Sequence record: NC_027330.1
Strand: one strand, 5' to 3'
Source: Escherichia phage ECBP5
Length of the DNA stretch: 45,403 bases
In this document: positions 1 through 45,403 of the stretch, piece after piece
How positions within the stretch are numbered: the first letter of the stretch is position 1
Layout of the letters: every line of letters begins with the position of its first letter
Position numbers and translations under genes: made by a program
Notes under the pieces: model-generated
Seen by the model: only the letters and a program-made list of their open reading frames with translations
What the model was told of the DNA's origin: nothing
The model's database searches: none

Positions 1-208
1 AGCAGGGAATTATCTTTAAGGTTTAATGAATCTAATAAGCGCATGGATGCATTGCTAAGTGCAATGAATAGGGCTAACCCTCTATCAGTAGAGTATGAGG
101 AGCTTAGTAAAATGGCTCACAGCGAGTTGCAAACAATGCAAGCTATTAACAACAGCTCATTGCAACAACTAGAAATGCACTGGACAACCTCAGGTGACTT
201 TAGCCACC
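1..208. repeat. Exact duplicate of 45196-45403 (208 bp); wrap-around of a circularly permuted assembly
   Basis: First 208 bases are identical to the last 208 bases; an ORF starting at 45193 continues in frame into 1..234. Confidence 0.9.
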
Positions 209-234
209 TTCCAGCAGTGGGGATTGGGTTCTAA
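1..234 (+). CDS. Early hypothetical protein, 3' portion of the ORF that starts at 45193 (about 78 aa in total)
   Basis: Position 1 is in frame with ATG at 45193; stop TAA at 232-234. Confidence 0.5.
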   Translation, partial: SRELSLRFNESNKRMDALLSAMNRANPLSVEYEELSKMAHSELQTMQAINNSSLQQLEMHWTTSGDFSHLPAVGIGF

Positions 235-374
235 TGGATTACTTAACACGTATTGCAGCAGCAGAAAGCAAGCTGGCTATAGCTAACTTCTTGGGTGATA
301 AGAAGATGAGAGGGGAAGCTATTCAGGCCATTCACAAAGCTAAACTGGAGTATAGAAACTATGTCAAACGTTAG
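234..374 (+). CDS. Small hypothetical protein (46 aa)
   Basis: ATG shares a base with the upstream stop (TAATG) and the ORF overlaps the next start; below the ORF-track size cutoff. Confidence 0.3.
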   Translation: MDYLTRIAAAESKLAIANFLGDKKMRGEAIQAIHKAKLEYRNYVKR

Positions 375-621
375 AGATAGGGCAGCATCTTATCAGACAC
401 TAGAGTCTTTTAATGTGGATAGCAGAAGTTACCCTAGCCGCACGGTTCGTGGTATGTACCAGCAAGAGCAGCAGATTGCTAAAGCTGAGGAGGCTGGCTT
501 GATAGTCACAGCAGCTGATTTACAGCATACTCATAGCTGCGAGTGCTGTGGTGAGAATGAGGCATACCCTGACGGATTATGTGGCAAATGTTGGAATGAG
601 CTTAAGGCTCACAATGAGTAG
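361..621 (+). CDS. Early hypothetical protein, Cys-rich C-terminus (possible zinc-binding)
   Basis: 86-aa ORF ending HSCECCGENEAYPDGLCGKCWNE. Confidence 0.6.
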   Translation: MSNVRDRAASYQTLESFNVDSRSYPSRTVRGMYQQEQQIAKAEEAGLIVTAADLQHTHSCECCGENEAYPDGLCGKCWNELKAHNE

Positions 622-694
622 TTCACTTTAAGCCAGCAGGAGCTTGCTGGCTTATGGGGAGATACCCATAACTAACTAACTTGAGGTTAACAAG

Positions 695-1729
695 ATGCAA
701 AACATTAATGACTCTCTGCTGGCTATCATCAAGGGCTTTGACAAGATGACTGTTAAGGCTGCTTGGACTGAGGTTGATGCGCTGGGTGTAGATGTTAGCT
801 CATTGAATACCAAAACCCGTGAGGGCTTTATTACCTCTCTTGACCAGCTGCGCGTAAGCCTGAATGAGGCAGCTGTAGTTGAGGAGGAAGCTACTCTGAT
901 GTCTGAGCTGGATTGCTTAGAGGGTGAGATTAAGGCTACTATCGCTGATGCTGGTAAGGCTACTTTCCACTTAGGCGAGCTGCTGCTGAAAGCTAAAGAT
1001 GCTCACGAAAGCACACCGGACTTTCTGAAGTGGGTAGATGAGAAGTTTGGAATCAAGAAAGCTTGGGCTTATCGCTTGATGAAAGTGGCTAGCGTATTCC
1101 AAGAGGATGCATGGAAAGCAACTGCTGTTGAGGTGCTGTACACCCTGCAATCCCAAGCCACTGACAGCCAGCTTGAGCAAGCCAGAGAGCTGGCTGAGGC
1201 TGGCAAGCTAAACCGCAAGACTCTCTCCGAGCTGCTGGAACCTGTAGCGCCACCAGTTAAACAAGCTGAGCAGCCAGAGCCACAGAGTAGCCAGAAGCTG
1301 CTGCAACAAGCTGCGGACAGCCTGATTGCAAGCGCTGCTGAGCCACAGGAGGCCGCGCCACAGCTGCCAGAGTCTAGTGCACTAGACAGCAAGCCACAGG
1401 AGGATAAAGAAGACTTGATGGAGCTTGTAAGAGATTTACGTGAGCAACTGGCACTACAGCAGCAGCAGAATGCGGAGCTTATGAAGCAAATCACAGAGGC
1501 TAATAAGCCACGCATAGCGGCTAGTAACGCGCCTATGCTGCCTCAGTTCTCTAGCACTTGCATGTACGCCCGTTTAGGGCTGGCTGCTGAGGATGCAGCA
1601 GATAAGGCTAAGATTCTGGAAGCATTCAAGAGCTTGTGTAAGGCTGGCTATGGCCGCCAGCATGAAGCGTATAGCTTGCTTGATGAAGCTCGCCATAAGC
1701 TCATTCACGCTATGGAGGACGCAGCATGA
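695..1729 (+). CDS. Early hypothetical protein with Q/A/P-rich low-complexity central region
   Basis: 344-aa ORF with GAGG-type RBS upstream; no recognised catalytic motif. Confidence 0.7.
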   Translation: MQNINDSLLAIIKGFDKMTVKAAWTEVDALGVDVSSLNTKTREGFITSLDQLRVSLNEAAVVEEEATLMSELDCLEGEIKATIADAGKATFHLGELLLKAKDAHESTPDFLKWVDEKFGIKKAWAYRLMKVASVFQEDAWKATAVEVLYTLQSQATDSQLEQARELAEAGKLNRKTLSELLEPVAPPVKQAEQPEPQSSQKLLQQAADSLIASAAEPQEAAPQLPESSALDSKPQEDKEDLMELVRDLREQLALQQQQNAELMKQITEANKPRIAASNAPMLPQFSSTCMYARLGLAAEDAADKAKILEAFKSLCKAGYGRQHEAYSLLDEARHKLIHAMEDAA

Positions 1730-1911
1730 TTAACGGGAAACTCTATTTCTCAGAAGTTACTCACTGCTATTATCTGGTTAATGGTGATAGCTACCATTAT
1801 TATGAAACTTTTAGAAATACTCTTTGGCAGAAAAGCATTAATAATGCAGCACTTTTATTCTATTCACGAATAGATTTAAGGTTGTTGGGTAACAACTTCA
1901 GGCTTAAGTAA
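1726..1911 (+). CDS. Small hypothetical protein (61 aa)
   Basis: ATGA start/stop overlap with the upstream gene; AT-rich; weak support. Confidence 0.35.
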   Translation: MINGKLYFSEVTHCYYLVNGDSYHYYETFRNTLWQKSINNAALLFYSRIDLRLLGNNFRLK

Positions 1912-1960
1912 CTACTGGCGGCTAGCGATAGCCGCTATCAACTCTTTATAAGGAAATCAG

Positions 1961-4594
1961 ATGTACACTAGCGATGAGCTTTACCAGAAACAACTTGAGC
2001 TAGAAGGGGAGATGCATGGCTACGGTGTTACTCGCTTTGACCGTAACAACCAACGTGCGATTGATAGCGGTACACCTTCAGACACTGATTGGAACCGCCG
2101 TTTACTTTCTAACTTCATTGAGCCTATGGTGAAGGGTATTAATGCTTATAAGGAGTACTACAAGACTAAAGCTGGACGGCCTACAGTGGCTTTAAAGTAC
2201 ATCCGGCAGGTGCAGCCAGAGCAAGCGGCATACATCGCCATTAAGAACATTCTGGATGTGCTGGGTAGTACAACATTTGATGCTAACTGGCTTGTTACCA
2301 CTATTGGGCGTAGGATTGAAGACCAAGTAAGATTTACTAAGCTTGAGGAGGCTGCACCTAAGTATGTAGGCAAGGTTAAGGATAGCTTAGCTAAGCGCAA
2401 CTCTCTCCAGTATGCACACCAGCATAAGGTACTGGTCGCTACTGAGAAGAAGCTAGCGGAGAATCCAGACCGTGCTCAGCTTGAGCTGCCACGCTGGCAG
2501 GAGTGGGCTGAGGAGGATTGCAAGCACGTTGGTAGCTTGCTGGTCAATATCTTTGAGCAGTGTATTCTGTTTGAGGGTGAGCCAGTAATCCGCAAGGAGG
2601 TGCAGACAGTTCGCAAAGGTACACTGGTCTTCATCAAGCCTACTGAGAAAGTTACCAAGTGGATTCATGAGTTCAGAGAGGCTATTGGCGGGCTTGCTCC
2701 AGCTTACGCACCTTGCGTAGTTCCTCCGCTTGATTGGACTTCCCCATTTACTGGCGGGTTCCATACTGAAGCTGTTAGCAGCACTCTACATCTTGCTAAG
2801 GTTCGCAACAAGCGCCACCTGCGCAAGCTGACTAAAGAGCAGATGCCAGCAGTCTACAAGGCTGTAAATAACTTGCAGAAAGTGCGCTGGCGTATCTCTG
2901 AGCGTGTACTGGCAACCGCTAATACACTAGTGGAGCTGGGCTTGCCTTATGCGCTGCCGTCAAAGGATGAAAGCGACTGGAAAGAAAAGAATCCATGCCC
3001 TGTACCTGAGTACCTGCAAGACCTGCGAGGCGAGCAGCTGAAAGCGGCGCTTACTGCCAGCCAGTGGGAGGCTTTTCAAGAGTGGAAACAACTGGCACGC
3101 CAGAACTACGACGAGGAGAGCGAGCGCGTAGCAAGCTTTAGGGAAGTTGTTCGTACTTTAGGGCAGGCTAACCGCTACGTTGGCTTTGATGCAATCTACT
3201 TTGTGTACACGCTGGACTTTCGCGGGCGTGTCTACTGCCAGAGCAGCCTTGTAAGCCCACAGGGTGGCGACTTGCAGAAAGCCCTCATCAAGTTTGCGGA
3301 TGGTATGAAGCTGGGTGAGCGCGGCGAGTACTGGTTCAAGGTGCATGGCGCTAACGAATGGGGCTGGGATAAGAAGACCTTTGATGAGCGCGTAGCTCTG
3401 GTCAGCGAACCTGAGTTCTGCGAGATGTGCCTAGACATTGCCAGTGACCCAGTGACCTTCAATGACTGGATTAAGGCCGATAAGCCGTGGCAGTTCCTCA
3501 ACTGGTGCTTTGAGTATGCTGACTTCCTGAAGCATGTGCAATCAGCTGGCAACCCACAGGACTTTGTAAGCTATATCCCTTGTGCAATGGATGGTTCTTG
3601 CTCTGGCATCCAGCACTACTCTGCAATGCTGCGCGATACTGTTGGCGGTACTGCTGTTAACTTGGTTAACTCTGACAAGCCTAATGACATCTACGGAGAG
3701 GTCTGCAAGGTGACTATTAAAGAGCTGCAAGCAATTGCTGACGGCTCACAGGTATATGACAGCAAGATTGACCCTGTATTAGCTCAGCAGCTGGCGCAGG
3801 AGTGGCTACGTCTGCAACCAAATCGCAGCCTGACCAAGAAACCTGTTATGACCCTGCCTTACGGCAGCACTCAGTTAACCTGCCGTGAGCATGTTAGCCA
3901 GTGGCTTAAAGATTTGCAGAAGGAGGAGAACAAGCGAGCTAAGGCAGAGTTCAGAGAGCCTATGAAGGTACACGCTTTCGGCGATGCAGACAGCGCTATG
4001 CCGCTAAAGTTTGCTGAGTCTCTTATGACTAGCATTGTTTGGCACTCTATCGGCAAGGTTGTAGTAGCTGCGAGGGCTGGTATGGCTTACATCAAAGCCG
4101 TAACAAGCTCAGTGGCTAAGATGAATATGCCGCTTGAGTGGACTACTCCAACAGGCTTTATTGTCCGTCAGGAGATTTACCAGTTCACAACACGTCAGGT
4201 AAATACTCAGCTGCTGGGTGGAACTAAGTTTGTGGTCAGCACTAAGAGTAAAGATATTGATTATCATCGTATGATTAACTCCTGTGCGCCTAACTTTGTT
4301 CACTCAATGGATGCGAGCCACCTTACACTGGCAACTAACTACTTTGCAGATGCAGGTATTAGCAGCATTGCAGTAATCCATGATAGCTTTGGCACACATG
4401 CAGGAGCCACTGACCTGCTGCGTGAGCGTCTGCGAGCTTCAATGGTAGATATGTACGAACAGCATGACGTTATCACTAACTTCCTTGCTGAAACTGAGGG
4501 CAGACTTATGACAGCTTTTGAGCACATTCGAGTGCCAGAGCGTGGTGAGCTGCAACTTGATAGCATTAATCAATCTACATACGCTTTTGCGTGA
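1961..4594 (+). CDS. Single-subunit DNA-directed RNA polymerase (T7 gene 1 homologue)
   Basis: 877 aa; T7 RNAP-like segments DGSCSGIQHYSAMLRD, APNFVHSMDASHL, HDSFGTHA and C-terminal ...YAFA. Confidence 0.95.
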   Translation: MYTSDELYQKQLELEGEMHGYGVTRFDRNNQRAIDSGTPSDTDWNRRLLSNFIEPMVKGINAYKEYYKTKAGRPTVALKYIRQVQPEQAAYIAIKNILDVLGSTTFDANWLVTTIGRRIEDQVRFTKLEEAAPKYVGKVKDSLAKRNSLQYAHQHKVLVATEKKLAENPDRAQLELPRWQEWAEEDCKHVGSLLVNIFEQCILFEGEPVIRKEVQTVRKGTLVFIKPTEKVTKWIHEFREAIGGLAPAYAPCVVPPLDWTSPFTGGFHTEAVSSTLHLAKVRNKRHLRKLTKEQMPAVYKAVNNLQKVRWRISERVLATANTLVELGLPYALPSKDESDWKEKNPCPVPEYLQDLRGEQLKAALTASQWEAFQEWKQLARQNYDEESERVASFREVVRTLGQANRYVGFDAIYFVYTLDFRGRVYCQSSLVSPQGGDLQKALIKFADGMKLGERGEYWFKVHGANEWGWDKKTFDERVALVSEPEFCEMCLDIASDPVTFNDWIKADKPWQFLNWCFEYADFLKHVQSAGNPQDFVSYIPCAMDGSCSGIQHYSAMLRDTVGGTAVNLVNSDKPNDIYGEVCKVTIKELQAIADGSQVYDSKIDPVLAQQLAQEWLRLQPNRSLTKKPVMTLPYGSTQLTCREHVSQWLKDLQKEENKRAKAEFREPMKVHAFGDADSAMPLKFAESLMTSIVWHSIGKVVVAARAGMAYIKAVTSSVAKMNMPLEWTTPTGFIVRQEIYQFTTRQVNTQLLGGTKFVVSTKSKDIDYHRMINSCAPNFVHSMDASHLTLATNYFADAGISSIAVIHDSFGTHAGATDLLRERLRASMVDMYEQHDVITNFLAETEGRLMTAFEHIRVPERGELQLDSINQSTYAFA

Positions 4595-4603
4595 GGTGAC
4601 AAG

Positions 4604-5008
4604 ATGGAAAACTTTAAAGTAACTGAGCTTGATGATGAATTCATTATTATCCAAGAGTATGCTTGGCAGCGTCCAGAAACTATCACAGTATCTATAACAG
4701 AGACTGATGAAGCTGGTAACACTAAATTGGTCAAAGAGTGGAAAGAGCAGCGCAAGCCAGAGAATAAAGAGCTTCTTGCTGACATCTATATCTTTAATAA
4801 AAGCCAGCTAGATATGATGCGGTGGAATTATCAACTAGGTAACTGTCCTATTACTCAGAAGGGCTTACGTCGCTACTCGCTGGCTTATGGAAGCGGTAAT
4901 AACTGGTTTGGTTGCCCAGCAAGGACAGCTAAGCAGATGCTTAAGAGAGGTGTAGCTATACCTAAAGAGCTGTATGGATTATTCACTCATGTAAATGGAG
5001 CCTACTAA
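4604..5008 (+). CDS. Hypothetical protein (134 aa)
   Basis: ORF with GAGGTGA RBS 6 nt upstream. Confidence 0.6.
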   Translation: MENFKVTELDDEFIIIQEYAWQRPETITVSITETDEAGNTKLVKEWKEQRKPENKELLADIYIFNKSQLDMMRWNYQLGNCPITQKGLRRYSLAYGSGNNWFGCPARTAKQMLKRGVAIPKELYGLFTHVNGAY

Positions 5009-5184
5009 TGGAAGCTTTAATTAAAGGGCAGACCGTGTGGATTCACAGCTACACAGTGGGTCATGGTAACAACATTAAGCTCAAGCAGAGCGTCCACACG
5101 GATAAAGAGAAAGCCGTAGAAGCTTGGCGCTTGTTGGGTGGTTGGTTTAATGAGGCTGTAATTGTTGGAGTTGGTCAACAATGA
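5008..5184 (+). CDS. Small hypothetical protein (58 aa)
   Basis: TAATG overlap with upstream stop and ATGA overlap with downstream start; not in ORF track (<60 aa). Confidence 0.4.
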   Translation: MEALIKGQTVWIHSYTVGHGNNIKLKQSVHTDKEKAVEAWRLLGGWFNEAVIVGVGQQ

Positions 5185-5525
5185 AACTAAGTTATGAAGA
5201 ACTTGAGGCCAAGTGCGCTGCGCTGGCTGCGGAGAATGCGGGGCTGAAGAGTATACAGGAGTGGGCGGTTTCAGGCGTATTTAAATCAGGAGCTAAGGTA
5301 TTCGAGTCAACCAAAGCATCAGGATTTGACACTGACGACTGCCTACATGATGCGGTGCTTGTGATGCTATCTGAGCTGAAAACCCCGGCCACCGACGCTT
5401 TTCTGGCTGAAGTACGGGCGCAGGGTGTGGAGATGTTTGCAAAATATATAGCCCTTTACAATTCCAACTCAGAGCACCATGCGCAATCGTTCGCCGCACA
5501 GCTTCGCAAAGGGGTGCAGTTATGA
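5181..5525 (+). CDS. Hypothetical protein (114 aa)
   Basis: ORF translationally coupled to flanking genes. Confidence 0.6.
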   Translation: MKLSYEELEAKCAALAAENAGLKSIQEWAVSGVFKSGAKVFESTKASGFDTDDCLHDAVLVMLSELKTPATDAFLAEVRAQGVEMFAKYIALYNSNSEHHAQSFAAQLRKGVQL

Positions 5526-5743
5526 AACTTGTATTAGTCCTAGGGCTTGCTGATGGTCGTGTAATTGAGTGGCCTGATGATGCTGCACCTAAGTCTGTTA
5601 AGCCACCTGTCAACCGTGAAGGTGTTACGCAAACTTACAGCCTTGTAGGTTTCGTAGGTAACGAGGCTTACTATATACCTGAGTACACTACAGCAGCTCA
5701 GGCAATCAAACTATTAGTGGGGAGGGTATATGAGGAAGGTTAA
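5522..5743 (+). CDS. Hypothetical protein (73 aa)
   Basis: ATGA overlap with upstream gene. Confidence 0.5.
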   Translation: MKLVLVLGLADGRVIEWPDDAAPKSVKPPVNREGVTQTYSLVGFVGNEAYYIPEYTTAAQAIKLLVGRVYEEG

Positions 5744-5948
5744 TGTTAAGAAAAGTAAAATGAGAGGTACTGGAAATGTTTACCCAGGCCACCTAAGGCC
5801 TGACACCTATGAAAGGTTTACTGTTGAGGCCATGTTTCACCAGTTTATGCAAGAATCAATAGGTGATAAGGTGGAGGTTGTAGCAGTAGTTGAGTACAGA
5901 GATGGCACTGTAGAAACTGTACCATTATCTGCTATTAGCTTTGGGTAA
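5730..5948 (+). CDS. Hypothetical protein (72 aa)
   Basis: GGGAGGG RBS upstream of ATG; followed by a terminator hairpin. Confidence 0.5.
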   Translation: MRKVNVKKSKMRGTGNVYPGHLRPDTYERFTVEAMFHQFMQESIGDKVEVVAVVEYRDGTVETVPLSAISFG

Positions 5949-5954
5949 GTCACA

Positions 5955-5984
5955 GGCAGCTACTTAGGTGGCTGCCTTTTCTTT
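5955..5984 (+). terminator. Rho-independent terminator candidate closing the early/RNAP operon
   Basis: GGCAGC...GCTGCC stem followed by TTTTCTTTT. Confidence 0.5.
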
Positions 5985-5994
5985 TATCTGGCTT

Positions 5995-6078
5995 GTACTA
6001 GTTTGATAGTACAGTTGTTGAGAGTTATTCTCAGTCTAGTATACTAGACTAGACCGAATCGTACTAGTTGGCTAGTAC
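5995..6078. repeat. Cluster of three short palindromes
   Basis: GTACTAGTTTGATAGTAC, AGTCTAGTATACTAGACT and GTACTAGTTGGCTAGTAC in tandem. Confidence 0.7.
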
Positions 6079-6153
6079 AACAGGCGTTCCTACGTGAATA
6101 CTTTAAAATTTTGCGGGCGATTATCCGTCAGAATTTAAAGTTTTCTGAAAATC

Positions 6154-6175
6154 TTTAGGCACTACAATAGGGAGC
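6154..6175 (+). promoter_or_regulatory. Phage-RNAP promoter candidate (consensus copy)
   Basis: TTTAGGCACTACAATAGGGAGC; resembles the T7-class promoter layout (CACTA..ATAGG core, +1 G). Confidence 0.6.
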
Positions 6176-6274
6176 AAGCTAAGTAAGTTAAGTAAGCTAT
6201 AGTAAGCTAACTAAAGCTTAGTAAGCTCCCCTCTTTCCCTCTTTATAGAGGGATATAATATAGTAAGCCTTATC

Positions 6275-6313
6275 AGCCCTCTTGAGTGTAGTAGCTCAGG
6301 AGGGCTTTATTTT
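6275..6313 (+). terminator. Rho-independent terminator candidate
   Basis: 12-bp stem AGCCCTCTTGAG/CTCAGGAGGGCT (one mismatch) followed by TTATTTT. Confidence 0.6.
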
Positions 6314-6331
6314 GTCTAGTACACTAGACTG
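6313..6331. repeat. Palindrome AGTCTAGTACACTAGACT family copy
   Basis: GTCTAGTACACTAGACTGG. Confidence 0.7.
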
Positions 6332-6335
6332 GAGA

Positions 6336-6357
6336 CTTAGGCACTCCAATAGATAAC
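6336..6357 (+). promoter_or_regulatory. Phage-RNAP promoter candidate (variant)
   Basis: CTTAGGCACTCCAATAGATAAC; two substitutions relative to consensus. Confidence 0.45.
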
Positions 6358-6375
6358 TAATCAACGGAGCAGTTT

Positions 6376-6528
6376 ATGCAAACTAGTATTAAGCCAGAGA
6401 AGATGCAGTCTAAGAAGCTACGTAAGCTGAATGAGAAGGAGCAAGAGGAGCTTGCAATCCGTCAGCAGCATAAGGGCAAGCACCATAAGACCCAGCGTGG
6501 CAAGCGCCCTGAGTGGGAGGCTTATTAA
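6376..6528 (+). CDS. Small basic hypothetical protein (50 aa)
   Basis: GGAG RBS upstream; K/R-rich; stop 2 nt before the primase-helicase ATG; not in ORF track. Confidence 0.45.
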   Translation: MQTSIKPEKMQSKKLRKLNEKEQEELAIRQQHKGKHHKTQRGKRPEWEAY

Positions 6529-6530
6529 GT

Positions 6531-8543
6531 ATGTCTATTGTTATGAACCTACCTTGTCCTGCCTGTCAAAAGAATGGTGCAGATAGGCATGGTAAATATT
6601 TGATGGTATTCAGTGACGGAGGAAAACTCTGCTTACATACTCACAACCATGATAACCGTGAGCGCTACTATGAGCCACCAGATGGTAAAGACCCTGTGTT
6701 TGACCGTGAGATTGATGGCAAGGTTCAGTATTCTCCTGAGCAGTTCCGCAAGCTGGAATCAGATGGCAAGCTGAGTGATTCTTTTACTCGTCATCTGGCT
6801 ATGTCTGGTATGAGGATGAAAGACCGCTATGAGATTCTCACTGATGATGAGCGCACAGCTCTGGAGAATGAGTGGCGCATGGACATGGAGTGGTTTGATG
6901 GTCTTTCCTTTAAGTCACTAGCTGACCGTGGCATACACGGACTAATCGCCAAGCTTTATAATGTGCGAGTGGGTCATGATGAGTCTGGTAAAGTCGTCCG
7001 TCACTACTACCCTACTTATGACAGCCAGCTCAATCTGATTGGAGCTAAGTGTCGTACACTGCCTAAAGAATTTATGTTCGGGCATCTTGGTCGTCGCTTT
7101 GGTGATACTGCATTGTTCGGTATTCATACCCAGCAGGCTGTACTTGATAGTGGTACGTTCAAGAAAGGTAAGATGGGTAAGCTGCTGGTAGTTGGCGGTG
7201 AGTGCGATGCGATGGCAGCTCAGCAGATGCTTGTCAAGAGTCTCAATAAGCTTGAGCAGTTCAATGGGCTGAAGTCACTTGATGGCCTGCGTCTGGCTCA
7301 TGTGTGGTCGCCAACTAAAGGCGAGACAGCACTAGAGGAGATAGTAGCTAACCGTGAATACCTCAATCAGTTTGAGGATATTGTATGGGGCTTTGATAAT
7401 GACGATGTAGGCAACAAGCTTAACCTTGACTGCTCCCGCCTGTTCAGACAGAAGTCTAAGTTCTTTAACTACCCAGCTGGGTGCAAGGATGCCAATGACT
7501 GCCTGCTCAAAGGTAGAGAGAAAGAGTTTGTAGATGCATGGTGGCAGCCAGCAGAGGCTAGAGTTAAGGGCAAGCTGCGAGAGGCTGGTCACTACGCTAA
7601 GCGAGCTAAGCAAGCTGTAGAGATGGGCTTGTCATACTTCTGTGAAGCTCTCAACATGATTACATTTGGTATTCGCCTGCGTTACTTGTCTGTGTGGGGT
7701 GCGGGTACTGGTGTTGGTAAGACTGAGATTACTACTCAGCATATTACTAGCCTTATCAAGCAAGGTAAGCCAGTGGTAGCTATCTACCTTGAGAACAGTC
7801 CAGAAGAAGTCCTCAAGATGGTGGCAAGCCAGATGGCTAACAAGGACTTTATGAGTCCACCACTAGGTGAGGATGATGAGTACGATGCATCTAGGGATTA
7901 CACTCAAGAGGAATTAGACGCTACAATAGATGACTTAGTAGCAACTGGCTTGCTTATCATACCGGACCTTGAAGGTAGTAAGGATGTAAACGTAATAATG
8001 GAAGTCCTTGAAGATGCATTAGCATTAGGCTACCAGTATTATGTTATTGATAACCTGACAGCCTTTGAGCACTACGTAGATGGTAAGGTTCAAGTGGGTG
8101 TAGCTGCTATTGATGAGACTATGAAGCGCATCGGTACGTTTAAGGATGAGCATGACGTCAACATTATGCTTCTCACTCACTTAAGTAGACCAGAGAAAGG
8201 CCGTGACCCTCATGAGCTTGGTGGTGAAGTCTATATCACTGACTTACGTGGTGCAGGCTCTATCAGCTTTTGGGCTAATGGTGTATGGGGCATCGAGCGT
8301 AATACACAGGCTGAAGCTATCAGTGACAAGTGTACTACGCTGCTGCGTAACCTCAAGTCTCGTGGTGTAGGCCACAAGGTAGGCTCCACAGTTGTGCTCC
8401 GCAAGGACATTACAACTGGTGAGTTTGAGTACCTTGAAGGTGTTCATGAGCTGCCTCAGGTTGGCAGGAAGAAGAAGGAGAGCAAGCGTGATGCGCAAGC
8501 TCAACGGTTTATTGATGATGCAGATACTGACGGAGAGTTCTAA
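6531..8543 (+). CDS. Bifunctional DNA primase-helicase (T7 gp4-like)
   Basis: N-terminal Cys4 zinc ribbon CPACQ...CLHTHNH, TOPRIM-like acidic motifs, Walker A GAGTGVGKTE, acidic C-terminus ending in Phe (DTDGEF); start set at ATG 6531 (GGGAGG RBS) rather than GTG 6513. Confidence 0.92.
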   Translation: MSIVMNLPCPACQKNGADRHGKYLMVFSDGGKLCLHTHNHDNRERYYEPPDGKDPVFDREIDGKVQYSPEQFRKLESDGKLSDSFTRHLAMSGMRMKDRYEILTDDERTALENEWRMDMEWFDGLSFKSLADRGIHGLIAKLYNVRVGHDESGKVVRHYYPTYDSQLNLIGAKCRTLPKEFMFGHLGRRFGDTALFGIHTQQAVLDSGTFKKGKMGKLLVVGGECDAMAAQQMLVKSLNKLEQFNGLKSLDGLRLAHVWSPTKGETALEEIVANREYLNQFEDIVWGFDNDDVGNKLNLDCSRLFRQKSKFFNYPAGCKDANDCLLKGREKEFVDAWWQPAEARVKGKLREAGHYAKRAKQAVEMGLSYFCEALNMITFGIRLRYLSVWGAGTGVGKTEITTQHITSLIKQGKPVVAIYLENSPEEVLKMVASQMANKDFMSPPLGEDDEYDASRDYTQEELDATIDDLVATGLLIIPDLEGSKDVNVIMEVLEDALALGYQYYVIDNLTAFEHYVDGKVQVGVAAIDETMKRIGTFKDEHDVNIMLLTHLSRPEKGRDPHELGGEVYITDLRGAGSISFWANGVWGIERNTQAEAISDKCTTLLRNLKSRGVGHKVGSTVVLRKDITTGEFEYLEGVHELPQVGRKKKESKRDAQAQRFIDDADTDGEF

Positions 8544-8728
8544 TGATTGACACCCTTATTAAAATGTTCAAATTGGCGAGGGCTAACCCCGATGCCTTCT
8601 GTGATGGCGGTACAGTAGGTGAAAAGTGCTCTGGCATTAGTTGCCATGACTGCCCCTTCTCCTCAACCTCTAATCTTAATGCAACAATTGTTGAGCTTGA
8701 GAAAGCTCAGGAGAAACAAGATGTCTGA
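8543..8728 (+). CDS. Small Cys-rich hypothetical protein (61 aa)
   Basis: TAATG overlap with the helicase stop. Confidence 0.45.
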   Translation: MIDTLIKMFKLARANPDAFCDGGTVGEKCSGISCHDCPFSSTSNLNATIVELEKAQEKQDV

Positions 8729-8966
8729 AGTTAAAATCAGTGTACAAGTTTTCCCTAAACTTGCAGTAGAAGGGGAGGAGCATACTGTTACCCGTGTAGT
8801 TGCAACAGCTGACTGTGGTGATACAGGCTATTCAAGCGAGGAGTACCTTGTAGACCAAGCAGTAGAGAAGCTTGAAGGGTTTAATCGCGAGGATGTTATT
8901 GCAGCAACTAAGCGTGAAATACTGCGCGAGCTGACTGTTATCCTTGTAGCTAACGGAGTGCTATAA
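8721..8966 (+). CDS. Hypothetical protein (81 aa)
   Basis: GGAGAAAC RBS before ATG 8721; the ORF-track start at 8619 would overlap the upstream gene. Confidence 0.5.
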   Translation: MSEVKISVQVFPKLAVEGEEHTVTRVVATADCGDTGYSSEEYLVDQAVEKLEGFNREDVIAATKREILRELTVILVANGVL

Positions 8967-9145
8967 TGAAACGCATCACTGTTAAGAAAGGCGGCTTGTG
9001 GTACTTCATCACCCTGTTCACTCGCTATGGCGAGAAGCTCATGGTTAAGAACGTAACTGATGAGGAAACTGTCAGTCAGTATGGTCTTAGTTATGTAGTA
9101 TCAGAAGTTTACAAGGCACACAACGAGGTAATAGGTAACGTATGA
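8966..9145 (+). CDS. Small hypothetical protein (59 aa)
   Basis: Start/stop overlaps on both sides; not in ORF track. Confidence 0.4.
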   Translation: MKRITVKKGGLWYFITLFTRYGEKLMVKNVTDEETVSQYGLSYVVSEVYKAHNEVIGNV

Positions 9146-9366
9146 AGCCATTCAAAGATGTTGAAGATGGAGAGGTTTTCGTTGTTGATGGTGGTTTTGA
9201 ATTAAAGCGAGTCTCTGAATCCTCTGAGTATAATGCAGTGTTTACTGATTCAACTGATATAGGTGTTAATATCCCCTTTGATGAGACTACTTATACAGTA
9301 GATGAGTTTTCAAAATTACCAAAACCTGAACAGGAGATACTATTTGAAACCAGCAATTCTTACTAA
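9142..9366 (+). CDS. Acidic hypothetical protein (74 aa)
   Basis: ATGA overlap with upstream ORF. Confidence 0.5.
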   Translation: MKPFKDVEDGEVFVVDGGFELKRVSESSEYNAVFTDSTDIGVNIPFDETTYTVDEFSKLPKPEQEILFETSNSY

Positions 9367-9385
9367 CGCTAACGTTGGCCTCAAG

Positions 9386-9541
9386 ATGTCTGACCTTGAG
9401 GCTCGTGCTCGTGCTGGCGACCCTTGGGCGCAGGCTCAGCTGACTAAGCAAGCTATGGGCTTTGCTAACGCCATGCAAGCTGATGTCCGTGAGGGAGCTG
9501 ACATGCAAGACCGCAAGGACTTGCTGCTTATTAATCGATAA
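9386..9541 (+). CDS. Small hypothetical protein; alternative start at 9302
   Basis: In-frame ATGs at 9302 (overlapping upstream gene) and 9386; neither has a strong RBS. Confidence 0.4.
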   Translation: MSDLEARARAGDPWAQAQLTKQAMGFANAMQADVREGADMQDRKDLLLINR

Positions 9542-9578
9542 GCCACTTCGGTGGCTTTAGTATAGTGTACTAGACTGG
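9541..9578 (+). terminator. Hairpin with TTCG loop plus partial palindrome-family copy
   Basis: GCCAC-TTCG-GTGGC followed by TTT, then AGTGTACTAGACTGG. Confidence 0.4.
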
Positions 9579-9585
9579 AGTTAAT

Positions 9586-9855
9586 ATGAAGAAGACTCAT
9601 GTAGAGTTGTGGGCTTTTGGCAGTAATGGTCAGTTAGTTGCAACTGGTCTGGTCACACCAGCTGGTGTTTGCGGCTCTTTGTTTAAGAACTTCCCATGTG
9701 CTTATGGCGAGAGTGCAAGTCCACTAAGTGGTATGATTAAAGTTGATGGGAACTTTGGGTATGGTGTCACTGATAAATCAGAGCTTGAGTGGAAGTTACG
9801 TGCTAAGCGAACCTACCGTGCAGTCCGTTTCCAACGTGTTATTGTAGACTTCTGA
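9586..9855 (+). CDS. Hypothetical protein (89 aa)
   Basis: ORF following an intergenic hairpin. Confidence 0.55.
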   Translation: MKKTHVELWAFGSNGQLVATGLVTPAGVCGSLFKNFPCAYGESASPLSGMIKVDGNFGYGVTDKSELEWKLRAKRTYRAVRFQRVIVDF

Positions 9856-9863
9856 GGTGAATC

Positions 9864-10136
9864 ATGGTTAAAGATACTAGCTGGCAGGCTTACCAAGAAA
9901 TCCTGCGCGGTGGTGTGGCTGTTAAGCAAGCTGAGAAAGTCTTGCAAGTTATTAACTACTTCCCTGAAGGTGTTACCCGTGCTCAGTTGGCTCAGGGTAT
10001 GAACATGCCAATCAACTCAGTTTGTGGTCGTGTCAACGAGCTGCTGAAAGCTGAGGTAATCTATGTGTCAGGTACTGGTAAGTGTCCAGTAACTGGTAGG
10101 ACTGTTGAGATGCTGAAGGTGGTTGAGTATGAGTAA
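9864..10136 (+). CDS. Putative winged-helix DNA-binding protein (90 aa)
   Basis: Helix-turn-helix-like segment VTRAQLAQGMNMPINSVCGRVNELLK followed by a beta-hairpin-like YVSGTGKCPVTGRTVEM; assignment by eye only. Confidence 0.5.
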   Translation: MVKDTSWQAYQEILRGGVAVKQAEKVLQVINYFPEGVTRAQLAQGMNMPINSVCGRVNELLKAEVIYVSGTGKCPVTGRTVEMLKVVEYE

Positions 10137-10815
10137 TATTATCGCAGGCGCTATTGAGCTTGAAGAAGCAAAAGAATCCAAGGCCAAAAGCTTCAGTGTA
10201 GAAGATGTGCTTAAGAAGATTAAGGAGCACACGTTTGGCTGTGTAGTAGCTGGTGGTTATTGTCGTGACGTGTTTCATGGGGTGGCACATAAGGACATTG
10301 ACATCTGCATGTATAACTTCCACCCAAATGATGCTGGCGAGGTTGTCTTAGCTAATATGTTGTGGAAGTGGTTATCAACCAATGTTGCTGCTGAGAACAT
10401 TACAGCAACTAGTGGGGAGGACTATGATGACAAGCGCATACATTTTGTATGGCATCTTCCCTATCACAATGTGGACATCATCTGCTGGAACGCACACTCC
10501 CATACAAAAGTATTAAGTGGCTTTGACTGCAACCTTAATCAGTTCTACTTGCCGTCAACTGTTCCTTACTTTGATGGTGAGTCTGAGTATACACCAGACA
10601 TCAAGGAACACCCTGTATACTTTGGAGATGATTGCCCTGACTTCTTATTATTCCTTAAAGATCTACCCGATGAACGTGTAACTAAGATGGTTCAGAAGCA
10701 TCAGGCATTCTACCCAGCAGCTTGGTGTGGAACACAGGAGCCTGTTGTCTACTTTGATAAGATGCAAGGCTTTCCATGTGGGTTTGATGAAGACTTAGAT
10801 GAGATAGCTTGGTAA
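10123..10815 (+). CDS. Pol-beta-superfamily nucleotidyltransferase, CCA-adding/poly(A) polymerase head-domain type (230 aa)
   Basis: GGYCRDVFHGVAHKDIDI matches the GGxVRD...KDxD signature of the tRNA nucleotidyltransferase/PAP family; downstream FDCNLNQ resembles a degenerate RRDxTIN motif. Confidence 0.6.
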   Translation: MSMSNIIAGAIELEEAKESKAKSFSVEDVLKKIKEHTFGCVVAGGYCRDVFHGVAHKDIDICMYNFHPNDAGEVVLANMLWKWLSTNVAAENITATSGEDYDDKRIHFVWHLPYHNVDIICWNAHSHTKVLSGFDCNLNQFYLPSTVPYFDGESEYTPDIKEHPVYFGDDCPDFLLFLKDLPDERVTKMVQKHQAFYPAAWCGTQEPVVYFDKMQGFPCGFDEDLDEIAW

Positions 10816-10826
10816 CGTGAGGTAAT

Positions 10827-13412
10827 ATGAATAACTTTCCGTCAATGTTTGCCAATAAAGCTGACCGCCCCTCTGGTAAGGGGCGCTTTCTTGTTGGTGA
10901 CCTAGAGGGTGTAGGGCTTGTCAGGGCTATTCGTAAGCCGTCTGACATTCACGTCATCACCCTGCAAGATTACTTTAGCGGTGACTACTGGATTTTCTTC
11001 GACCCTATTGAGAATCGAATCAACCCTAGTGAGCTGCAAATGGAAGGTGAGCAGGATGGCTACATTGAGGATGGTGTTCGTATGCTCATGGAGTCAGAAG
11101 CTTTCTGCTTCCAGAACGGGGTAGGCTTTGACTTGCATGTGTTTGAGAAATGCTTCCCGTGGTTCAAGTATAACTACTTGGAGTCACGAGCAGCTAGACC
11201 ACATGCTGACATCTTCCCGTTTAAGTTTATGGATACCATGCTGGTTAGCCAGCTGACTTATCCAGACCGTCCATTGCCACCACAAGCTTACGCCATCGGA
11301 GCAGGTAATACAGGTCCGCATAGTATTGCAGCTCATGGTATCCGCATGGGTCGCTATAAGCCTGACCATGAGGACTGGTCTACCCTTACTGATGCAATGA
11401 TTCACCGTAACGTGGAAGACGTTGCTATCGGTACTGACATGCTTAAGTGGCTCATGGAGGGTGACTGGGCTGAGCAGAAAGCTCGTGGCCTTAACAAGAC
11501 TACTGGCTGCGGCATCGAGACTGCTTATCAGATGGAGCAGCAAGTAGCGCTCATGATTAGCCGTCAGGAGCAGCGTGGGTTCCGCTTTGATATGGCACAG
11601 GCTTACAAAGACTTCTGTACCATTGATAAGGAGATGGAAGATACAGCAGCTGCTGTTGACCCACTTATCCCACTCAGGCTGGTCACTAAGCCTTATAAGT
11701 TTGCTGACCTTAAATCAAGGTATGATGCACTTCTTAAATCTGGTCTGCTTGAGAATAGTAATCAAGATGATTTAGCTGCTTGGGGTTTATTGAGGCCATG
11801 TGATGTTAAAGACTTCTTCAATGGCATCCATCAGACCATGAAAGCTATGGGCGATGAAGCTCGCATGGGTGACAAGGCTACTATGTGGTCTTTGACAACC
11901 AAGAACGGTGACTACGGCAAGCGCCTGCAAGGTTACTTCCCTGAGATGCGGGGTAACATCAATGATACTCATGACCCTCTTGTAGCTGGTGCATTCACTC
12001 CAATTAGCTTTGAGCATATAGGATTGGGTAACCTTGACTACATCAAAGAGAAGGTGCTGTATCCGCTGGGCTGGCGTGGTGTTAACTTGTCTGACTCTGA
12101 GCAAGAGTGGTATGACGAGCATGGCACAACACGCTATCCGTGGGCTGGTAAGATTGATGATGACTCGCTTGAGCTGTGGAAGAAGAAGCAGGAAGTGCCA
12201 GAGTGGGCGCAGCAGGTTGTTAACTACTACATCTTACGCTCACGTCGCTCAGTTATCCTGAACCGTGGCGACCTTGACCACTTCCTTGAGAAGGGTCAGT
12301 GGCCTAAGCAGAAGAATGGGCGTCATGAATGTCGTGGCCTGCTGGCAGTAGCTTACTGCAAAGAGCATGACATGATGGCTATGGAATACTTTGCTAAGTT
12401 CCGTGAGTGGCCTACATCTGAGGATGAGGACTGGCGTGTACCAGCAGCGGCTTTCAGCATTGGTACTAACACGTTCCGTATGCGTCATCGCTTTGTGGTT
12501 AACATACCTGCTCGTGGGCTGTGGCCTCTGCGTCACCTGTTCATTGCATCCAAGGGTAAGCTTATCTTAGGCTGTGATGGGGCTGGACTTGAGCTGCGTA
12601 TGCTTAGTCACTTTATGAATGACCCTGAGTATCAGGACATCATTCTCACTGGTGACATTCATACACACAACCAGCTCAAAGCAGGCTTGCCTACTCGTGA
12701 TATGGCTAAGACATTCATCTATGCATTCCTGTATGGCTCAGGGATTGATGGCCTAGCTCGCTTGGCTGGCATTAGCTTTAGTGAGATGGAGCAGTGTATT
12801 GCTCGCTTCAAGGCAGAGCTACCTGCACTTGCTAAGCTCATTGAGCGTGTGGAAAATGCTGGTCGCAAGTTCGGATACCTGCAAGCTATTGATGGTAGAT
12901 GGGGTCGTATCCGTCGTAAGAATGGTAAGCCACTGCTGCACACTGCACTTAACGTATTGCTTCAGATGACAGGCTCTCTGGTCATGAAGTATGGTGAGTG
13001 CATCGCTGAGACTCAGATGATTGAGGAAGGAGTTGCATTAGATGATAAAGGCTATCCAGCTTTCGTGGCTAACGTACACGATGAAGTCCAGATGGAAGTC
13101 TCTGAAGATGAAGTTGATGTTATGGACTACACGTTGCCATATACACTTGATGGATTCGAGAATGAGAAGAAAGCTATCAAGGCAGTCTTTGATGTTGAAG
13201 AGAAGCGAGCGCACACAGATGATAGTGGGCGTAAGTGGTCAGCAGCTATCAAGGTTTCTGCTGCTGATGGTACTATCCATTGTCGCAGGTACTATCATCG
13301 AGCTGGTCACATCCTTATGGATGCTTTCGAGGCTGCTGGTGTTAAGTTCAACATGAGATGCCCACTTGCTGGTGAATATAAGATAGGTCGTAACTGGCAC
13401 GATACTCACTAG
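10827..13412 (+). CDS. DNA polymerase, family A, with 3'-5' exonuclease domain
   Basis: Exo I-like VGDLEG; motif A DGAGLELR; motif B RDMAKTFIYAFLYG; motif C VHDE; 861 aa. Confidence 0.93.
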   Translation: MNNFPSMFANKADRPSGKGRFLVGDLEGVGLVRAIRKPSDIHVITLQDYFSGDYWIFFDPIENRINPSELQMEGEQDGYIEDGVRMLMESEAFCFQNGVGFDLHVFEKCFPWFKYNYLESRAARPHADIFPFKFMDTMLVSQLTYPDRPLPPQAYAIGAGNTGPHSIAAHGIRMGRYKPDHEDWSTLTDAMIHRNVEDVAIGTDMLKWLMEGDWAEQKARGLNKTTGCGIETAYQMEQQVALMISRQEQRGFRFDMAQAYKDFCTIDKEMEDTAAAVDPLIPLRLVTKPYKFADLKSRYDALLKSGLLENSNQDDLAAWGLLRPCDVKDFFNGIHQTMKAMGDEARMGDKATMWSLTTKNGDYGKRLQGYFPEMRGNINDTHDPLVAGAFTPISFEHIGLGNLDYIKEKVLYPLGWRGVNLSDSEQEWYDEHGTTRYPWAGKIDDDSLELWKKKQEVPEWAQQVVNYYILRSRRSVILNRGDLDHFLEKGQWPKQKNGRHECRGLLAVAYCKEHDMMAMEYFAKFREWPTSEDEDWRVPAAAFSIGTNTFRMRHRFVVNIPARGLWPLRHLFIASKGKLILGCDGAGLELRMLSHFMNDPEYQDIILTGDIHTHNQLKAGLPTRDMAKTFIYAFLYGSGIDGLARLAGISFSEMEQCIARFKAELPALAKLIERVENAGRKFGYLQAIDGRWGRIRRKNGKPLLHTALNVLLQMTGSLVMKYGECIAETQMIEEGVALDDKGYPAFVANVHDEVQMEVSEDEVDVMDYTLPYTLDGFENEKKAIKAVFDVEEKRAHTDDSGRKWSAAIKVSAADGTIHCRRYYHRAGHILMDAFEAAGVKFNMRCPLAGEYKIGRNWHDTH

Positions 13413-13433
13413 TATTAAGCACTACAATAGGTA
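13413..13433 (+). promoter_or_regulatory. Phage-RNAP promoter candidate
   Basis: TATTAAGCACTACAATAGGTA immediately after the DNAP stop. Confidence 0.5.
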
Positions 13434-13461
13434 TAACAAACTAACTAACCAAGGAGTTATT

Positions 13462-13716
13462 ATGTGGAATATTATCTTTGAAGTATTAGCATTCTTCTTC
13501 TGTACTGTGTGCTTCTACCGTATTGCCAAGTGTTATGGTGATAAATTCAAATCTGCACTAGCTAACATGAAGCGTACTGAAAAACGTGAGCATCGTTATA
13601 ATTTTGCTGATTATCTAGAATTTCGTCAGTATCGTCTTGCTGCTATTTTATTTAAGGTAGCCACTTACGTATGCCTGTACTTTGCCTTGCTTAACTTATC
13701 AGCATTACTTAACTAA
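13462..13716 (+). CDS. Small hydrophobic (membrane?) protein (84 aa)
   Basis: Two hydrophobic segments; followed by hairpin CTCCCTC-TACT-GAGGGAG plus TTT. Confidence 0.5.
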   Translation: MWNIIFEVLAFFFCTVCFYRIAKCYGDKFKSALANMKRTEKREHRYNFADYLEFRQYRLAAILFKVATYVCLYFALLNLSALLN

Positions 13717-13802
13717 CAGTTAGCTCCCTCTACTGAGGGAGTTTGCTAGAGGGCCTAGTGTGGTTCTCTATCAAGCTATCAACTAACGTTAGGAGAAACA
13801 CA

Positions 13803-14567
13803 ATGTCTTTAGATAACTTTGACTTCGGCGCAGACCTAGCAGAAGCGTCTGGTGTCAAACGAGTAAACCCTGAAGTTGGCTTGCACTTTGCTCGTTTGCG
13901 TAGTGTGATTCACTTAGGCTCAATTGCTGCCATGTACCGTGGAAAGCCAAAGCCACCAGTTAACAAGGCTGCTTTCATCTTTGAACTTAAGGGCGACCTT
14001 GATGAGATTGATGACCTGCACCCTGACAACGGTGAGCCATTGTGCATCGGCATCGGGGTTAACCTTACCAAAGGTGACAATGCCAAGCTCACAGAAGTTA
14101 TGGCAGCTCTCATCTCTAAGAAGGAGATGGAGGAAGGTACTGTCAAAGGTATGGATGACCTGATTGGTCGTGTCTGCCAGCTTGACCTGAAGGGCAGTGA
14201 TGCCAAGGGTGATGACGGTAAGCCTAAGTACGTTGACATCAAATCACTCAGCCCTGTGGCTAAGGCATTCGCCGCACAGATTCCTGAGCTGTCAGTAGCT
14301 GGCGTAGGTCACTGCCGCCTGTCTCAGCTGTCTATGGCTGCGATGGATGAGCTGAACGTGTTCCTCGATGTCCAAGAGGGCATCATGAAATCTGAGGAGT
14401 GGAAAGCAGGAACGCACCCAGCAATCGCTCTGGTAGAGGAAATCCGCAAGGAGCGTCCGAACTATGCCAAGGCTGAGAAGAAGTCTGACAAAGGCGCTGA
14501 CGAGCCACAGGGCGAGCAGGAGCCGTCTAAGCCAGCTGAGCAGATGAACACCGATGAGGAGTTCTAG
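13803..14567 (+). CDS. Putative ssDNA-binding protein (T7 gp2.5-like by size and tail); acidic C-terminus ending in Phe
   Basis: AGGAGAAAC RBS before ATG 13803; C-terminus ...EQEPSKPAEQMNTDEEF; N-terminal DNFDFGA motif shared with the exonuclease; SSB call is an inference. Confidence 0.6.
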   Translation: MSLDNFDFGADLAEASGVKRVNPEVGLHFARLRSVIHLGSIAAMYRGKPKPPVNKAAFIFELKGDLDEIDDLHPDNGEPLCIGIGVNLTKGDNAKLTEVMAALISKKEMEEGTVKGMDDLIGRVCQLDLKGSDAKGDDGKPKYVDIKSLSPVAKAFAAQIPELSVAGVGHCRLSQLSMAAMDELNVFLDVQEGIMKSEEWKAGTHPAIALVEEIRKERPNYAKAEKKSDKGADEPQGEQEPSKPAEQMNTDEEF

Positions 14568-14609
14568 TCTAGTACACTAGACTGAAGCCGTACTAGTTAG
14601 CTAGTACGG
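14564..14609. repeat. Two adjacent palindromes (family copies)
   Basis: TCTAGTCTAGTACACTAGACTGA and CCGTACTAGTTAGCTAGTACGG. Confidence 0.7.
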
Positions 14610-14610
14610 T

Positions 14611-14633
14611 ATTAGGCACTACAATAGGAATAG
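14611..14633 (+). promoter_or_regulatory. Phage-RNAP promoter candidate (consensus copy)
   Basis: ATTAGGCACTACAATAGGAATAG. Confidence 0.6.
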
Positions 14634-14750
14634 AATGCTCAACTTATGCATCCCTGTATCTGGCGGTCGCTACAAAGGATACAGGTTGCCTATAGGCTGT
14701 AATGGTGTCCAAAGCCAACGGCTTGGGTGGTGCATAAGCATGAGCATTCT
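14634..14750 (+). other. Structured element between tandem promoters (nested inverted repeats); candidate small RNA or replication origin
   Basis: Outer inverted repeat ATGCTCAACTTATGCA / TGCATAAGCATGAGCAT enclosing hairpins CCTGTATC..GATACAGG and CCAAGCC..GGCTTGG; no ORF. Confidence 0.35.
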
Positions 14751-14755
14751 TAACC

Positions 14756-14779
14756 TATTAAGCACTACAATAGGAATAG
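14756..14779 (+). promoter_or_regulatory. Phage-RNAP promoter candidate
   Basis: CTATTAAGCACTACAATAGGAATAG. Confidence 0.55.
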
Positions 14780-14814
14780 TAGAATAGCCACACCGTGTGT
14801 GCTCCCTTCTCAAC

Positions 14815-14838
14815 CTATTAAGCACTAAATAGATATAG
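14815..14838 (+). promoter_or_regulatory. Promoter-like repeat with 2-bp deletion in the core (possibly weak or inactive)
   Basis: CTATTAAGCACTAAATAGATATAG; about 35-bp duplication of the preceding promoter block. Confidence 0.35.
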
Positions 14839-14875
14839 TGAATATCTCTTTCAAACTTTATGAGGAATTAATATT

Positions 14876-15235
14876 ATGGCATTTGTAATCAAATCTGATG
14901 TATCCAGTCGTATCGTAGCTGGCTCTTTCAAAAAGTCTGAGTTCTTCTATGTAGCTGATGAAGCTACTGGTGAGCTGGTTGGTAAGAAGTCTCACGACAT
15001 TCGTGAAGAAGCTGAACTGGAGCTGGCTGGTCTGGCAGGTCTGGAAGCTGGTCTGGAGTTCGCTAAGGCTCAGTTCCCTAAACTGTCCACTAAAGCTCAG
15101 GTTGGCAAAGCCAACGTAATCTCCGAGTATCTGGCTTGGGAAGCAGCTGGTAAGCCAGTTAAGTCTGTTGAAGAAGCAGACTCTGAAGAAGTACCGGAAG
15201 CTCCAGAAGCTGCCGCAGAAGACGAAACATTCTAA
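14876..15235 (+). CDS. Acidic 119-aa protein with SSB-like acidic C-terminal tail ending in Phe; probably highly expressed
   Basis: Preceded by three promoter-like motifs and followed by a strong terminator; net negative charge; C-terminus EAPEAAAEDETF. Confidence 0.75.
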   Translation: MAFVIKSDVSSRIVAGSFKKSEFFYVADEATGELVGKKSHDIREEAELELAGLAGLEAGLEFAKAQFPKLSTKAQVGKANVISEYLAWEAAGKPVKSVEEADSEEVPEAPEAAAEDETF

Positions 15236-15241
15236 TAAACT

Positions 15242-15279
15242 GCCCCATTGGTCAATTCGACCTTTGGGGCTTATTTTTG
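15242..15279 (+). terminator. Rho-independent terminator
   Basis: GCCCCATTGGTCAATTCGACCTTTGGGGC hairpin followed by TTATTTTTG. Confidence 0.65.
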
Positions 15280-15290
15280 TTGGAGGGTTT

Positions 15291-15413
15291 ATGCCTGTTT
15301 TCAAAAGGGTTTGTATGCTGTGTGGTACAGCGTTTTCTCCGGTTAAGAAAAGTCCATTCCTTTGCATAAGGTGTTACAGGAGTTGTGTTAAAGAGAGGGC
15401 TACTAATGTTTGA
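15291..15413 (+). CDS. Small zinc-ribbon-like protein (40 aa)
   Basis: GGAGGG RBS 5 nt upstream; CxxC...CxxC (CMLCG...CIRCY); stop overlaps the exonuclease start; not in ORF track. Confidence 0.4.
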   Translation: MPVFKRVCMLCGTAFSPVKKSPFLCIRCYRSCVKERATNV

Positions 15414-16491
15414 TAACTTCGACTTTGGGGCTGAGGTAACTGAACGTGTAAGCCCTGTAAAGCTGTGGCCTACTGAGGGTAGTGTGGTTGGCTTAGTAGA
15501 TGCTGACCTGTTGCCATATAACATTGCTTATGGCCTTGACCCGCTGAAGGTATTGCGAGCACAGAACAGAGTAGAGTCAGGTGACTGCTCCAGTATTAGC
15601 GAGACACCAGAGTTTATTGATGCTGCTGAGTCTATGGCTACCCGCATGAACAACTGGCTTGAGGAAGCTGGCTGTGATGCTGCCATTCCATATATGACGA
15701 AATCAGATAGCAACTTCAGGCTTGATGTAGCTTTCTCCAGACCGTACAAAGGTCAGCGTAAGAAGGAGAAGCCACCATTCTTCTATGAGTTGCGTGACTT
15801 CCTTATCAGCCACATGGGTGCTGTGATGTCAGATGGTGAGGAGGCTGATGACCTTATCTCTATGGAGGCTGAGCGTCGCAACAAGCTGCTTGAGGAACAG
15901 GGCATTGTATTAGGCTCACCTACTCATAAAGAGTTCTGTGACTTTGTTATCATCTCATCTGACAAGGATAGCCGCATCACAGCTGGCAGACACTATGACC
16001 CTTATCACATGAAGCTCACCTTTGGTACACCTGTTGGTGAGCTTGAGCCTGTTTATAAAGACGGGAAGATTAAGACTATCAAGGGTAGCGGCTTGCGCTT
16101 CTTTTATGCTCAGCTTCTAATGGGCGACCAGATTGATAATTACACTGGTATCCCTCGCTACAGGTTGCAGAAGGTCTACGAGCTGCTTGGTCAGCTTAAG
16201 ACAGAGCAAGAGCTTTATTATGCTGTACTTGAAGCTTATAAAGATAAGTATGGCAAGGGTATGGTGGTGGAAAACTACCGTGGAACTAAGAAGTTCTATG
16301 ATGACTACATGGATGACTTTGGAGTACCGCCACCTGATTATGAACTTTGGAAAGGCAAGAAAGCTTTCCTCACACCTTATCAGCTGATGGTAGAGCAAGG
16401 GAGACTTGCGTACATGCAGAAGTTTAAGGGTGACATCTGGAGAGCTAATTGCAAGCTTCCATCAGGTGGAGACTTGAGCGCATGGAGTTAA
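15406..16491 (+). CDS. 5'-3' exonuclease (T7 gp6-like, FEN family)
   Basis: VGLVDADLLPY, IISSDKDSRI and GDQIDNYTGIP parallel T7 gp6 segments; start at ATG 15406 (AGAGAGG RBS). Confidence 0.88.
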   Translation: MFDNFDFGAEVTERVSPVKLWPTEGSVVGLVDADLLPYNIAYGLDPLKVLRAQNRVESGDCSSISETPEFIDAAESMATRMNNWLEEAGCDAAIPYMTKSDSNFRLDVAFSRPYKGQRKKEKPPFFYELRDFLISHMGAVMSDGEEADDLISMEAERRNKLLEEQGIVLGSPTHKEFCDFVIISSDKDSRITAGRHYDPYHMKLTFGTPVGELEPVYKDGKIKTIKGSGLRFFYAQLLMGDQIDNYTGIPRYRLQKVYELLGQLKTEQELYYAVLEAYKDKYGKGMVVENYRGTKKFYDDYMDDFGVPPPDYELWKGKKAFLTPYQLMVEQGRLAYMQKFKGDIWRANCKLPSGGDLSAWS

Positions 16492-16889
16492 AGAAAACTA
16501 CTAAAGCTGATTTAGTTTGGATTAAGAAAGAGCTGCTGGAGAAGCAGCGTTACCGTTGCCCTATTACTGGTAGAGACTTACGGACAATGAAGCCAGCTAA
16601 CTTATGTGTTGACCACTGTCACACATCTGGTGTTATTAGAGCTGTGCTGCCAAAGGGTATCAATGGACTTGAAGGAAAGATTAAAACACTGATGCAACGG
16701 TTTGGTGGCTTTGAGGCCACTGATGTAGTAGGACAGGCCAAAGCCTTATATGCACTAGCAGACTTCATCCTTTTACACAGAGTGCCACAGACACCTTATC
16801 TGCATCATACACACCTGTCACCAGCAGAGCAGAGAGCCAAGCGTAATGCTCAGGCTCGTAAGCGGTATGCTTTGAAGAAGAAGGAGTAA
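16482..16889 (+). CDS. Endonuclease VII-like Holliday-junction resolvase
   Basis: CPITG...CVDHCHTSG zinc/His-Me finger motif; GGTGGAG RBS before ATG 16482. Confidence 0.7.
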   Translation: MELKKTTKADLVWIKKELLEKQRYRCPITGRDLRTMKPANLCVDHCHTSGVIRAVLPKGINGLEGKIKTLMQRFGGFEATDVVGQAKALYALADFILLHRVPQTPYLHHTHLSPAEQRAKRNAQARKRYALKKKE

Positions 16890-18013
16890 TGATGACTAAG
16901 ATGACTGAGAAGCAGCTTAAGGAGTGCCTTGTAGCTAAGATGACAACCAGTGAGATTGCTGAGAAGTTTGGCTTATCTCACAGGGCTGTTCAAATTCGCA
17001 AGGCAGCTTTAGCTAAGAAAGGCTACAGCCCTGAGCATGACATGGTGCATCAGGTTCCTGAGGGCTTCTTGCTTAAGGGTCAGTCAACCTTATATGGTAA
17101 GGATGGGGATGTTAAGCTGACTTGGGTTAAGTCATCTATTGACCGTGACAAGCAGCTTGAGCTACTGCGTGAGTTCATTGCTGGCATGGGTGATGACCTT
17201 CCTCGTGAGCTTCCAGTTACCTGTGGTGGTGTAGGTAGTGATGACCTGTTAAACCAGTTCACTATCACTGACTATCACTTAGGTATGCTGGCATGGGATG
17301 AGGAGTCTGGTGACAATTGGGATATGAAGATTGCAACTGACCTAATCCTCAAGTGGTTCCAAGAGGCTATCCGCTGTAGTCCTATGGCTAAGACAGCTGT
17401 GCTGGCTCAGCTTGGTGACTTCTTGCATTGGGATGGGCTGGATGCAGTTACCCCAAGTAGCGGTCATGTACTTGATGCGGACACACGCTTCCAGAAGCTG
17501 GCTCGTGCTGCCATCTACATCACAAGAGCTGTGATTAAGATGCTGCTTGAGAAGCATGAGAAAGTTCATGTTGTCTTTGCAGAGGGTAATCATGATATGG
17601 CTAGCTCAATCTGGATGCGTGAGTTCCTTACAGTGATGTATGAGGATGAACCTCGTATTACCATTGACCAGAGTCCAGACCCTTATTATTGCTATGTGCA
17701 TGGTGATACTACGTTGTTCTACCATCACGGCCATAAGAAGAAGATGGAGCAGTTGTCTGATGTGTTCGCTGCTAAGTTCCGTAGTGAGTGGGGTGCTAGT
17801 AAATATTCCTATGCTCACGTAGGTCACTTGCATCATCACAAAGTGATTGAAAGCCCACTGATGAAGGTAGAGCAGCATCAGACTCTGGCAGCTAAGGATG
17901 CTTATGCAAGCCGTGGTGGTTGGCTTAGCAAGCGAGCTGCTACTGTAATCACTTACCATAAGAAGTTTGGGGAAGTATGTAGGGCTACCATCACACCAGA
18001 GATGGTAAGTTAG
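16889..18013 (+). CDS. Calcineurin-like metallophosphoesterase with N-terminal HTH-like segment
   Basis: Metallophosphoesterase motif series DYH, GDFLHWD, GNHD, HHGH, GHLHHH; N-terminal TSEIAEKFGLSHRAVQIRKAALAKKG. Confidence 0.75.
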   Translation: MMTKMTEKQLKECLVAKMTTSEIAEKFGLSHRAVQIRKAALAKKGYSPEHDMVHQVPEGFLLKGQSTLYGKDGDVKLTWVKSSIDRDKQLELLREFIAGMGDDLPRELPVTCGGVGSDDLLNQFTITDYHLGMLAWDEESGDNWDMKIATDLILKWFQEAIRCSPMAKTAVLAQLGDFLHWDGLDAVTPSSGHVLDADTRFQKLARAAIYITRAVIKMLLEKHEKVHVVFAEGNHDMASSIWMREFLTVMYEDEPRITIDQSPDPYYCYVHGDTTLFYHHGHKKKMEQLSDVFAAKFRSEWGASKYSYAHVGHLHHHKVIESPLMKVEQHQTLAAKDAYASRGGWLSKRAATVITYHKKFGEVCRATITPEMVS

Positions 18014-18029
18014 AAACTACAATAGGACT
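18009..18029 (+). promoter_or_regulatory. Phage-RNAP promoter candidate (variant)
   Basis: GTTAGAAACTACAATAGGACT overlapping the upstream stop codon. Confidence 0.45.
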
Positions 18030-18052
18030 AACAACTTAGGAAACTTACTGTA

Positions 18053-18640
18053 ATGAAAGACACTTATATCTTTGACTTGGATGGTACATTAGCTTGCGGT
18101 AAACACCGCTTGCATCTGCTCCCAACTAAGGATACTGCACACCGTACAGAAGCTTGGGATAGTTTCAATCTTGCTGCTGGTGGTGATTCTCCAATCCTTG
18201 ACAACATCCGACTGATGAATGAATTGTTCCAGTTTGGTAAGCGTATCATCATCCTGTCTGGTCGTTGTGATGTAGCTAAGGCTATTACTGAGAAGTGGCT
18301 GTGGGAACATGGCTGTAACTTCAATCAGCTTATTATGCGCCCAGCAGCTGACCATCGTCGTGATATTGAGTTCAAGGAAGAGAAGCTGCGTGATATTGGC
18401 CTTGAGCGAATTGTAGCTTGCTTTGATGACCTTGAGCATGTTGCCAAGCACATCCGTAGCTTGGGTGTTACTTGTCATCTTGTCACTCACTACGACACTA
18501 ATTGTGTGTCAGTGAGCCAACATGTTCGCTACCCTGAGCCAAAGACTGATGATGATAACTTGTGGGATACAGAGGAAGGTGCAACTTTCAATGAAGGTTA
18601 TAACCAAGCTATTGAAGACACCAAGGAGCTTAATAAATGA
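18053..18640 (+). CDS. HAD-family phosphatase resembling the 3'-phosphatase domain of T4 polynucleotide kinase
   Basis: HAD motif I FDLDGTL; ILSGR, KEEKL and DDLEHV segments parallel the T4 Pnk phosphatase domain. Confidence 0.8.
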   Translation: MKDTYIFDLDGTLACGKHRLHLLPTKDTAHRTEAWDSFNLAAGGDSPILDNIRLMNELFQFGKRIIILSGRCDVAKAITEKWLWEHGCNFNQLIMRPAADHRRDIEFKEEKLRDIGLERIVACFDDLEHVAKHIRSLGVTCHLVTHYDTNCVSVSQHVRYPEPKTDDDNLWDTEEGATFNEGYNQAIEDTKELNK

Positions 18641-19203
18641 TTGTAATTCTTAATGCTCCACCGGCATCTGGTAAAGATACCATTGGAGGAATCTTAGCTG
18701 ACTGGCATGGCTGGAAAGCTCTTAGCTTCAAGAAGCCTATGTTTGACTTAGCTAAGTCTCTACTAGGTGAAGAGAAGTATGCACAGTTCCTTGAGTTGTA
18801 CAATGACCGCAGCACTAAGGACAAGCCTACTAGTCTTTGTGGTGGGCTGTCACCTCGTGACTTCTTCATCCATATCTCTGAGAAGATGTGCAAGCCACTG
18901 TTTGGTGAACAATACTTTGGTGAGCGCTTCCTTGAGCTGGTTAGCAATGAGGTAACTACTGTAGTTACTGATGGCGGCTTCCCTCAGGAAGTTCGTCCAA
19001 TGCTGGATGCAGGTCATAAGGTTGTTATTGTACGCTTGTTCCGCAAGGGCTATGACTTCTCTAATGACTCACGCCGCTACTTAACTGAGCAGGATTTCTC
19101 AGACTTGCCAACCTTCCGTAGCCCTTCATTCCTTGATGTTGAGCTTACAGAGGGTCATCCTTATCGTGCAGCTGATTACATCTTTAATAAGCTAGAGGGT
19201 TAA
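18637..19203 (+). CDS. P-loop nucleotide/polynucleotide kinase (T4 dNMP kinase-like)
   Basis: P-loop NAPPASGKDT resembles T4 gp1 dNMP kinase SGKDT; ATGA overlap with the phosphatase gene. Confidence 0.7.
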   Translation: MIVILNAPPASGKDTIGGILADWHGWKALSFKKPMFDLAKSLLGEEKYAQFLELYNDRSTKDKPTSLCGGLSPRDFFIHISEKMCKPLFGEQYFGERFLELVSNEVTTVVTDGGFPQEVRPMLDAGHKVVIVRLFRKGYDFSNDSRRYLTEQDFSDLPTFRSPSFLDVELTEGHPYRAADYIFNKLEG

Positions 19204-19204
19204 T

Positions 19205-20158
19205 ATGAACGTATTTGAGTTCCTTGGCTACCCAGCTGACCACCGACCTAAGAGCAAGGTTGTGCAGCTGGTTAAGCATTGGGATGAAGTACCTGAAAGC
19301 CGTAAGCAGTATCCGTATTATGCGCAGGTCAAGAAAGACGGTGTGTTTGGTATTGTTGTGGTAACTAAAGATGATGATGGCAACATTGCTGTTTCTGTCT
19401 TCGGTCGCACAGGTGAGCAGCTCAGTAACACTGAGGCAATCTGCTCACGCTTCCTTGAAGGTTACATTGCTGAGGGCATCTACATTGGAGAGGTGCTTAC
19501 TCAATCTCCATGTAGCCTTGAGGAGCTGTCAGGTATCCTCAACCCTAATCGTGTCAATAAGCTGGACATCAATCAGGAAGTTATCAAGTGGAACTTGTAC
19601 ATTGCTCTGCATGATTGCTTAACTGAAAAGATGTTCATAGCTGGCACATCAGCTGGCATCAGCTACCACACACGCCACGCTAGCTTGATGAAGCGTATTG
19701 CAGGTACTGACCTAGAGGAAAGCGCACTACCTTACACAGTCATTCACGATGACAAGCAGAAGGAACAGTTCACTAAAGCTTGCATTGCTGCTGGGGAGGA
19801 GGGTGCAGTCTACAAGCGTCCTGGCTGTGAGTGGGAAGCTGGTCATAAAGGCTGGCATCAGATGAAGGAAGTACGTGAGGTAACGTATGACCTAAAGTGT
19901 GTAGGCTACGAGGAAGGGTCAGGCAAGTACAAAGGAAAGGTCGCTAACCTTATCTTCCAATGGAGAGATGGTGAGTCTATTAAGGCCATGCTTGGTAAGG
20001 GCTATACCCACAAGGATGCTGAAGATATGTTCAATGACCCAAGCTTGTTTATGCATAAGGTCTTCCGTATTCGTGGCCTGCAAGATAGTAGCAAAGGCAA
20101 GATTAGATTACCTAAAGTACAAGAGGAACGTTATGACAAAGTTACCGGAGATTATTAG
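19205..20158 (+). CDS. ATP-dependent DNA ligase
   Basis: Ligase motif I KKDGV, motif IV EGAVYK, motif V WHQMKEV. Confidence 0.9.
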   Translation: MNVFEFLGYPADHRPKSKVVQLVKHWDEVPESRKQYPYYAQVKKDGVFGIVVVTKDDDGNIAVSVFGRTGEQLSNTEAICSRFLEGYIAEGIYIGEVLTQSPCSLEELSGILNPNRVNKLDINQEVIKWNLYIALHDCLTEKMFIAGTSAGISYHTRHASLMKRIAGTDLEESALPYTVIHDDKQKEQFTKACIAAGEEGAVYKRPGCEWEAGHKGWHQMKEVREVTYDLKCVGYEEGSGKYKGKVANLIFQWRDGESIKAMLGKGYTHKDAEDMFNDPSLFMHKVFRIRGLQDSSKGKIRLPKVQEERYDKVTGDY

Positions 20159-20513
20159 TAGACGCTTTAACGTTATTACGGGTAAGGAAGTGCCATTGGG
20201 CTGCATGGATGAGGATTACCCTCGTGCAAGTGGTCGCACAACTGGCATTGCACTACGTGCCATCTCTGACACCATTCTAACTGGTGTACCTGTGTTTGTC
20301 ACAGACCATGATGACTACCCAAGCTGTTATACCGAGCATTCAGCTAAGCTACTTGCTGGTCGTATTCGCGCACTAGCTGAACAGATGAATCTTAATGGCA
20401 TTGAGGTTGAAGCTGTCAGCACACCTCAGCGCAGGTTGAATGGCTCTTATGTATGGGGCGCACAAGTTAGCTTCCATTTGCATCAGGAAGTCACGTATGA
20501 CCTTCGCAAGTAA
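20133..20513 (+). CDS. Hypothetical protein (126 aa)
   Basis: AAGAGGAA RBS before ATG 20133; ORF-track start at 19968 lies inside the ligase gene. Confidence 0.55.
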   Translation: MTKLPEIISRRFNVITGKEVPLGCMDEDYPRASGRTTGIALRAISDTILTGVPVFVTDHDDYPSCYTEHSAKLLAGRIRALAEQMNLNGIEVEAVSTPQRRLNGSYVWGAQVSFHLHQEVTYDLRK

Positions 20514-20673
20514 GCAGCAAGCTATGGAGTTTGCCATCAACACTTTTGTAGATGGTAATCAACTCACATCAGCTGAGCAGGAAGCTGTTCAAGCTGCTGG
20601 TGTTAACATCAAACAGGTAGAGGACTATGTTAGACAAGCACTCGGTTCCAACGAGCCTGAAGGAGAGGATTAG
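20497..20673 (+). CDS. Small hypothetical protein (58 aa)
   Basis: AGGAAG RBS 6 nt before ATG 20497. Confidence 0.4.
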   Translation: MTFASKQQAMEFAINTFVDGNQLTSAEQEAVQAAGVNIKQVEDYVRQALGSNEPEGED

Positions 20674-20857
20674 TGATGATGAGTACCCGAATCCTAAAAA
20701 CCCTACTGCTCTTGATTTACCTACATACTCCTTCTTGGATGACGCACTACGTACCCCGACAACTAACTACCGTTCGGAGATGCATGAGTTCATCCGTAAG
20801 GAAGTCATACAAGAACTACGAGGGATTATCTTCTCATGCCTCAAATTCCGCAAGTAA
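20627..20857 (+). CDS. Hypothetical protein (76 aa)
   Basis: Protein-like composition; overlaps neighbouring ORFs in a different frame. Confidence 0.4.
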   Translation: MLDKHSVPTSLKERISDDEYPNPKNPTALDLPTYSFLDDALRTPTTNYRSEMHEFIRKEVIQELRGIIFSCLKFRK

Positions 20858-21297
20858 GAGATGCAGGCCACCTAGACCTGCTTATACTAGCAAGCCTTGC
20901 TAATGAGTACGCGCAAGAAGTTACTGAGATGAAACAGCATCCGGTGGACGCGAATGTACTCATGCATGGATTGGCAGCTACCATAGGTAATCCAACTGGA
21001 TACCTGAAGGTCTTAACAGTTGATGGTAAAGTGGTAGGTGGCTTTTGGGGTTGCTTAACCCATATGCCTTGGTCAGCAACCTTAGTTGCACAGGACATTA
21101 TCATCTTTGTTAATAAGGACTTCAGGGGCTATGGTAGGCTGCTGATAGATGACTGGCTCAAGTGGGCTAAGTCAGTGGGCGCAAAGGAAGTGTGCCTTAG
21201 CACAGCCTCAGGTATTGCAACAGAAACTACCTGCAAGCTGTTTGAAAGATTAGGATTCCGAAAAGTAGGCTATATGTATTCTAAGGAGGTTACATGA
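20836..21297 (+). CDS. GNAT-family N-acetyltransferase
   Basis: Acetyl-CoA-binding-like segment VNKDFRGYGRLLIDDWLKWAK; 153 aa. Confidence 0.65.
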   Translation: MPQIPQVRDAGHLDLLILASLANEYAQEVTEMKQHPVDANVLMHGLAATIGNPTGYLKVLTVDGKVVGGFWGCLTHMPWSATLVAQDIIIFVNKDFRGYGRLLIDDWLKWAKSVGAKEVCLSTASGIATETTCKLFERLGFRKVGYMYSKEVT

Positions 21298-21500
21298 GCA
21301 TGAGTAAACCTAAGGTTCCAGCATACAACCCGCCAGCTGCTAAGCCTGAGCGTCAGGTTGATGTTGAGCCTGAGGATGTACAGTTGGGTGATGCAGCAAG
21401 TCAAGACCCAACAAAGAAAGGTAAGCGCGCCCTTATGCGCCCTAGTGGTGCTATGAGTGGTGCAAACGCTGGTGGCAGTGGTGCAGGCTTAGCAGTCTAA
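21294..21500 (+). CDS. Small Gly/Ala-rich protein (68 aa), possible virion-associated protein
   Basis: AAGGAGG RBS; sits directly upstream of the portal gene. Confidence 0.5.
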   Translation: MSMSKPKVPAYNPPAAKPERQVDVEPEDVQLGDAASQDPTKKGKRALMRPSGAMSGANAGGSGAGLAV

Positions 21501-21509
21501 GGAGGGCTT

Positions 21510-23102
21510 ATGAGAGGGTATAGCCCTATCATCACTAAGGGTGGTGATGTTCCTTATATGAACAATCGCATGAAGGTTAAGGAAGAATCTGGCAAGCCAA
21601 AGTCAACCCTAGCTGAGCGATATAAAACCCTCTCAGCTAAGAGGGAGACACAGCTTTCACGAGCTAAGATGTATGCAAAGATTACCCTGCCAGCTCTGTT
21701 CACTGAAGACCAGAGTACTGACCAAGGTGATGCATATACTCAGAATAGCTGGCAGAGCTTAGGTGCGCAGGGTGTTAACCATCTGGCTAACAAGTTGGTT
21801 ATGACTTGGTTCCCGCCACAGCGTTCCTTCTTTAAGCTAGAGTTTACAGATGAGGCTAAGCAGGCTCTATACGATACTGGTACAGATGACGTTGAATTAC
21901 TCAGTATCATGGCTAGGGCTGAGAACAAAGCTAGACTTCTGCATGAACAAATCCAAGGACGCATTGCATGGACACAAGCTGCTAAGCATTTAATTGTAGC
22001 TGGCAATGCTATGCTCTATGCACCAGTTAATGACAGTCTTGTATGTTATCCGATGGATAAGTATGTAGTTAAACGTTCAAAGACTGGACGTGTAACTCAG
22101 ATGATTCTGGAGGAAGTTAAGTGCTTGAGTGAGTTCCCTCCAGCTGTTCAGGCTATCATCAAGGCTAAGAGGTTTAACCTTAAGCAAGATGATACTGTTG
22201 AGTTGTACACACAAGCTAAGTGGGATGGTAGTATGTATGTCATCACACAGGAAGCTGTGGATACTACAATAGGGAAGGAATACCGAGTCAAGCCTGAGGA
22301 GTCACCATTCATCGTCCTGACTTGGGAACGTCTGTATGGAGAGGACTATGGTCGTGGCTTAGTAGAATCTTGCTACGGCGACTTATTCACTTACGCTTTC
22401 CTGTCTAAAGCTGTTGCTAAAGGTTGTGCGCTTATGTCAGAGGTTAAATTCCTCGTCAAGCGCGGTTCAGCCACTTCACCAACTGCACATGCTAAAGCCG
22501 AAACAGGTGATTATGTATGGGGAGAGGAGGGTGATGTAAGTGTTGTACAGCTAGAGAAGTATGGTGATTACCAGACAGTCTTATCAGTTCTTGAAACATA
22601 CTCTAAGCGACTAGGTCAGGCATTCCTTCTGGCATCTGCTAACCGCAGGGATGCAGAGCGAGTGACAACCTATGAGCTGCGTATGGATGCAATGGAGCTG
22701 GAGACATCATTAGGTGGAACCTATTCTCAGATTGCTGTATCAGGTCAGCTACCTTATGCTAACCTGTTGCTCCAGCGCTCTGGCTTTAAGCTCCCTGCTA
22801 CTGATGCTGTACCAATCATTATCACAGGTATTGAGGCGCTAGGTAAAGCTGGTGAGCTTGATAAGCTTATGCAGCTGTCAGAGATGATGGCAATCCCTAA
22901 TAGCTGGTCGACAGCTGCACAGGAGCGCATCAAGTGGTCTGACTATATCGCATTCATCGCAGCTAACCTTAACATGGAGACTAGTTGGCTGATGACTGAA
23001 GATGAGTACAACAAGATGAAGCAGGCACAGCAACAGCTAATGCAGCAACAGCAACTTATGGAAGCTGCTGGTAAAGCTGCCCCACAAATGATGAAACAAT
23101 AA
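21510..23102 (+). CDS. Head-tail connector (portal) protein (T7 gp8-like)
   Basis: 530 aa; SWQSLGAQGVNHLANKLVM parallels T7 gp8 PWQAVGARGLNNLASKLML; TAAGGAGGG RBS. Confidence 0.9.
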   Translation: MRGYSPIITKGGDVPYMNNRMKVKEESGKPKSTLAERYKTLSAKRETQLSRAKMYAKITLPALFTEDQSTDQGDAYTQNSWQSLGAQGVNHLANKLVMTWFPPQRSFFKLEFTDEAKQALYDTGTDDVELLSIMARAENKARLLHEQIQGRIAWTQAAKHLIVAGNAMLYAPVNDSLVCYPMDKYVVKRSKTGRVTQMILEEVKCLSEFPPAVQAIIKAKRFNLKQDDTVELYTQAKWDGSMYVITQEAVDTTIGKEYRVKPEESPFIVLTWERLYGEDYGRGLVESCYGDLFTYAFLSKAVAKGCALMSEVKFLVKRGSATSPTAHAKAETGDYVWGEEGDVSVVQLEKYGDYQTVLSVLETYSKRLGQAFLLASANRRDAERVTTYELRMDAMELETSLGGTYSQIAVSGQLPYANLLLQRSGFKLPATDAVPIIITGIEALGKAGELDKLMQLSEMMAIPNSWSTAAQERIKWSDYIAFIAANLNMETSWLMTEDEYNKMKQAQQQLMQQQQLMEAAGKAAPQMMKQ

Positions 23103-23112
23103 GAGGTGTTAA

Positions 23113-23991
23113 ATGAGCTACGAAATCCTTTCAGTTGGCGACCAGCCTGCTAATAACAACGGTACTAATGGCAACCTGTCAACTGCACCAGAAGAGACTC
23201 CAGCTACCCCTGTAGAGGACAGCAACGGTAAGCCTGTAGAGACTACCCAAGCAACCACTGAGACTCAGACAACTGAACAGCCACCTGAACAGACTACTGA
23301 GGAACCTCAGGAGAGTGTGCCTGAATACTTCTTTGGTGAAGACCAAGTTGAGATTGAAGTACCTGAAGATATTGCAGCTGCTTTTGCTGAGAAAGGTATT
23401 GATAGCAATCAGGTACTGTCAGAGCTGTTTGCCAAGGGTGGTAAGTTTGAGCTGACGCCAGAGACTAAAGCTAAGCTCGATGAAGCTTTTGGCAAGCCTC
23501 TGGTAGATGGCTACCTGAACCTCTACCGCCAGCAGAATAAGCTGGCTGTTGACCAGTTTAAGTCTGATGCAGCAGCTCAAGAGAAGCTGCACACTGAGAT
23601 TACTGGTGACTTTAACACGCTGGTAGGCGGAGATGAGGGCTGGTCTGAGCTTGACAAGTGGGCTGCTGAGAACATGAGTGAAGCTGAGCTGGCATCCTTC
23701 AATGCTGTCATGCAGCTGCCGCCAGAAAACTGGAAAGCTCAACGGGCTGTCATTGAGGCCATGCAAATCAAGCGTGGTGCTGTTGTTGAGAAAACTGAGG
23801 GCACTGGCATGGGTGAGCTGATTGGTGATGACGGAGACGCTGGCAAGCGCAATTCTGAGGGATTGCCACAGACCCTGACAATGTCTGAGTTTCAGAGCAT
23901 GATGGGTACAGAGAAGTACCGGAAAGACCCAGCCTACGCTGCCCGTGTTGACGCTATCCGTCGAGCCTCTAAGCAAGCTGGTATTGCTTAA
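23113..23991 (+). CDS. Capsid assembly (scaffolding) protein
   Basis: 292 aa, highly acidic, between portal and capsid genes as in T7 gp9. Confidence 0.7.
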   Translation: MSYEILSVGDQPANNNGTNGNLSTAPEETPATPVEDSNGKPVETTQATTETQTTEQPPEQTTEEPQESVPEYFFGEDQVEIEVPEDIAAAFAEKGIDSNQVLSELFAKGGKFELTPETKAKLDEAFGKPLVDGYLNLYRQQNKLAVDQFKSDAAAQEKLHTEITGDFNTLVGGDEGWSELDKWAAENMSEAELASFNAVMQLPPENWKAQRAVIEAMQIKRGAVVEKTEGTGMGELIGDDGDAGKRNSEGLPQTLTMSEFQSMMGTEKYRKDPAYAARVDAIRRASKQAGIA

Positions 23992-24008
23992 ATTTCAACC
24001 ACTTAATA

Positions 24009-24030
24009 ATTAGGCACTACAATAGGAGAA
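24009..24030 (+). promoter_or_regulatory. Phage-RNAP promoter candidate (consensus copy) driving the capsid gene
   Basis: ATTAGGCACTACAATAGGAGAA. Confidence 0.6.
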
Positions 24031-24091
24031 GCTGAAAGTAGCTTTGTGGGCTAGTGCCTACCTAATAAATTTATAAGGAGACAACTAATAT

Positions 24092-25204
24092 ATGTCTAGC
24101 GTTAACAATCTGGTAAACCCTGCTGTCTCAGTCTCTGGTGAGGTAGATACACTACTCATTGAGAAGTTTGATGGTCAGGTTAAGTTGGCTTATAAAGAGA
24201 TGGTCAACATGATGCGCTACTTCGACCTGAAGGAAGTGGTAGGCACTAACTCCGTTTCTAACAAATACATGGGTACTACCCAAGTTCAGGGCTTAGCTCC
24301 TGGTGCTGATGTTAAAGGTACACAAGTTGAGTTCGACAAAAACCAGCTGGTAATCGACACTGTTGTTATTGCACGTAACAACGTAGGTATTCTTGCTGAC
24401 GTTCAGGATGACATCAATACCAAAGGTAAGCTGGCAGTAGATCAAGTAGAACAGCTGGGTATGATGGAAGACCGTATGCTTATCCAGCAGATTGCCTACG
24501 GTGCTATCAAGAACACCAAGACTAAGCGCACTAAGCCACGTGTTCGTGGTCATGGTTTCTCTGTTGATATTAAAGTCAAAGCAGAAACTATGGAGTACCC
24601 TAATGCTGTTCAGGCATCTCTGGAAGCTGTTCTGGAAGCTATGGTCAAGCAGAACGTGCCTATCCAGAAGATTGCTGCAATCATGGACTGGACGTACTTC
24701 AACACCCTGCGTGATGCAGAGCGTATTGTTAATGCCACCTACACCACTGCTTCTGGTACTACCATTAATGGCTTTGTACTGAAGTCTTACAACCTGCCAA
24801 TCATCCCCACTAACCAGATGCCTAACAAAGACCGTGACCAGCAGGACTTGGATGGCAACACCTCAGCACACCACCTACTGTCTAACGCTAATAACGGCTA
24901 TCGTTATGACGTACTGGACTCTGGTGATGACCGCATGGATAACGTAGTAGCTGTCCTGTTCGGTTCTGAAGGCCTGATGGTTGGTCGTTCAATCTCACTG
25001 CAAGGTAAGATTTGGATGAATGACAACAACAAGACTTGGTACATCGACTCTTGGATGTCTGAGGGTGCTATCCCTGACCGTTGGGAGCATCTTGGTGTCG
25101 TCCGTGTAGTTCCAGATGCATCTGCTTCTGAAGACGTGGCTGTTCGTAAGCGCGCTAACCGTAAGGTTGTTCCTGTCACTACGACTCCACTGGCTACTTC
25201 TTAA
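24092..25204 (+). CDS. Major capsid protein
   Basis: 370 aa; own promoter, TAAGGAG RBS and strong downstream terminator; position equivalent to T7 gene 10; highly biased codon usage. Confidence 0.8.
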   Translation: MSSVNNLVNPAVSVSGEVDTLLIEKFDGQVKLAYKEMVNMMRYFDLKEVVGTNSVSNKYMGTTQVQGLAPGADVKGTQVEFDKNQLVIDTVVIARNNVGILADVQDDINTKGKLAVDQVEQLGMMEDRMLIQQIAYGAIKNTKTKRTKPRVRGHGFSVDIKVKAETMEYPNAVQASLEAVLEAMVKQNVPIQKIAAIMDWTYFNTLRDAERIVNATYTTASGTTINGFVLKSYNLPIIPTNQMPNKDRDQQDLDGNTSAHHLLSNANNGYRYDVLDSGDDRMDNVVAVLFGSEGLMVGRSISLQGKIWMNDNNKTWYIDSWMSEGAIPDRWEHLGVVRVVPDASASEDVAVRKRANRKVVPVTTTPLATS

Positions 25205-25219
25205 TTATAAGTGCCACTT

Positions 25220-25250
25220 TGCCCCGTCCTCTTGGATGGGGCTTATTTTT
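25220..25250 (+). terminator. Rho-independent terminator (T-phi-like, after capsid gene)
   Basis: GCCCCGTCC-TCTT-GGATGGGGC hairpin followed by TTATTTTTG. Confidence 0.7.
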
Positions 25251-25263
25251 GTTAGGAGGCTGA

Positions 25264-25893
25264 ATGCAGCTCTATGTCAATACAAGACTAGATGCAATCA
25301 ACTATGTCCTCAGCTGTATTGGGCTTGCACCAGTTGACTCAGAAGATGATTACAACTTGGATGTTGCTCAAGCTGGTGGGATGGTTGATAAGGTTTCTAG
25401 GACTATTCAAAACAACAAGGGTAGGGGCTATTGGTTTAATCGAGAGGCTAACCACAAGCTTGCTCCAGACCCTGTCACCGGTAATGTGCTGATACCAAAC
25501 AACACGTTAGCTGTCTATCGTTTTGATAACTTCAACAGACCAGCAAAGATTGCTACAAGGGGTCGTGCCCTTTATGACACTGCTACCCACGGATTTGATA
25601 TGCGTGGATTGGCTAACAGTGATGGTTTTATGCACCTGATGCTAGTTACTCAAATAGATTATGGTGACTTGCCACAAACTGCTAAGGATGCCATAGCATC
25701 TCAGGCTGGTATGATGTTTGCTCGTAGTAACGAGATGGACGTTAACCGCATTAAGGTACTGGCTGGTGAAGCCGAGGAAGCTATGTGGGGTCTTGAGTGT
25801 GAGGAAACAACACAGTCTCAGGCTAATGCATTCAAGGATAGCAGGAGCATGGCACAGTTTAACTTTGTTGTTGGTGGGTATAACGATATTTAG
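25264..25893 (+). CDS. Tail tubular protein A (T7 gp11-like)
   Basis: 209 aa; N-terminal AINYVLSCIGLAPVDSEDD parallels T7 gp11 [20 protein letters not shown]. Confidence 0.8.
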   Translation: MQLYVNTRLDAINYVLSCIGLAPVDSEDDYNLDVAQAGGMVDKVSRTIQNNKGRGYWFNREANHKLAPDPVTGNVLIPNNTLAVYRFDNFNRPAKIATRGRALYDTATHGFDMRGLANSDGFMHLMLVTQIDYGDLPQTAKDAIASQAGMMFARSNEMDVNRIKVLAGEAEEAMWGLECEETTQSQANAFKDSRSMAQFNFVVGGYNDI

Positions 25894-25901
25894 GAGGATT
25901 G

Positions 25902-28292
25902 ATGGCCTATGTAACTACCAGCTATGGCAGGCCTATTCAAGGTGTGTCACAGCAACCTGACAGGATTAGGCTAGAGGGGCAATGCACCCTACAAGAGAAC
26001 TACATACCTGACGTGGTTAAGGGTCTTACTAAGAGGCCATCAACCTATCTTGTAGGCAAGATAGCTGACCACGGCATTAGTGCTTTCTCTAAATTCCACT
26101 CATATGATAGAGGTGACGAATCCTACTTCATGTGCATAGAACCTATGACTAACACAGTCAAGGTATTTAACTCTGACGGCGAGCCTCAGGTTGTAAATGG
26201 CACTACTGCTTATGTAGAGATCTCAGAGCCTTGGAAGCAGTTGGATATGCGTACCATAGGTGACTTCACATTCATCACTAACAAGACAGTTCCTGTTATG
26301 ATGTCAAGTGAGAAATCCCCATCTCAGTCAACACTTGGTATTGTCTACTGTCAGTATGCTACCTATGGTAAGACTTACAAGATAATGGCCGATGGAGCTG
26401 TAATTGCTACCTACACCACTAAAGATGGTGGCTCTGCATCTGATATTACAGATGTGGCAACTGATAACGTAGCATTGAAACTTTATAAGCAAATTCATGG
26501 CGACCCAACAGCAAGTCCTGTTATCCCTGCTAACCCTACATATGACGCTGAGTTACACGACAACGTTATCTATGTGACTAAGAGGGATGGTGGTGACTTC
26601 AAACTTACCACTAGTGACTCACAGAAGGGTGAAGACCTAATAGCTGCTAAGGGTTCTGTAAAATCTGTTAACCAGCTACCACCTATTGCACCGAATGGTT
26701 TCGTACTCAGAATCACTGGTGAAGGAAAGTCAACTAAAGATGACTACTGGCTAAAAGCGGAAGTTAGTAACGAATCAAAGATAAGGTGGGTTGAATCAGT
26801 ACAGCCAAATATCCCAATATCTTTCGATGCCACAACTATGCCACATGTGCTTATTCGTGAGTCGATAAGTGGCGGTGTTGCTACATTTACACTGAAGCCA
26901 GCTGATTGGGATAAGAGGGAAGTAGGTGGTGAGGATAGTAATCCAATCCCAAGCTTTATTGATGAGGATAATCCAATACCTATTCAGGCTACAGGGGTCT
27001 TCCAGAACAGGTTGTTCTTTTTATCTGGTGAAGCTTGGATAGCATCAAGGTCTAACCTTTTCTTTAACTTCTGGAGAGAGTCTACTCAGGCTGAGGTCGA
27101 CACTGACCCACTTGATGGTTACGCAGACACTGACAGAGTAAACAACCTATACCAGTATCAGATACTCAATGGTTCACTAGCCATATTTGCTGACCAAGCT
27201 CAGTTTATAATTGACGGCTCCAAGCCAGTTACTAAAGCTAACCTTACCTTGCAGCAGGTCACTGCTTACCCAAACAACATACATGCTCAGCCACAAGCTG
27301 GTGGAGAGAATATCTTCTTTGCTTATGATGCTAGTGGGTTTACTGGTATCCGCGAGTTGTTCACTGATAACTACACAGACACTAAGAAAGCCTACCCAAT
27401 CACTGACTATGTTAGTAAGTATATAGAGGGTCAATGCACACAGCTGCTAGCTTCCTCTAACTTCAACTCTATGATGGTCAGGACAGAGATGAATCCATCT
27501 GTTGTATATGTTTATGATTGGCTATGGCAAGCGGAGCAGAAGGTACAGAGTGCGTGGCATAAGTGGGTGTTTGATGGGGATGTCTTGTTCTTATTCTACC
27601 TGTCAGATTTAATGTACATTGTATACAGTAAGGATAATAAAACTTATGTGGACTACTTACATATGGTTAATGACCCGTCGGATTATGGTCTTGATTATTC
27701 CATTAAGCTAGATCACAAGGTTTCCGTAACTGCTGTATACGATCACGCGCTGAAGAAGTACTCTATACAGCTGCCTTACAGCAGGGGTGATGTTGTACTT
27801 ACAGTTGGTAATGGTGGGTATGAAACCATGCTTGGCTCAGCATTTGTTGCTACTCATGAGGGTAGTGGTGTTTGGTCAACTACTGAAAGAATCTCTGATG
27901 AGAAAGACCTTACAGTAGTTTGTGGAGTTAAGTACAAATCTAGGTACATACCTACGCAGCCTGTTGTTAAGGATGCCCGTGACAGGGTGATAGGTCTTGA
28001 TAGTATCATCATGAGCAACATGTATGTTCATTATGAGCTTTCTGGATTCTTGGAGATGTTAGTAAAACCTAAGCAGGGGCAAGAGCGTGTGTACAGATTC
28101 TTTGGTAGGTGGATGGGTTCTGCTAATAACTTAGTAGGCTCGCCAATATTAGAGAACGGCACATACAGAGCGCCAATTAGGCAGAGGGCAGAAGATCTTC
28201 AGATTACTATACAGTCTGATAGTCACTACCCATTAACCATTCGTGACATAGAAATTGACGGTACATTCCATCAACGTGGACAACGTATATAA
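25902..28292 (+). CDS. Tail tubular protein B (T7 gp12-like)
   Basis: 796 aa; N-terminal GVSQQPDRIR matches T7 gp12 GISQQPD; AGGAGG RBS. Confidence 0.88.
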   Translation: MAYVTTSYGRPIQGVSQQPDRIRLEGQCTLQENYIPDVVKGLTKRPSTYLVGKIADHGISAFSKFHSYDRGDESYFMCIEPMTNTVKVFNSDGEPQVVNGTTAYVEISEPWKQLDMRTIGDFTFITNKTVPVMMSSEKSPSQSTLGIVYCQYATYGKTYKIMADGAVIATYTTKDGGSASDITDVATDNVALKLYKQIHGDPTASPVIPANPTYDAELHDNVIYVTKRDGGDFKLTTSDSQKGEDLIAAKGSVKSVNQLPPIAPNGFVLRITGEGKSTKDDYWLKAEVSNESKIRWVESVQPNIPISFDATTMPHVLIRESISGGVATFTLKPADWDKREVGGEDSNPIPSFIDEDNPIPIQATGVFQNRLFFLSGEAWIASRSNLFFNFWRESTQAEVDTDPLDGYADTDRVNNLYQYQILNGSLAIFADQAQFIIDGSKPVTKANLTLQQVTAYPNNIHAQPQAGGENIFFAYDASGFTGIRELFTDNYTDTKKAYPITDYVSKYIEGQCTQLLASSNFNSMMVRTEMNPSVVYVYDWLWQAEQKVQSAWHKWVFDGDVLFLFYLSDLMYIVYSKDNKTYVDYLHMVNDPSDYGLDYSIKLDHKVSVTAVYDHALKKYSIQLPYSRGDVVLTVGNGGYETMLGSAFVATHEGSGVWSTTERISDEKDLTVVCGVKYKSRYIPTQPVVKDARDRVIGLDSIIMSNMYVHYELSGFLEMLVKPKQGQERVYRFFGRWMGSANNLVGSPILENGTYRAPIRQRAEDLQITIQSDSHYPLTIRDIEIDGTFHQRGQRI

Positions 28293-28301
28293 GGAGGGGC
28301 T

Positions 28302-28907
28302 ATGGCAGTAGCAGCTGGTGTAGGCGCTTGGGCTGCTGCTAACGCTGGTACAATCGCAGCGGTTAGTACAGCAGTAAGTGTTGCCGCCACTGCTGCCAGC
28401 TTTTATCAGCAAAGCCAACAGGCTAAGGCTCAAGAGCAGGCAGCTAAGAAGCAGAATGAGCAGCTGGCACAACAGGCAATCGAGTCATACGATGACCTTA
28501 CACCAGCAGAAATTGATGCTCAGCGCAATGCAGCAGATATGGAGCTTCAGCAAAAGGCAGAAGCTCTGCAAGCTAAGGGTAGGGTTAACGTATTCGCAGC
28601 AGCTTCAGGTACAGCTGGTCAGAGTGTAGATAGTATGCTTTTTAACATTGATGCCATCAAAGCACGTAACACTAATGAGATACTTAGGCAACGTGAGGCT
28701 GGCTTATTCAGCATCAAGCAACAAGCTGAGCAGTCAAGGCAAGGTGCTATCAGTAACATGAGCCGAGAAGCTATTCAGCGCCCATCGTGGGTTGAGGCAG
28801 GTCTTAAGATTGGTACTCAGACGATTAGTGGATTAGCAAACTATGACCAGAAGAATCGTGAGACTTTTAGCAAACAAGAGAAAGCAACAGTAAGGAGTAG
28901 CGTTTAA
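28302..28907 (+). CDS. Internal virion protein (T7 gp14-like)
   Basis: 201 aa, Ala/Gln-rich; first of three co-oriented genes of gp14/15/16-like sizes. Confidence 0.6.
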   Translation: MAVAAGVGAWAAANAGTIAAVSTAVSVAATAASFYQQSQQAKAQEQAAKKQNEQLAQQAIESYDDLTPAEIDAQRNAADMELQQKAEALQAKGRVNVFAAASGTAGQSVDSMLFNIDAIKARNTNEILRQREAGLFSIKQQAEQSRQGAISNMSREAIQRPSWVEAGLKIGTQTISGLANYDQKNRETFSKQEKATVRSSV

Positions 28908-31051
28908 TGGTGCAGCGTACAGAAGTTCAAGGTATGCAGCAGCTAGCAACAGGGCAGGTTAGTAGACCTGCTCAGGTTGTTCGCAGGGCTGTTGGGCCTA
29001 TCGATGATTCCAAGGTAAAGAGTTATGAAACAACTAACCGTATCCTAGGTGCTCTTGGTGATTTTGTAGATGCATCAAGTGAAGCAGCTTATAAGCAAGC
29101 TCAGGTTGATGTAGAGAAGAAGAAGATTAGTGGCATGGCTACCGCAGTCTCTGGTGGCAAACTTGGTGAGGAGGCCACTAAAGCTGAGTTGATGGGGTAT
29201 GACTTAGTTCAGTCTCAGTCTGAGCTGGCAGTGGCTAACGAGGAGTTATCCAAGGCTATAATGGCTCAGCCTGATATGGATGATGAAACCTACTCAAAGA
29301 TGCGGGATGCTAAGTATGGTGAATTGCTAGCTAAGTATCAAGACCGTGACCCTGATGTGTTCAAGGCCATCTCTGTTAAGGCTCAGGAGAGCCAAGGTGT
29401 ACTGTTCAATATCAGAACTAGAGCACAGAAAGAGTACAGAGATTACAAAGCCAAAGAAACCCTTAACTACAATATCAATAGTCAGCTTGATGGAGCTAGG
29501 TCTGTAGAGCAAGGTGTTAACTTAGTCCACCAGTATATGCACCAAGGTATGGCTATGGGCTTGAGTGAGCCAGATATTAAGGACATGCTTTTCCAGAACA
29601 TGAAGCTGACAGCAGCTAACGGTGACAACCGACTGCTTACATTCATGCAGAACATGGACTGGAGTAAGTATGCACCTGATACGCAGCAAGCTCAGAAAAT
29701 CTATAAATCTTATGTGGATGAAGCACAAGCCAAGTATGAAGCTGCTGTACAGAAGCAGAATGTATTTGCTTACGGGGCTATGTATGCTGAGCTAGAGACA
29801 GCTGCTAAGAATGGTACTCCACCAGAGCAGCTTATGCAGATGATGCAAAGTATGCAGGCTAAGGGTCTTAAGTTCACACCTTCAAGTGTGGCTAGCTACT
29901 TAACGATGGGGCAGAACATTAGCAAGTCTGAGGCTGCCTTACGTGGTAATGTGGCTGCATGGCAACAGAATCGTGGTCAGTTTAACCTAGCACAGAATCC
30001 ATTCATCCCTACTGATGATAAGAAGAAGGTGCTAGATGCTGCTGAGTCTGCTGTAATTGAGCAATCACAGAATGTGCCAGATGCGCAGCGTGGTGACTTT
30101 GTTATATCTAACCTTATTCGCCTGTCAGCTCAAGAAGGTATGCCAGTTAAGACTATTGGTACTGCTTTGCAAAGTCTAGCAACACTAGACACCAACGCTA
30201 CAATGACACCGTCTACTCAGCTCTGGACTAAGTACCTTATGGCTGCTGATGACCAGACTATCAGGATGAATGTACCTAGCGAGCAAGACCAAGCATTTCT
30301 GTTTGGGCTGCGTGATGTGCTAGCTAATAACCAAGGACAGGATGGAGACTTGATGCTCAAGACTGCTATCACTCGTGGTCAGCAGGTTAGGGATAATAAA
30401 GTTCCACTGACAACACAGCAGACTAATACTCTCCGTAGTAAGTCACTGTCTAATGTTAAGGACTTTAAAGACCCTACTCAAACCACTTGGTACTTCCGAG
30501 CTGAGAGCCTGCCTACACAGGTTAGGGATTATGTGGCTAATCAGGTTAATGCAAAGGCTAAGAGTCTTTATGCAGTAACTGGTAATACTGACAAAGCTGT
30601 TGAGCTTGCAACTAAGGAGTTCAAGAACAACAACATGATTCTTAGTGGTGGGGTAGTAGCTAACATTGGTGTGAGACAGCTTGCTGGGTTCATCCCTGAA
30701 TTTGCTCAGAAAGGTGACGATGCTGAGATGGTTCAGCGTAGAGCTGTGTCAGCCTTGGACTATAAGCTTGATAATATTATTAAGCAGCAGGCTAAGTCTG
30801 ACGGTATTGATTACAAACGAGAGGATGTGAATGTTATGTTCTCCAACTCTGGTAATACTTATCAGGTTAATGTTGGTGGACTGACAGTTGGCACATACTT
30901 CACAAGCGACTTAAAGAATGACTTCAATGAACAATTCTTTAAGCAGTGGAATGCTGAACAGGATAAACAGCTTGGTATCTCCGAGCGGTTCCGTCAGTTT
31001 GAGGAAACTAAAGACCTTCAACGCAAGGTACAGCAGATAATGCCTAAATAA
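28907..31051 (+). CDS. Internal virion protein (T7 gp15-like)
   Basis: 714 aa; position and size. Confidence 0.65.
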   Translation: MVQRTEVQGMQQLATGQVSRPAQVVRRAVGPIDDSKVKSYETTNRILGALGDFVDASSEAAYKQAQVDVEKKKISGMATAVSGGKLGEEATKAELMGYDLVQSQSELAVANEELSKAIMAQPDMDDETYSKMRDAKYGELLAKYQDRDPDVFKAISVKAQESQGVLFNIRTRAQKEYRDYKAKETLNYNINSQLDGARSVEQGVNLVHQYMHQGMAMGLSEPDIKDMLFQNMKLTAANGDNRLLTFMQNMDWSKYAPDTQQAQKIYKSYVDEAQAKYEAAVQKQNVFAYGAMYAELETAAKNGTPPEQLMQMMQSMQAKGLKFTPSSVASYLTMGQNISKSEAALRGNVAAWQQNRGQFNLAQNPFIPTDDKKKVLDAAESAVIEQSQNVPDAQRGDFVISNLIRLSAQEGMPVKTIGTALQSLATLDTNATMTPSTQLWTKYLMAADDQTIRMNVPSEQDQAFLFGLRDVLANNQGQDGDLMLKTAITRGQQVRDNKVPLTTQQTNTLRSKSLSNVKDFKDPTQTTWYFRAESLPTQVRDYVANQVNAKAKSLYAVTGNTDKAVELATKEFKNNNMILSGGVVANIGVRQLAGFIPEFAQKGDDAEMVQRRAVSALDYKLDNIIKQQAKSDGIDYKREDVNVMFSNSGNTYQVNVGGLTVGTYFTSDLKNDFNEQFFKQWNAEQDKQLGISERFRQFEETKDLQRKVQQIMPK

Positions 31052-31065
31052 GAGAGAGGTGAGTT

Positions 31066-34000
31066 ATGGCAGAGACAAGCGTACCCCAAGAGCAAAGCTT
31101 CGGCGACCTCTTTGGGGCTGCTGCTCGTAATAATTGGATATTACAGCAAAAGCAACAATCAGAGGACTTGATGACTTATGGTACGCCTGTTGAGGGCTAC
31201 AAGCCTAGCTATGAGGATGTCAGCAAGATTACCACTGATTATAAACTAACAGATGAGCAATCTAAGATTATCTCCGGCTCAATGAGTCCTGAGGAGCTAC
31301 AGTACCGAGCCAAGGTATTTAAGGATAATAACGACAGCAAGAAGACGCTTGACAATGCTGGGTGGAAAGGTATGGCAGCTGAGGTACTTAGCTATGCAGC
31401 TGACCCTGTGATGTTGCCAACATATGCACTTAAGACACCTATGGTTGTTGGTCAGATTGCTACAAAGCTTGGATTCCAGTTCTCTAAGACTGCTGTCACT
31501 GGTGCTATTGAAAGGGCTGTTGGTGCAGGTATCGTAGGTGGTGCAACTGGCTTAGGTCAGGAAGCTGTCCTGTCCATGTATGACCCAAATCGTGATGTCA
31601 ATGATGTCGTGTTGGCTGGTATCTCCGGTGTGGTTGGTGGTGCTGCATTCTCCAGCTTGGCTGATGGCGGCGCAGCTATCTTTGAGCGACTAACAGCTAA
31701 GCGTCAGCTTGGTAGGGCTATGGATGAAGCTGTTGAGGCATTTGATTGGGATAACAGCATTAGCCTAGTTAACTCAGCTGACCATGAGCTTACTGGAGCT
31801 TCTATGGGTCGCATCGAGAATACTCAATATGGTAAGTACTTTGACATGCTTCAGGGTGATATACCTGATGAACTAGCTCGTAAGCGTGTCCTTACCGAGG
31901 GTGATGCAATCAACAAAATGATTGATGACCTTACACCAACTGCTGAGGCTCGTATGTCTCGTGGTCAGCGTATGGAAGCAGAAGCACAGATTAAAGCTAC
32001 CTCTCATGATATGGAGATTATCGCACAGAGGCTTGCAGATGTGGAGGCAACTGCTCCAGCTGGTTCGGGTAAGGCGTTATCCAAGGCCAGACAAGATAGG
32101 GCTGCTGAGCTTAGCAGCTTGCGGTCACAACTTGATGACTTACGAGCGCAGGTTGTAACTAAGCAAACAGAGCTTGCCCCTCACGCAACTGGAGAGTATG
32201 CAGAGGCTGTTGGTGACATCAGCAGGCTTAAACAGGGTATCATCCCTGATAGACTTAAAGAACGATACCTCGATTTGATCACACCTGAAGACCCTGCACC
32301 AGCTTTCAATGAGGCTGTTGCTGGATTGCCACCAGTTAAAGATGAACCAGTGGTTCTCCCTGAGCAGGCAGCACAAGAAGCTGCTAAGCCAGTTGAGCAG
32401 CCTGATACCTCAATAGGTGCAGCTGAGGTTAAGGACTCTATCATCTTCCCTGACACGGAGGGTAAGGAGATTAGTGATACTTACGCTAATGTGCTTGGTG
32501 GGTTACAGAAGATTGGTGAGAAGATTCCAGTAACTAAGGTTGCTGGCTCAACTGCCTTGTACACCCGTGTCATGGCTGGTACTAAGGACAACACATTACG
32601 TGGTATTGCATCTTTAGTATTCAATGACCCACACGGTGTCAAGGGTGCTCCGCAGTCTGCCATTGCTTTCTCTGACACAATGCGCACCTCTATTATGCCT
32701 AAGGCATTCTTTATTGAGAATGCAGCTAAGGAGCAGTACCTCAAGCAGCTTGGTGTTAATCCACTATTCCAAGCTGGTAAGTATAATGAGGAGCTTATCA
32801 AGTTTGACCGAAACATTATGCTGCGCATGACAGAGCTTACTGACACTGTTATTGGTGATGCAGATGATGCAATTACCAGAGCTGCAAAGGCTCGTGCTCA
32901 GGCTTATGCTGAATCCCTCAAGCTTATGAAGCGATATGGTGTTCGTGGGTTTGAGAATGTAGAGGAACGTGCAAGCTATACTCCTGTTACCTTTGGCAAG
33001 AACGACATCACATCAGCCCTTGACCAGTTTGGTGAAGATGCAGTACGTGAAGTTCTAGCTCGTGGGTACATGACAGGTAAGATTCCGCTGTCAGATAAGT
33101 CAGCTCGATTGGTGGCAGATAACACACTTGAGCGTTTCTATCGCAAATCAGGCAAGGTAGCAGCTGTTAAGCCTACTGAATCTATCAGTGGTAAGATTGC
33201 TGAGGTTGTCAATGAGCTACGTGAGGGAGGTGTAGCTGATAGTGAAATCAGAACCGTTATTAACATGCTTCAAGATAAGGCTCATGATGAGTCAATCTCC
33301 GCTCGTGCCATGCAATCCTTACACCCTAACTTGGCAGCTGAAACCACTGATGGTCTGCGATTTGTGGACTTGGTGGATTCATCAACAGCTAGTGTGGATA
33401 AGTATGTACGAGATGCAGCAGCTCAGGCCGCCTTTGCCAAGTACGGTATGCGCTCACGCCGTCAGGTGGAGGATACTATCACTGAGGCATTCAAGCGTCA
33501 CCGCCAGCAGCTTACTGAGCTAACTGACAACTACAATCGAGCTAAGGAGAGGTTATCAAAGCTTGACCGTAGCAAGGCATTACCATCTGTGGTATCAGAG
33601 CTTGAGAAGACTATCAAGGACTATGAGCGCTTGGGTGATATTAATAAGTACCGTAAGTTCCTCGATAGCTATGAGGAAGACTTCTTCAACGGTGTCAAGG
33701 TTACTTTTGGTGAACCAGTTGAGCAGGCTAACAGTATTGCTTATGCTGCTAGCTCTACAGGTAAACTTGTTAACCTCATGATGCTTGGCTTCTCTGGTCT
33801 TGCTCAGGTAGCTGACTTGGGTGTTACGATAGCTCGTAGTGGTGTTGGTGCAACACTCAGGAACTTGCCAACTACCTTGTATCATGGTGTACGCTCCTTA
33901 TTGCCATCTGCACGTTACTTTGAAACCAATAATCAGTTAAACAACATGGCTGAGATATTTGGTACTGTAAGTCATCAAGACTACCTGTTTGGTCACAAGA

Positions 34001-34929
34001 TGATGAAGGGTGCTGAGTATGGCGATGCAGTTATTGGACAGGTGTCTAGGGCTGATAAGGTACTGGACAACATCGGATGGCTGCAAAGCACTATGTCCTT
34101 CCTCCGACCTATGCAGGGTATGATTGATGAGCTATCTGCTCGTAGCATCATGACCAACATAGTTGACCTGTCTAAGAATGGGATGTTCACTGGTAAGGTT
34201 CGCAAGAGCTTCCTTGAGCTTGGTAAGATGTCTGAGGATTCACTTGATTCCAGTATGACTCACATTAAGTCTCAGATGGGTTCTGGTAAGGACATCTTTG
34301 AAGCTATCCGCACACTTGACCCTAAGCTGCGTGATGAGCTTGGTACAGCTATTCGTACCATCCACACATTCAACATTGGCCGCTCTTACTATGGGGAGCT
34401 TCCAGCATTTACTAACCAATCGCTTGGTAAGATTTTCATGAAGCTTCAGTCATTCGCACTGGTAGCTTATGAGAAATCTATTCAGCGTGGTTTCCGTAAT
34501 GACCAAGCTGGATTAGTTGCAGCAACTGCTTGGTCAGCTGGATTAGCCTACTTGTGGTCTGAGGTGGATGTCCGTGCTCAGTCACTCAAGCAACCTGAGG
34601 CTAAGCGTGATGAGTACGTTCGTAAGCGCCTTGAGGATGAGATGGCTTATACAGTTGCCGGACGTATGTCTCAGCTTGCTGTACTCAGCACACTTGCTCA
34701 GGTCATGAACGTAGCTAACCCATATCAAGACAGTGTGCTCAAGCCTTTCGGTGAGTACCGTGGTGTTGCAGCAGGTGGTGCTATTGGCAAGGTTGGTCAG
34801 GCAGCAGCAGCTGGCACACGGCTTGCAACAGACCAGTCAGTAGACCCTGATGCTGATATGTATAAAGTCTATGGAGCTGTACCACTATTGAACACTGCAA
34901 TAGGTATGGCAATCCTCAACACATTATAG
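31066..34929 (+). CDS. Internal virion protein (T7 gp16-like), apparently without N-terminal transglycosylase domain
   Basis: 1287 aa; position and size; no ES...GLxQ motif seen at the N-terminus. Confidence 0.7.
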   Translation: MAETSVPQEQSFGDLFGAAARNNWILQQKQQSEDLMTYGTPVEGYKPSYEDVSKITTDYKLTDEQSKIISGSMSPEELQYRAKVFKDNNDSKKTLDNAGWKGMAAEVLSYAADPVMLPTYALKTPMVVGQIATKLGFQFSKTAVTGAIERAVGAGIVGGATGLGQEAVLSMYDPNRDVNDVVLAGISGVVGGAAFSSLADGGAAIFERLTAKRQLGRAMDEAVEAFDWDNSISLVNSADHELTGASMGRIENTQYGKYFDMLQGDIPDELARKRVLTEGDAINKMIDDLTPTAEARMSRGQRMEAEAQIKATSHDMEIIAQRLADVEATAPAGSGKALSKARQDRAAELSSLRSQLDDLRAQVVTKQTELAPHATGEYAEAVGDISRLKQGIIPDRLKERYLDLITPEDPAPAFNEAVAGLPPVKDEPVVLPEQAAQEAAKPVEQPDTSIGAAEVKDSIIFPDTEGKEISDTYANVLGGLQKIGEKIPVTKVAGSTALYTRVMAGTKDNTLRGIASLVFNDPHGVKGAPQSAIAFSDTMRTSIMPKAFFIENAAKEQYLKQLGVNPLFQAGKYNEELIKFDRNIMLRMTELTDTVIGDADDAITRAAKARAQAYAESLKLMKRYGVRGFENVEERASYTPVTFGKNDITSALDQFGEDAVREVLARGYMTGKIPLSDKSARLVADNTLERFYRKSGKVAAVKPTESISGKIAEVVNELREGGVADSEIRTVINMLQDKAHDESISARAMQSLHPNLAAETTDGLRFVDLVDSSTASVDKYVRDAAAQAAFAKYGMRSRRQVEDTITEAFKRHRQQLTELTDNYNRAKERLSKLDRSKALPSVVSELEKTIKDYERLGDINKYRKFLDSYEEDFFNGVKVTFGEPVEQANSIAYAASSTGKLVNLMMLGFSGLAQVADLGVTIARSGVGATLRNLPTTLYHGVRSLLPSARYFETNNQLNNMAEIFGTVSHQDYLFGHKMMKGAEYGDAVIGQVSRADKVLDNIGWLQSTMSFLRPMQGMIDELSARSIMTNIVDLSKNGMFTGKVRKSFLELGKMSEDSLDSSMTHIKSQMGSGKDIFEAIRTLDPKLRDELGTAIRTIHTFNIGRSYYGELPAFTNQSLGKIFMKLQSFALVAYEKSIQRGFRNDQAGLVAATAWSAGLAYLWSEVDVRAQSLKQPEAKRDEYVRKRLEDEMAYTVAGRMSQLAVLSTLAQVMNVANPYQDSVLKPFGEYRGVAAGGAIGKVGQAAAAGTRLATDQSVDPDADMYKVYGAVPLLNTAIGMAILNTL

Positions 34930-34936
34930 GAGGCGT

Positions 34937-35857
34937 ATGAACTTCTCTTTTACTCGTGATACTGGTGACGGAGTTAAGACAGTATTCACAATGTCCTTTG
35001 CAGGACAGGATGAGGGCTATTTGAATGCCTCTAATATTCACGTACTTGTTAATGGTGTAGAGGTTCCATTTACCATTAACCCAACTGACCCTAATAAGGT
35101 ATACCTATCAACTGCCCCAGCTAATGGGGCTGATGTCCTTATCAGGCGTATCATGCCTAAGAACGTGCCTTACTCTGACTTCAAGAACGGAAACCCATTT
35201 AGTCAGGATACGCTGAACTATACCCAGCTACAGCAGTTGTATGTGACACAAGAGCTACTTGATGGTTTCCTTCCAGATGGCTTCTACTTTAAGCAAGATG
35301 TCAACATGGGTGGTTATAACATCAAGAACTTGGGTGATGCTGTAGACCCTGATGATGCAGTTAAGAAAGAGGTAACTGATGATTTGGGTAATAGGGTAAG
35401 CTCTCTAGAAGATAATCTTACTGATACCTCGTTAACTACCGTTCCTTGGCGGTTTGTTGCAACTGGTGGAGAGATTACAATATCACCTCCTTACTCTTTC
35501 ACAAATGCCCTTCTCTACATCAATGGCGTTACACAGACCATAGGTGCAGATTATGCATACACAGTATCTGGTAATCAGCTACATCTACCTGAGCCACTAA
35601 GAGCTGGAGATGAGGTGTTTGTTATCATTGGAACCAACATACAGCCGCCTAGTGATTTAATCTCCTATGATGGGGCTATTATTGCATATGCGAGTATGGT
35701 GACTGGTGTACCTGTTCAGCAGGTCTATATACCTGTTGTTGGCCTCACCGTAAGTAACGCACTGGTTTTTATTGATAATGGCGTTATTCATACCCTTAAT
35801 GCACCTGCTAGCGGGGTTATCACTTCCATAGCTTGGCCTGATATTGTTATATCATAG
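34937..35857 (+). CDS. Tail fibre / adaptor protein with T7 gp17 N-terminal-like domain
   Basis: 306 aa; N-terminal segment pattern resembles the T7 gp17 tail-attachment domain. Confidence 0.7.
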   Translation: MNFSFTRDTGDGVKTVFTMSFAGQDEGYLNASNIHVLVNGVEVPFTINPTDPNKVYLSTAPANGADVLIRRIMPKNVPYSDFKNGNPFSQDTLNYTQLQQLYVTQELLDGFLPDGFYFKQDVNMGGYNIKNLGDAVDPDDAVKKEVTDDLGNRVSSLEDNLTDTSLTTVPWRFVATGGEITISPPYSFTNALLYINGVTQTIGADYAYTVSGNQLHLPEPLRAGDEVFVIIGTNIQPPSDLISYDGAIIAYASMVTGVPVQQVYIPVVGLTVSNALVFIDNGVIHTLNAPASGVITSIAWPDIVIS

Positions 35858-35865
35858 GAGGTAAC

Positions 35866-36099
35866 TTGATTCATGAGAAAGTAGGTGAGGTTGCAGCTGA
35901 AGCATTTAAGGCCACACCACCAACTGTTGTTGTTGGCCTGAACATCTTAGGTTACTCAATCTCTGAGTGGGTTCAGGTAGCTACACTTATCTATATCTTC
36001 TTACAGATGCATGTGCTAGCTATTAAGAATATAAGTTCATATAAATCCATGTGGGATTATGTTAAGGAGGTTATTCGTGGCAAGCGTAAGCAAGAGTAA
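35866..36099 (+). CDS. Class II holin (T7 gp17.5-like)
   Basis: 77 aa; TTG start after AGGAGG; hydrophobic SISEWVQVATLIYIFLQ resembles T7 gp17.5 SLNEWFYVAAIAYTVVQ; basic C-terminus. Confidence 0.6.
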   Translation: MIHEKVGEVAAEAFKATPPTVVVGLNILGYSISEWVQVATLIYIFLQMHVLAIKNISSYKSMWDYVKEVIRGKRKQE

Positions 36100-36403
36100 T
36101 AAGAATTCAGCCACAGAGGATGATGTAGGCCTTATCCATAAGCTTGTTACTAAGGTCATCACTAAGAAGCTTGAGAAGTGGTTAGAGCTTATTGAGCAGG
36201 GTGGTGACGTAGATTTAGTTGTGGATATGAAACAGCTCAAGTCTGCCATCGACTGGTGTGACAAGAATGGCATTGTATGTGCTGACCCAGCTGAGCAGAG
36301 TGACAATGAGCTTGGTGATAAACTGTCTGAGATTCGTAAAGCTCAACACGCTCGTGGTGTTGTCGTTCCATTCAAAGAGGATGAGGAGGGTTATGGTACA
36401 TGA
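36077..36403 (+). CDS. Terminase small subunit (T7 gp18-like)
   Basis: GTG start 6 nt after AAGGAGG; about 108 aa; directly upstream of and overlapping the large terminase gene. Confidence 0.6.
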   Translation: MASVSKSNKNSATEDDVGLIHKLVTKVITKKLEKWLELIEQGGDVDLVVDMKQLKSAIDWCDKNGIVCADPAEQSDNELGDKLSEIRKAQHARGVVVPFKEDEEGYGT

Positions 36404-38250
36404 GGCGTGTTAACAGGAACGACAAGAAAGCACAGCTAGAAATGTGGGAGGAGCTTGAAGCGATACAGAAAGCTTTTCCATTTACTGTGCAAGGCTTGTG
36501 GCTGTTTGCCTCACTTGTGCTTGAGAAGACTATTGTAGGCTCTCCTCACCTTAATCGCACACAGAAAGACATTCTTAGCTTCCTGCTTAACGGCGGGAAG
36601 TATATAGGCATACAGGCAAGCCGTGGTATGACCAAGACAGTTATGGCAGCTATCCTATGCTGCTTCTGTCTTATCCACATGCCACACTATCGTATCATTG
36701 TATTCTCACAGAACGGTAAGCGAGCTAAAGAGATTGCAGGCTGGGTAGTTAAAATCTTCTATGCTATAGACATCCTTGAGGTATTGCAGCCAGATACCTA
36801 TGCTGGCGACCGTTCATCCATTGAAGCTTTTGATATTCATTGGTGCTTCCGTGGTGCTGATAAGTCACCATCTGTCACCTGCTATTCTATCGAGTCAGGT
36901 GCGCAGGGTGCTCGTGCTGACCTTATCCTTGCTGATGATATTGAGTCGCTACAAAACTCCCGTACAGCTCAGAGCCGTGAGTGGCTGCTTGAGCAGTCAT
37001 TAGAGTTTGAGTCGATTAACCAGTATGGTCGTATCATCTATCTAGGTACACCTCAGGGTGTTGAGTCTATCTACAACACGCTTCCAGCTCGTGGCTACGT
37101 TATGCGTATCTGGCCTGGCCGTTATCCAACAGCTGAGCAGCTTGAGTTCTATGGCAATGCTCTGGCTCCATTATTCCGTAAGGATATTGAAGCTGACCCA
37201 AGCTTGCAAAGCGGTGGTGGGCTTGATGGTACTATGGGCAAGCCAACAACACCTGCTATGTATGATGAGGAGTTGTTGCAAGAGAAGGAGATGAGGCAAG
37301 GTCTTGCTAAGTTCATGTTGCAGTTCATGGTTCACACAGGTATGTCTGACCGTGACCGCTTCAAGCTTAAGCTAGAGAATCTGGTACTAATGAACTTCAA
37401 TGCCATGCAAGGTGCGGTTATGCCTGTGTGGAACAGTGACCAACGTAGCATGTGGCAAGCTGCCCCTCGCTTTGGTACACGTCCACAAGACAGGTTCTAC
37501 TTTGCTATGCAGCAGCCATATATCATGCGTGACTTTGACCTAACTGTTATGTTCATTGACCCAGCTGGTGGTGGCTCCCGCTCACAGGATGAGATGGGTT
37601 ATGCGATAACCAAGCTACTCGGTACTTATGTCTACATCTATGATGTTGATGGTGTCAAGGGTGGGTATGAACAATCAGAGCTGATGAAGCTTGTACAAGC
37701 TGCTAAGGATGCTAAGGTCAACGTTTGCTATGTTGAAAAGAACTATGGTAACGGTGCTCACTTTGCAATGCTTAAGCCACTGTTTGAGAAGTTTTACCCA
37801 GAGTGTAGGCTTGAGGAAATTAACTCAACAGGTCAGAAGGAACTACGTATCATCGATACACTAGAACCACTGCTGGGTCAGCATCGCTTGGTAGTATCAC
37901 AGACAGCTGTTATGAAGGACTACAACAGCATTCAGAAGTACCCAGCAGAGGTCAAGATGACTTACAGCTGCTTCTACCAACTTGCTCACATAACGAGCGA
38001 CCGTGGGGCGCTGAGGCACGATGACCGCTTAGACGCACTGGCTGGGGCTGTGGCGCAGATTGTCAACTACATCGACTATGACCAAGAGAAGGCCGAGAAA
38101 GACCGACAGGCGGAGGCTGACAAGCATTTCTTTGAGGTTATGGCTAACCCTAATGGTTTCGTCCACACGATGATGCACGGTGGTGATTTTATGAGCTATG
38201 TTGAGCAGCAAAACACCGGAGCCAACGCACTCAAGAAATACTTTAATTAA
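36400..38250 (+). CDS. Terminase large subunit (T7 gp19-like)
   Basis: 616 aa; position after holin/small subunit; ATPase-like LILADDIESL segment. Confidence 0.8.
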   Translation: MRRVNRNDKKAQLEMWEELEAIQKAFPFTVQGLWLFASLVLEKTIVGSPHLNRTQKDILSFLLNGGKYIGIQASRGMTKTVMAAILCCFCLIHMPHYRIIVFSQNGKRAKEIAGWVVKIFYAIDILEVLQPDTYAGDRSSIEAFDIHWCFRGADKSPSVTCYSIESGAQGARADLILADDIESLQNSRTAQSREWLLEQSLEFESINQYGRIIYLGTPQGVESIYNTLPARGYVMRIWPGRYPTAEQLEFYGNALAPLFRKDIEADPSLQSGGGLDGTMGKPTTPAMYDEELLQEKEMRQGLAKFMLQFMVHTGMSDRDRFKLKLENLVLMNFNAMQGAVMPVWNSDQRSMWQAAPRFGTRPQDRFYFAMQQPYIMRDFDLTVMFIDPAGGGSRSQDEMGYAITKLLGTYVYIYDVDGVKGGYEQSELMKLVQAAKDAKVNVCYVEKNYGNGAHFAMLKPLFEKFYPECRLEEINSTGQKELRIIDTLEPLLGQHRLVVSQTAVMKDYNSIQKYPAEVKMTYSCFYQLAHITSDRGALRHDDRLDALAGAVAQIVNYIDYDQEKAEKDRQAEADKHFFEVMANPNGFVHTMMHGGDFMSYVEQQNTGANALKKYFN

Positions 38251-38283
38251 TGGCAATAATCCCTTAGTTTTCATAACTTTGGG

Positions 38284-38305
38284 ATTAGGCACTACAATAG
38301 GAGAA
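38284..38305 (+). promoter_or_regulatory. Phage-RNAP promoter candidate (consensus copy)
   Basis: ATTAGGCACTACAATAGGAGAA followed by AGTAAG-repeat leader. Confidence 0.6.
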
Positions 38306-38422
38306 AGCTAAAGTAAGTACAGTAAGTAAACAGTAGCTATAAATAGCTATAGTAAGCTTTAGTTAGCCTAAGTAGTAACCTACTTATTGTCTTATTATAT
38401 TCTTTATAAGGAGAGCTATTAG

Positions 38423-39034
38423 ATGGCTACATATACCACCAGCATACTTAAGCTTATAAAAGGCTCTTTGTCTTCTGGTAAACTGCCTAAGGCTAACTCA
38501 CAAGGTGACTTAGTTGACTCTAAGTTAACTGATGATGGCACAAAGCTTGCTTACAATGGTAATGAAGTAACAGACTCTCGCACACAGCGTAAAAAGACTG
38601 AGGTCTATTACACTGGTGTTTCTGTTACTCTCACTGCGGGTACTCAGTACAATTTAGTAAACCTGTTAAAAGCTCTTACAGCAAACTCAGGTACACTTGC
38701 ACCATTCTTTGACACTACATCCAACAAACTCAAGGTTATTAATGATAATGCTAGTTGCATGTTCAAACTTAACCTAGTAGGCAACTGGGCGAACGCATCA
38801 TCAGATAGGAGTCTTCAGGTTGACTTTGTAGGAACAAACGGCAACAGGTTAGTTGCTAACAGGTCTTCAGCTACCACAGCTGATTCATTAACACTATCTA
38901 CTTTCTTATCTGTTGATAAGAATGGTAACTTAGCAACAAATGGCAGCACTGTTAACTTAACAGCTGTTGGTATCAACTTCACAATTACATCTGCGCTTCT
39001 TATTGCTGAGCAGGTAACTAAAGAATCTTTCTAA
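38423..39034 (+). CDS. Hypothetical late protein, Ser/Thr/Asn-rich (203 aa)
   Basis: AAGGAGAG RBS; own promoter upstream. Confidence 0.6.
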   Translation: MATYTTSILKLIKGSLSSGKLPKANSQGDLVDSKLTDDGTKLAYNGNEVTDSRTQRKKTEVYYTGVSVTLTAGTQYNLVNLLKALTANSGTLAPFFDTTSNKLKVINDNASCMFKLNLVGNWANASSDRSLQVDFVGTNGNRLVANRSSATTADSLTLSTFLSVDKNGNLATNGSTVNLTAVGINFTITSALLIAEQVTKESF

Positions 39035-39046
39035 GGAGATTAACAT

Positions 39047-39325
39047 ATGCCACGTAATATTACTGGTGATTCACCTAAGTCTGTACAAACTCAGTCCGTA
39101 TCTATGCTGCCAGTGGCTATTGTCACTCAGGCAAACTTGGCTAGCGCAGCTCACCCTATCAACGATACTACCAAGTCTGGCAAGCAAGTTGGTGGTCTGG
39201 TCTACGTTAAGCTGACTACTGGTGGTAATGTCTGCATCGCAATTGCTCAGGGTTCTGGCGCTACTGATAAGTGGCTGGTACTTGGCATGGATGCTGCTGG
39301 CTTCATTGAAGTAACACCAGCTTAA
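39047..39325 (+). CDS. Hypothetical protein (92 aa)
   Basis: AAGGAGA RBS. Confidence 0.55.
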   Translation: MPRNITGDSPKSVQTQSVSMLPVAIVTQANLASAAHPINDTTKSGKQVGGLVYVKLTTGGNVCIAIAQGSGATDKWLVLGMDAAGFIEVTPA

Positions 39326-39335
39326 TAAGGTTGGT

Positions 39336-39356
39336 CAGTCTAGTACGCTAGACTGG
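39336..39356. repeat. Palindrome family copy, terminator-like
   Basis: CAGTCTAGTACGCTAGACTGG followed by CCTCTTTCT. Confidence 0.6.
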
Positions 39357-39368
39357 CCTCTTTCTACT

Positions 39369-39926
39369 ATGAATACATTACTAATGCTACTTGCGTTAAT
39401 AAATCCTGTTCAGAAGTTAGAGCAAGATTTATCAAAGCACATAGAAATTTATACACACCAAGGAGGTTCCGAGTTGAATCGCAGTCAATTCCAGCGCTAT
39501 ATATTGCGCCCTACCCTTGAGAAGCTTGGTCTATACTCGCCACAAGCTGAGCGCTTGCTGACTATGATTGTAGCCCATGAATCTCTCAAGGGTCATTATA
39601 TTGTACAGACCACAGGGCAGGCTAAAGGCTTGTACCAGATGGAGAATGCAACACACGATGATGTGCTGCGTTGGGTTCACAATAACCGTCCTGAGCTTTA
39701 CCGTGAGATTGTAGAAATGGGTGATGGTCAGCCGTCAGCAGTTAAGATGATTACTGACTTAGACTATGCAACCGCTATGGCTCGCGCGTTCTTCCTCCGC
39801 TTTCCTGAGCCGTTGCCGACAGGCAACGACGAGGAGCTTGCAGCATACGCTAAGAAGCGCTGGAACACTCACTTAGGTAAGGCCACTCCTGACGACTACT
39901 TGAAGGCTTATCAGTCTTGGAAGTAA
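39369..39926 (+). CDS. Lytic transglycosylase-like protein (putative endolysin)
   Basis: AHESLKG...GQAKGLYQME fits the ES...GLxQ transglycosylase signature (compare T7 gp16 N-terminus TESRF...GPLGMMQF); short N-terminal hydrophobic stretch. Confidence 0.7.
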   Translation: MNTLLMLLALINPVQKLEQDLSKHIEIYTHQGGSELNRSQFQRYILRPTLEKLGLYSPQAERLLTMIVAHESLKGHYIVQTTGQAKGLYQMENATHDDVLRWVHNNRPELYREIVEMGDGQPSAVKMITDLDYATAMARAFFLRFPEPLPTGNDEELAAYAKKRWNTHLGKATPDDYLKAYQSWK

Positions 39927-40038
39927 GTTGCAGCAGCTGGTGTCAGCTTAAGTGGCAGGAGGCAGTTGAGTCAGGTGATGACTTAGCTGCCAGTGACTAT
40001 CTAAAGCTCTATGAGCTTTGGAGTAGCAGAGGTATGTA

Positions 40039-40353
40039 ATGAGTACAAGCAATATACCTAGCTTAGGTGGCTTCACTCCTATTGAGTCTCTTGTAAAAGG
40101 CGGTAGTGCTAAAGACATCTTCAATCCAATGAACATCTGGAATGATGGTGCAGGTGTATTACAGAAGCCATCGTCCTTGTTTACCAAGGAGACTATTACT
40201 GGAACAGGTAAGGACACTGAGAAGTCTCGTACTAAAGCTCAGGAAGAGGAAGATAGTGCTGCTGCTAAGCAAAGCTCTAGGGATGCTAACAAGTGGCTCA
40301 ACTGGACACCTAGTAGAAGTAGCACTAATACTAAAACTGGTTTATCTATTTAG
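40039..40353 (+). CDS. Hypothetical protein (104 aa)
   Basis: ORF with internal acidic patch. Confidence 0.5.
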   Translation: MSTSNIPSLGGFTPIESLVKGGSAKDIFNPMNIWNDGAGVLQKPSSLFTKETITGTGKDTEKSRTKAQEEEDSAAAKQSSRDANKWLNWTPSRSSTNTKTGLSI

Positions 40354-40361
40354 GAGTAATC

Positions 40362-40511
40362 ATGGGTAAGATTTTTAAGAATAAGAAAGTAGTAGCAGCT
40401 GCTGTTACCTTAGTTCTTGTCATCTTGGGTACAGCCCTAGGGACTGACTTGGGTGCAGATACTGCAAATAGCGTTACTGACCTTATCTGCACTATTGTAA
40501 GCTGTCAGTAA
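40362..40511 (+). CDS. Small membrane protein (49 aa)
   Basis: TAGGAG RBS; single hydrophobic helix VVAAAVTLVLVILGTALG; not in ORF track. Confidence 0.4.
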   Translation: MGKIFKNKKVVAAAVTLVLVILGTALGTDLGADTANSVTDLICTIVSCQ

Positions 40512-40720
40512 TGATTAAAGCTCTCCTTGAAGTTCTGGCAATCCTGCTCCGAGCTATTGAAAGGAAGCAAGTAAAAGAGGAGCAGCAAGATGCGCAAGCT
40601 GAAGCTGATCGTATTAGCACCAATCCTACTGAGTGGTTTAATGATCACTTCAGGGTGCGTACAGAGTCCAGCAAGACAGATGCCAGTAAAGCCAGCCCTG
40701 ACAACAGTCACACAAGTTGA
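40511..40720 (+). CDS. Putative i-spanin (Rz-like)
   Basis: N-terminal hydrophobic segment followed by charged helix; overlaps o-spanin candidate in another frame. Confidence 0.5.
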   Translation: MIKALLEVLAILLRAIERKQVKEEQQDAQAEADRISTNPTEWFNDHFRVRTESSKTDASKASPDNSHTS

Positions 40721-40799
40721 TGGTCAGATGTGCATGGATTTACAAGATGCAACTAAGTTGGGTTTGTACATACTAGGCCTTGAGCGCGGCTATCAGTAG
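40590..40799 (+). CDS. Putative o-spanin lipoprotein (Rz1-like)
   Basis: Signal peptide with lipobox-like LMITSGC, Pro-rich mature part; starts inside the i-spanin ORF in the +1 frame. Confidence 0.55.
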   Translation: MRKLKLIVLAPILLSGLMITSGCVQSPARQMPVKPALTTVTQVDGQMCMDLQDATKLGLYILGLERGYQ

Positions 40800-40855
40800 C
40801 CGCCTTATTACTCATAGCTATTCACAGTGAGTGGCTAGCAGTAATAGGAGATAAC

Positions 40856-42484
40856 ATGGCTAAACTTACAAGAGTAACGGACGCATTTGTGTACGTTAAG
40901 TCTAAATTAGCTGGAGCAATCCAGCGACTGTTAGAAGACAAGATGACTGACACTCTATCCATTAAGGATTTTGGTGCAGTCGGAGATGGTGTGCATGATG
41001 ACACAGATGCAATCATTGCAGCCTTCGCAGCTGCTAAGAACAAGTTTGGGGTCATTGCACCCTCAGGCCGTTATCGTGTAACCAGAGAGATTCCAGTCGA
41101 TTATGCACTGGTACTTATCGGGGAAGGTGGGAATGGCTTTAAGGGTACAAACTCAAGCCACAATCCATCGCCTCACTTTGGCACTACCTTTGTAAGTGAC
41201 ATGGCTAGTGGATACGTGTTCAATATCTCACCTGCTGCTTTCCAGTTTGGTCTTACCTTGCGTGACTTCTCTATCGAGCGTAACGAGTCATTAGGTATCA
41301 ACAATGCACGAGGTATGAGACTACATAATGTAGGGTGGACTGGTATCGTAGACAACGTGTGTATTGATGGCTTCTGGGAACATGGCTTGGTTATTGGTTA
41401 TATCCAAGATACACACTTCCGAGGCTGTACGGTATTACGTTGTGGTAATGAAGATGTGCCTAGTATTGAGATTGTTAATGACTCAAACTACGTATACTTC
41501 TTAAACTGCCATATCGAGTATTCTCCGTTCCTGTTCAAGAATACTGGCAATGCTTGGGAAGTTCACTTCACAAATAACCACTTTGAAGTTGCACAGTACG
41601 GCTCTAGCTCTGGTCTGCCTACCTTGAAGTATAAGCAAGCTCCGCTACAGCTTGGTGGTGGCAACATGGTTACTTTCAATACTTGTACAATTGTACCAGT
41701 ATCTGATGAGTATCTTCAGACTGCCCTTGGCATACCGTTTGACTCTTTACCATATTTCATTACTGGCTCGGGTTCATTCGTCAAGTTCATCAACTGCTCT
41801 GGTATTGCGCCAGAAGGTTCTGTCAGCTACATGTACCTAACAGGTACTGGTAATAAGGTACTTGGTGGCACATGGAAAGACATGACACCTAGGCGCCCTA
41901 GTATTGTCCTTGAAGATGGTGACATTGCTAATAACACATTAGCTATCCGTGTAGCTGCTGATGAGACAAAGCTGTACGGTGTCTTAGTCAATACTCGTGG
42001 CAAGATTACTGATAACTTGTTAACTGCATCAGGTACAGCGTCTACTACACGCAGAACTACTGGCATCCTTGTTGGATGTAGCCCTAGTGCGCCATTAGGA
42101 GCTGTTCAAGTTAGTGGTAACACTTATGACCTTGGTAATAGACCTAACCGCTATGTCTACCATCGTATTCAGATCAGTGGTCATGATGGAGGCTGCTCTT
42201 ACTTTGAGGGTATTAATGCCGCATTGTTTGACTTGGACTATGAGCTTTATAACCCTGCTGCAAACTTTGCTATGTGGAATACAACCTCATGGCAAGTGAC
42301 CAGTCAGGTCAATATGAATCCAGGACGTGTAGTAATGTTCCACGCAGGTGCAATAGCTGGATTTATTAATTACAGTGCATATGTAAAGAATGCTACGTTT
42401 AATAACCTTGCAGTAGAAGCTGGTGCATCTATTATGTACAAAGGCATCTCTGACGGTGAAGCAAGGATGTTCCAAGTTAAGTAA
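40856..42484 (+). CDS. Tailspike with pectate-lyase-like beta-helix domain (putative polysaccharide depolymerase)
   Basis: IKDFGAVGDGVHDDTDAIIAAF is a pectate-lyase-type beta-helix N-cap signature; 542 aa. Confidence 0.85.
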   Translation: MAKLTRVTDAFVYVKSKLAGAIQRLLEDKMTDTLSIKDFGAVGDGVHDDTDAIIAAFAAAKNKFGVIAPSGRYRVTREIPVDYALVLIGEGGNGFKGTNSSHNPSPHFGTTFVSDMASGYVFNISPAAFQFGLTLRDFSIERNESLGINNARGMRLHNVGWTGIVDNVCIDGFWEHGLVIGYIQDTHFRGCTVLRCGNEDVPSIEIVNDSNYVYFLNCHIEYSPFLFKNTGNAWEVHFTNNHFEVAQYGSSSGLPTLKYKQAPLQLGGGNMVTFNTCTIVPVSDEYLQTALGIPFDSLPYFITGSGSFVKFINCSGIAPEGSVSYMYLTGTGNKVLGGTWKDMTPRRPSIVLEDGDIANNTLAIRVAADETKLYGVLVNTRGKITDNLLTASGTASTTRRTTGILVGCSPSAPLGAVQVSGNTYDLGNRPNRYVYHRIQISGHDGGCSYFEGINAALFDLDYELYNPAANFAMWNTTSWQVTSQVNMNPGRVVMFHAGAIAGFINYSAYVKNATFNNLAVEAGASIMYKGISDGEARMFQVK

Positions 42485-42567
42485 TAAGTATTAATACTTA
42501 TTGAATCGTAACCAATTGGCAGCTTGCTAGGTAGTTATAGTAAGCTGCTGTTAACTGGAGTAAAGTT

Positions 42568-42696
42568 ATGTTATCTAATCAAGAGTTATTAGAAAAGTTT
42601 GATGAACTTATGTCACATCTCAATAGTGAAGACAACAGTATGGCTGAGGAGTTCAGAATTAATCTAGAGGAAGTATTAGAGTATCTTGTAAGCTAG
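42568..42696 (+). CDS. Small acidic hypothetical protein (42 aa)
   Basis: GGAG RBS 8 nt upstream; helical acidic peptide; weak support. Confidence 0.3.
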   Translation: MLSNQELLEKFDELMSHLNSEDNSMAEEFRINLEEVLEYLVS

Positions 42697-42873
42697 CTAG
42701 GTAGCCATTAGTGGTTACTGTAAGCTGGCCTTGAAACTTAAAATAGGGTGGACAGTTACAGCAGTTCCCGCCGCCGCCAGCTTCAGCTTTCCCCCATCGG
42801 GGTGGCTGCTGGCAACCTCTTAGGCCGCAGGCAGTTAGAGGGGGGGTGGGTAGGCTGGCTAGGTAGCTGGCAG

Positions 42874-43033
42874 TAGACCGACTGGTCTAGCGTAAGTCAT
42901 TGATGTTGTATCAGCTAACGAGTACATGAGAGCGCTGTACGTGAATACTTGCTGGCTCAAGCTGGCTGTGGCTCACAGAATTCTCCAGAGTGCGCTATAC
43001 ATATCAATGACTTACGTTAGACCGACTGGTCTA
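42874..43033. repeat. Two direct copies of 16-bp near-palindrome TAGACCGACTGGTCTA flanking an inverted repeat CGTAAGTCATTGAT / ATCAATGACTTACG
   Basis: Copies at 42874-42889 and 43018-43033; inverted repeat arms at 42891-42904 and 43003-43016. Confidence 0.75.
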
Positions 43034-43486
43034 CTAGTGGCTGGTCAGGCAGCTGCTGTGAGCTGGCTAGGTGGCTTACGGATAGCCGATTGTGAGCAGC
43101 CAGTGAGCCGCTGTGGGCTTCAGCTCCGCTGTGGCTACGGTTGGCTTGCCAGTGGCTTGAGGCGCTCTGTGAGCTGCTGAGGGCTGTGGCTTGCTGTACT
43201 CGTGTGCTAGTACGCTGCTGTGTGTATCTGTCTTTAGTCTGATGGGCTACTGTCTTTAGTTTGCTGCACCACTGGTAGCTTATTGGGTAGCTCATAGGTA
43301 GCTTACAAGGCTCACAGCTTGCTGGTACTACTGAGGGCTTACTAGGTAGCTTGCTATCACTGACTAGGTAGCTGCTGTTAGTTCACTAGGTAGCTAGCTA
43401 TGGCTTACTAGGTAGTTACTAGGTGGATTGATGTAAGCTTACTCAAGCTCTCTCTTAGTGCATCATTCGATGCACAATATAAGAAG

Positions 43487-43510
43487 AATAAGACACTACA
43501 ATAAGAATAG
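43487..43510 (+). promoter_or_regulatory. Phage-RNAP promoter-like motif (variant) near presumed left end
   Basis: AATAAGACACTACAATAAGAATAG. Confidence 0.4.
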
Positions 43511-43588
43511 AGTACGCCTTGCCAACAGCTCTCATGAGCTATCTAGGTGGCTTACTATCACTTACATCCAACTAACTAGGAGGCTTAC

Positions 43589-43687
43589 ATGAGCCTAGAT
43601 ATGCTGTACACACTAGTAGTCTGCTTTCTCATTAACTTGTTTGTACACTTCATAGCATTTAGCTTGCTAGAGGTATTGGCTGGGTAG
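43589..43687 (+). CDS. Small hydrophobic peptide (32 aa)
   Basis: TAGGAGG RBS 7 nt upstream of ATG; single hydrophobic helix; weak support. Confidence 0.25.
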   Translation: MSLDMLYTLVVCFLINLFVHFIAFSLLEVLAG

Positions 43688-43693
43688 CTTGAG

Positions 43694-43712
43694 TCAGTCT
43701 AGTACACTAGAT
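43694..43712. repeat. Palindrome family copy
   Basis: CAGTCTAGTACACTAGATT. Confidence 0.6.
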
Positions 43713-43745
43713 TAAGCTAATGTGAGCTACATCACTAAAATAGTG

Positions 43746-43774
43746 TTGACTAGGTAGCTCACTGCCTGTATAGT
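43746..43774 (+). promoter_or_regulatory. Host sigma70-type early promoter candidate
   Basis: TTGACT, 17-bp spacer, TATAGT; downstream TACTTACA resembles the T7 A1 start region. Confidence 0.45.
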
Positions 43775-44031
43775 TACTTACATCAAGACGACACAGCAAC
43801 AAGTTATCTTGATAGTGGCTCTAGTAGCTACTTGCTCTTTAACAATATGATGATTAGAAGCTTAGGCTGTACGGGTATTACTTCTCCTCAATCCGTCGCA
43901 AGACATCAGTGAGAGGCTAGCAGGAAGCGCTAGGGCAATAGAAAGTGACCTTATGCAGTGCTGCTAATCATCAAGCTCTTTAACAATCTGGAATCTACCT
44001 GATAGGCTTACTACAACAAAGGTGAACTATC

Positions 44032-44277
44032 ATGGCTATGAACAAAGTTAAATCTCCATTCGTCAAGATACTGCGTAAGGCTGGCTACTCAGTTAAGGAA
44101 GCAATGAACATCACGCTAGATGCTCAATACAACTTTCATAACACCAGACGCTGCTCAAGCAAGCACTTTAATCACTTGGCTAAGAATGGCAGGGTTGGTT
44201 GTATGTTCCAGTGGGATAACACCCCTGAGGGAGTACAATACTGGAATTATGTGCAGTCTGCGCTTAACAATAGTTAG
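44032..44277 (+). CDS. Early hypothetical protein (81 aa)
   Basis: AAAGGTGA RBS; basic protein. Confidence 0.6.
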   Translation: MAMNKVKSPFVKILRKAGYSVKEAMNITLDAQYNFHNTRRCSSKHFNHLAKNGRVGCMFQWDNTPEGVQYWNYVQSALNNS

Positions 44278-44661
44278 TAATAGATAGCTGCTGGCACTAG
44301 CCAGCCTATCAGGTAGATTCTGGAAGGATAGGAAGTTGAATAGAGCTGATGAAAGCTCTTGTGACCGCTCAAGCGGTGCTAATTAACCTAAGAATGCTCA
44401 GCTAGTGCGAGTCACACCAGAAAGGTGCTGAGCAGCTTATTAAGGTGAGCTTGATAGACTAACCACAACCAATAGGTAGCTATCATGATTTACATCCCAC
44501 TTAAGACTTACATACTGGCTATAACTTACACTGCTGTTGTGATTACAACAGCTTGTTTAGTGCTGATGTACGCTGACAGGTACATGTAACAAGGCTAGCC
44601 AGCAGCTGCTGGCAGTCTATCAAGCTTACTTTCAACTGATAGAACAACTGGAGATACAAAG

Positions 44662-44937
44662 ATGCAAACAGTGACTACTAAATACCTGCCAGCTACTAAC
44701 ACTCGTGGGGCACGCATCAAAGTCTCAAGCTGGTTAGGTAATAAAACCTTTAGCTATGACTATGCAGCCAGCTGTGCTCATGAAGCAGCTTTTAATGAGT
44801 GGTTAAAAGAGCAGAATGAAAGAATTGCTTTTGAGTGCCACTCAAATAATCTGAAAGCTAAGGCTGGCGGTTGGTTCAAGCTTGTAGCTAAAGGCAGCTT
44901 GCCGGATGGCAACGGTTACGGGTTTATTGTTAAGTAG
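44662..44937 (+). CDS. Early hypothetical protein (91 aa)
   Basis: GGAGA RBS. Confidence 0.6.
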   Translation: MQTVTTKYLPATNTRGARIKVSSWLGNKTFSYDYAASCAHEAAFNEWLKEQNERIAFECHSNNLKAKAGGWFKLVAKGSLPDGNGYGFIVK

Positions 44938-45002
44938 CAAACTAGCAGCCATTAGCTTACAGTGGCTGCAATGATTGTTACTAACTAACTGAGGTTACAA
45001 TT

Positions 45003-45191
45003 ATGACTTACTTACTTATAGCCGCTTGCGGGTGGCTGATGTTTATCTACAAAGTACGCCGTGACTTTAAGAAGGCTCACGAACGCTACAACATAGTTAA
45101 GCGTGGTGATAATTGGGTTGTGAGAGATAGTAAAGGCCGCTTTGTTACTATCACAGATAACTACTGGAACATTTGCAAGCTGGGAGCATGA
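45003..45191 (+). CDS. Early hypothetical protein with N-terminal hydrophobic segment (62 aa)
   Basis: GAGGT RBS; LLIAACGWLMFIY. Confidence 0.55.
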   Translation: MTYLLIAACGWLMFIYKVRRDFKKAHERYNIVKRGDNWVVRDSKGRFVTITDNYWNICKLGA

Positions 45192-45192
45192 T

Positions 45193-45403
45193 ATGAGCAG
45201 GGAATTATCTTTAAGGTTTAATGAATCTAATAAGCGCATGGATGCATTGCTAAGTGCAATGAATAGGGCTAACCCTCTATCAGTAGAGTATGAGGAGCTT
45301 AGTAAAATGGCTCACAGCGAGTTGCAAACAATGCAAGCTATTAACAACAGCTCATTGCAACAACTAGAAATGCACTGGACAACCTCAGGTGACTTTAGCC
45401 ACC
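45193..45403 (+). CDS. Early hypothetical protein, 5' portion (continues at 1..234 across the wrap-around)
   Basis: ATG at 45193 one base after the upstream stop; open to the window end. Confidence 0.5.
   Translation, partial: MSRELSLRFNESNKRMDALLSAMNRANPLSVEYEELSKMAHSELQTMQAINNSSLQQLEMHWTTSGDFSH
45196..45403. repeat. Exact duplicate of 1-208
   Basis: Identical to window start. Confidence 0.9.

Follow-up and report, generated by a model that had tools for sequence, protein, structure and literature searches.

Wrap-around duplication of 208 bp at the ends of the Escherichia phage ECBP5 genome record, and a predicted direct terminal repeat about 2.4 kb upstream

The genome record of Escherichia phage ECBP5 (NC_027330.1; 45,403 nucleotides, all of which were analysed and are hereafter called the window) begins and ends with the same sequence, and the question is raised whether this repeat represents the physical ends of the virion DNA or a redundancy in the way the genome was written down. 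End-to-end self-comparison of the window gave identity at 208 of 208 positions between bases 1-208 and bases 45196-45403, in agreement with an earlier note on this DNA. The longest sequence shared as prefix and suffix is 208 nt, and fuzzy extension beyond it is absent. In this fixed register the chance of such a match is about 4^-208, and the next-longest exact direct repeat within the 45,195-bp unit is 22 nt (vs about 15 nt expected by chance). We estimate a probability of roughly 0.93 that the window is a complete 45,195-bp genome, opened arbitrarily inside a small early gene with 208 bp duplicated at its ends. The real direct terminal repeat (DTR) is predicted at 42,767-43,225. The two copies of the duplication are as follows.

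1-208, + strand: copy A of the wrap-around duplication, covering codons 2-70 of the junction gene plus 1 nt
45196-45403, + strand: copy B of the wrap-around duplication, identical to 1-208

When the two ends are joined, an intact early open reading frame of 237 nt (78 aa) runs from 45193 to 234; the junction-spanning frame described in the earlier note was thus confirmed by translation. The ORF list of the window itself contains only the 3′ part of this gene (43-234). The junction gene and its two neighbours are located as listed below.

45003-45191, + strand: upstream early gene, 62 aa, phrog_2385 (E=1e-21)
45193-45403, + strand: 5′ part of the junction gene, with the ATG at 45193
1-234, + strand: 3′ part of the junction gene, with the stop codon at 232-234
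234-374, + strand: downstream early gene, Kil-like, 46 aa, PHROG Kil families (E=9e-7)

The junction protein is 97% identical to gp70 of phage MR4 and 31-36% identical to PP99 gp06 and JSF38 orf19, in both of which its N- and C-termini are conserved; its match to phrog_11917 is weak. In relatives the 62-aa gene always adjoins the junction gene, and the exact 62-aa protein is encoded in at least 24 public contigs, where it is followed by a gene of 69-79 aa and then by a Kil-like gene. Homologues of the 46-aa Kil-like protein in public contigs match PF06301 (Lambda_Kil). Pfam matches above the curated cut-offs were found neither for the junction protein and its upstream neighbour nor for nine early-region ORFs and one ORF inside the predicted DTR. 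One 208-bp copy should be removed before annotation, since with both copies kept the genome length is overstated and this early gene falls into two parts.

The repeat could be taken as a genuine short direct terminal repeat, with the virion DNA running from position 1 to position 45403 of the window, because Autographiviridae DTRs measure 160-631 bp, a span that includes its length, the exact identity of its copies is as compatible with a true DTR as with an overlap, and the public record of MR4 is opened about 25 nt away from the repeat boundary (window position ~231). The segment, however, is single wherever else it was found. PP99, JSF38 and MR4 align through the 45195|1 boundary with one copy each, and the 208|209 boundary is also crossed, in single copy, by PP99 and JSF38. 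The exact 78-aa junction protein is also encoded by five independent Logan contigs, which come from different sequencing runs. Each of them carries the 208-nt segment once (99.0-99.5% identity) in a single HSP over both boundaries, and in the four large ones (40-46 kb) the junction gene lies deep in the interior, 10-24 kb from the contig ends. Furthermore, the repeat is situated inside a conserved early coding gene, the predicted left end lies 2,429 nt upstream of it, and no end landmark is present near 1, 208 or 45196, with neither a C-run or palindrome within 1-60 nor an ATCTGT within 209-215; the verified DTRs of phages Nufs112 and Tola, in contrast, are located directly after the last late genes. 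Against this evidence, virion ends at the borders of the window are highly improbable, and the 208-bp repeat should not be recorded as the DTR of this phage.

The break in the MR4 record was considered separately as a possible real feature and was rejected, because it falls at a stop|start gene boundary, MR4 carries a 22-nt deletion there, and the record is a plain SPAdes assembly without termini analysis. A search of IMG/VR with a 34-mer spanning the junction gave no match.

The window is a complete genome of a Gajwadongvirus-like member of Autographiviridae (T7-supergroup podophage). It is collinear on the + strand, on which all its genes lie, with the four relatives taken into the alignment (PP99, MR4, JSF38 and vB_Kp_Z1) over 79-89% of its length, and the genome is therefore complete, as the earlier note had claimed; the unit length of about 45,195 bp given there is correct as the non-redundant length. 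Full synteny and the same promoter family are shared with PP99 (NC_047802), MR4 (MT104467), JSF38, vB_Kp_Z1, Roth32 and RCIP0053/0089, at 90-93% nucleotide identity and 79-89% coverage. The product of identity and coverage to classified members is above the genus threshold of 70% (PP99, ~90% identity in the first 20 kb and 86% whole-genome coverage; MR4, ~93% identity in the first 20 kb and 87.5% whole-genome coverage), and is below 95% for every record checked, so that the phage probably represents a separate species. The phage is placed in Autographiviridae by its gene for a single-subunit RNA polymerase, by the T7-like order of its modules and by genes that all run in one direction. The tailspike cassette (40856-42484) is unmatched in the four aligned genomes and several early genes also differ. 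A search for tRNA genes found none in the genome. The PP99 paper, which is without termini data, states a genome size of 46,609, vs 44,609 in the record. The genes on which the following argument depends are listed below.

1961-4594, + strand: single-subunit phage RNA polymerase (PF00940, E=3e-92; PF14700)
36059-36403, + strand: terminase small subunit (TerS) of T7 gp18 type (PF11123, E=9e-14; phrog_891)
36400-38250, + strand: terminase large subunit (TerL) of T7 gp19 type (PF22530, Terminase-T7 RNaseH-like, E=3e-34; phrog_17672, E=4e-171)
40856-42484, + strand: tailspike, last of the large late genes ahead of the terminal non-coding region (PF12708/beta-helix; phrog_4217)
42568-42696, + strand: small ORF of 42 aa, final gene ahead of the predicted left end (phrog_6163, E=3e-9)

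Small ORFs are also present at the place corresponding to the 42-aa ORF in PP99 (orf56) and Tola (gp70), as far as position was compared.

As to the origin of the duplication, the virion DNA of this T7-supergroup family has fixed ends that bear a short DTR, the two copies of which collapse during assembly. By this collapse the assembly graph closes into a circle, which the assembler or a later step may cut anywhere, leaving an overlap. On this account the 208 bp are an artefact of representation and not DNA present twice in the phage. As an artefact the duplication is unremarkable, and two relatives provide similar examples: vB_Kp_Z1 (PQ308734) carries an exact 127-nt prefix=suffix overlap inside the predicted DTR of that genome, and JSF38 (PV648004) an exact 77-nt overlap at the interior of its gene map. 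Like the overlap in the window, these are exact, belong to complete genomes of the same genus and are arbitrarily placed, but their lengths match common k-mer sizes (127 and 77), whereas 208 is not a common de Bruijn k-mer size.

This length would fit an origin other than a de Bruijn graph, and it was considered whether the window faithfully reproduces a molecule of more than unit length, for instance from a long read or a concatemer assembly running 208 bp past one genome length. T7-type phages do replicate via head-to-tail concatemers. No sign of long reads is present in the window, however, in the form of error patterns or mismatches between the two copies, and a true unit of the concatemer would also have one DTR copy per junction and give the same sequence as the overlap. 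We regard such a molecule as an improbable source. Whether overlap or concatemer, the 208 bp form a redundant representation of a single-copy locus.

Closure of an assembly into a circle is also given by headful phages, in which case the virion DNA itself would be circularly permuted and terminally redundant. Both TerL and TerS of the window are, however, of T7 type, the conserved end landmarks described below are present and unique, and the sister phage Nufs112, the ends of which have been verified, is placed by TerL trees among the T7-type short-DTR packagers (PMC9915841). Headful packaging is thus hardly credible for this phage. The term 'circularly permuted' in the earlier note applies to the contig, which is rotated, and not to the virion DNA, the ends of which are fixed in the family. 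That note read the repeat as an overlap and not as a true terminal repeat, and this reading is supported by the location in a coding gene, the single copy elsewhere, the T7-type packaging genes, the sister overlaps and the end landmarks about 2.4 kb upstream.

These landmarks lie between the last late genes (tailspike and 42-aa ORF) and the early promoters, and from them the real DTR is predicted at 42,767-43,225, the exact boundaries being based on homology of short motifs. The predicted repeat is present once in the window because assembly collapses two copies. The elements of the region are as follows.

42527-43757, + strand: array of 11 CTAGGTRG repeats, flanking and entering the predicted terminal region
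42739-42747, + strand: TAAAATAGG motif, unique in the genome, with the predicted left end 19 nt downstream
42767-43225, + strand: predicted real direct terminal repeat of ~459 bp by the landmark rule, boundaries ± ~2 nt; T42766 is a possible left end
42792-42802, + strand: CCCCATCGGGG palindrome, found once in the genome, at +26 counted from the predicted left end
43226-43237, + strand: ATCTGTCTTTAG, directly after the predicted DTR, resembling the T7 concatemer-junction (CJ) class II pause/termination signal
43487-43510, + strand: leftmost copy of the phage promoter family, variant AAGACACTACAATAAGA, a regex match at the position of T7/T3 phiOL
43746-43774, + strand: best sigma-70-like early promoter, TTGACT-17-TATAGT, by consensus match, preceding the first early gene (44032)

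The 1.5-kb terminal non-coding region holds all 11 copies of CTAGGTRG in the genome (binomial P=8e-17), including a run of 22-nt periodicity at 43342-43426. ATCTGT is found at 26663, 27497, 33585, 36870, 38908 and 43226, and a second CTGTCTTTAG is located at 43250. The scan of the terminal region for sigma-70 promoters detected 5, vs 5.3 expected from shuffled sequences, indicating no enrichment. With the end-motif 26-mer, only PP99 and one 27.7-kb ENA contig were matched in IMG/VR and the metagenome collection.

Among lineages whose ends have been determined, the closest are Pantoea phage Nufs112, with a 410-bp SDTR determined by Sanger run-off (PMC9915841), and Aeromonas phage Tola, with a 631-bp DTR determined by PhageTerm (PMC9145550), both of which share only ~72-75% identity with the window in core genes. 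Common to both and to the window are TAAAATAGG at an equal spacing of 19 nt before the left end, the C-rich triplet-repeat start, the palindrome at 26 and ATCTGT at DTR+1, and both verified repeats stand immediately behind the last small late ORF, as predicted here. The DTRs differ in length, and no alignment is possible across the interior of the repeat. The position and flanking landmarks of the 42,767-43,225 element thus agree with those in genomes with determined ends.

The landmark rule was derived from T7, K1E, Nufs112 and Tola, and was benchmarked on 9 genomes with known DTRs, including SP6, T3, Nifs112, Lolek and Bolek beside these four. At the right boundary, the first ATCTGT was at DTR+1 (± 2 nt) in 7 of the 9 genomes, the rule failing in Bolek and Lolek. 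At the left end, a looser motif of C-run plus AT was present in 9/9. The CCCCATCGGGG palindrome motif is located at genome position 26-27 in T7, K1E, Nufs112 and Tola, and variants of it at +24 to +33 in SP6, T3, Nifs112, Lolek and Bolek; the strict palindrome, being carried by only 4 of the 9, was rejected as a universal rule. We propose tentatively, at somewhat under even odds, that the C-run/CCCCAT.GGGG palindrome ~26 nt inside the left end and the ATCTGT after the repeat mark the physical ends across distant Autographiviridae (Studiervirinae, Molineuxvirinae, Gajwadongvirus and Tola-like phages). If this holds, assembled sequence alone could suffice to locate real DTRs, such as the ~459 bp at 42,767-43,225, and concatemer cutting coupled to RNA polymerase pausing would be conserved well beyond T7.

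The end layout predicted for the window resembles that of T7 and T3. In T7 and T3 the same order is found, consisting of a C-run/CCCCAT.GGGG palindrome at about +26, ATCTGT directly after the repeat, flanking arrays of short repeats, a phiOL-like promoter, a host-type promoter and the first early gene. The repeat predicted here (~459 bp) is longer than the DTRs of T7 and T3 (160 and 231 bp), the signal after it is ATCTGTC where the CJ class II signal is ATCTGTT, and the flanking CTAGGTRG repeats are unlike those seen in T7. As judged from T7, the ATCTGT element may serve as a pause site of RNA polymerase for concatemer processing.

Of practical use is that the ends are now predicted at testable positions, with the left end at ~42,766/7, the DTR extending to 43,225 and a virion DNA of ~45.65 kb. 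The virion DNA is predicted to begin at CCCGCCGCC (or TCCCGCC) and to end at ...GCTGCTGTGTGT, and its length would be ~45,654 bp, i.e., 45,195 bp plus one predicted DTR. End overlaps on circularising phage contigs are the 'DTR' signal that completeness tools use; the 208-bp repeat correctly signals completeness but tells nothing of the true ends 2.4 kb away, and pipelines should be cautious about equating every direct repeat at contig ends with a biological DTR.

By the same landmarks, DTRs of ~458 bp for MR4, ~459 bp for JSF38, ~347 bp for PP99 and ~520 bp for vB_Kp_Z1 are predicted. None of these four records, all of which were checked, is organised by physical ends; all were opened arbitrarily, that of PP99 inside its own predicted DTR.

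Self-comparison of the ends of the window confirmed that nucleotides 1-208 are identical to 45196-45403, as the earlier note had stated. No longer prefix recurs as a suffix, no imperfect extension continues beyond 208 nt, and other exact direct repeats in the 45,195-bp unit reach at most 22 nt; with a probability of about 4^-208 for a fixed-register match of this length, the identity of the ends is not due to chance. As a k-mer size, 208 would be unusual. The ORF proposed to cross the junction was also recovered, running from ATG at 45193 to a stop codon at 232-234, and the reconstructed 78-aa junction protein is 97% identical to gp70 of phage MR4 (MT104467), while its N-terminus and a C-terminal MHWTTSGDFSHL block are common to PP99 gp06 and JSF38 orf19. 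The 208-bp repeat falls within this conserved protein-coding early gene.

The corresponding locus is single-copy in the relatives, the boundary 45195|1 being aligned through in PP99 (NC_047802), JSF38 (PV648004) and MR4, and the boundary 208|209 being crossed by the alignments of PP99 and JSF38. The exact junction protein is encoded by an uninterrupted gene in five public Logan contigs assembled independently from separate sequencing runs (40.4, 44.9, 45.8, 44.9 and 1.2 kb), located 10-24 kb from the contig ends in all four large ones. Each of the five carries one copy of the 208-nt segment (99.0-99.5% identity), and one alignment spans both boundaries. Because these contigs run uninterrupted through both boundaries, the circle was closed correctly and nothing is missing at the junction. 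Overlaps of similar kind were found in sister records, at different and likewise arbitrary positions, with prefix and suffix identical over 127 nt in vB_Kp_Z1 (PQ308734) and over 77 nt in JSF38, where the overlap falls inside the gene map. Given its location in a conserved gene, its single copy in relatives and in five assemblies, and these sister-record artefacts, the 208-bp repeat is not biological but an ordinary artefact, in support of the proposal of a wrap-around overlap rather than a true terminal repeat.

A 22-nt indel relative to MR4 adjoins the right boundary of the repeat; the MR4 record is without 22 nt (window ~207-228), shortening the junction protein to 70 aa, and was opened at the next stop|start gene boundary, about 25 nt past the end of the repeat. 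This proximity is probably a coincidence or else reflects a variable site disturbing assemblies; we took it as coincidence because the break lies at a stop|start boundary of a SPAdes assembly made without termini analysis.

The window represents a T7-supergroup podophage and carries the following genes; no tRNA genes were found in it.

1961-4594, single-subunit RNA polymerase (PF00940, 3e-92)
36400-38250, large terminase, T7-type (PF22530, 3e-34)
small terminase, T7 gp18-type (PF11123)

The records closest to it are those of Gajwadongvirus or Gajwadongvirus-like phages (JSF38, 93%; PP99, 90%; also MR4, vB_Kp_Z1, Roth32 and RCIP0053/0089), and the window probably represents a new species of a known genus. 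After rotation of each genome to one common landmark, the window was collinear on the plus strand with PP99, MR4, JSF38 and vB_Kp_Z1 at 79-89% coverage, the tailspike cassette being the main block without match, and the gene complement is therefore complete. The tailspike (40856-42484, pectate-lyase-like beta-helix) has no counterpart in these four relatives, and its best cultured-phage matches, tailspikes of ~72-kb and ~156-kb E. coli/Salmonella phages, are only ~35% identical. The listed hosts of the relatives (Vibrio, Pseudomonas, Pectobacterium, Klebsiella, Edwardsiella) differ despite 82-93% genome identity, so that the host is not readable from them.

Members of the Autographiviridae package DNA from concatemers; their genomes end at fixed positions in short direct terminal repeats (DTRs). 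The description as circularly permuted thus holds for the contig but not for virion DNA. As inferred from how such genomes assemble, both DTR copies would collapse into one, and reads would run from the right unique end into the DTR and from there into the left unique end; because both unique ends are connected in this way, the assembly graph would form a cycle, later opened at an arbitrary point with the overlap retained.

For prediction of the real ends, we compared the end sequences of the closest lineages with experimentally determined ends, Pantoea phage Nufs112 (DTR of 410 bp by Sanger run-off; PMC9915841) and Aeromonas phage Tola (631 bp by PhageTerm; PMC9145550), in both of which the repeat begins directly after the last small late ORF. 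The shared landmarks are TAAAATAGG followed by 19 nt, a start made up of C-rich triplet repeats, the palindrome CCCCAT.GGGG at position 26-27 of the genome (in T7 and K1E too), and ATCTGT starting exactly one base past the repeat (one-base overlap in K1E). Among nine genomes with known DTR, the ATCTGT boundary was correct within +/-2 nt in seven (T7, T3, SP6, K1E, Nufs112, Tola and Nifs112) and wrong in Bolek and Lolek; the C-run+AT motif was present at +24..33 in 9/9 and the strict palindrome in 4/9. This small benchmark supports the landmark rule. The terminal region of the window contains:

42739, TAAAATAGG, unique in the genome
42792, palindrome CCCCAT.GGGG, unique in the genome
43226, ATCTGT, one of six genome copies and the first downstream of the palindrome
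43487-43510, plus strand, phiOL-like promoter copy downstream of the predicted DTR
43746-43774, sigma-70-type promoter, good match, downstream of the predicted DTR
44032, first early gene, downstream of both promoters

Together the landmarks predict from sequence a DTR of ~459 bp at 42,767-43,225, although the left end could be T42766, since TCT starts most verified ends. The length of 45,195 bp proposed earlier stands for the unit; the packaged genome would be longer by this repeat, with virion DNA of ~45,654 bp. The landmark pair occurs once each in MR4, JSF38, PP99, vB_Kp_Z1 and one ENA contig (DTR estimates of 347-531 bp), and also in most Logan and ENA contigs fetched. The PP99 record is opened inside its own predicted DTR; the PP99 paper states a genome of 46,609 bp versus 44,609 bp in the record.

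In comparison with the T7 and T3 annotations, the predicted repeat has similarly arranged surroundings. All 11 genome copies of CTAGGTRG lie in a 1.5-kb non-coding stretch around it (P=8e-17). In T7, pausing at an ATCTGT-type signal is linked to concatemer processing, and the window element, which reads ATCTGTC, may play the same role, judging from its position and sequence. The predicted DTR also holds a 33-nt inverted repeat (42872-42904 and 43003-43035; 85% complementary, 98-nt spacer) with two exact copies of palindromic TAGACCGACTGGTCTA, partly conserved in vB_Kp_Z1. In related Logan contigs (L014 1-69, L020 1-73, L017 104-337), small genes near the genome end, upstream of the terminal region, have precomputed Pfam anti-defence matches (Tad2-like PF11195 and Acb2/Tad1 hairpin PF24729); none of that kind was found among the window ORFs scanned.

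A family of phage-RNAP promoter-like sequences with core ~TTAGGCACTACAATAGGA comprises about 9-10 sites, all on the plus strand and mostly intergenic (6153-6176, 13413-13436, 14610-14633, 14756-14779, 18008-18031, 24008-24031, 34886-34909, 38283-38306 and 43487-43510; also 22252-22275); 10 phage promoters were predicted for PP99 in its paper. A palindrome of 16 bp, GTCTAGTAYRCTAGAC, is repeated in gaps between genes (6034, 6314, 14567 and 39338; variants near 9560 and 43691), several times just past a gene end and ahead of a promoter or gene start; it may serve for RNA processing, act as a terminator hairpin or bind a protein. In a genome that otherwise reads from the plus strand throughout, a 169-aa ATG ORF on the minus strand (14858-15367) overlaps the plus-strand ORF 14876-15235 and is probably spurious. 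Within ORF 5181-5525, a 62-nt stretch (5379-5440) matches the 'EaE' gene found in P22-like Salmonella phages and in one E. coli phage at 95% identity, and is a small mosaic patch common to the window and unrelated temperate phages.

Follow-up and report, generated by a model that had tools for sequence, protein, structure and literature searches.

Early region of Escherichia phage ECBP5: a host-promoter transcription unit with a Kil homologue and a predicted DNA-binding, J-like protein

The region that leads into the RNA polymerase gene of Escherichia phage ECBP5 forms the early (class-I) transcription unit of an SP6-like podophage, genus Gajwadongvirus, and its genes are the ordinary first-expressed gene set of such a phage. 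The block encodes a homologue of lambda Kil, probably an inhibitor of FtsZ and host division, and a 344-aa protein predicted to consist of a DNA-binding part and a crippled J domain. The other small proteins, including a putative zinc-knuckle protein, would be fast-evolving or mosaic accessory early proteins. Taken as a whole, this account, with a Gajwadongvirus early unit expressed by the host polymerase behind a boxA leader and with these roles for the Kil, 344-aa and accessory products, is in our judgement probable.

The window, i.e. the whole stretch of DNA analysed (45,403 nucleotides), starts with a terminal duplication, positions 1-208 being an exact copy of positions 45196-45403, and the contig thus represents a 45,195-bp genome in circularly permuted form. 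DNA identity is about 92% to PP99 (a Pectobacterium phage), JSF38, MR4 and several Klebsiella phages, and Gajwadongvirus is the genus given for those relatives whose records show the whole lineage. The early block is mosaic: among close relatives the polymerase is 99% identical, and the early ORFs vary from missing altogether to 100% identical. The following features were located in the window.

43487-43510, plus strand: phage-RNA-polymerase promoter-like site, 5′ of the host promoter, at the position of T7 phiOL
43697-43712, no strand: palindrome copy, 34 bp upstream of the -35 hexamer
43746-43774, plus strand: candidate sigma70-type early promoter, TTGACT-17-TATAGT, 10/12 consensus positions
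43814-43832, plus strand: hairpin, then boxA-1 TGCTCTTTAACAA at 43833-43845, core identical to that of E. coli rrn boxA
43974-43986, plus strand: boxA-2 AGCTCTTTAACAA, extending to GCTCTTTAACAATCTGG at 43975-43991
44032-44277, plus strand: ORF A, 81 aa, basic, pI 9.8; Shine-Dalgarno (SD) AGGTGA
44485-44589, plus strand: ORF B, 34 aa, hydrophobic, GRAVY 1.24; weak SD
44662-44937, plus strand: ORF C, 91 aa; invariant motif TKYLPATNTRGxRIK
45003-45191, plus strand: ORF D, 62 aa; hydrophobic N-terminus, basic tail
45193-45403 then 209-234 (= 45193-45195 then 1-234), plus strand: ORF E, 78 aa, across the window join
234-374, plus strand: ORF F, lambda Kil-family peptide, 46 aa, above the Pfam Lambda_Kil threshold
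361-621, plus strand: ORF G, Cys-rich, 86 aa, 5 Cys; helical core and putative C-terminal CxxC...CxxC zinc knuckle
695-1729, plus strand: ORF H, low-complexity, 344 aa, K1E gp6 orthologue
1726-1911, plus strand: ORF I, 61 aa; SD GGAGG; start overlaps the ORF H stop (ATGA)
1961-4594, plus strand: single-subunit phage RNA polymerase, 877 aa, the downstream boundary of the block

An earlier sequence-only reading of this DNA had placed a sigma70-type promoter at 43746 and an early region of small proteins between it and the polymerase gene, and both were recovered, with about ten small plus-strand ORFs running across the join into the polymerase gene. The promoter is the sole strong sigma70 match in the region, where the total count of sigma70-like sites is not above that of shuffled sequence, and its -35 hexamer is overlapped by the repeat motif ACTAGGTAGCT. 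The site at 43487-43510 is one of nine copies of the consensus ATTAGGCACTACAATAGGA (83% identity to the reference copy); in T7, phiOL at 405 likewise precedes A1 at 498. The first phage-type promoter 3′ of the polymerase gene is found at 6153. The 17-nt boxA-2 stretch recurs without a mismatch at T7 813-829, in the interval from promoter A3 to gene 0.3, and K1E has TGCTCTTTAACAATTTG upstream of gp1. The order of phage promoter-like site, sigma70 promoter, boxA, small genes and RNA polymerase gene is common to the early regions of T7 and SP6/K1E. In contrast to T7, which has three sigma70 promoters (A1 to A3), one strong promoter was detected in ECBP5, and boxA is present in two copies. As the promoter and the boxA elements are consensus matches only, the expression pathway is put conditionally: host sigma70 RNA polymerase would initiate at 43746, the leader with its two rrn/T7-type boxA elements may recruit Nus factors and render the polymerase termination-resistant, and transcription would then cover some ten small genes, closely spaced and in part coupled in translation, together with the phage RNA polymerase gene.

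All the ORFs named in the sequence-only reading (44032..45191, the wrap-around ORF, 361..621 and 695..1729) are present on the plus strand. The stretch 44032..45191 holds the four ORFs A to D and not a single gene. The wrap-around ORF extends from ATG 45193 to 234 through the duplication, and because positions 1-208 are identical to 45196-45403, the reading frame across the join is real. Its start codon follows immediately on the ORF D stop (TGATATG), and its own stop (TAA, 232-234) shares its last base with the start codon of Kil (TAATG). Missing from that reading were two ORFs of the block, one of 46 aa at 234-374 and one of 61 aa at 1726-1911. Every early ORF is preceded by an SD-like sequence, the weakest being that of ORF B. 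Comparison with homologues from related phages gave dN/dS values of 0.0-0.4 wherever these were computable, with several pairs saturated at synonymous sites and with ORF G left out, since every pair was short of coverage. The early ORFs are therefore taken to be real genes.

ORF F passes the gathering threshold of Pfam Lambda_Kil (PF06301), the sole family match in a Pfam and NCBIfam scan of the early ORFs, and also matches the Kil families of PHROGs. Similar in length to lambda Kil, a FtsZ/ZipA-dependent division inhibitor (47 aa), it has in common with it the residues A..K..IA.F.GD.KM..EA in the helix-turn-helix core, a part shown by experiment to be essential in lambda Kil. However, the C-terminal RS(S)K motif that nearly all lambda Kil homologues are reported to have is absent from ORF F, with YRNYVKR in its place, and the gene belongs to a lytic T7-supergroup phage and not to a lambdoid one. 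Like lambda Kil, the peptide most probably disturbs FtsZ ring assembly and thereby blocks host cytokinesis. T7 gp0.4, reportedly an early division inhibitor, is functionally comparable to Kil, the gene being an early one of the lytic programme in both ECBP5 and T7; sequence similarity between ORF F and gp0.4 was not found. A Kil gene is present in ECBP5, whereas T7 and K1E lack one, and the PP99 copy is apparently frameshifted, which suggests that the gene is dispensable. The earlier proposal of host-takeover genes is supported in part, by the Kil homologue as a probable division-blocking function; no ORF resembles T7 gp0.4 or gp0.7.

The early proteins had been said to match no family recognisable by eye. 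Profile searches bear this out only in part: besides Lambda_Kil, several ORFs match PHROGs families annotated as of unknown function, and family profiles detect DUF3102 and a J-like domain. ORF A has homologues in two relatives only (73-75% aa identity, dN/dS 0.27-0.40); its PHROGs matches are weak and to families annotated as of unknown function, and a PDB sequence search gave no meaningful match. ORF B may encode a small membrane peptide and is, of all genes in the early block, the least certain; its homologues in PP99 and KL01 give dN/dS of 0.13-0.16 with saturated synonymous sites. ORF D matches phrog_2385 (annotated as of unknown function, E 1e-21); four relatives have it at 98-100% aa identity and two more at about 54%, and dN/dS is 0.00-0.04. 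ORF E matches phrog_11917 (E 2e-6); it is 97% identical to MR4 at the aa level (dN/dS 0.03), and only about 35% identical to the ORFs at the same position in PP99 and JSF38. ORF I has 38% aa identity to PP99 orf09 (dN/dS 0.21), and no family match was found for it.

The two proteins highlighted in the sequence-only reading occur as described, the Cys-rich one with five Cys in 86 aa and the low-complexity one with a middle rich in Q/E/P/A. Neither is an ORFan, and the low-complexity protein belongs to the large, conserved K1E gp6 family. Twenty-one homologues of ORF G were found, all on contigs consistent with the phage group of ECBP5. The core YPSRTVRGMYQQEQQIAKAEEAGLIVTAADL is conserved among them, C60, C63 and C74 are invariant, C77 is nearly so, and the stretch separating the Cys pairs is hypervariable. 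Zinc-ribbon matches were sub-threshold only, and judging from its sequence ORF G is a putative small zinc-knuckle protein with hypervariable loops.

Within ORF H, the following parts were distinguished.

Residues ~65-186 (887-1252): DUF3102 domain
Residues 184-236 (1244-1402): disordered Q/E/P-rich linker
1372-1387, no strand: palindrome copy, in the linker codons for E-S-S-A-L-D
Residues 236-270 (1400-1504): long helix, read as coiled coil
Residues 280-285 (1532-1549): invariant PMLPQF
Residues ~289-340 (1559-1714): J-like domain without HPD

The ORF H family is widely conserved and unstudied, with more than 300 clusters and members in 212 isolated phage records. In each of the seven relatives with gene order inspected, the gene lies immediately before that of the polymerase, K1E gp6 is directly upstream of it, and this synteny is kept at 25-33% identity. 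A core early function accounts better for such conservation and constant location than an accessory role in anti-defence would. T7 gp0.7 (359 aa), a protein kinase involved in host transcription shut-off, likewise takes the final place among the larger early genes, ahead of the RNA polymerase gene, but neither sequence similarity to it nor a kinase domain was found in ORF H, and the likeness is positional only.

The domains were assigned from profiles and the predicted fold, at family level and by family profiles, ORF H itself being below the Pfam DUF3102 and DnaJ thresholds. DUF3102 was matched in 21/46 and 22/34 family members, and Pfam DnaJ by 18/44. The C-terminal profile has about 40 matches among solved J domains, the best at E 2e-6, and hhalign gave a probability of 92% for this part against E. 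coli DnaJ. The AlphaFold2 model (pLDDT 68.7 overall, about 80 at residues 1-183, mostly <70 in the J-like part) has a ParB/KorB-like fold in the DUF3102 domain, for which a sequence-level match to solved structures was not found. Closest to this part are the helix-turn-helix domains of ParB/Spo0J and KorB, Pfam DUF3102 (PF11300) and UPF0137; unlike ParB, ORF H has no N-terminal CTPase/Srx domain and occurs in a lytic phage without a partition system. The C-terminal ~55 residues align with helices I to III of J-domain proteins (Pfam PF00226), from which ORF H differs by the C-terminal placement of the domain, behind PMLPQF, by a shorter loop and by an invariant GYGR at the HPD position. A J-like protein without HPD is also known in Pam16, and E. 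coli CbpA and polyomavirus large T antigen combine a J-type and a DNA-binding module, as presumed in ORF H. Most likely, ORF H would bind DNA by its ParB/KorB-like helix-turn-helix (DUF3102) domain and self-associate through the coiled coil. With HPD lost, the J-derived module is not expected to stimulate the DnaK ATPase in the canonical manner and would serve as an interaction surface for, e.g., DnaK, another J protein or another host partner.

Different explanations of the small ORFs were considered. The ORF listing is purely mechanical, gene annotation varies between related records, and ORF B combines a weak ribosome-binding site with partial homologues only; yet it is highly improbable that some of the small ORFs, or even all of them, are chance frames in a non-coding leader, given the SD sequences before the others, the coupled start and stop codons (TAATG, ATGA, TGATATG), the low dN/dS with substantial dS, the protein families recovered from many independent contigs, and the confident predicted fold of ORF C. 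The proposal that one or more anti-defence factors (anti-restriction or immune evasion) are to be found among the small variable proteins A, C, D, E, G and I deserves more credit, although we hold it only tentatively and at less than even chance. These genes would be expressed first, in a block that is mosaic among phages with nearly identical polymerases. ORFs A and C evolve faster (dN about 0.15, dN/dS 0.2-0.4, compared with 0.02 for the polymerase), ORF G carries its loops on an invariant 4-Cys scaffold, and equivalent positions in relatives hold genes recognised as anti-restriction, namely K1E gp3 (annotated as Ocr-like) and an S-adenosylmethionine lyase (L015). However, the early ORFs showed no similarity to T7 Ocr, gp0.4, gp0.5, gp0.6 or gp0.7, to K1E gp1 to gp5, including the Ocr-like gp3, or to any Pfam anti-defence family, and none has the strongly acidic composition of a DNA mimic (lowest pI 4.8). 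None of these comparisons points to anti-restriction. A PADLOC scan, whose models cover defence and not anti-defence, gave no match. In favour of the sequence-only proposal, no early ORF proved to be a confident homologue of a housekeeping or structural protein, which that reading had named as grounds for refuting it.

For ORF H, two more specific roles compete with the preferred reading of a DNA-binding part joined to a crippled J domain. The HPD tripeptide is needed for Hsp70 ATPase stimulation by J-domain proteins, and polyomavirus large T antigen uses Hsc70. ORF H might similarly be a working J-domain co-chaperone that brings host DnaK to DNA-bound complexes, in the manner of large T antigen or of phage RB43 Rki, a functional J protein engaging DnaK (PMC3486835). 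Its C-terminal domain is homologous to J domains, and two distant family members retain HPD and match Pfam DnaJ; in the remaining 266 of the 268 retrieved family proteins HPD is lost (160/268 have GYG there), and in ORF H the helix II-III loop is also shorter than in the HPD-keeping members. We rate this role as very unlikely. Slightly less so, though still unlikely, is a KorB-like sequence-specific regulator that acts on seven palindromes in an early-to-middle switch or in phage DNA organisation. This would agree with the fold of the ORF H model, but not with its lack of the ParB N-terminal CTP-binding domain, and the shared palindrome was not found in the short loci of the distant members KL01, VL73, L010 and L011. 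RNA hairpins are equally possible, as GGAG follows several palindromes and the sequence around 14567 and 39338 folds significantly better than shuffled sequence. In favour of such a regulator, KorB binding sites are 13-bp palindromes, and chromosomal parS sites are often inside or adjoining parB. In ECBP5, the 16-bp palindrome GTCTAG-N4-CTAGAC occurs at seven sites, against 0.5 expected by chance, and the copies at 6034, 6314 and 14567 are near the phage promoters 6153 and 14610. Six relatives have a comparable site 5′ of the promoter region, and the arms of the copy inside ORF H are kept at the matching position in PP99 and RCIP0053, with the central four bases changed.

Between a sigma70-type early promoter (43746-43774) and the RNA polymerase gene, the genome of phage ECBP5 harbours nine small ORFs, named A to I, all encoded on the + strand. 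This confirms the early block that had been predicted from the sequence alone, and extends it by two ORFs.

Early ORFs across the join of the window ends, and the adjacent polymerase gene
44032-44277, + strand, ORF A, 81 aa
44485-44589, + strand, ORF B, 34 aa, hydrophobic
44662-44937, + strand, ORF C, 91 aa
45003-45191, + strand, ORF D, 62 aa
45193 across the join to 234, + strand, ORF E, 78 aa, the wrap-around ORF
234-374, + strand, ORF F, 46 aa, missing from the first list of genes
361-621, + strand, ORF G, 86 aa, five cysteines
695-1729, + strand, ORF H, 344 aa
1726-1911, + strand, ORF I, 61 aa, missing from the first list of genes
1961-4594, + strand, RNA polymerase, 877 aa

The ORFs are coding sequences lying in this order, and each is preceded by a Shine-Dalgarno-like sequence, the weakest being that of ORF B. 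Several of them are predicted to be translationally coupled, with joined starts and stops at D-E (TGATATG), E-F (TAATG) and H-I (ATGA), and with F and G overlapping by 14 nt. In comparison with homologues in related phages, the dN/dS of the early ORFs (Nei-Gojobori) was 0.0-0.4 in all computable pairs; for ORF G, no pair passed the coverage filter. The polymerase showed a dN/dS of 0.02 and 99% amino acid identity among close relatives. ORF H is 92-96% identical among close relatives, ORF D 98-100% identical in four phages and ~54% in two, and ORF C 63-74% identical among relatives, while ORF A (~74% identity) was found in only two relatives.

The first 208 bp of the window (1-208) are identical to the last (45196-45403). 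Therefore, the contig represents a complete genome of 45,195 bp in circularly permuted form, its termini overlapping, and since both window ends are identical, the wrap-around ORF E is an ordinary gene split by an arbitrary start point. The initial 5 kb and the final 2.7 kb of the window show ~92% DNA identity to Pectobacterium phage PP99, Vibrio phage JSF38, Pseudomonas phage MR4, and several Klebsiella phages. When the PP99 record is aligned with the window, its right end falls at approximately position 42876 and its left end aligns from approximately 43190, so that the physical genome end precedes the early block by a few hundred bases. Similarly, the genome end of T7 is located shortly upstream of its early block. 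Terminal repeats defining the genome end were not present in the PP99 record. The sequence TAGACCGACTGGTCTA is present twice in this part of the window (42874-42905 and 43002-43033, spacing 144 bp), both copies lying within a larger inverted repeat (…GCGTAAGTCATTG / CAATGACTTACG…). The region 42874-43033 is probably the genome terminus, because the PP99 record stops just past its copy of the first TAGACCGACTGGTCTA element.

The early promoter, TTGACT-17-TATAGT, matches the consensus at 10 of 12 positions, and the host polymerase would initiate at this site (43746). The leader carries, at 43833-43845 and preceded by a hairpin, the boxA element TGCTCTTTAACAA, which matches the rrn boxA core printed in PMC2724277 exactly. 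A second boxA is present at 43974-43991, the copy at 43974 having one mismatch. This second boxA includes the 17-nt sequence GCTCTTTAACAATCTGG, identical to positions 813-829 of T7, located between promoter A3 and gene 0.3, and the K1E counterpart of the leader boxA, TGCTCTTTAACAATTTG, lies upstream of gp1. Because boxA elements occur in the leader of ECBP5, in T7 and in K1E, these sequences suggest that early transcription throughout the T7 supergroup is subject to Nus-dependent antitermination, in which boxA and Nus factors would confer termination resistance on the host polymerase. The phage RNA polymerase promoter consensus, approximately ATTAGGCACTACAATAGGA, was found in nine copies (6153, 13413, 14610, 14756, 18008, 24008, 34886, 38283, and 43487), with perhaps a further one at 22252. 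The first copy past the polymerase gene is that at 6153, and the copy at 43487, upstream of the sigma70-type promoter, sits where T7 has phiOL. From this arrangement of promoter, boxA and phage promoters, it follows that the block is laid out as a T7-type class I unit. Rfam, at gathering thresholds, detected no RNA family anywhere in the window.

ORF F encodes a homologue of the lambda division inhibitor Kil. It matches Pfam Lambda_Kil (PF06301) with 35.2 bits (gathering score 27.6, E 8.2e-9) over profile positions 6-30 of 31, as well as three Kil families of PHROGs, and BLASTP revealed 44% identity to lambda Kil over 32 residues (lambda 5-36). The alignment of lambda, ECBP5 and three relatives has 11 invariant columns across the five sequences. 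The aligned part of ORF F is the helix-turn-helix core, which is intact, and the peptide is close in size to Kil (~47 residues). In lambda Kil this core, residues 4-38, is essential according to deletion analysis (PMC11762379), and the protein blocks Z-ring assembly in a ZipA-dependent manner (PMC3961180). The ORF F product would accordingly be expected to arrest division of the host. Nearly all lambda Kil homologues possess a C-terminal RSK/RSSK motif (PMC11762379), which was not found at the C-terminus of ORF F, where the basic sequence LEYRNYVKR is present. Nevertheless, lambda Kil deprived of its C-terminal 11 residues has lowered, not lost, activity (PMC11762379), so that the absence of the motif is compatible with function of ORF F. 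Kil is already annotated in sister phages, and ORF F is one further instance. In PP99 the Kil frame (2707-2845 of that record) is split in two and the gene is unannotated, either by a frameshift or by a sequencing error; this suggests either a dispensable Kil or an error in the PP99 record.

The sequence-only reading regarded the small early genes as candidates for host takeover or anti-defence, by analogy with Ocr and gp0.7 of T7. This reading is supported in part. Its takeover half is retained for an early block with one putative division-inhibitor gene, the Kil homology of ORF F being the one direct support for it, whereas evidence of anti-restriction was not found. The comparison with T7 does not extend to the proteins themselves. 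All early ORFs gave BLASTP E values above 1 against T7 gp0.3 (Ocr) and K1E gp3, with no Ocr match in Pfam, and none was similar to T7 gp0.3, 0.4, 0.5, 0.6A, 0.7 or to K1E gp1 to gp5. The search with BLASTP for gp0.7 was likewise negative for every early ORF, and no kinase family was detected with Pfam or NCBIfam. The predicted pI values range from 4.8 to 9.9, only the 344-aa (H) and 86-aa (G) proteins being mildly acidic, and the strongly acidic composition of a DNA mimic was present in no early ORF. Two related genomes carry recognised anti-restriction genes at a short distance upstream of their gp6/H homologue: K1E an Ocr-like gp3 (2346-2672), and another relative (L015) an S-adenosylmethionine lyase (5408-5824). 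Neither gene has a counterpart in the window.

Scans of all nine ORFs against Pfam, NCBIfam and PADLOC gave no match besides Kil; sub-threshold matches to Tho2, DZR_2, TerY_C, BrxA, YbgF and AVR-Pik were dismissed as noise. PDB sequence searches with single proteins and profiles of ORFs A, C, D, E, G and H, and of the DUF3102 domain, retrieved nothing meaningful. A match of ORF A to SAKe6AC was also dismissed as noise, no single matched stretch passing alone. ORFs A, D, E, and I had no matches, or had matches solely to PHROGs families whose function is unknown. The small mosaic ORFs are reasonable candidates for an anti-defence screen, although nothing in these results sets them apart from the early ORFans that phages usually carry. 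Overall, the region is the ordinary left-end early region of an SP6-like phage, and of its features only the architecture of the gp6/H family, to which ORF H belongs, is moderately novel.

The Cys-rich protein G and the low-complexity protein H had been counted from the sequence among the proteins without a recognisable family. This was not borne out, as both belong to conserved families and are not ORFans. Protein G has 21 homologues, all encoded on contigs that fit this phage group. Conserved parts of G are the core YPSRTVRGMYQQEQQIAKAEEAGLIVTAADL and a C-terminal CxxC...CxxC knuckle in which the four cysteines are invariant or nearly so, with a hypervariable inter-Cys loop and N-terminus. 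Matches of G to zinc ribbons were sub-threshold only.

For protein H, a word-indexed search retrieved 152 family proteins, the longer carrier contigs being of ~45 kb, and the full profile search yielded 308 clusters at 50% identity. The family is present in 212 records of isolated phages, among them Vectrevirus and K1E, SP6-like Salmonella phages, and phages of Proteus, Vibrio, Erwinia, Aeromonas, and Pantoea, and is annotated as hypothetical almost throughout. H is 33% identical to K1E gp6 (E 4e-38). In PP99, KL01 and K1E, the gene of the homologue is closely followed by that of the single-subunit RNA polymerase, no more than two small ORFs separating them, and three metagenomic contigs whose homologues share 25-30% identity show the same arrangement. 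The homologue of Vibrio phage VEN, annotated gp04, is located near the left end. No plasmid match was obtained with H in tblastn, and the family is thus known here from phages alone. Because of its site just upstream of the polymerase gene, H is the positional counterpart of T7 gp0.7, although it has no sequence relationship to that protein. SP6-like phages are not known to encode gp0.7 or gp2 of T7. The searched literature on DUF3102, on Gajwadongvirus and on DnaJ in Autographiviridae contained no functional study of DUF3102 or of the gp6/H family.

In an alignment of 24 members, the family is composed, from N- to C-terminus, of a variable N-terminus, a conserved central domain (~65-186), a variable linker rich in Q, E and P, a long helix, an invariant KPR...PMLPQF motif, and a conserved C-terminal domain. 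The AlphaFold2 model of H has a pLDDT of ~80 for residues 1-183, below 50 for 184-236, and 42-74 at the C-terminus, with a helix at 236-270; the N-terminal ~60 residues form variable helices. H itself did not match DUF3102 (PF11300) at E up to 1; the domain was matched by 21 of 46 and by 22 of 34 diverse family members (best E 6e-15), and H can be assigned to DUF3102 by transitive homology. The central domain is probably a ParB/KorB-like helix-turn-helix, which we propose with moderate confidence. In the search of the H model against the PDB with Foldseek, every match had an E value above 0.6, and the ParB matches serve as a lead only. ParB-type domains of Pfam, among them the N-terminal CTP-binding ParB/Srx domain, were found neither in H nor in 46 family members. 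A role of H as a ParB partition protein was rejected on account of the missing CTPase domain and the lytic nature of the phage.

The C-terminal domain of the family is J-like. Its profile, built from 44 sequences, matches ~40 solved J domains (best E 2e-6), hhalign gave 92% probability against E. coli DnaJ, and Pfam DnaJ (PF00226) was matched by 18 of the 44 members (best E 2e-12), H alone remaining below the threshold. The loop between helices II and III of H reads AGYGRQHEA and is devoid of the J-domain tripeptide HPD; G318, Y319, G320, and R321 in it are invariant in 24 relatives. Two out of 268 retrieved family proteins keep HPD, and other members have HYNPD, HYTPE or IYTAA at this position. 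Because HPD is absent, the domain is classed as J-like and H is rejected as a canonical J co-chaperone. Immediately N-terminal to this domain lies PMLPQF (H residues 280-285, window 1532-1549), in a segment predicted to be disordered. It is near-invariant family-wide, even at 25% identity, and resembles a short linear motif that some host partner would recognise.

According to this domain composition, H would bind DNA, and its J-like module would act as an interaction surface and not as an ATPase activator. We consider improbable, as yet, the fuller proposal that SP6-like phages possess, in the gp6/H family, a so far undescribed class of early takeover proteins, in which the ParB/KorB-like domain targets DNA, possibly seven palindromes of this genome, the HPD-less J-like domain and PMLPQF capture or block a host factor (DnaK, DnaJ, CbpA or RNA polymerase), and host shut-off is coupled to the early-to-middle switch. 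The gp0.7-position protein of a large Autographiviridae group is nonetheless given a domain model here, ParB/KorB-like DUF3102 plus an HPD-less J domain, which together with a candidate DNA site makes this conserved early gene directly testable. The phages of this group are frequent therapy candidates, and their host shut-off is little understood.

The palindromes in question are of 16 bp, GTCTAG-N4-CTAGAC (core AGTCTAGTACACTAGACTGGA), and occur at seven sites (1372, 6034, 6314, 9560, 14567, 39338, and 43697), compared with 0.5 matches expected by chance. The site at 43697 precedes the -35 hexamer of the early promoter by 34 bp, that at 1372 is inside the H coding sequence, in linker codons, and those at 6034, 6314, and 14567 are near phage promoters. 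Six relatives possess comparable sites in their early regions. These palindromes could be operators for H, which is speculative, and they could equally be small RNA hairpins. That they form the tops of large RNase III-type hairpins was discarded, since the flanks are unconserved and only two of the seven sites fold significantly better than shuffled sequences. Covariation of the palindromes with the diverged gp6 homologues of KL01, VL73, L010 and L011 was not observed, as no palindrome was shared; these loci are too short for the comparison to speak for or against operators.

A second hairpin family, GTACTAGTTRGCTAGTAC, was found at 5995, 6061, and 14590, adjoining the first palindrome and shortly before the phage promoters at 6153 and 14610. 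The region 14537-14612 has a folding z-score of -4.4, and the GTACTAGTTRGCTAGTAC hairpins may be terminators or processing sites between transcription classes. In the non-coding left-end region, ACTAGGTAGCT is repeated at 43341-43417 with a 22-bp period, in four copies of which three are exact and the other has one mismatch. It also overlaps the -35 hexamer of the early promoter (43749) and is listed at 42858, with 9 matches compared with 1.8 expected by chance.

Follow-up and report, generated by a model that had tools for sequence, protein, structure and literature searches.

Six open reading frames (ORFs) shorter than 60 amino acids (aa) in Escherichia phage ECBP5 are, with a probability that we place at about 85%, genuine small genes of a Gajwadongvirus-like phage, and a role can be proposed for each. 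The window analysed here, the whole 45,403-nucleotide (nt) stretch of NC_027330.1, is a circularly permuted Autographiviridae genome with every gene on the + strand, showing ~93% identity to Vibrio phage JSF38 and ~90% to Pectobacterium phage PP99 (genus Gajwadongvirus). By sequence comparison, it is a Gajwadongvirus-like podophage genome of the T7/SP6 type with its genes packed on a single strand. Its transcripts would be polycistronic and made by the phage RNA polymerase, and the six ORFs would be translated from their own GGAG-type ribosome-binding sites (RBSs) and/or by termination-reinitiation at TAATG/ATGA junctions. The set comprises five conserved small protein genes and one singleton, all ordinary phage biology.

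Existence and conservation of the small genes

234..374, + strand: 46-aa Lambda_Kil-family peptide gene, early region (Pfam, PHROG, relatives)
5008..5184, + strand: 58-aa conserved protein (phrog_3955), after the RNA polymerase gene (PHROG, orthologues)
6376..6528, + strand: 50-aa very basic protein (pI 10.1; phrog_13307), directly upstream of the primase/helicase gene (PHROG, relatives)
8966..9145, + strand: 59-aa accessory protein gene, variable cassette slot flanked by the gp18-like and gp19-like genes (metagenomic homologues)
15291..15413, + strand: 40-aa CxxC-x13-CxxC zinc-ribbon-like ORF from a 115-nt insertion at the exonuclease start codon (alignment to relatives)
40362..40511, + strand: 49-aa single-pass membrane protein, holin-family, phrog_4712 (PHROG, annotation of relatives)

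All six ORFs start with ATG and were found at the coordinates and lengths of the original prediction, which had also described TAATG or ATGA overlaps and/or Shine-Dalgarno sequences; reading the junctions bore this out, the RBSs being of the GGAG type. Their reported absence from the supplied ORF track fits their size, since all are below 60 aa and a track cut at that length would miss them. ORF 234-374 falls outside the range assigned to that earlier finding (5008-40511). When + strand ORFs of at least 60 aa were placed first and the remaining gaps examined, the six small ORFs occupied 76-99% of six gaps left empty, and just two further gap ORFs of at least 40 aa combined an ATG with an RBS-like motif (14635-14787 and 42568-42696). 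The filling of gaps by the six ORFs is therefore more than chance.

Loss of the reading frames in relatives had been named as the observation that would count against these genes. The frame is conserved for five of the six, while 15291-15413 is missing from the relatives that cover its site. Orthologues of 234-374, 5008-5184, 6376-6528 and 40362-40511 occur in 8-13 related genomes, mostly as annotated CDSs. In the claimed frame, pN/pS is 0.17 (234-374), 0.18 (5008-5184), 0.09 (6376-6528), 0.43 (8966-9145) and 0.24 (40362-40511), compared with at least 0.94 off-frame, the claimed frame being lowest in all five cases. Pairwise omega is 0.0-0.5, variable sites show an excess at third codon positions, and the codon-usage log-likelihood is positive for all six ORFs. 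Thus, the description of these ORFs as typical genuine small phage genes is supported by five that keep both frame and length in relatives and have a frame-specific pN/pS. Coordinates, junctions, conservation, purifying selection, HMM family membership and insertion boundaries were observed directly; from these we infer the biochemical function of each of the six products. It is very improbable that the set includes chance open frames in spacers, kept merely through conservation of the surrounding DNA, a reading that concerns 6376-6528 in particular. For the other ORFs, the frame-specific pN/pS excludes purely DNA-level conservation, and zero Rfam families matched across the whole window.

Early and middle region proteins

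ORF 234-374 forms a TAATG junction with the preceding ORF, overlaps the one starting at 361 by 14 nt and has just a weak, G-rich RBS. The product matches Pfam PF06301 (Lambda_Kil) with 35.2 bits, above the gathering cut-off of 27.6, and phrog_3924 'Kil' with an E-value of 9e-7. It is 46 aa long, compared with 47 aa for lambda Kil, and the two are 45% identical across the helix-turn-helix core and keep a G-D inter-helix turn, whereas the C-terminal third is unrelated. The settings also differ: 234-374 is an early-region gene in a lytic podophage of the T7/SP6-like kind, whereas kil of lambda, a temperate siphophage, is part of the pL operon. Lambda Kil is an inhibitor of FtsZ assembly (PMC3961180, PMC11762379). 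Homology makes it most likely that the 234-374 product acts early in infection by preventing assembly of the host's FtsZ ring. Eleven relatives carry orthologues of 46-49 aa, and the copy in Klebsiella phage Z1 is annotated 'Kil protein'; the PP99 copy is frameshifted, which counts against the ORF being a genuine gene. In T7, gp0.4 is an early FtsZ inhibitor (see also PMC13423816), a role that the Kil-family peptide would fill in ECBP5. Both are small early-region Autographiviridae peptides with the same presumed target, yet they belong to different families; the likeness would be one of functional analogy, with no sequence relationship claimed.

ORF 5008-5184 is bounded by TAATG upstream and ATGA downstream, with GGAG 7 nt ahead of its ATG, and matches phrog_3955 (E 2e-19); its orthologues include PP99 gp12, JSF38 orf25 and MR4 gp07. 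An AF2 model of the product has a beta-beta-alpha-beta arrangement (pLDDT 75), with matches limited to uncharacterised small phage proteins. ORF 6376-6528 has GGAG 6 nt ahead of its ATG and is followed by the primase/helicase ATG at 6531, 2 nt past its stop; the product matches phrog_13307 (E 5e-24) and is 96-100% identical at the aa level in 12 relatives. Both ORFs are annotated in PP99, JSF38 and MR4. PP99 gp12, gp14 and gp52 are direct orthologues of 5008-5184, 6376-6528 and 40362-40511, respectively, with counterparts in JSF38, MR4, Roth32 and Z1, all at 87-100% aa identity and with the same neighbours and overlaps. Differences are confined to the sequence level, apart from one additional small gene that PP99 and several others have, and the window does not, between the gp14 orthologue and the primase gene. 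Judged by family membership, 5008-5184 and 6376-6528 are conserved phage families of early/middle proteins with no function assigned, and they are probably small host-takeover or replication accessory factors.

At 6376-6528, synonymous sites are also unusually conserved, as is ~120 nt of upstream non-coding DNA, and part of the conservation may therefore act at the nucleic-acid level. The alternative would be a conserved cis-acting element, such as a promoter-proximal leader, origin or processing site, in place of a protein gene. Twelve relatives with 7-20% divergence elsewhere are 96-100% identical across the block 6256-6528, whose non-coding part holds a repeated palindromic hairpin (6310-6334), and dS inside the ORF is just 0.08-0.16. 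However, variable sites by codon position number 2/1/10, placing 10 of 13 at third positions, and the low in-frame pN/pS is accompanied by off-frames with zero synonymous-type change. Furthermore, the frame survives three in-frame indels in a diverged Edwardsiella phage copy (55 aa, 52% identical, both termini conserved). Together with the protein family match and the lack of any Rfam match in the window, this makes an element without a protein product very improbable, and 6376-6528 is read here as a protein gene.

Cassettes at gene junctions

9142..9366, + strand: 74-aa ORF (phrog_2183), a further cassette at the gp19-like gene start codon (PHROG, tblastn, relatives)
9344..9541, + strand: gp19-like 65-aa gene, ATG now TTG (comparison with PP99 gp19, MR4 gp15 and JSF38 orf34)
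15242..15278, + strand: hairpin and T-run following the gp25-like gene and preceding the exonuclease RBS, (near-)identical in all relatives
15393..15399, + strand: GAGAGGG RBS for the displaced exonuclease start, inside the inserted ORF (sequence reading)
15406..16491, + strand: 361-aa 5'-3' exonuclease gene, orthologous to PP99 gp26 and JSF38 orf41; the 40-aa ORF overlaps its start (ATGTTTGA)

ORF 8966-9145 has TAATG upstream, ATGA downstream and GGAG 7 nt ahead of its ATG. No homologues were found in GenBank phages, and seven clusters of homologues, all 59 aa long and 90-98% identical, lie on ~45-kb metagenomic phage contigs. Its selection signal is the weakest of the five conserved ORFs and indicates moderate constraint (pN/pS 1.21 and 0.94 in the two other frames; variable sites by codon position 8/4/9), and its coding log-likelihood is in the typical range of real genes. 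The same slot is occupied in MR4 (gp14) and JSF38 (orf33) by a 58-aa gene of near-equal length with the same TAATG and ATGA junctions, yet the sequences are unrelated (no tblastn match), making them alternative cassettes and not orthologues. By these comparisons, 8966-9145 is an accessory gene that is gained and lost in a cassette slot. Insertion boundaries in this region fall at 8973-9344 and 9151-9344, and the 194-nt insertion 9151-9344 is missing from three genomes (L009, L011 and L015). The adjoining ORF 9142-9366 matches phrog_2183 (E 3e-26) and, by tblastn, Klebsiella T4-like phages at 48-50% identity; the inserted cassette supplies the RBS AGGAG (9332-9336) of the gp19-like gene at 9344.

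At the exonuclease start, homology to all relatives ends at 15293 and restarts at 15406 (insertion 15294-15405), downstream of a hairpin present in both MFE and centroid folds. ORF 15291-15413 uses the exonuclease's own GGAGG and ATG, with GGAGGG 3 nt ahead of the start, and its stop overlaps the exonuclease ATG at 15406 (ATGTTTGA). The predicted CxxC...CxxC motif is indeed present, with Cys at residues 8, 11, 25, 28 and 32; such a C4 pattern has a frequency of 3e-4 among random open 40-codon frames and is missing from all 541 of the window's other open frames, and zinc-ribbon profiles match weakly. All 14 relatives covering the site lack the ORF altogether, with no disrupted copy, so conservation neither confirms nor refutes it; the case for a putative coding ORF is made by the inherited RBS and ATG together with the statistically non-random C4 motif. 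On this alignment, 15291-15413 is a lineage-specific cassette, unique to the ECBP5 genome and set precisely at the exonuclease ATG. The exonuclease's original RBS and ATG would now drive translation of a 40-aa C4 zinc-ribbon peptide, while exonuclease translation would be restored via the internal GAGG and the overlapping stop/start.

It seems unlikely, on balance, that the 40-aa ORF is translated but without function, as what is left of a larger mobile gene (for example a homing endonuclease or a different cassette) that formerly occupied the hot spot upstream of the exonuclease and has been mostly deleted. Other genomes do carry genes at this site: Z1 and RCIP0089 have an HNH endonuclease there, MR4 has a Dam methylase, and L012 and L015 have ORFs of 84-88 aa. 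The site is empty in nine relatives; moreover, C4 zinc fingers are common sub-domains in phage nucleases. The ORF is also a singleton, with no close homologues in the 14 relatives or any database searched, and its codon-usage score (+6 to +7.6) is ~2.4 sd under typical in-frame 40-codon pieces. Against a remnant, it has no DNA or protein similarity to the slot's other cassettes (local alignment comparable to shuffled sequences; zero tblastn matches) and is intact from a strong inherited RBS and ATG to an exactly positioned overlapping stop; its C4 motif is complete, and the GAGG that it provides for the exonuclease is well spaced. In L012 and L015, too, the cassette in this slot has GAGG at its end, 6-7 nt ahead of the exonuclease ATG. 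The sole candidate homologue, a 46-aa hypothetical protein of Kosakonia phages Kc166B/Kc237 (QQV88696), aligns without gaps from Met1 with 15 of 40 residues identical and shared CxxC-x13-CxxC spacing (database E-value 0.9), and its alignment score is reached by just 7 of 200,000 Cys-fixed shuffles. This full-length alignment suggests that stand-alone mini-proteins of this kind exist as genes, although QQV88696 differs in its longer, acidic C-terminus and its context within a run of small early genes. A self-contained cassette gene would resemble phage 'morons', gene-boundary cassette exchange and the homing-endonuclease hot spots of T7-like phages, where small ORFs also sit exactly at gene junctions, and the same junctions in relatives of ECBP5 hold HNH endonucleases or other genes. 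The ECBP5 cassettes differ in that they contain neither promoter nor terminator; each is translated from the RBS and ATG already in place and supplies the displaced gene with a new RBS.

A putative holin-family protein in the lysis region

40511..40720, + strand: 69-aa putative i-spanin, N-terminal hydrophobic segment (translation, position; orthologue of PP99 gp53)
40590..40799, + strand: 69-aa putative o-spanin, lipobox LMITSGC, in a different frame from the i-spanin that it overlaps (translation)

ORF 40362-40511 has AGGAG 5 nt ahead of its ATG and a downstream TAATG that couples it to the spanin genes, the o-spanin orthologues (PP99 gp54, Z1, MR4 gp53) being annotated as Rz-like spanins. 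The membrane helix proposed earlier was recovered as a single helix at residues 10-27 (Kyte-Doolittle 18-residue mean 2.54), preceded by a basic N-terminal end and followed by an acidic C-terminal tail with two invariant Cys. The product matches phrog_4712 'holin' (E 1e-23) and phrog_9987, also holin, and orthologues in PP99 (gp52), Z1 and DT115P1 carry the same annotation; the label is purely annotation by homology. It shares small size and one transmembrane helix with the phrog_4712 or class III-like holins and T7 gp17.5 (PF10746), as well as a lysis-cassette position alongside endolysin and spanins, but differs from them in the charge and Cys content of its termini and in matching no Pfam holin model.

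These differences leave room for a possible, if doubtful, alternative in which the 49-aa product is a real membrane protein other than a holin (an antiholin, lysis regulator, spanin accessory or superinfection-exclusion factor). The holin would then be the product of a separate T7-type gene, 35866-36099, which lies at the T7 gp17.5 position, scores 24.3 bits against PF10746 (cut-off 25.4) and has counterparts annotated as holin in Z1 and Roth32. Yet both PHROG matches are annotated as holins, and the gene directly precedes the spanin pair with the endolysin gene nearby. Single-TMD holins with an N-in/C-out topology are also known in class III. The 40362-40511 product is thus most likely an N-in/C-out single-pass membrane protein that acts as a holin, or as a holin partner, in timing lysis.

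Six small genes between the longer open reading frames

All six open reading frames (ORFs) of fewer than 60 codons that the original prediction put forward as genuine phage genes are present in the window sequence exactly as described, with the junctions and ribosome-binding sites (RBSs) attributed to them, and their interpretation as ordinary small phage genes is supported.

Table. The six small ORFs, their junctions and their RBSs.
234-374, plus strand: 46 aa; TAATG with the upstream ORF, 14-nt overlap with the ORF at 361; RBS a weak G-run only
5008-5184, plus strand: 58 aa; TAATG upstream, ATGA downstream; GGAG 7 nt before the ATG
6376-6528, plus strand: 50 aa; GGAG 6 nt before the ATG; primase ATG at 6531
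8966-9145, plus strand: 59 aa; TAATG upstream, ATGA downstream; GGAG 7 nt before the ATG
15291-15413, plus strand: 40 aa; GGAGGG 3 nt before the ATG; stop overlapping the exonuclease start as ATGTTTGA, exonuclease ATG at 15406
40362-40511, plus strand: 49 aa; AGGAG 5 nt before the ATG; TAATG downstream

Relatives already carry annotations for four of these genes; a fifth is new among GenBank phages yet found in metagenomic relatives, and the sixth is an orphan. After greedy placement of plus-strand ORFs of at least 60 aa, the six gaps were otherwise empty and were filled to 76-99% by the six ORFs, while the only further gap ORFs of at least 40 aa with an ATG and an RBS-like motif were 14635-14787 and 42568-42696. 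No study of these small genes was found in the literature on Gajwadongvirus, and the NCBIfam search returned nothing useful for them. The main value lies in annotation: with ORFs cut off at 60 aa, at least six real genes of a 45-kb phage go unseen, among them those for a probable inhibitor of host cell division and for a membrane protein of lysis, which bear on host killing and phage therapy.

Related genomes and conservation of the reading frames

All long ORFs of the window lie on the plus strand; besides structural genes and, near 39.4-40.8 kb, a lysis cassette, the genome has genes for a primase/helicase, a DNA polymerase and an exonuclease, in addition to the following gene:
1961-4594, plus strand: single-subunit RNA polymerase
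Bases 1-208 are 100% identical to bases 45196-45403, which points to a circularly permuted assembly of a genome of ~45.2 kb (about 45,195 bp); ORF 43-234 belongs to a 76-aa ORF that begins near 45193, of which it forms the 3' part. Using megablast with the first 20 kb, the window was matched by Vibrio phage JSF38 (89% covered, 93.3% identical), Pectobacterium phage PP99 of the genus Gajwadongvirus, Autographiviridae (86% covered, 90.1% identical), several Klebsiella phages, Pseudomonas phage MR4 and, at ~82%, Edwardsiella phages. Eight annotated GenBank relatives formed the comparison set, together with six metagenomic loci carrying a homologue of 8966-9145.

The original prediction was to stand or fall with conservation of the reading frames in relatives, and five of the six ORFs (234-374, 5008-5184, 6376-6528, 8966-9145 and 40362-40511) are conserved in this way, in length as well as frame, with pN/pS below 1 in the claimed frame only. 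By tblastn, orthologues were found in all eight GenBank relatives for 234-374 (87-98% identity, the PP99 copy being frameshifted), 6376-6528 (96-100%, and 52% in an Edwardsiella phage) and 40362-40511 (76-100%), and in seven of the eight for 5008-5184 (87-95%); neither 8966-9145 nor 15291-15413 had a counterpart in the eight. Most GenBank copies of the ORFs at 234, 5008, 6376 and 40362 are annotated CDSs, as in PP99 (gp12, gp14 and gp52 'holin'), JSF38 (orf20, orf25, orf128 and orf10), MR4 (gp01, gp07, gp10 and gp52) and phage Z1 ('Kil protein' and 'holin'). Pooled pN/pS in the claimed frame was 0.17 (234), 0.18 (5008), 0.09 (6376), 0.43 (8966) and 0.24 (40362), as compared with 0.94 or more when these alignments were read in either of the other two frames, and pairwise omega (Nei-Gojobori) was 0.0-0.27 in most pairs and 0.3-0.5 for 8966-9145. 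Likewise, variable sites fell mainly on third codon positions (positions 1/2/3: 10/5/27 for 234, 12/5/29 for 5008, 2/1/10 for 6376 and 15/7/27 for 40362), a bias that was weaker in 8966-9145 (8/4/9). The biochemical roles named for these genes, Kil and holin, are read from homology.

A Kil-type gene and a lysis-associated gene

By its sequence, the 234-374 product is a member of the Lambda_Kil family, matching Pfam PF06301 (35.2 bits, E 8e-9; gathering cut-off 27.6) as well as three 'Kil' families of PHROG (E 9e-7 to 3e-4). It has 46 aa as compared with about 47 aa for lambda Kil, the helix-turn-helix core of which, needed for activity, includes a Gly-Asp turn (PMC11762379). Lambda Kil blocks FtsZ assembly in a ZipA-dependent manner (PMC3961180). 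Filamentation is the outcome of such inhibition of the FtsZ ring. In the alignment with lambda Kil, 13 of 29 core residues are identical (45%), 'FLGDKKM' of the phage product pairs with 'FIGDEKM' of lambda (G19-D20), and the Gly-Asp turn between the two helices is kept. The 234-374 product is therefore a probable host cell-division inhibitor as judged from homology. The role of gp0.4 is known in T7, and by analogy the 234-374 product would be its counterpart in this T7-like phage and fill that role. In PP99 (locus L001), the frameshifted Kil orthologue at 2707-2845 runs for 27 aa to a stop and carries no annotation, being either a pseudogene or a sequencing error.

The 49-aa product of 40362-40511 has a basic N-terminus, one predicted transmembrane segment at residues 10-27 (Kyte-Doolittle 18-residue mean 2.54) and an acidic tail with two invariant Cys. 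Residues 1-49 match the 50-position profile of phrog_4712 (E 1.1e-23), for which the label 'holin' is an annotation only, and phrog_9987 is matched with E 8e-4; no curated holin model of Pfam or NCBIfam matched at E up to 1. The gene is TAATG-coupled to an overlapping pair of ORFs, for which the hydrophobic N-terminal segment of one and the lipobox of the other suggest an i-/o-spanin pair, and the lysis genes considered here are as follows:
39369-39926: transglycosylase-type endolysin gene
40511 (start): putative i-spanin, 69 aa, N-terminal hydrophobic segment
40590 (start): putative o-spanin, 69 aa, lipobox LMITSGC
35866-36099: T7-type holin candidate, PF10746 at 24.3 bits, just under the 25.4 cut-off
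Two holin-like genes are thus seen, one of gp17.5 type (35866-36099) between the tail fibre and small terminase genes and one (40362-40511) adjoining the spanins. Since no curated model matches the latter and a second, T7-type candidate exists, it may serve in lysis as a holin, opening membrane lesions by which the endolysin is released or activated at a programmed time, or as an antiholin or another partner.

The ORFs at 5008-5184 and 6376-6528

The product of 5008-5184 belongs with phrog_3955 (E 2e-19), a family of unknown function. Its AF2 model shows a beta-beta-alpha-beta arrangement (pLDDT 75), and has no significant match among PDB structures; its only BFVD matches are with small proteins or protein domains from enterobacterial phages, all uncharacterised. 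In the related locus L015, the homologue (6183-6503) is fused to a C-terminal extension, giving 106 aa, and in the related loci L011-L013 an unrelated 54-aa ORF takes this position (about 6583-6747); the region following the RNA polymerase gene is thus another slot for cassettes. An insertion at 5189-5521 (region 5181-5525) is specific to the window, no relative having it, and its product is a 114-aa protein (phrog_492, E 2e-32); a 62-nt stretch is 95% identical to an 'EaE' gene of Salmonella P22-like phages.

The product of 6376-6528 is very basic (pI 10.1, 14 K+R) and matches phrog_13307 (E 5e-24), also of unknown function, with no match in a PDB sequence search. That the ORF codes for protein is shown by its third-position bias and by the in-frame indels of the Edwardsiella copy. 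Yet across 12 relatives, which elsewhere differ by 7-20%, the block of ~270 nt comprising the leader and the 50-aa ORF (6256-6528) keeps 96-100% identity, and its synonymous sites are also unusually conserved, suggesting an overlapping cis-acting element or recent recombinational spread. The ORF may therefore be under an extra constraint at the nucleic-acid level.

The slot between the gp18-like and gp19-like genes

No GenBank phage homologue of 8966-9145 was found by DNA or tblastn search, and whole-window blastn showed 8973-9344 to be missing from all eight GenBank relatives. In a search of 5.8 billion proteins, however, homologues appeared as seven clusters with 90-98% identity, all exactly 59 aa long and located on ~45-kb contigs of Logan and ENA assemblies. 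The product has no family match, and its AF2 model (pLDDT 68) has no significant PDB match and matched only uncharacterised phage proteins in BFVD. The junction at which the gene lies differs among relatives: the gp18-like and gp19-like genes are joined directly by TAATG in PP99, an unrelated 58-aa ORF lies between them in MR4 and JSF38, the 59-aa ORF does so in metagenomic relatives, and in the window the 59-aa ORF is accompanied by a second insertion, of 194 nt (9151-9344), the 74-aa product of which (phrog_2183) has homologues among Klebsiella T4-like phages. Each of these cassettes begins at the resident ATGAA. Because of the cassette insertion, the displaced gp19-like gene (9344-9541) begins at 9344 with TTG in place of the ATG of all relatives, and its AGGAG (9332-9336) is supplied by the cassette; a 79-aa form of the protein could arise from an in-frame ATG at 9302.

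An orphan ORF at the exonuclease start

For 15291-15413, whole-window blastn showed that 15294-15405 is missing from all eight GenBank relatives. The insertion spans 115 nt (15294-15408) and separates the resident ATG from codon 2 of the exonuclease gene, so that the 40-aa ORF uses the RBS and ATG of the exonuclease and ends at a TGA made by exonuclease codons 2-3. Translation of the ORF is almost certain, given that the RBS and ATG it has inherited are strong. In nine relatives, a 55-nt spacer with a conserved hairpin, T-run and GGAGG leads directly to the exonuclease ATG, while elsewhere the slot is occupied by an HNH endonuclease (Z1 and RCIP0089), a Dam methylase (MR4) or ORFs of 84-88 aa (the related loci L012 and L015). 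The inserted cassette brings GAGAGGG (15393-15399) 6 nt before the new exonuclease ATG, and those of L012 and L015 end likewise. The interrupted hairpin itself, GCCCCAttGGTCaattcGACCttTGGGGC then TTATTTTT (15242-15278), lies between the gp25-like gene and the exonuclease RBS in all relatives; it looks like a terminator or pause site, and a simple terminator scan did not flag it because of the internal loop.

The 40-aa product most likely is a genuine mini zinc ribbon, its cysteines being arranged as C8-x2-C11-x13-C25-x2-C28 in two CxxC knuckles. Among random open 40-codon frames, a fraction of only 3e-4 contains the pattern CxxC-x8-25-CxxC, and none of the 541 other open frames of the window does; this rarity counts in the ORF's favour. 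No curated zinc-ribbon family scored above its cut-off, the values being 17.9 bits for zf-FPG_IleRS (cut-off 21.3) and 18.1 for FYDLN_acid (23.9), and PDB matches were weak (uS14/S29, E 0.008-0.07). From Met1 onwards, the product can be aligned gaplessly with an annotated 46-aa protein of Kosakonia phage Kc166B, with 15/40 identities and the same Cys spacing, at a score reached by only 7 of 200,000 shuffles with Cys fixed; allowing for the database search, this is suggestive of a relationship.

No orthologue was found in phage DNA by blastn, and tblastn against phages gave matches at E 0.5-0.9 only. Word searches of 5.8 billion proteins, with the single sequence and with a profile including the Kosakonia protein, yielded none, and exhaustive HMMER against 1.84 billion representatives yielded only long multi-repeat Cys-rich proteins. 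Degenerate coding patterns recovered none in viral, metagenome and genome contig collections, and tblastn gave no specific match among plasmids. A remnant would fit with the failure of every orthologue search and with the codon-usage score, which is positive and low, but the ORF is without similarity to the other cassettes of the exonuclease slot, and we regard such an origin as unlikely compared with a genuine mini zinc ribbon. As for particular sources, DNA local alignments with the HNH, Dam and 84-88-aa slot cassettes were no better than with shuffled sequence, and an HNH remnant was further rejected as there was neither a tblastn match to the HNH gene of Z1 or RCIP0089 nor an HNH Pfam match. 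The zinc-ribbon orphan makes a small candidate for functional tests.

Cassette insertion at start codons

The two window-specific insertions at 15294-15408 (exonuclease ATG) and 9151-9344 (gp19-like ATG) share one rule, in which the cassette sits exactly at the resident start codon, its own small ORF takes the resident RBS and ATG, and its 3' end carries a replacement GAGG/AGGAG RBS. The overlapping stop and start at the cassette end would re-couple the displaced gene. As two lineage-specific cassettes, they illustrate accessory mini-gene swaps at gene junctions of T7-like phages. It could be speculated that such docking at start codons is a general, possibly targeted way of shuffling orphan mini-genes among Autographiviridae, although we consider this quite improbable; if true, the 40-aa zinc ribbon might, rather than debris, be a new mini-protein with an activity, e.g., as a regulator or partner of the exonuclease. 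The small genes leave current understanding unchallenged, and only this docking pattern is mildly interesting.

Repeats and further small ORFs

A 24-nt motif, TATTAGGCACTACAATAGGAATAG, occurs in nine copies (6153, 13413, 14610, 14756, 18008, 24008, 34886, 38283 and 43487) and is presumably the promoter consensus of the phage RNA polymerase. A palindromic hairpin, GTCTAGTACACTAGAC(TGGAG), is found in six intergenic copies just upstream of gene starts (6030, 6310, 9556, 14563, 39334 and 43687) and has the appearance of a site for RNase III processing or of a terminator/stabiliser element; Rfam gave no RNA family in the window, this hairpin included. Within 14568-14875, two promoter copies 146 nt apart flank the 50-aa ORF 14635-14787, which is of doubtful status. 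ARAGORN found no tRNA in the window, while Roth32 and Z1 have a tRNA-Ser at the position matching 14568-14875. Three further small ORFs lie outside the set originally predicted:
39917-40039: 40 aa, TTG start; annotated as MR4 gp50, also in Z1 and DT115P1
42568-42696: 42 aa; GGAG RBS
43589-43687: 32 aa, hydrophobic; AGGAGG RBS

Follow-up and report, generated by a model that had tools for sequence, protein, structure and literature searches.

What are the near-identical palindromes that recur at the gene junctions of a T7-like phage genome, and what reads them? The question was raised by the region 5,995 to 6,331 of Escherichia phage ECBP5 (NC_027330.1), analysed here as one window of 45,403 nucleotides, which is a complete permuted Gajwadongvirus genome, T7/SP6-like, with ~92% identity to PP99. 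An initial annotation had recorded at least six copies of a palindrome, often paired with a second one, and offered three options: RNase III-type processing hairpins, terminators, or operators of a phage-encoded dimeric protein. The dispersed copies are borne out, with coordinates correct to within 2 nt, and a further site, at 1371, had been overlooked. The palindromes fall into two separate families, A and B, which are real, being enriched over shuffled sequence, and which are both sited at transcription-unit boundaries of the genome.

Both families are probably docking sites on double-stranded DNA rather than RNA hairpins. From the sequence families, their conservation and co-variation, a putative likeness of fold and the match to TrpR operators, all computed here, we infer binding and its regulatory consequence: on balance, family A would represent operators of the phage's 344-aa early protein, and family B TrpR-type operators, most likely bound by host holo-TrpR. 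A literature search recovered no paper containing these sequences or treating palindromes in Gajwadongvirus, Tolavirus or Nufs112.

Family A sites and their genomic setting

The family A unit consists of two 8-bp arms flanking a 2-bp centre, with the consensus AGTCTAGT-NN-ACTAGACT and the core GTCTAGTA|YACTAGAC. A search with AGTCTAGTACACTAGACT at up to three mismatches retrieves seven sites (14 strand matches) in the window against 0.09 expected from shuffles, one of them intragenic. These sites, with the neighbouring phage promoters and terminators, are as follows:

1371..1388, family A, AGTCTAGTGCACTAGACA, at about codon 226 of the 344-aa gene, in its disordered-linker codons
5954..5985, + strand, intrinsic terminator with a 10-bp stem and U-run, preceding the B-A-B cluster
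6033..6050, family A, AGTCTAGTATACTAGACT, ~100 nt 5' of the phage promoter at 6155
6155..6171, + strand, phage RNAP promoter, TTAGGCACTACAATAGG
6275..6312, + strand, intrinsic terminator with a 13-bp stem and U-run, abutting the family A site at 6313
6313..6330, family A, TGTCTAGTACACTAGACT, abutting the terminator U-run, with the phage promoter at 6337 beginning 6 nt downstream
6337..6353, + strand, phage RNAP promoter, TTAGGCACTCCAATAGA; the motif TTAGGCACTCCAATAG starts at 6337
9559..9576, family A with one half-site variant, AGTATAGT-GT-ACTAGACT, 3' of a UUCG-loop hairpin and 5' of an RBS and ATG
14566..14583, family A, AGTCTAGTACACTAGACT, overlapping the stop codon of the SSB-like gene 13743-14567
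14612..14628, + strand, phage RNAP promoter, TTAGGCACTACAATAGG
39337..39354, family A, AGTCTAGTACGCTAGACT, with flanks that lengthen the stem to 11 bp, then CUCUUUCU
43696..43713, family A, AGTCTAGTACACTAGATT, 32 nt 5' of the -35 of the strongest sigma-70-like early promoter (43746-43774)

The description of these elements as perfect palindromes needs amending: most family A copies are imperfect, the central 2 bp usually being non-self-complementary (AC, AT, GC, GT). Nor are they always intergenic, as had been stated, given that the site at 1371 lies within ORF 695-1729 and that at 14566 overlaps the stop codon of ORF 13743-14567. A position just upstream of a phage promoter applies to 6313 and to the 14566/14590 pair, whereas 6033 is ~100 nt away and the sites at 1371, 9559, 39337 and 43696 are not adjacent to phage promoters. 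The centre of site 6033, TATACT, coincides with the -10 hexamer of a sigma-70-like promoter (TTGAGA-16-TATACT, 6018-6045).

Several of these settings recur in relatives. The terminator-palindrome-promoter order of 6313 is also seen in DT115P1, L111, L112, L116, L121, Tola and AerP220; counterparts of site 14566 follow the orthologous SSB-like gene in every clade; and site 43696 forms a conserved island (97% identity) amid variable DNA, with clade-specific counterparts at the equivalent place. Directly after site 9559 an ORF unique to the window (9586-9855) has been inserted, where relatives have the gene of a winged-helix (wHTH) protein next.

Two further identities considered for family A were set aside. 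Read as MetJ met-boxes (GTCT-N8-AGAC), the sites give, on inspection, ~4/8 consensus matches per implied box, and the key G2/A3 positions fail. Read as promoter-like sites for the phage RNAP, they display partial similarities to promoter positions -7 to +1 (TACACTAG versus TACAATAG; AGTACACA common to both in AerP220), with no consistent register across clades.

Clade-specific half-sites and co-variation with the 344-aa early protein

Comparison with related phages, which the initial annotation had proposed as a check, reveals that positions are kept across clades and that the family A sequence is clade-specific. Related clades carry a different palindrome at equivalent positions, built on the common skeleton GTnTnnTA|nAnnAnAC, with the half-sites GTCTAGTA, GTATAGTA, GTGTAGTA, GTCTCGTA, GTCTACTG, GTCTCYTA and GTGTACTA at about seven shared positions; there are 7 copies in the window and 4-9 in relatives. 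Half-site variants combine freely: AGTATAGT is joined to ACTAGACT at 9559 and occupies both halves in Edwardsiella phages, and Nufs112 has mixed half-sites (TTGTCCAC and TTGTCTCC) in both orientations. This free mixing, together with the use of both orientations, disfavours an RNA stem as the conserved entity. An intragenic operator-like site within the 344-aa protein's own gene is found in most clades, and clade-specific counterparts of site 1371 lie at the same codon position in PP99, L121, L113, L120, L114, L115, KL01 and Reminis. Roughly 150 contigs encode homologues of the 344-aa protein; SP6, too, encodes one and has no detectable palindrome family. Certain IMG/VR contigs are also rich in similar palindromes, namely L012 (phi29-like, 20 copies) and L014/L015; homology to the window was rejected for these, and their palindromes are treated as convergent because no protein common to them and the window was found.

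The candidate reader of family A is encoded in the early region:

695..1729, + strand, gene of the 344-aa early protein (phrog_4571, SP6 gp7 family), the proposed family A binder

Its predicted layout comprises a KorB/ParB-like HTH, a disordered linker (residues 184-236), a coiled coil and a J-domain-like C-terminus. In the predicted model the putative HTH domain seems to resemble that of KorB/ParB, and the putative recognition helix spans residues 122-134, with the stretch K121-K-A-W-A-Y-R127-L-M-K-V. Inspection of the alignments points to two positions in it. Residue 127 is arginine where base 5 of the half-site is A and lysine where it is C in 16/16 genomes, and it is the only column of ~340 in the alignment with a perfect base-5 partition among these 16 genomes. 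A123S, in turn, is the sole identical substitution common to three sister pairs that switch from GTCT to GTGT, i.e., the window and P0102, P0116 and P0120 (83% identical), and Tola and AerP220 (76% identical). Further, the Tola and KL01 versions of the protein are 39% identical overall, yet share the same helix and the same palindrome. The pattern has exceptions, in that Nufs112 combines S123 with GTCC/GTCT and P0108 has F126 while base 6 remains G; for base 6 itself, 38 columns partition with the base and phylogeny confounds the comparison.

Thus, with Nufs112 as the exception, the putative specificity residues of the 344-aa protein and the bases of family A seem to change together in independent lineages, and family A appears, from these alignments, to comprise operators of a KorB-like phage regulator rather than of the wHTH protein. 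Of the three options offered initially, the operator is hence favoured, with the 344-aa early protein in place of the wHTH protein as its binder. KorB owes its sequence specificity largely to residues that lie beyond the HTH, and the analogy therefore does not guarantee that the 344-aa protein reads its sites through the helix. A phyletic search by presence and absence for a clade-specific factor turned up no convincing candidate, yielding just a dNMP kinase and a basic protein of 50 aa (6376-6528), and none of the Tola proteins is nearer to KL01 than to AerP220.

Family B boxes and their likeness to TrpR operators

Family B is defined by GTACT-N8-AGTAC and is represented by 4-5 copies in the window. 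The exact pattern occurs four times against 0.065 expected, and a search with the second palindrome yields 7 matches against 0.29 expected, at 5995, 6061, 14590 and, more weakly, 43196 and 42908:

5995..6012, family B box, GTACTAGTTTGATAGTAC, matching the aroL operator of E. coli (GTACTAGTTTGATGGTAT) at 16/18 positions
6061..6078, family B box, GTACTAGTTGGCTAGTAC, with the conserved AACAGGCG..CTACGTGAATAC downstream
14590..14607, family B box, GTACTAGTTAGCTAGTAC, 4 nt 5' of the phage promoter at 14612, with 16/18 identity to the trp operator
42908..42925, degenerate family B box, GTATCAGCTAACGAGTAC, orthologous to a Nufs112 terminal-repeat box
43196..43213, family B box, GTACTCGTGTGCTAGTAC, at the left genome end, 12 nt 5' of TATCTGTCTTT, with 16/18 identity to the mtr operator GTACTCGTGTACTGGTAC

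The second palindrome had been regarded as a companion of the first. Such pairing is indeed seen at 5995/6033/6061 and 14566/14590 and is absent at all other loci, and family B is better described as distinct from A and more widely conserved, its boxes matching the operator of the host TrpR. The composite of A-site, B-box and AACAGGCG is found in all clades, and the box-promoter arrangement of 14590 occurs also in Nufs112 and L027, with different promoter specificity bases.

The published TrpR motif is GTACTAGTTAACTAGT (PMC2811016). For the comparison, the sequence of the trp operator was confirmed across 5421 E. coli genomes, and those of aroL and mtr were taken from MG1655; the MG1655 stretch examined did not yield the aroH operator. 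The boxes at 5995, 6061, 14590 and 43196 agree with the aroL, trp and mtr operators at 16/18 positions and have the 18-bp dyad, the GNACT elements and the CTAG cores 8 bp apart (GTACTAGTTAACTAGTAC) of a TrpR operator. Among 61 distinct phage boxes GTACT/AGTAC is near-invariant, a figure partly forced by the collection of the boxes through that core with at most one mismatch. Neither Pfam, BLASTP nor phmmer detected a TrpR or MetJ homologue encoded by the phage. These boxes, concentrated at the left end near TATCTGT, in the origin-like region and beside one phage promoter, would most likely be bound by host holo-TrpR. On the + strand the centre of every copy is asymmetric (T..G), a feature for which TrpR binding offers no explanation. 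Family B boxes also occur in MR4, labelled a Pseudomonas phage, and in Reminis, labelled a Ralstonia phage, both host labels being doubtful; TrpR-type regulation is, to our knowledge, not known from Pseudomonas or Ralstonia. In a scan of IMG/VR, B boxes in multiple copies were confined to this phage's relatives, and unrelated phages had just singletons, at about chance level; unrelated enterobacterial phages therefore lend the TrpR reading no independent support.

The left genome end

The box at 43196 belongs to a composite with a second conserved element:

43225..43236, + strand, TATCTGTCTTT, resembling the T7 class II pause/termination (concatemer-junction) signal

This element we take to be the counterpart of the T7 CJ signal (ATCTGTT), and the box-plus-TATCTGT composite is present in 12 genomes. 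At the equivalent left-end position the Aeromonas phages AerP220 and Tola have instead CTGT-N8-ACAG, the dyad of a LexA box. In AerP220 the dyad occurs at 280-461 as three exact copies plus a near one; Tola carries a single copy at 602, inside its annotated 631-bp DTR and overlapped by a partial copy; and in both phages ATCTGT follows the last copy. The window contains no such LexA-box-like dyad.

These observations bear on a possible, if doubtful, alternative for family B, namely that the boxes are sites for a phage replication or packaging function, such as the small terminase or an origin-binding factor, and that the TrpR likeness is coincidental. Three to five B boxes cluster in the terminal-repeat region, the last always 10-20 nt 5' of the CJ-like TATCTGTCTTT, and further boxes lie in the origin-like region by the conserved AACAGGCG..CTACGTG element, which is also present at the genome end. 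The co-location with TATCTGT is equally compatible with a packaging role and a phage-encoded binder, and the conserved asymmetric centre and the lack of B-box arrays in unrelated IMG/VR phages likewise fit this account. However, the arms are 7/7 identical to natural TrpR operators, with equal spacing and the same tolerated variants (GTACTAG, GTACTCG), over and above the 16/18 identities to the trp, aroL and mtr operators. Moreover, an independent clade carries LexA-box-like palindromes at the equivalent position, so that recruitment of host repressors is easier to accept than two coincidences, and none of the phage proteins was found to vary in step with the switch between the TrpR-like and LexA-like types. 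Binding by host holo-TrpR is hence the reading of family B preferred here.

RNA hairpins, recombination signals and the winged-helix protein

It is quite improbable that the palindromes act in transcripts, as T7-style RNase III processing sites, 3'-end stabilisers or terminators. The copies do lie at gene junctions and, all genes being on the + strand, every copy is transcribed; each folds as a 7-bp hairpin, those at 39337 and 14590 extending to 10-11 bp (-15 to -18 kcal/mol), and the family B centres are consistently T..G on the transcribed + strand. Nevertheless, apart from these two longer copies the stems have 6-7 bp with a 4-nt loop (-5.7 to -9.7 kcal/mol), whereas RNase III requires ~20 bp of dsRNA. 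The mixing of half-site variants produces mismatched stems, both orientations are used, and in the B boxes the inner positions form Watson-Crick pairs in only 28-30 of 61 distinct copies while the outer GTACT/AGTAC is kept. The short stems, mismatched combinations and use of both orientations thus speak against the RNase III option of the initial annotation. Its terminator option is likewise unsupported: the palindromes lack U-runs, the extended copy at 39337, followed only by CUCUUUCU, being the one partial exception. A terminator scan called 5954-5985 and 6275-6312 and none of the palindromes, which have 2-3 G-C pairs; such genuine terminators, as well as UUCG/GNRA hairpins, lie immediately adjacent to them. 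Further, a structure-only element would not need a single clade-wide sequence co-varying with a protein helix, and an Rfam search gave no match to the palindromes. The sites at 39337 and 14590 could, given their extended stems, additionally act as RNA hairpins.

Highly improbable, too, is the view that the palindromes are mainly recombination or mobility signals at module borders, comparable to the T4-type PeSL, or priming sites of a bidirectional origin rather than operators. Breakpoints of homology to relatives do fall within a few nt of sites (9581, 14633/14597, 43191, 43677-43849), as does the window-specific ORF behind site 9559, and MR4 has an exact 103-bp duplication with two A copies as its borders. 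The arms additionally hold GTC, the T7 primase core, on both strands. However, variable accessory genes would in any case be expected next to intergenic regulatory islands; neither the site in the linker of a conserved gene nor those adjoining promoters and terminators mark module borders; and the Edwardsiella variants (GTATAG) do without GTC. This view also leaves the co-variation with the protein helix unexplained.

Among the readings weighed, the least probable is that of the initial annotation's candidate:

9864..10136, + strand, wHTH protein gene (phrog_1123), disfavoured as the family A specificity factor

Here family A would be the operators of this 90-aa winged-helix protein, autoregulating from the site 5' of its gene; the protein is conserved in every phage carrying such palindromes, and in all examined clades except Tola and AerP220 a palindrome of this type lies 4-12 nt 5' of its start codon, over the RBS region. 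Against this, its predicted recognition helix and wing are invariant although the palindromes differ by clade, so that it cannot account for clade-specific sites: the ~5 residues that differ between the PP99 and KL01 versions include none consistent with site type, and the Tola and AerP220 versions are 98% identical despite GTCTCYTA versus GTGTACTA. Moreover, Tola and AerP220 have no site 5' of the gene, and in the window an extra ORF separates site 9559 from it.

A proposed mechanism and its wider implications

The locations of the family A sites suggest the following mechanism for the 344-aa protein. Produced early by the host RNA polymerase, it would dimerise via its predicted coiled coil, with the HTH recognition helix reading each half-site. 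It could then bind at the early sigma-70 promoter region, on the -10 of the sigma-70-like promoter in the origin-like region, inside the gene that encodes it, 5' of the gene for the phage RNAP, directly behind terminators, and ~6-20 bp 5' of phage promoters. The bound protein might act as a global repressor or roadblock which, in a KorB-like manner, shuts down and insulates host-polymerase transcription, that of its own gene included.

More tentatively, Gajwadongvirus, Tolavirus and allied clades may run an undescribed two-layer DNA-site network that combines a private KorB-like operator code with borrowed host-repressor arrays. In the first layer, the operator code of the KorB-like early regulator would evolve by A123S (C to G) and K127R (C to A), giving clade-private operator sets. 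In the second, arrays of host-repressor operators would lie in the terminal repeat by the concatemer-junction signal, for TrpR in phages of Enterobacterales and for LexA in Aeromonas phages, these abundant repressors being recruited to genome-end processing, as roadblocks or in an architectural role, or else used to sense host physiology (tryptophan, SOS).

T7-like phages are the textbook case of regulation by polymerase switching, and we know of no description of a site-specific operator network that such a phage itself encodes. If the 344-aa protein binds these sites, a widespread "hypothetical" early gene (SP6 gp7 family, phrog_4571) would acquire a function, two residue-to-base rules would constitute a natural protein-DNA recognition code, and orthogonal repressor/operator pairs would become available for T7-type expression systems. 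Likewise, if host repressors bind the TrpR- and LexA-like boxes, strictly lytic phages would be wiring metabolic and SOS sensors into their genome ends, which would be relevant to phage therapy candidates from this group, to which Klebsiella, Pectobacterium and Edwardsiella phages belong.

Comparison with known systems

The closest system to family A is KorB/OB of the IncP plasmids (RK2/RP4), in which KorB is a ParB-family global repressor (PDB 1r71, 8qa8). Both have a single short palindrome repeated ~7-12 times across a ~45-60 kb replicon, some copies immediately 5' of promoters, others remote, and one tied to the regulator's own expression; the dispersed palindromes expected of a KorB/ParB-type regulator are thus present, as 7 window copies with conserved positions. 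At the sequence level, however, the 344-aa protein has no Pfam or PDB match relating it to KorB, and its N-terminal region is modelled as a helical bundle unrelated to the ParB CTPase domain. No ParBc, ParA or KorA family was detected in 20 scanned ORFs (the early region and the small ORFs of 8.5-14.6 kb), nor by PHROGs on ten of these. With neither the ParB N-terminal domain nor its partners detected, the protein is viewed as working like KorB/ParB and not as a member of that family. The palindrome, at 16-18 bp, is also longer than the 13-bp OB, the replicon is that of a lytic T7-like phage in which many target promoters serve a single-subunit phage RNAP, and the C-terminus is J-domain-like, without the HPD motif.

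For family B the counterpart is the set of E. coli TrpR operators (trpEDCBA, aroH, aroL, mtr, trpR), which have the same 18-bp dyad GTACTAG-N4-CTAGTAC with invariant GTACT/AGTAC. The centre differs, being TTNG or TCAG in family B and TTAA in TrpR operators, and to judge from the sequence the B boxes of this lytic phage are arrayed in groups of 3-5 in the terminal region and do not overlap a sigma-70 promoter.

Three phage or phage-derived systems are comparable in layout. The T7 RNase III sites (R0.3 to R18.5) are likewise dispersed, related, intercistronic inverted repeats in a genome of the T7 supergroup, but consist of ~50-60 nt irregular RNA hairpins, unlike the 7-bp arms seen here, which follow no orientation rule and have independently varying half-sites. 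The PeSL cassettes of T4-type phages are repeated intergenic units of promoter and palindrome bordering variable gene modules; they combine an early promoter with a stem-loop and are proposed to serve shuffling, whereas the present palindrome co-varies with a DNA-binding helix and has one intragenic copy. Finally, T7lac resembles the proposed arrangement in that a repressor-bound palindrome beside a T7-type promoter controls or insulates transcription; it is, however, engineered, with the operator downstream of +1, whereas the sites described here lie upstream (proximal edge at ~-18 to -24) or behind terminators.

Genome layout and the two palindrome families

The window is the complete 45,403-nt genome of a podovirus of the T7/SP6 supergroup (genus Gajwadongvirus), which shows ~92% identity to Pectobacterium phage PP99, 'Pseudomonas' phage MR4, Vibrio phage JSF38 and several Klebsiella phages, and carries all its genes on the + strand. 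With respect to PP99 the record is permuted, the left end of that phage falling at roughly 43.0 kb of the window. The stretches 1-208 and 45196-45403, both within the early gene region, are 100% identical over 208 nt, which looks like an overlap from assembling a circularised contig and not like a true terminal repeat; 45,195 nt are unique.

A search with AGTCTAGTACACTAGACT, allowing up to three mismatches, recovers seven sites in the window against 0.09 expected, confirming as real the palindrome noticed in the initial annotation. Its description there as always intergenic is wrong, because the site at 1371, which had been missed, lies inside ORF 695-1729. Despite their common CTAG-N4-CTAG form, this palindrome (family A) and the one recovered by a second search (family B) behave as two separate families.

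1371, 6033, 6313, 9559, 14566, 39337, 43696: family A sites, matching AGTCTAGTACACTAGACT
5995, 6061, 14590: family B boxes, with weaker copies at 43196 and 42908
6155, 6337, 13415, 14612, 14758, 24010, 38285, among others: phage promoters, consensus TTAGGCACTACAATAGG
5954-5985, 6275-6312: intrinsic terminators with U-runs, adjoining palindromes
695-1729, + strand: gene of the 344-aa early protein (phrog_4571, SP6 gp7 family), just upstream of the RNAP gene
9864-10136, + strand: gene of the wHTH protein

Downstream of the 6155 promoter, TAAGTAAGC-like direct repeats (aagctaagtaagttaagtaagctatagtaagctaactaaagcttagtaagct) are followed by a TCCCTCTTTATAGAGGGA hairpin (6172-6232), near an AT-rich stretch (6095-6150). 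Like the primary origin of T7, these elements follow the RNAP gene, and the region may be the replication origin. Further, short direct repeats of the ACTAGGTAGCT type with ~22-nt periodicity (43050-43620), just right of a signal like that of the T7 concatemer junction, recall the SRL repeats adjoining the T7 terminal repeat. The products of 13743-14567 (..NTDEEF) and 14876-15235 (..AEDETF) have acidic tails whose last residue is Phe, like the tails of T7 gp2.5 and gp4 that dock on DNA polymerase; the former, of 274 aa, is probably an SSB.

Family A across clades

The AGTCTAGT..ACTAGACT palindrome is absent from more distant relatives, which carry another palindrome of equal size at corresponding places. 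One such place precedes the main early sigma-70 promoter; another is within the codons for the linker of the 344-aa protein; a third is the long non-coding stretch that follows the RNAP gene. The others are immediately behind a terminator and a few nt before the primase/helicase operon promoter; shortly before the wHTH gene; and beyond the SSB-like gene. Conservation in related phages is borne out as counterparts at the same places, with the sequence differing by clade.

Half-sites of family A and its counterparts (P01xx, compared relatives)
GTCTAGTA: window clade
GTATAGTA: Edwardsiella phages
GTGTAGTA: P0103
GTCTCGTA: P0105, P0108
GTCTACTG: P0109, P0111, P0112
GTCTCYTR: P0116
GTCTCYTA: KL01, Reminis, Tola
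GTGTACTA: P0120, AerP220

Exactly between site 9559 and the wHTH gene lies a window-specific 89-aa ORF (9586-9855, segment 9582-9860), with no homologue among the seven related genomes compared and a close copy on metagenome contig L121; a further unique segment (14634-14812) follows the cluster of A site, B box and promoter. In MR4, two A copies (13127 and 13230 of its sequence) bound an exact duplication of 103 bp. Elsewhere, an unrelated 13-kb phi29-like contig (IMGVR_UViG_3300029242_000017, 30% G+C), sharing no protein with the window, has 20 copies of AGT[C/G]TAGT-NN-ACTA[G/C]ACT spread over nearly all its gene junctions; they usually lie 5-10 nt before the RBS, and two form the top of bidirectional terminators. 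Its C- and G-type half-sites pair up in a seemingly independent manner (10 C-type, 3 G-type, 7 mixed). A 44-kb contig (L014/L015) bears GTCTAGTCGACTAGAC about 10 times.

Probable recognition as duplex DNA

Several independent lines of sequence evidence point to recognition of the palindromes as duplex DNA, as opposed to the RNA hairpins or terminators proposed initially. Most copies are predicted to form weak hairpins (-5.7 to -9.7 kcal/mol), and the adjoining intrinsic terminators differ in look; likewise, a UUCG-loop hairpin at 9540 stands beside site 9559, with GNRA or UUCG counterparts in relatives. Additionally, half-sites vary independently: every relative combines AGTATAGT with ACTAGACT at site 9559, both sides are AGTATAGT in Edwardsiella phages, and in Nufs112 TTGTCCAC halves occur together with TTGTCTCC halves in either orientation. 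Among 61 distinct family B copies from 19 genomes, GTACT and AGTAC are kept, a conservation partly forced since collection required this core with at most one mismatch, and pairs are complementary in only 28/61 (positions 6/13) and 30/61 (positions 7/12). An Rfam search with the palindromes gave no match.

The probable protein reading family A

The wHTH protein, initially suggested as the binder, is excluded as the specificity factor because its recognition helix and wing are invariant while the palindromes differ between clades: the PP99 and KL01 versions show about five scattered residue differences, and those of Tola and AerP220 are 98% identical with unlike palindromes.

The 344-aa protein has the motif F-G-I-K-K-[A/S]-W-[A/C]-[Y/F]-[R/K]-L-M-K-V. 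Contigs of 12 diverse homologues were retrieved and this helix was tabulated against the half-site. Residue 127 is R in 10/10 genomes with A at base 5 and K in 6/6 with C, and is the only one among roughly 340 alignment columns to give a perfect partition by this base. A123S is the sole identical substitution common to three sister pairs that switch from GTCT to GTGT (protein identities: window/P0102, 68%; P0116/P0120, 83%; Tola/AerP220, 76%). Further, Tola and KL01 have the helix and palindrome in common, though their 344-aa proteins are only 39% identical. Exceptions to the co-variation are Nufs112 (S123 with GTCC/GTCT) and P0108 (F126 with G6); base 6 tracks phylogeny and is not judgeable. 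We consider it fairly probable that the 344-aa protein uses the family A sites as its operators.

An AlphaFold2 model of this protein from 31 sequences (mean pLDDT 76) predicts a helical N-terminal domain (residues 1-180, pLDDT 80-90) containing the HTH helices (107-118, 122-134), a disordered linker (184-236) whose codons hold the intragenic family A site, a coiled coil (237-269) and a small C-terminal domain. The last (283-343; PMLPQF..ARLGL..ILEAFK.LCKAGYGR.HEA) gives J-domain-like structural matches (xRbj, Tim14/Tim16) but lacks the HPD motif; this resemblance hints at contact with a host chaperone or another partner.

One family A site precedes the -35 of the best early promoter (43746-43774) by 32 nt, and another covers the -10 (TATACT) of a sigma-70-like promoter (6018-6045). 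Further sites are found within the 344-aa protein's own gene, ahead of the RNAP gene; directly against the U-run of a terminator; and before phage promoters, with the proximal edge ~18-24 bp upstream of +1. This placement fits a global repressor or roadblock: the 344-aa protein, presumably an early product of host RNA polymerase, could reduce and insulate transcription by that polymerase, that of its own gene and of the RNAP gene included, and perhaps also mark the origin-like region. The KorB/OB network of IncP plasmids has a similar layout.

Family B and a possible role of host repressors

The family B core, GTACT-N8-AGTAC, is that of the Trp repressor operator, for which the published motif is GTACTAGTTAACTAGT (PMC2811016); the trp operator is in published use as a TrpR roadblock. 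Boxes 5995, 14590 and 43196 show 16/18 identity to the aroL, trp and mtr operators, respectively, the trp promoter/operator sequence being confirmed in 5421 E. coli genomes and the other two taken from MG1655. A homologue search found no phage-encoded TrpR.

Conservation of family B extends further than that of family A, with four boxes within the annotated 410-bp terminal repeat of Nufs112 and five each at the left end of KL01 and Reminis; a search of SP6 found none. TATCTGTCTTT comes 10-20 nt after the last left-end box in 12 genomes; this sequence resembles the class II pause signal of the T7 concatemer junction. Boxes are also found beside a conserved AACAGGCG..CTACGTG element in the origin-like region and at a distance of 4 nt before the promoter at 14612.

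At the equivalent left-end position, the Aeromonas phages AerP220 and Tola have CTGT-N8-ACAG palindromes (e.g., ACTGTATGCATGTACAGT): three exact and one near copy in the left terminal region of AerP220 (280-461), and in Tola one with an overlapping partial copy (590-617), near the end of the annotated 631-bp terminal repeat. In both, ATCTGT follows the last copy. This pattern is that of the gammaproteobacterial LexA box, and it stands where the enterobacterial relatives have TrpR-like boxes. Since two different host-repressor consensuses occupy one position, recruitment of host repressors at the left genome end is the more economical reading, and binding of family B by host TrpR is tentatively proposed. 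A phage-encoded binder acting in packaging is a serious rival, albeit a less likely one in our estimate.

A family B box followed by AACAGGCG..CGCTACGTGAATAC occurs at both the genome end (42890-42960) and the origin-like region (6061-6100), also at 120-200 of L023, and is kept in Nufs112, L111-L116 and L122. Seven IMG/VR contigs of 4.2-4.7 kb, possibly microvirus-sized (L035, L058, L098, L104-L107), each have a single GTACTAG-N4-CTAGTAC ~55-85 nt from one contig end.

Comparison with known systems

The literature searched contains the window palindrome sequences in no paper, and its descriptions of Gajwadongvirus, Tolavirus and Nufs112 do not mention palindromes. Repressor/operator networks, KorB-like regulators and TrpR operators are already known kinds; as far as we can tell, finding them in a lytic T7-like phage is new, and so are the readable co-variation between residue and base and the arrays of host operators at the genome end.

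Follow-up and report, generated by a model that had tools for sequence, protein, structure and literature searches.

The window, by which we mean the whole stretch of DNA that was analysed (45,403 bp, record NC_027330.1, with ends sharing an exact overlap of 208 bp), is the genome of Escherichia phage ECBP5, a T7-supergroup, SP6-like podophage referred to as coliphage (APEC phage) KBNP1315 in the genome paper (PMC4640515). All of its large ORFs are on the + strand, and the database phages closest to it are Vibrio phage JSF38, Pseudomonas phage MR4, Pectobacterium phage PP99 and several Klebsiella phages; the genus Gajwadongvirus includes PP99, MR4 and vB_Kp_Z1. An intergenic region 3' of the RNA polymerase (RNAP) gene holds a promoter (P1), an array of short repeats and a terminator, and a second copy of this leader lies before a late gene. 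The features are as follows:

1961–4594, + strand: RNAP gene (877 aa)
5949–6375: intergenic region with the first-copy unit (428 bp), between the last small early gene 3' of the RNAP gene and a 50-aa basic ORF
5954–5985, + strand: early-region intrinsic terminator (TE-like), 10 pairs followed by TTTCTTTT, closing the RNAP gene cluster
6096–6145, + strand: inverted repeat or stem-loop just 5' of P1, with 21-nt arms that are 76% complementary
6153–6170, + strand: phage-RNAP promoter P1 (−17 to +1), 0 mismatches to the 17-mer
6170–6313, + strand: predicted ORF-less transcript of about 144 nt with three predicted hairpins
6176–6227, + strand: array of 9–10-nt units (AAGCTAAGT / AAGCTATAGT), detected by TRF
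6236–6253, + strand: small GC hairpin (UCCCUCU-UUAU-AGAGGGA; hairpin 2), 7 pairs, 100% paired
6254–6274, + strand: AU-rich linker of 21 nt, predicted single-stranded, with one further TATAGTAAGCC unit
6275–6314, + strand: intrinsic terminator with a 13-pair stem (6275–6306) and a 6-nt loop, followed by TTTATTTT
6314–6353, + strand: palindrome GTCTAGTACACTAGAC and a weaker second phage promoter, P2 (6337–6353)
6531–8543, + strand: primase/helicase gene
10827–13412, + strand: DNA polymerase gene
38283–38422, + strand: second copy of the leader, with a perfect promoter (+1 at G38300), repeats, a pyrimidine tract and a Shine-Dalgarno site
38305–38367, + strand: repeat array of the second leader (TRF: period 10, 6.4 copies, 67% match), weaker than the first

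Similarity to most relatives begins at the terminator at 5954–5985, which forms the left edge of the control region and is itself kept at 97–100% in relatives. The stem-loop just 5' of P1 is recognisable in PP99, KL01, VL73 and Nufs112, and its identity to the Edwardsiella phage (64%) is near neutral. P2 drives the gp1.1-like ORF (6376–6528), which is the 50-aa basic ORF, and the primase/helicase gene that it precedes.

P1 is of the phage-RNAP (SP6) type and not a sigma-70 promoter. Its core, TTAGGCACTACAATAGG at 6155–6171, matches the window's own promoter consensus at 17 of 17 positions, and promoters of this type occur 10 times in the window when up to three mismatches are allowed, all on the + strand, compared to 0.22 expected. 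Four of the ten (at 6155, 14612, 24010 (capsid) and 38285) are perfect copies. By analogy with the SP6 promoter we take G6170 to be the +1 position. In PP99, P1 shows four differences within the part presumed to confer specificity. The 2015 genome paper already lists, in its S2 Table, the promoter at 6153–6172, P2 (6335–6354), the promoter at 38283 and, under a wrong coordinate range, the sequence of the first-copy terminator (PMC4640515). P1 and the first-copy terminator are in other words earlier published predictions, and that paper says nothing about the repeats or about the unit having no ORF. In the published literature that could be searched, we found neither the repeat-built leader with its homologous second copy, nor its two fixed positions and 9–10-nt period across the SP6 supergroup, nor a positional match of such leaders to the T7 origins.

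Transcription from G6170 to about 6313 would yield an RNA of 144 nt with a predicted minimum free energy (MFE) of −60.2 kcal/mol (z = −6.1). TRF assigned the array at 6176–6227 a period of 9, with 5.6 copies, 80% match and a score of 65, and three exact copies of AGTAAGCT fall within a stretch of 37 nt in the first leader, compared to 11 in the whole window, where 4 are expected. On the + strand the density of the motif family reaches 10 and 8 per 80 nt at the two leaders, and 4 in the next best stretch. Together with a 5' GGGAGC:GCTCCC pairing, the array is predicted to form a 61-nt irregular 5' hairpin (6170–6230), which alone folds with −25 kcal/mol (z = −4.2). The terminator stem has 7 G-C and 2 G.U among its 13 predicted pairs, and its tail resembles that of the post-capsid terminator at 25221–25242. 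A search for small ORFs revealed no credible candidate in the unit: those of at least 20 aa in 5950–6375 (22–38 aa) solely have TTG or GTG starts, and none has a Shine-Dalgarno site. No tRNA or tmRNA was found, nothing similar to the unit was found in E. coli genomes, and Rfam gave 0 matches at the gathering score; with E-values up to 10, the best Rfam match in 6150–6320 reached 24.5 bits against a family cut-off of 65. The first-pass annotation, which had described a promoter at 6154, tandem repeats after it and a discrete ORF-less transcript of about 140 nt, agrees with these results in all three respects; the terminator it placed at 6275–6313 is also there, with a stem of 13 pairs instead of the 12 bp given.

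The second leader starts 50 nt past the stop codon of the terminase-large gene and is followed by the ATG (38423) of a tail-needle-knob gene (Pfam PF16532, E = 1.4e-44). Pairwise alignment showed that the two leaders are homologous over their full length and not just in the promoter, sharing in order the promoter, a G(G)AGnAAGCT start, the repeats, TAGCCTTAGTAGCT, the pyrimidine tract and the small hairpin. The 3' arm of this hairpin in the first copy (GAGGGA) is the homologue of the Shine-Dalgarno site of the second leader (TAAGGAGAG), and the ATG of the second leader corresponds to GTAAG, followed by the terminator, in the first. The second leader is not significantly structured as judged by its fold (z = 0.06 and −1.06). 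It is conserved ahead of differing genes: most phages have the tail needle knob there, and vB_Kp_Z1 an unannotated large ORF of about 3.5 kb. An earlier claim that a homologous promoter and repeat leader precede the late gene at 38423 is thus upheld, with homology throughout 38285–38422. The suggestion that the two represent a shared 5' UTR regulatory element holds as far as the shared homology is concerned, and the computations did not discriminate between it, a small RNA and an origin primed by transcription.

The whole first-copy unit is kept in 10 of the 10 genus relatives examined, and all ten genus members have the same predicted gene-less layout, a hairpin followed by an AU-rich single strand and then the terminator. 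The number of repeats in relatives varies from 3 to 11, with about 3 in vB_Kp_Z1 and with 6, 9 and 11 perfect TAGTAAGCTA copies in Klebsiella phages that are otherwise near-identical. The GCUAUAGU units of the Klebsiella phages are predicted to self-pair into 8-bp helices with a terminal G.U, separated by AA/AA loops, so that added copies would simply lengthen the 5' hairpin. Whole-genome motif scans of the window, Edwardsiella phage DT115P1 and the distant Klebsiella phage KL01 (the promoter consensus of which differs, TTAAGTTACACAATAGA) revealed exactly two leader copies per genome, in the same two positions: 5' of the gp1.1-like/primase genes and just 3' of the terminase-large gene. Outside the genus, the first leader of KL01 and 6939 has repeats and hairpins without a terminator and runs into P2, and that of VL73 and Nufs112 drives an inserted ORF (gp6; HNH endonuclease). 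Since the terminator is missing beyond the genus, a discrete small RNA would be genus-specific, and the conserved core of the unit is the promoter, the periodic repeats, the pyrimidine tract and the hairpin.

K1-5 and SP6 have analogous leaders at the same two positions, as well as a third near 12.5 kb, built from a different repeat unit (TAGGTA/AAGGA type) that is also 9–10-nt periodic. Autocorrelation ranked the 9–10-nt period as the top or second shift in both leaders of all four genomes analysed, the best z-value at 9 or 10 nt ranging from 1.9 to 5.1; control leaders had no such period, except for K1-5 P13355. Moreover, the first-copy leaders fold as long irregular hairpins across clades, with z-values of −3.4 (KL01), −2.6 (SP6) and −2.2 (K1-5) next to the −4.2 of the window.

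As a neutral reference we used the 4-fold-degenerate sites of the primase gene, which are 61% identical between the window and the Edwardsiella phage. The repeats (90%), hairpin 2 (88%), the linker (80%) and the terminator (92%) are all more similar than this, and the transcribed part (80–92%) is therefore constrained at the sequence level; P1, with 72%, lies below the transcribed part. In relatives the identity of the first-copy terminator is 92–100%. For PP99, Roth32 and MR4 the 100% identity may reflect recent exchange and not selection, the terminator being located inside a block of 98–100% identity in which P2 and the gp1.1-like gene are included as well; in PP99 the 22-nt leader of P2 is 95% identical. 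With regard to covariation, 98.7% of the cells were paired, and hairpin 2 shows one change from C-G to U-A (in Klebsiella phages) and one from U-A to U-G. This gives one compensatory pair, a result that 14 of 500 shuffles equalled, the high similarity among the sequences keeping the signal weak. In IMG/VR, the terminator scan matched three relatives, the repeat-pair scan one of these and one unrelated GC-rich contig, and the three-unit scan 16 loci, 15 of which are unrelated tandem repeats. A primase-based search for the locus returned the same close relatives alone.

In the T7 genome the tandem promoters phi1.1A and phi1.1B are located between gene 1 and gene 1.1, and phiOR begins 99 nt past the terminase-large stop. 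The former are the primary replication origins of T7 and the latter is a secondary origin (PMC8373140), which supports plasmid replication (bioRxiv 2024.07.25.605042). The gene that follows the first leader fits this comparison by homology in K1-5, where gp8 is a T7 gp1.1 homolog (E = 6e-12), and by its RefSeq label ('gp1.1') in SP6. The window's 50-aa ORF is alike in position and character, yet BLASTP of it against T7 gp1.1 and K1-5 gp8 gave no match, and the sole sequence link for this ORF comes through Nufs112 ORF23 and its match to phrog_2490 (3.9e-5).

By analogy with these promoters, we tentatively favour, at clearly less than an even chance, the interpretation that the unit is the SP6-group counterpart of the T7 'replication promoter' regions. 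The phage RNAP would fire at G6170 from the consensus-strength P1, cross the repeat array and meet the terminator about 140 nt further on. Transcription through the easily melted leader would open the duplex and supply or position a primer, as at T7 phi1.1A/B and phiOR, and the phage DNA polymerase and primase-helicase would then initiate replication. The terminator would confine strong transcription from P1 and thereby spare the weaker, P2-driven replication genes, and the repeat-built hairpin RNA would be a by-product or a secondary regulator. This interpretation is placed first because a strong promoter without a gene, two positional coincidences with the T7 origins and a precedent in the family all point to it. 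P1 is perfect, like the capsid promoter, and serves no gene, the replication genes having P2; the first copy is at the position of phi1.1A/B and the second at that of phiOR; the window, DT115P1 and KL01 each have exactly these two copies in these two positions; and SP6 and K1-5 have their own 9–10-nt-periodic leaders in the same two places and in a third. The duplex is also weak (GC 37% and 33% in the two leaders, compared to a genome mean of 46%), and a varying number of repeats (3–11) is tolerated.

On the other hand, the origin interpretation rests on positional analogy, with no origin mapped in any SP6-like phage, and T7 has several origin-associated promoters, so that a coincidence in two positions is modest evidence. 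Further points against it are that the AT content is unexceptional, the R-loop calculation was negative and the promoter is conserved less well than the transcript. As judged by 60-nt windows, the first copy is at the 6th and the second at the 0.8th percentile of duplex stability, and other leaders are as weak or weaker (P13415 is at the 0.4th percentile). R-loop propensity, calculated as the nearest-neighbour energy of the RNA:DNA hybrid minus that of the duplex, was not favoured at the window leaders (19th and 42nd percentile) or at the first copy of KL01 (83rd), and the K1-5 and SP6 leaders were in the top 0.3–5%. The GC skew of the window is monotonic, with no inflection. In addition, P1 differs in its presumed specificity region in PP99, a terminated and released RNA is no obvious primer, and the constraint on the transcript points to a specific function, as an RNA or in protein binding, more than to unwinding of a general kind. 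The origin primed by transcription that the first-pass annotation had considered is in this way favoured by its position relative to phi1.1A/B and phiOR and disfavoured by leaders that are moderately AT-rich and not R-loop-prone.

The first copy, which is capped by a terminator in the genus, predicts a highly expressed, structured RNA of 144 nt, and a possible but more doubtful explanation is that this RNA acts in trans, perhaps as a decoy that mimics the second leader or by pairing of its linker with targets. Sequence-level constraint, the terminator and the mimicry of a 5' UTR all support a non-coding RNA: the promoter and terminator are discrete, there is no ORF, the predicted fold is very stable, the layout recurs in each of the ten members of the genus, sequence conservation far exceeds the neutral level, hairpin 2 has a compensatory pair, and the same motif array, with a variable copy number, is also part of an mRNA leader. 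There is also precedent, as phage ncRNAs derived from 5' UTRs by premature termination have been documented by ONT-cappable-seq of Pseudomonas phages, one of them 5' of a primase/helicase gene (PMC10914365). Following a CsrB-like logic, the 5–11 copies of the 9–10-nt unit would titrate a phage or host factor for which the leader of the tail/lysis mRNA has the same binding units. More specifically, the first-copy RNA could be a phage-made decoy copy of the late 5' UTR that soaks up an RNA-binding regulator or nuclease and thereby sets the timing of late genes, which we regard as improbable; CsrA might be soaked up likewise by the versions in SP6 and K1-5, where AGGA/AAGGA units are abundant. 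Against a trans-acting RNA, phages beyond the genus retain promoter, repeats and hairpin but not the terminator, prediction places the repeats in paired stretches and not in loops, and the interruption of the U-tail (UUUAUUUU) makes it a poor site for Hfq. No Rfam family matches, E. coli genomes contain nothing similar, no binding protein is known, and the antisense search within the phage found no conserved target. The linker has a 14-nt perfect complement at 5665, within the ORF at 5522–5743; this site was rejected as a target and treated as chance, being in coding sequence and present in the window and MR4 alone. Pairing of the pyrimidine tract with Shine-Dalgarno sites was likewise dismissed, the matches being trivial. 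Of the small RNA envisaged in the earlier reading of the sequence, the predicted ORF-less transcript, conserved in ten genus relatives, stands, and neither an Rfam family nor a conserved target goes with it.

The long irregular hairpins that first-copy leaders form in all clades despite unrelated sequences would also fit a leader acting in cis, the 5' hairpin being an R1.1-like RNase III site or a 5' stabiliser and the terminator an attenuator or insulator; together with the early terminator (5954), it would isolate the early region and meter read-through from the strong P1 into the replication operon. In T7, the RNase III site R1.1 is located between phi1.1A and phi1.1B. Moreover, the leader runs into P2 and genes in KL01 and 6939 and drives an ORF in VL73 and Nufs112, and conservation is highest in the two terminators, which lie 320 bp from each other. 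We nevertheless consider a role in cis unlikely, as the second leader shares the motif and yet is not significantly structured, a terminator right after a stabilising leader defeats its purpose, and early transcripts should already end at 5954. Covariation is also minimal (the single compensatory pair that shuffles matched), and the terminator identity to PP99, Roth32 and MR4 may stem from the exchange mentioned above. A translational enhancer that pairs with 16S rRNA, as in T7 epsilon, was rejected, with pairing energies of −15.7 to −20 kcal/mol versus shuffled minima of −13.9 to −18.5 kcal/mol.

Alternatively, the repeats may work at the DNA level as a protein-binding array, with units of 9–10 bp phased by one helical turn, in the control of replication, packaging or transcription. 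The period is kept in both leaders across clades though the sequence of the unit differs, the unit is conserved at the sequence level, and inverted copies (GCTTACTAGGTAGCT) are clustered at 43228–43415, as end-proximal arrays. However, the units always point the same way with respect to transcription, partial palindromy (AGCT, CTATAG) eases chance inverted matches, the AGTAAGCT arrays found in other viral contigs have no relation to this one and there is no known candidate protein, and we regard such an array as very unlikely. It is highly improbable, finally, that the unit is a relic, i.e. an expression cassette of promoter, leader, gene and terminator that has lost its gene, with repeats that are functionless products of slippage. 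The GTAAG of the first leader in place of the ATG of the second, the ORF that follows the same leader in VL73 and Nufs112 and the drifting copy number would agree with a relic. A relic would not be expected to have a transcribed part 80–92% identical to the Edwardsiella phage at 61% neutral identity, nor a gene-less arrangement in every genus member as well as in KL01, 6939, K1-5 and SP6. R-loop energetics, 16S complementarity, Rfam and the target searches gave support to none of these explanations.

What the analysis demonstrates is a conserved, duplicated, promoter-proximal non-coding leader, from which we infer its function. The two copies may mark the replication origins of the phage group or give rise to a small RNA of a new kind. 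Within the T7 supergroup, the SP6/K1-5/Gajwadongvirus branch is still without a mapped origin; many therapeutic coliphages and Klebsiella phages belong to it, and the SP6 RNA polymerase tool comes from it. An ORF-less unit with a promoter of consensus strength at two T7-origin positions offers a concrete and cheap test of origin activity. Our literature search found no transcriptome of any SP6-like phage, and an abundant structured RNA from this unit would to our knowledge be the first ncRNA attributed to a single-subunit phage RNAP in the group. Such an RNA would be unusual in its build, a hairpin of self-pairing 10-nt repeats whose number differs between near-identical phages. Whether origin or RNA, the 9–10-nt-periodic leader is an undescribed conserved feature that should be annotated in these genomes.

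The unit was compared with several known systems. It resembles the T7 gene 1/1.1 region in following the RNAP gene (cluster) and preceding a small basic gp1.1-type ORF and replication genes, and in that two phage-RNAP promoters occur in tandem, the first of them followed by a structured segment without an ORF; the T7 transcript from phi1.1A to phi1.1B has a fold z-value of −2.7, and the predicted 61-nt hairpin of the window is, like the T7 R1.1 RNase III signal, an irregular hairpin of about two turns between tandem promoters. In contrast to T7, the AT-rich repeat segment of the window follows the first promoter and not the second, consists of 9–10-nt repeats with an intrinsic terminator at the end, is just 63% AT and has no sequence similarity to its counterpart. 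The T7 origin is far richer in AT than the window leaders. The second leader is similar to T7 phiOR in that a perfect-consensus promoter is found about 50–100 nt past the terminase-large stop in both, followed by a long AT-rich periodic leader before a small late gene (period 11 in T7, z = 3.3), whereas it precedes the tail-needle-knob gene and about 5 kb of late genes instead of the genome end, and is without sequence similarity to phiOR.

With the ncRNAs of Pseudomonas phages (PMC10914365) the unit shares a promoter and then a terminator ahead of the first ORF. Those ncRNAs are conserved in relatives, and the unit is complete in the ten genus members and lacks the terminator in KL01, 6939, VL73 and Nufs112. 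Those phages are unrelated, use mostly host RNAP and have no repeat array, and the RNA of the window is predicted from its sequence. As in the CsrB/RsmZ sRNAs, there are many copies of a short motif in variable number, a terminator and no ORF, and the motif recurs in an mRNA leader. A sponge of that type with GGA in loops was nevertheless rejected, as the unit is AGUAAGCU and not GGA and the repeats are predicted to be paired in both the MFE and the centroid structure. A ToxI-like type III antitoxin RNA was likewise discarded (units of 9–10 nt versus repeats of about 36 nt, and no adjacent toxin-like ORF), as were an iteron-type origin (units of 9–10 bp versus iterons of 17–22 bp, and no Rep-like gene nearby) and, by unit length and context, a CRISPR-repeat mimic. 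The unit is akin to the T7 replication-promoter regions and the phage 5'-UTR-derived ncRNAs and calls for no new category.

Intergenic DNA of the window carries 16-bp palindromes of the form GTCTAGTA(T/C)(A/G)CTAGA(C/T), with 14 matches (1.8 expected), and palindromes of a second family, GTACTAGTTnnnTAGTAC, were found 6 times (0.17 expected). In the intergenic regions common to both, the two families are paired. The positions, with that of a third palindrome, are:

6034-6049, 6314-6329, 14567-14582, 39338-39353, 43697-43712: GTCTAGTA-family palindromes
5995-6012, 6061-6078, 14590-14607: GTACTAGTTnnnTAGTAC-family palindromes
6018-6045: third palindrome, TTGAGAGTTATTCTCA

The GTCTAGTA-family palindromes often directly precede phage promoters (6337, 14612), and may serve as an operator or a processing site, or form a hairpin at which the polymerase pauses. 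At the equivalent places K1-5 carries GTCTCACATGTGAGAC instead, and the Klebsiella phage KL01 and VL73 carry TTGTCTCCTATAAGAGACAA. The third palindrome, together with a TATACT located 16 nt downstream, makes up a sigma-70-like promoter (10/12 match). Relatives such as Roth32 (L004) read TTGATAATAATTATCA where the window has TTGAGAGTTATTCTCA; the VL73 version, TTGATAATGATTATCATT (L022 ~1600-1620), closely resembles a Fur box.

Three tandem phage promoters (14612, 14758 and ~14840) were found within 14612-14860, separated by spacers without an ORF. The spacer at 14627-14755 gave a predicted fold of -57.7 kcal/mol (z = -6.2), and is a candidate for a second structured non-coding RNA or, alternatively, for an origin-like region. 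A further promoter-like site, TTAGACGCTACAATAGA, with 3 mismatches, lies within the primase/helicase gene (7914-7930); the same variant core acts as P1, the promoter of the first leader, in the IMG/VR contig 3300045988_028890.

In relatives, homing-type endonuclease genes are inserted at differing points around the control region and the primase gene:

L008 (Nufs112) 1774-2235: endonuclease gene insert
L007 (Edwardsiella phage) 2126-2632: endonuclease gene insert
L005 (vB_Kp_Z1) 3614-3990: endonuclease gene insert

Most relatives become similar to the window exactly from the early terminator (5952) onward, which marks the control region as a mosaic junction.

The first and last 208 bp of the window (1-208 and 45196-45403) overlap exactly, and have been described as 'direct terminal repeats' (PMC4640515). 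Such a repeat is odd for a T7-like phage because it sits inside an ORF, which starts with the ATG at 45194 and is open through to the window end at 45403; the copy at the window start is overlapped by ORF 43-234. The overlap looks like one from circular assembly, and a better candidate for the genuine end of the genome is the GC-rich, repeat-laden region 42750-43500. At 43228-43415, and also at 42520-42730, there are arrays of 22-nt and 11-nt period (ACTAGGTAGCTTGCTATCACTC, GGTAGCTTATA) in which the leader unit recurs in inverted orientation (GCTTACTAGGTAGCT); their predicted pairing with two leader units reached -26 kcal/mol, which is lower than the mean by ~5.7 sd. Positions 5665-5678, within ORF 5522-5743 (coding EAYYI), and 6258-6271, in the linker predicted to be single-stranded in the RNA, form a perfect inverted repeat of 14 nt. 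Of the relatives checked, the Pseudomonas phage MR4 alone shares it; the match is probably due to chance.

Leaders are also present in K1-5 and SP6:

L025 (K1-5) 6038-6175, 12598, 37611: leaders
L048 (SP6) 6135-6250, 12560, 37791: leaders

These are purine-rich, with AGGA/TAGGT units of 9-10-nt periodicity, and carry numerous GGA motifs that resemble CsrA-binding sites. In RNA:DNA-hybrid favourability they fall within the top 0.3-5% of the genome to which each belongs.
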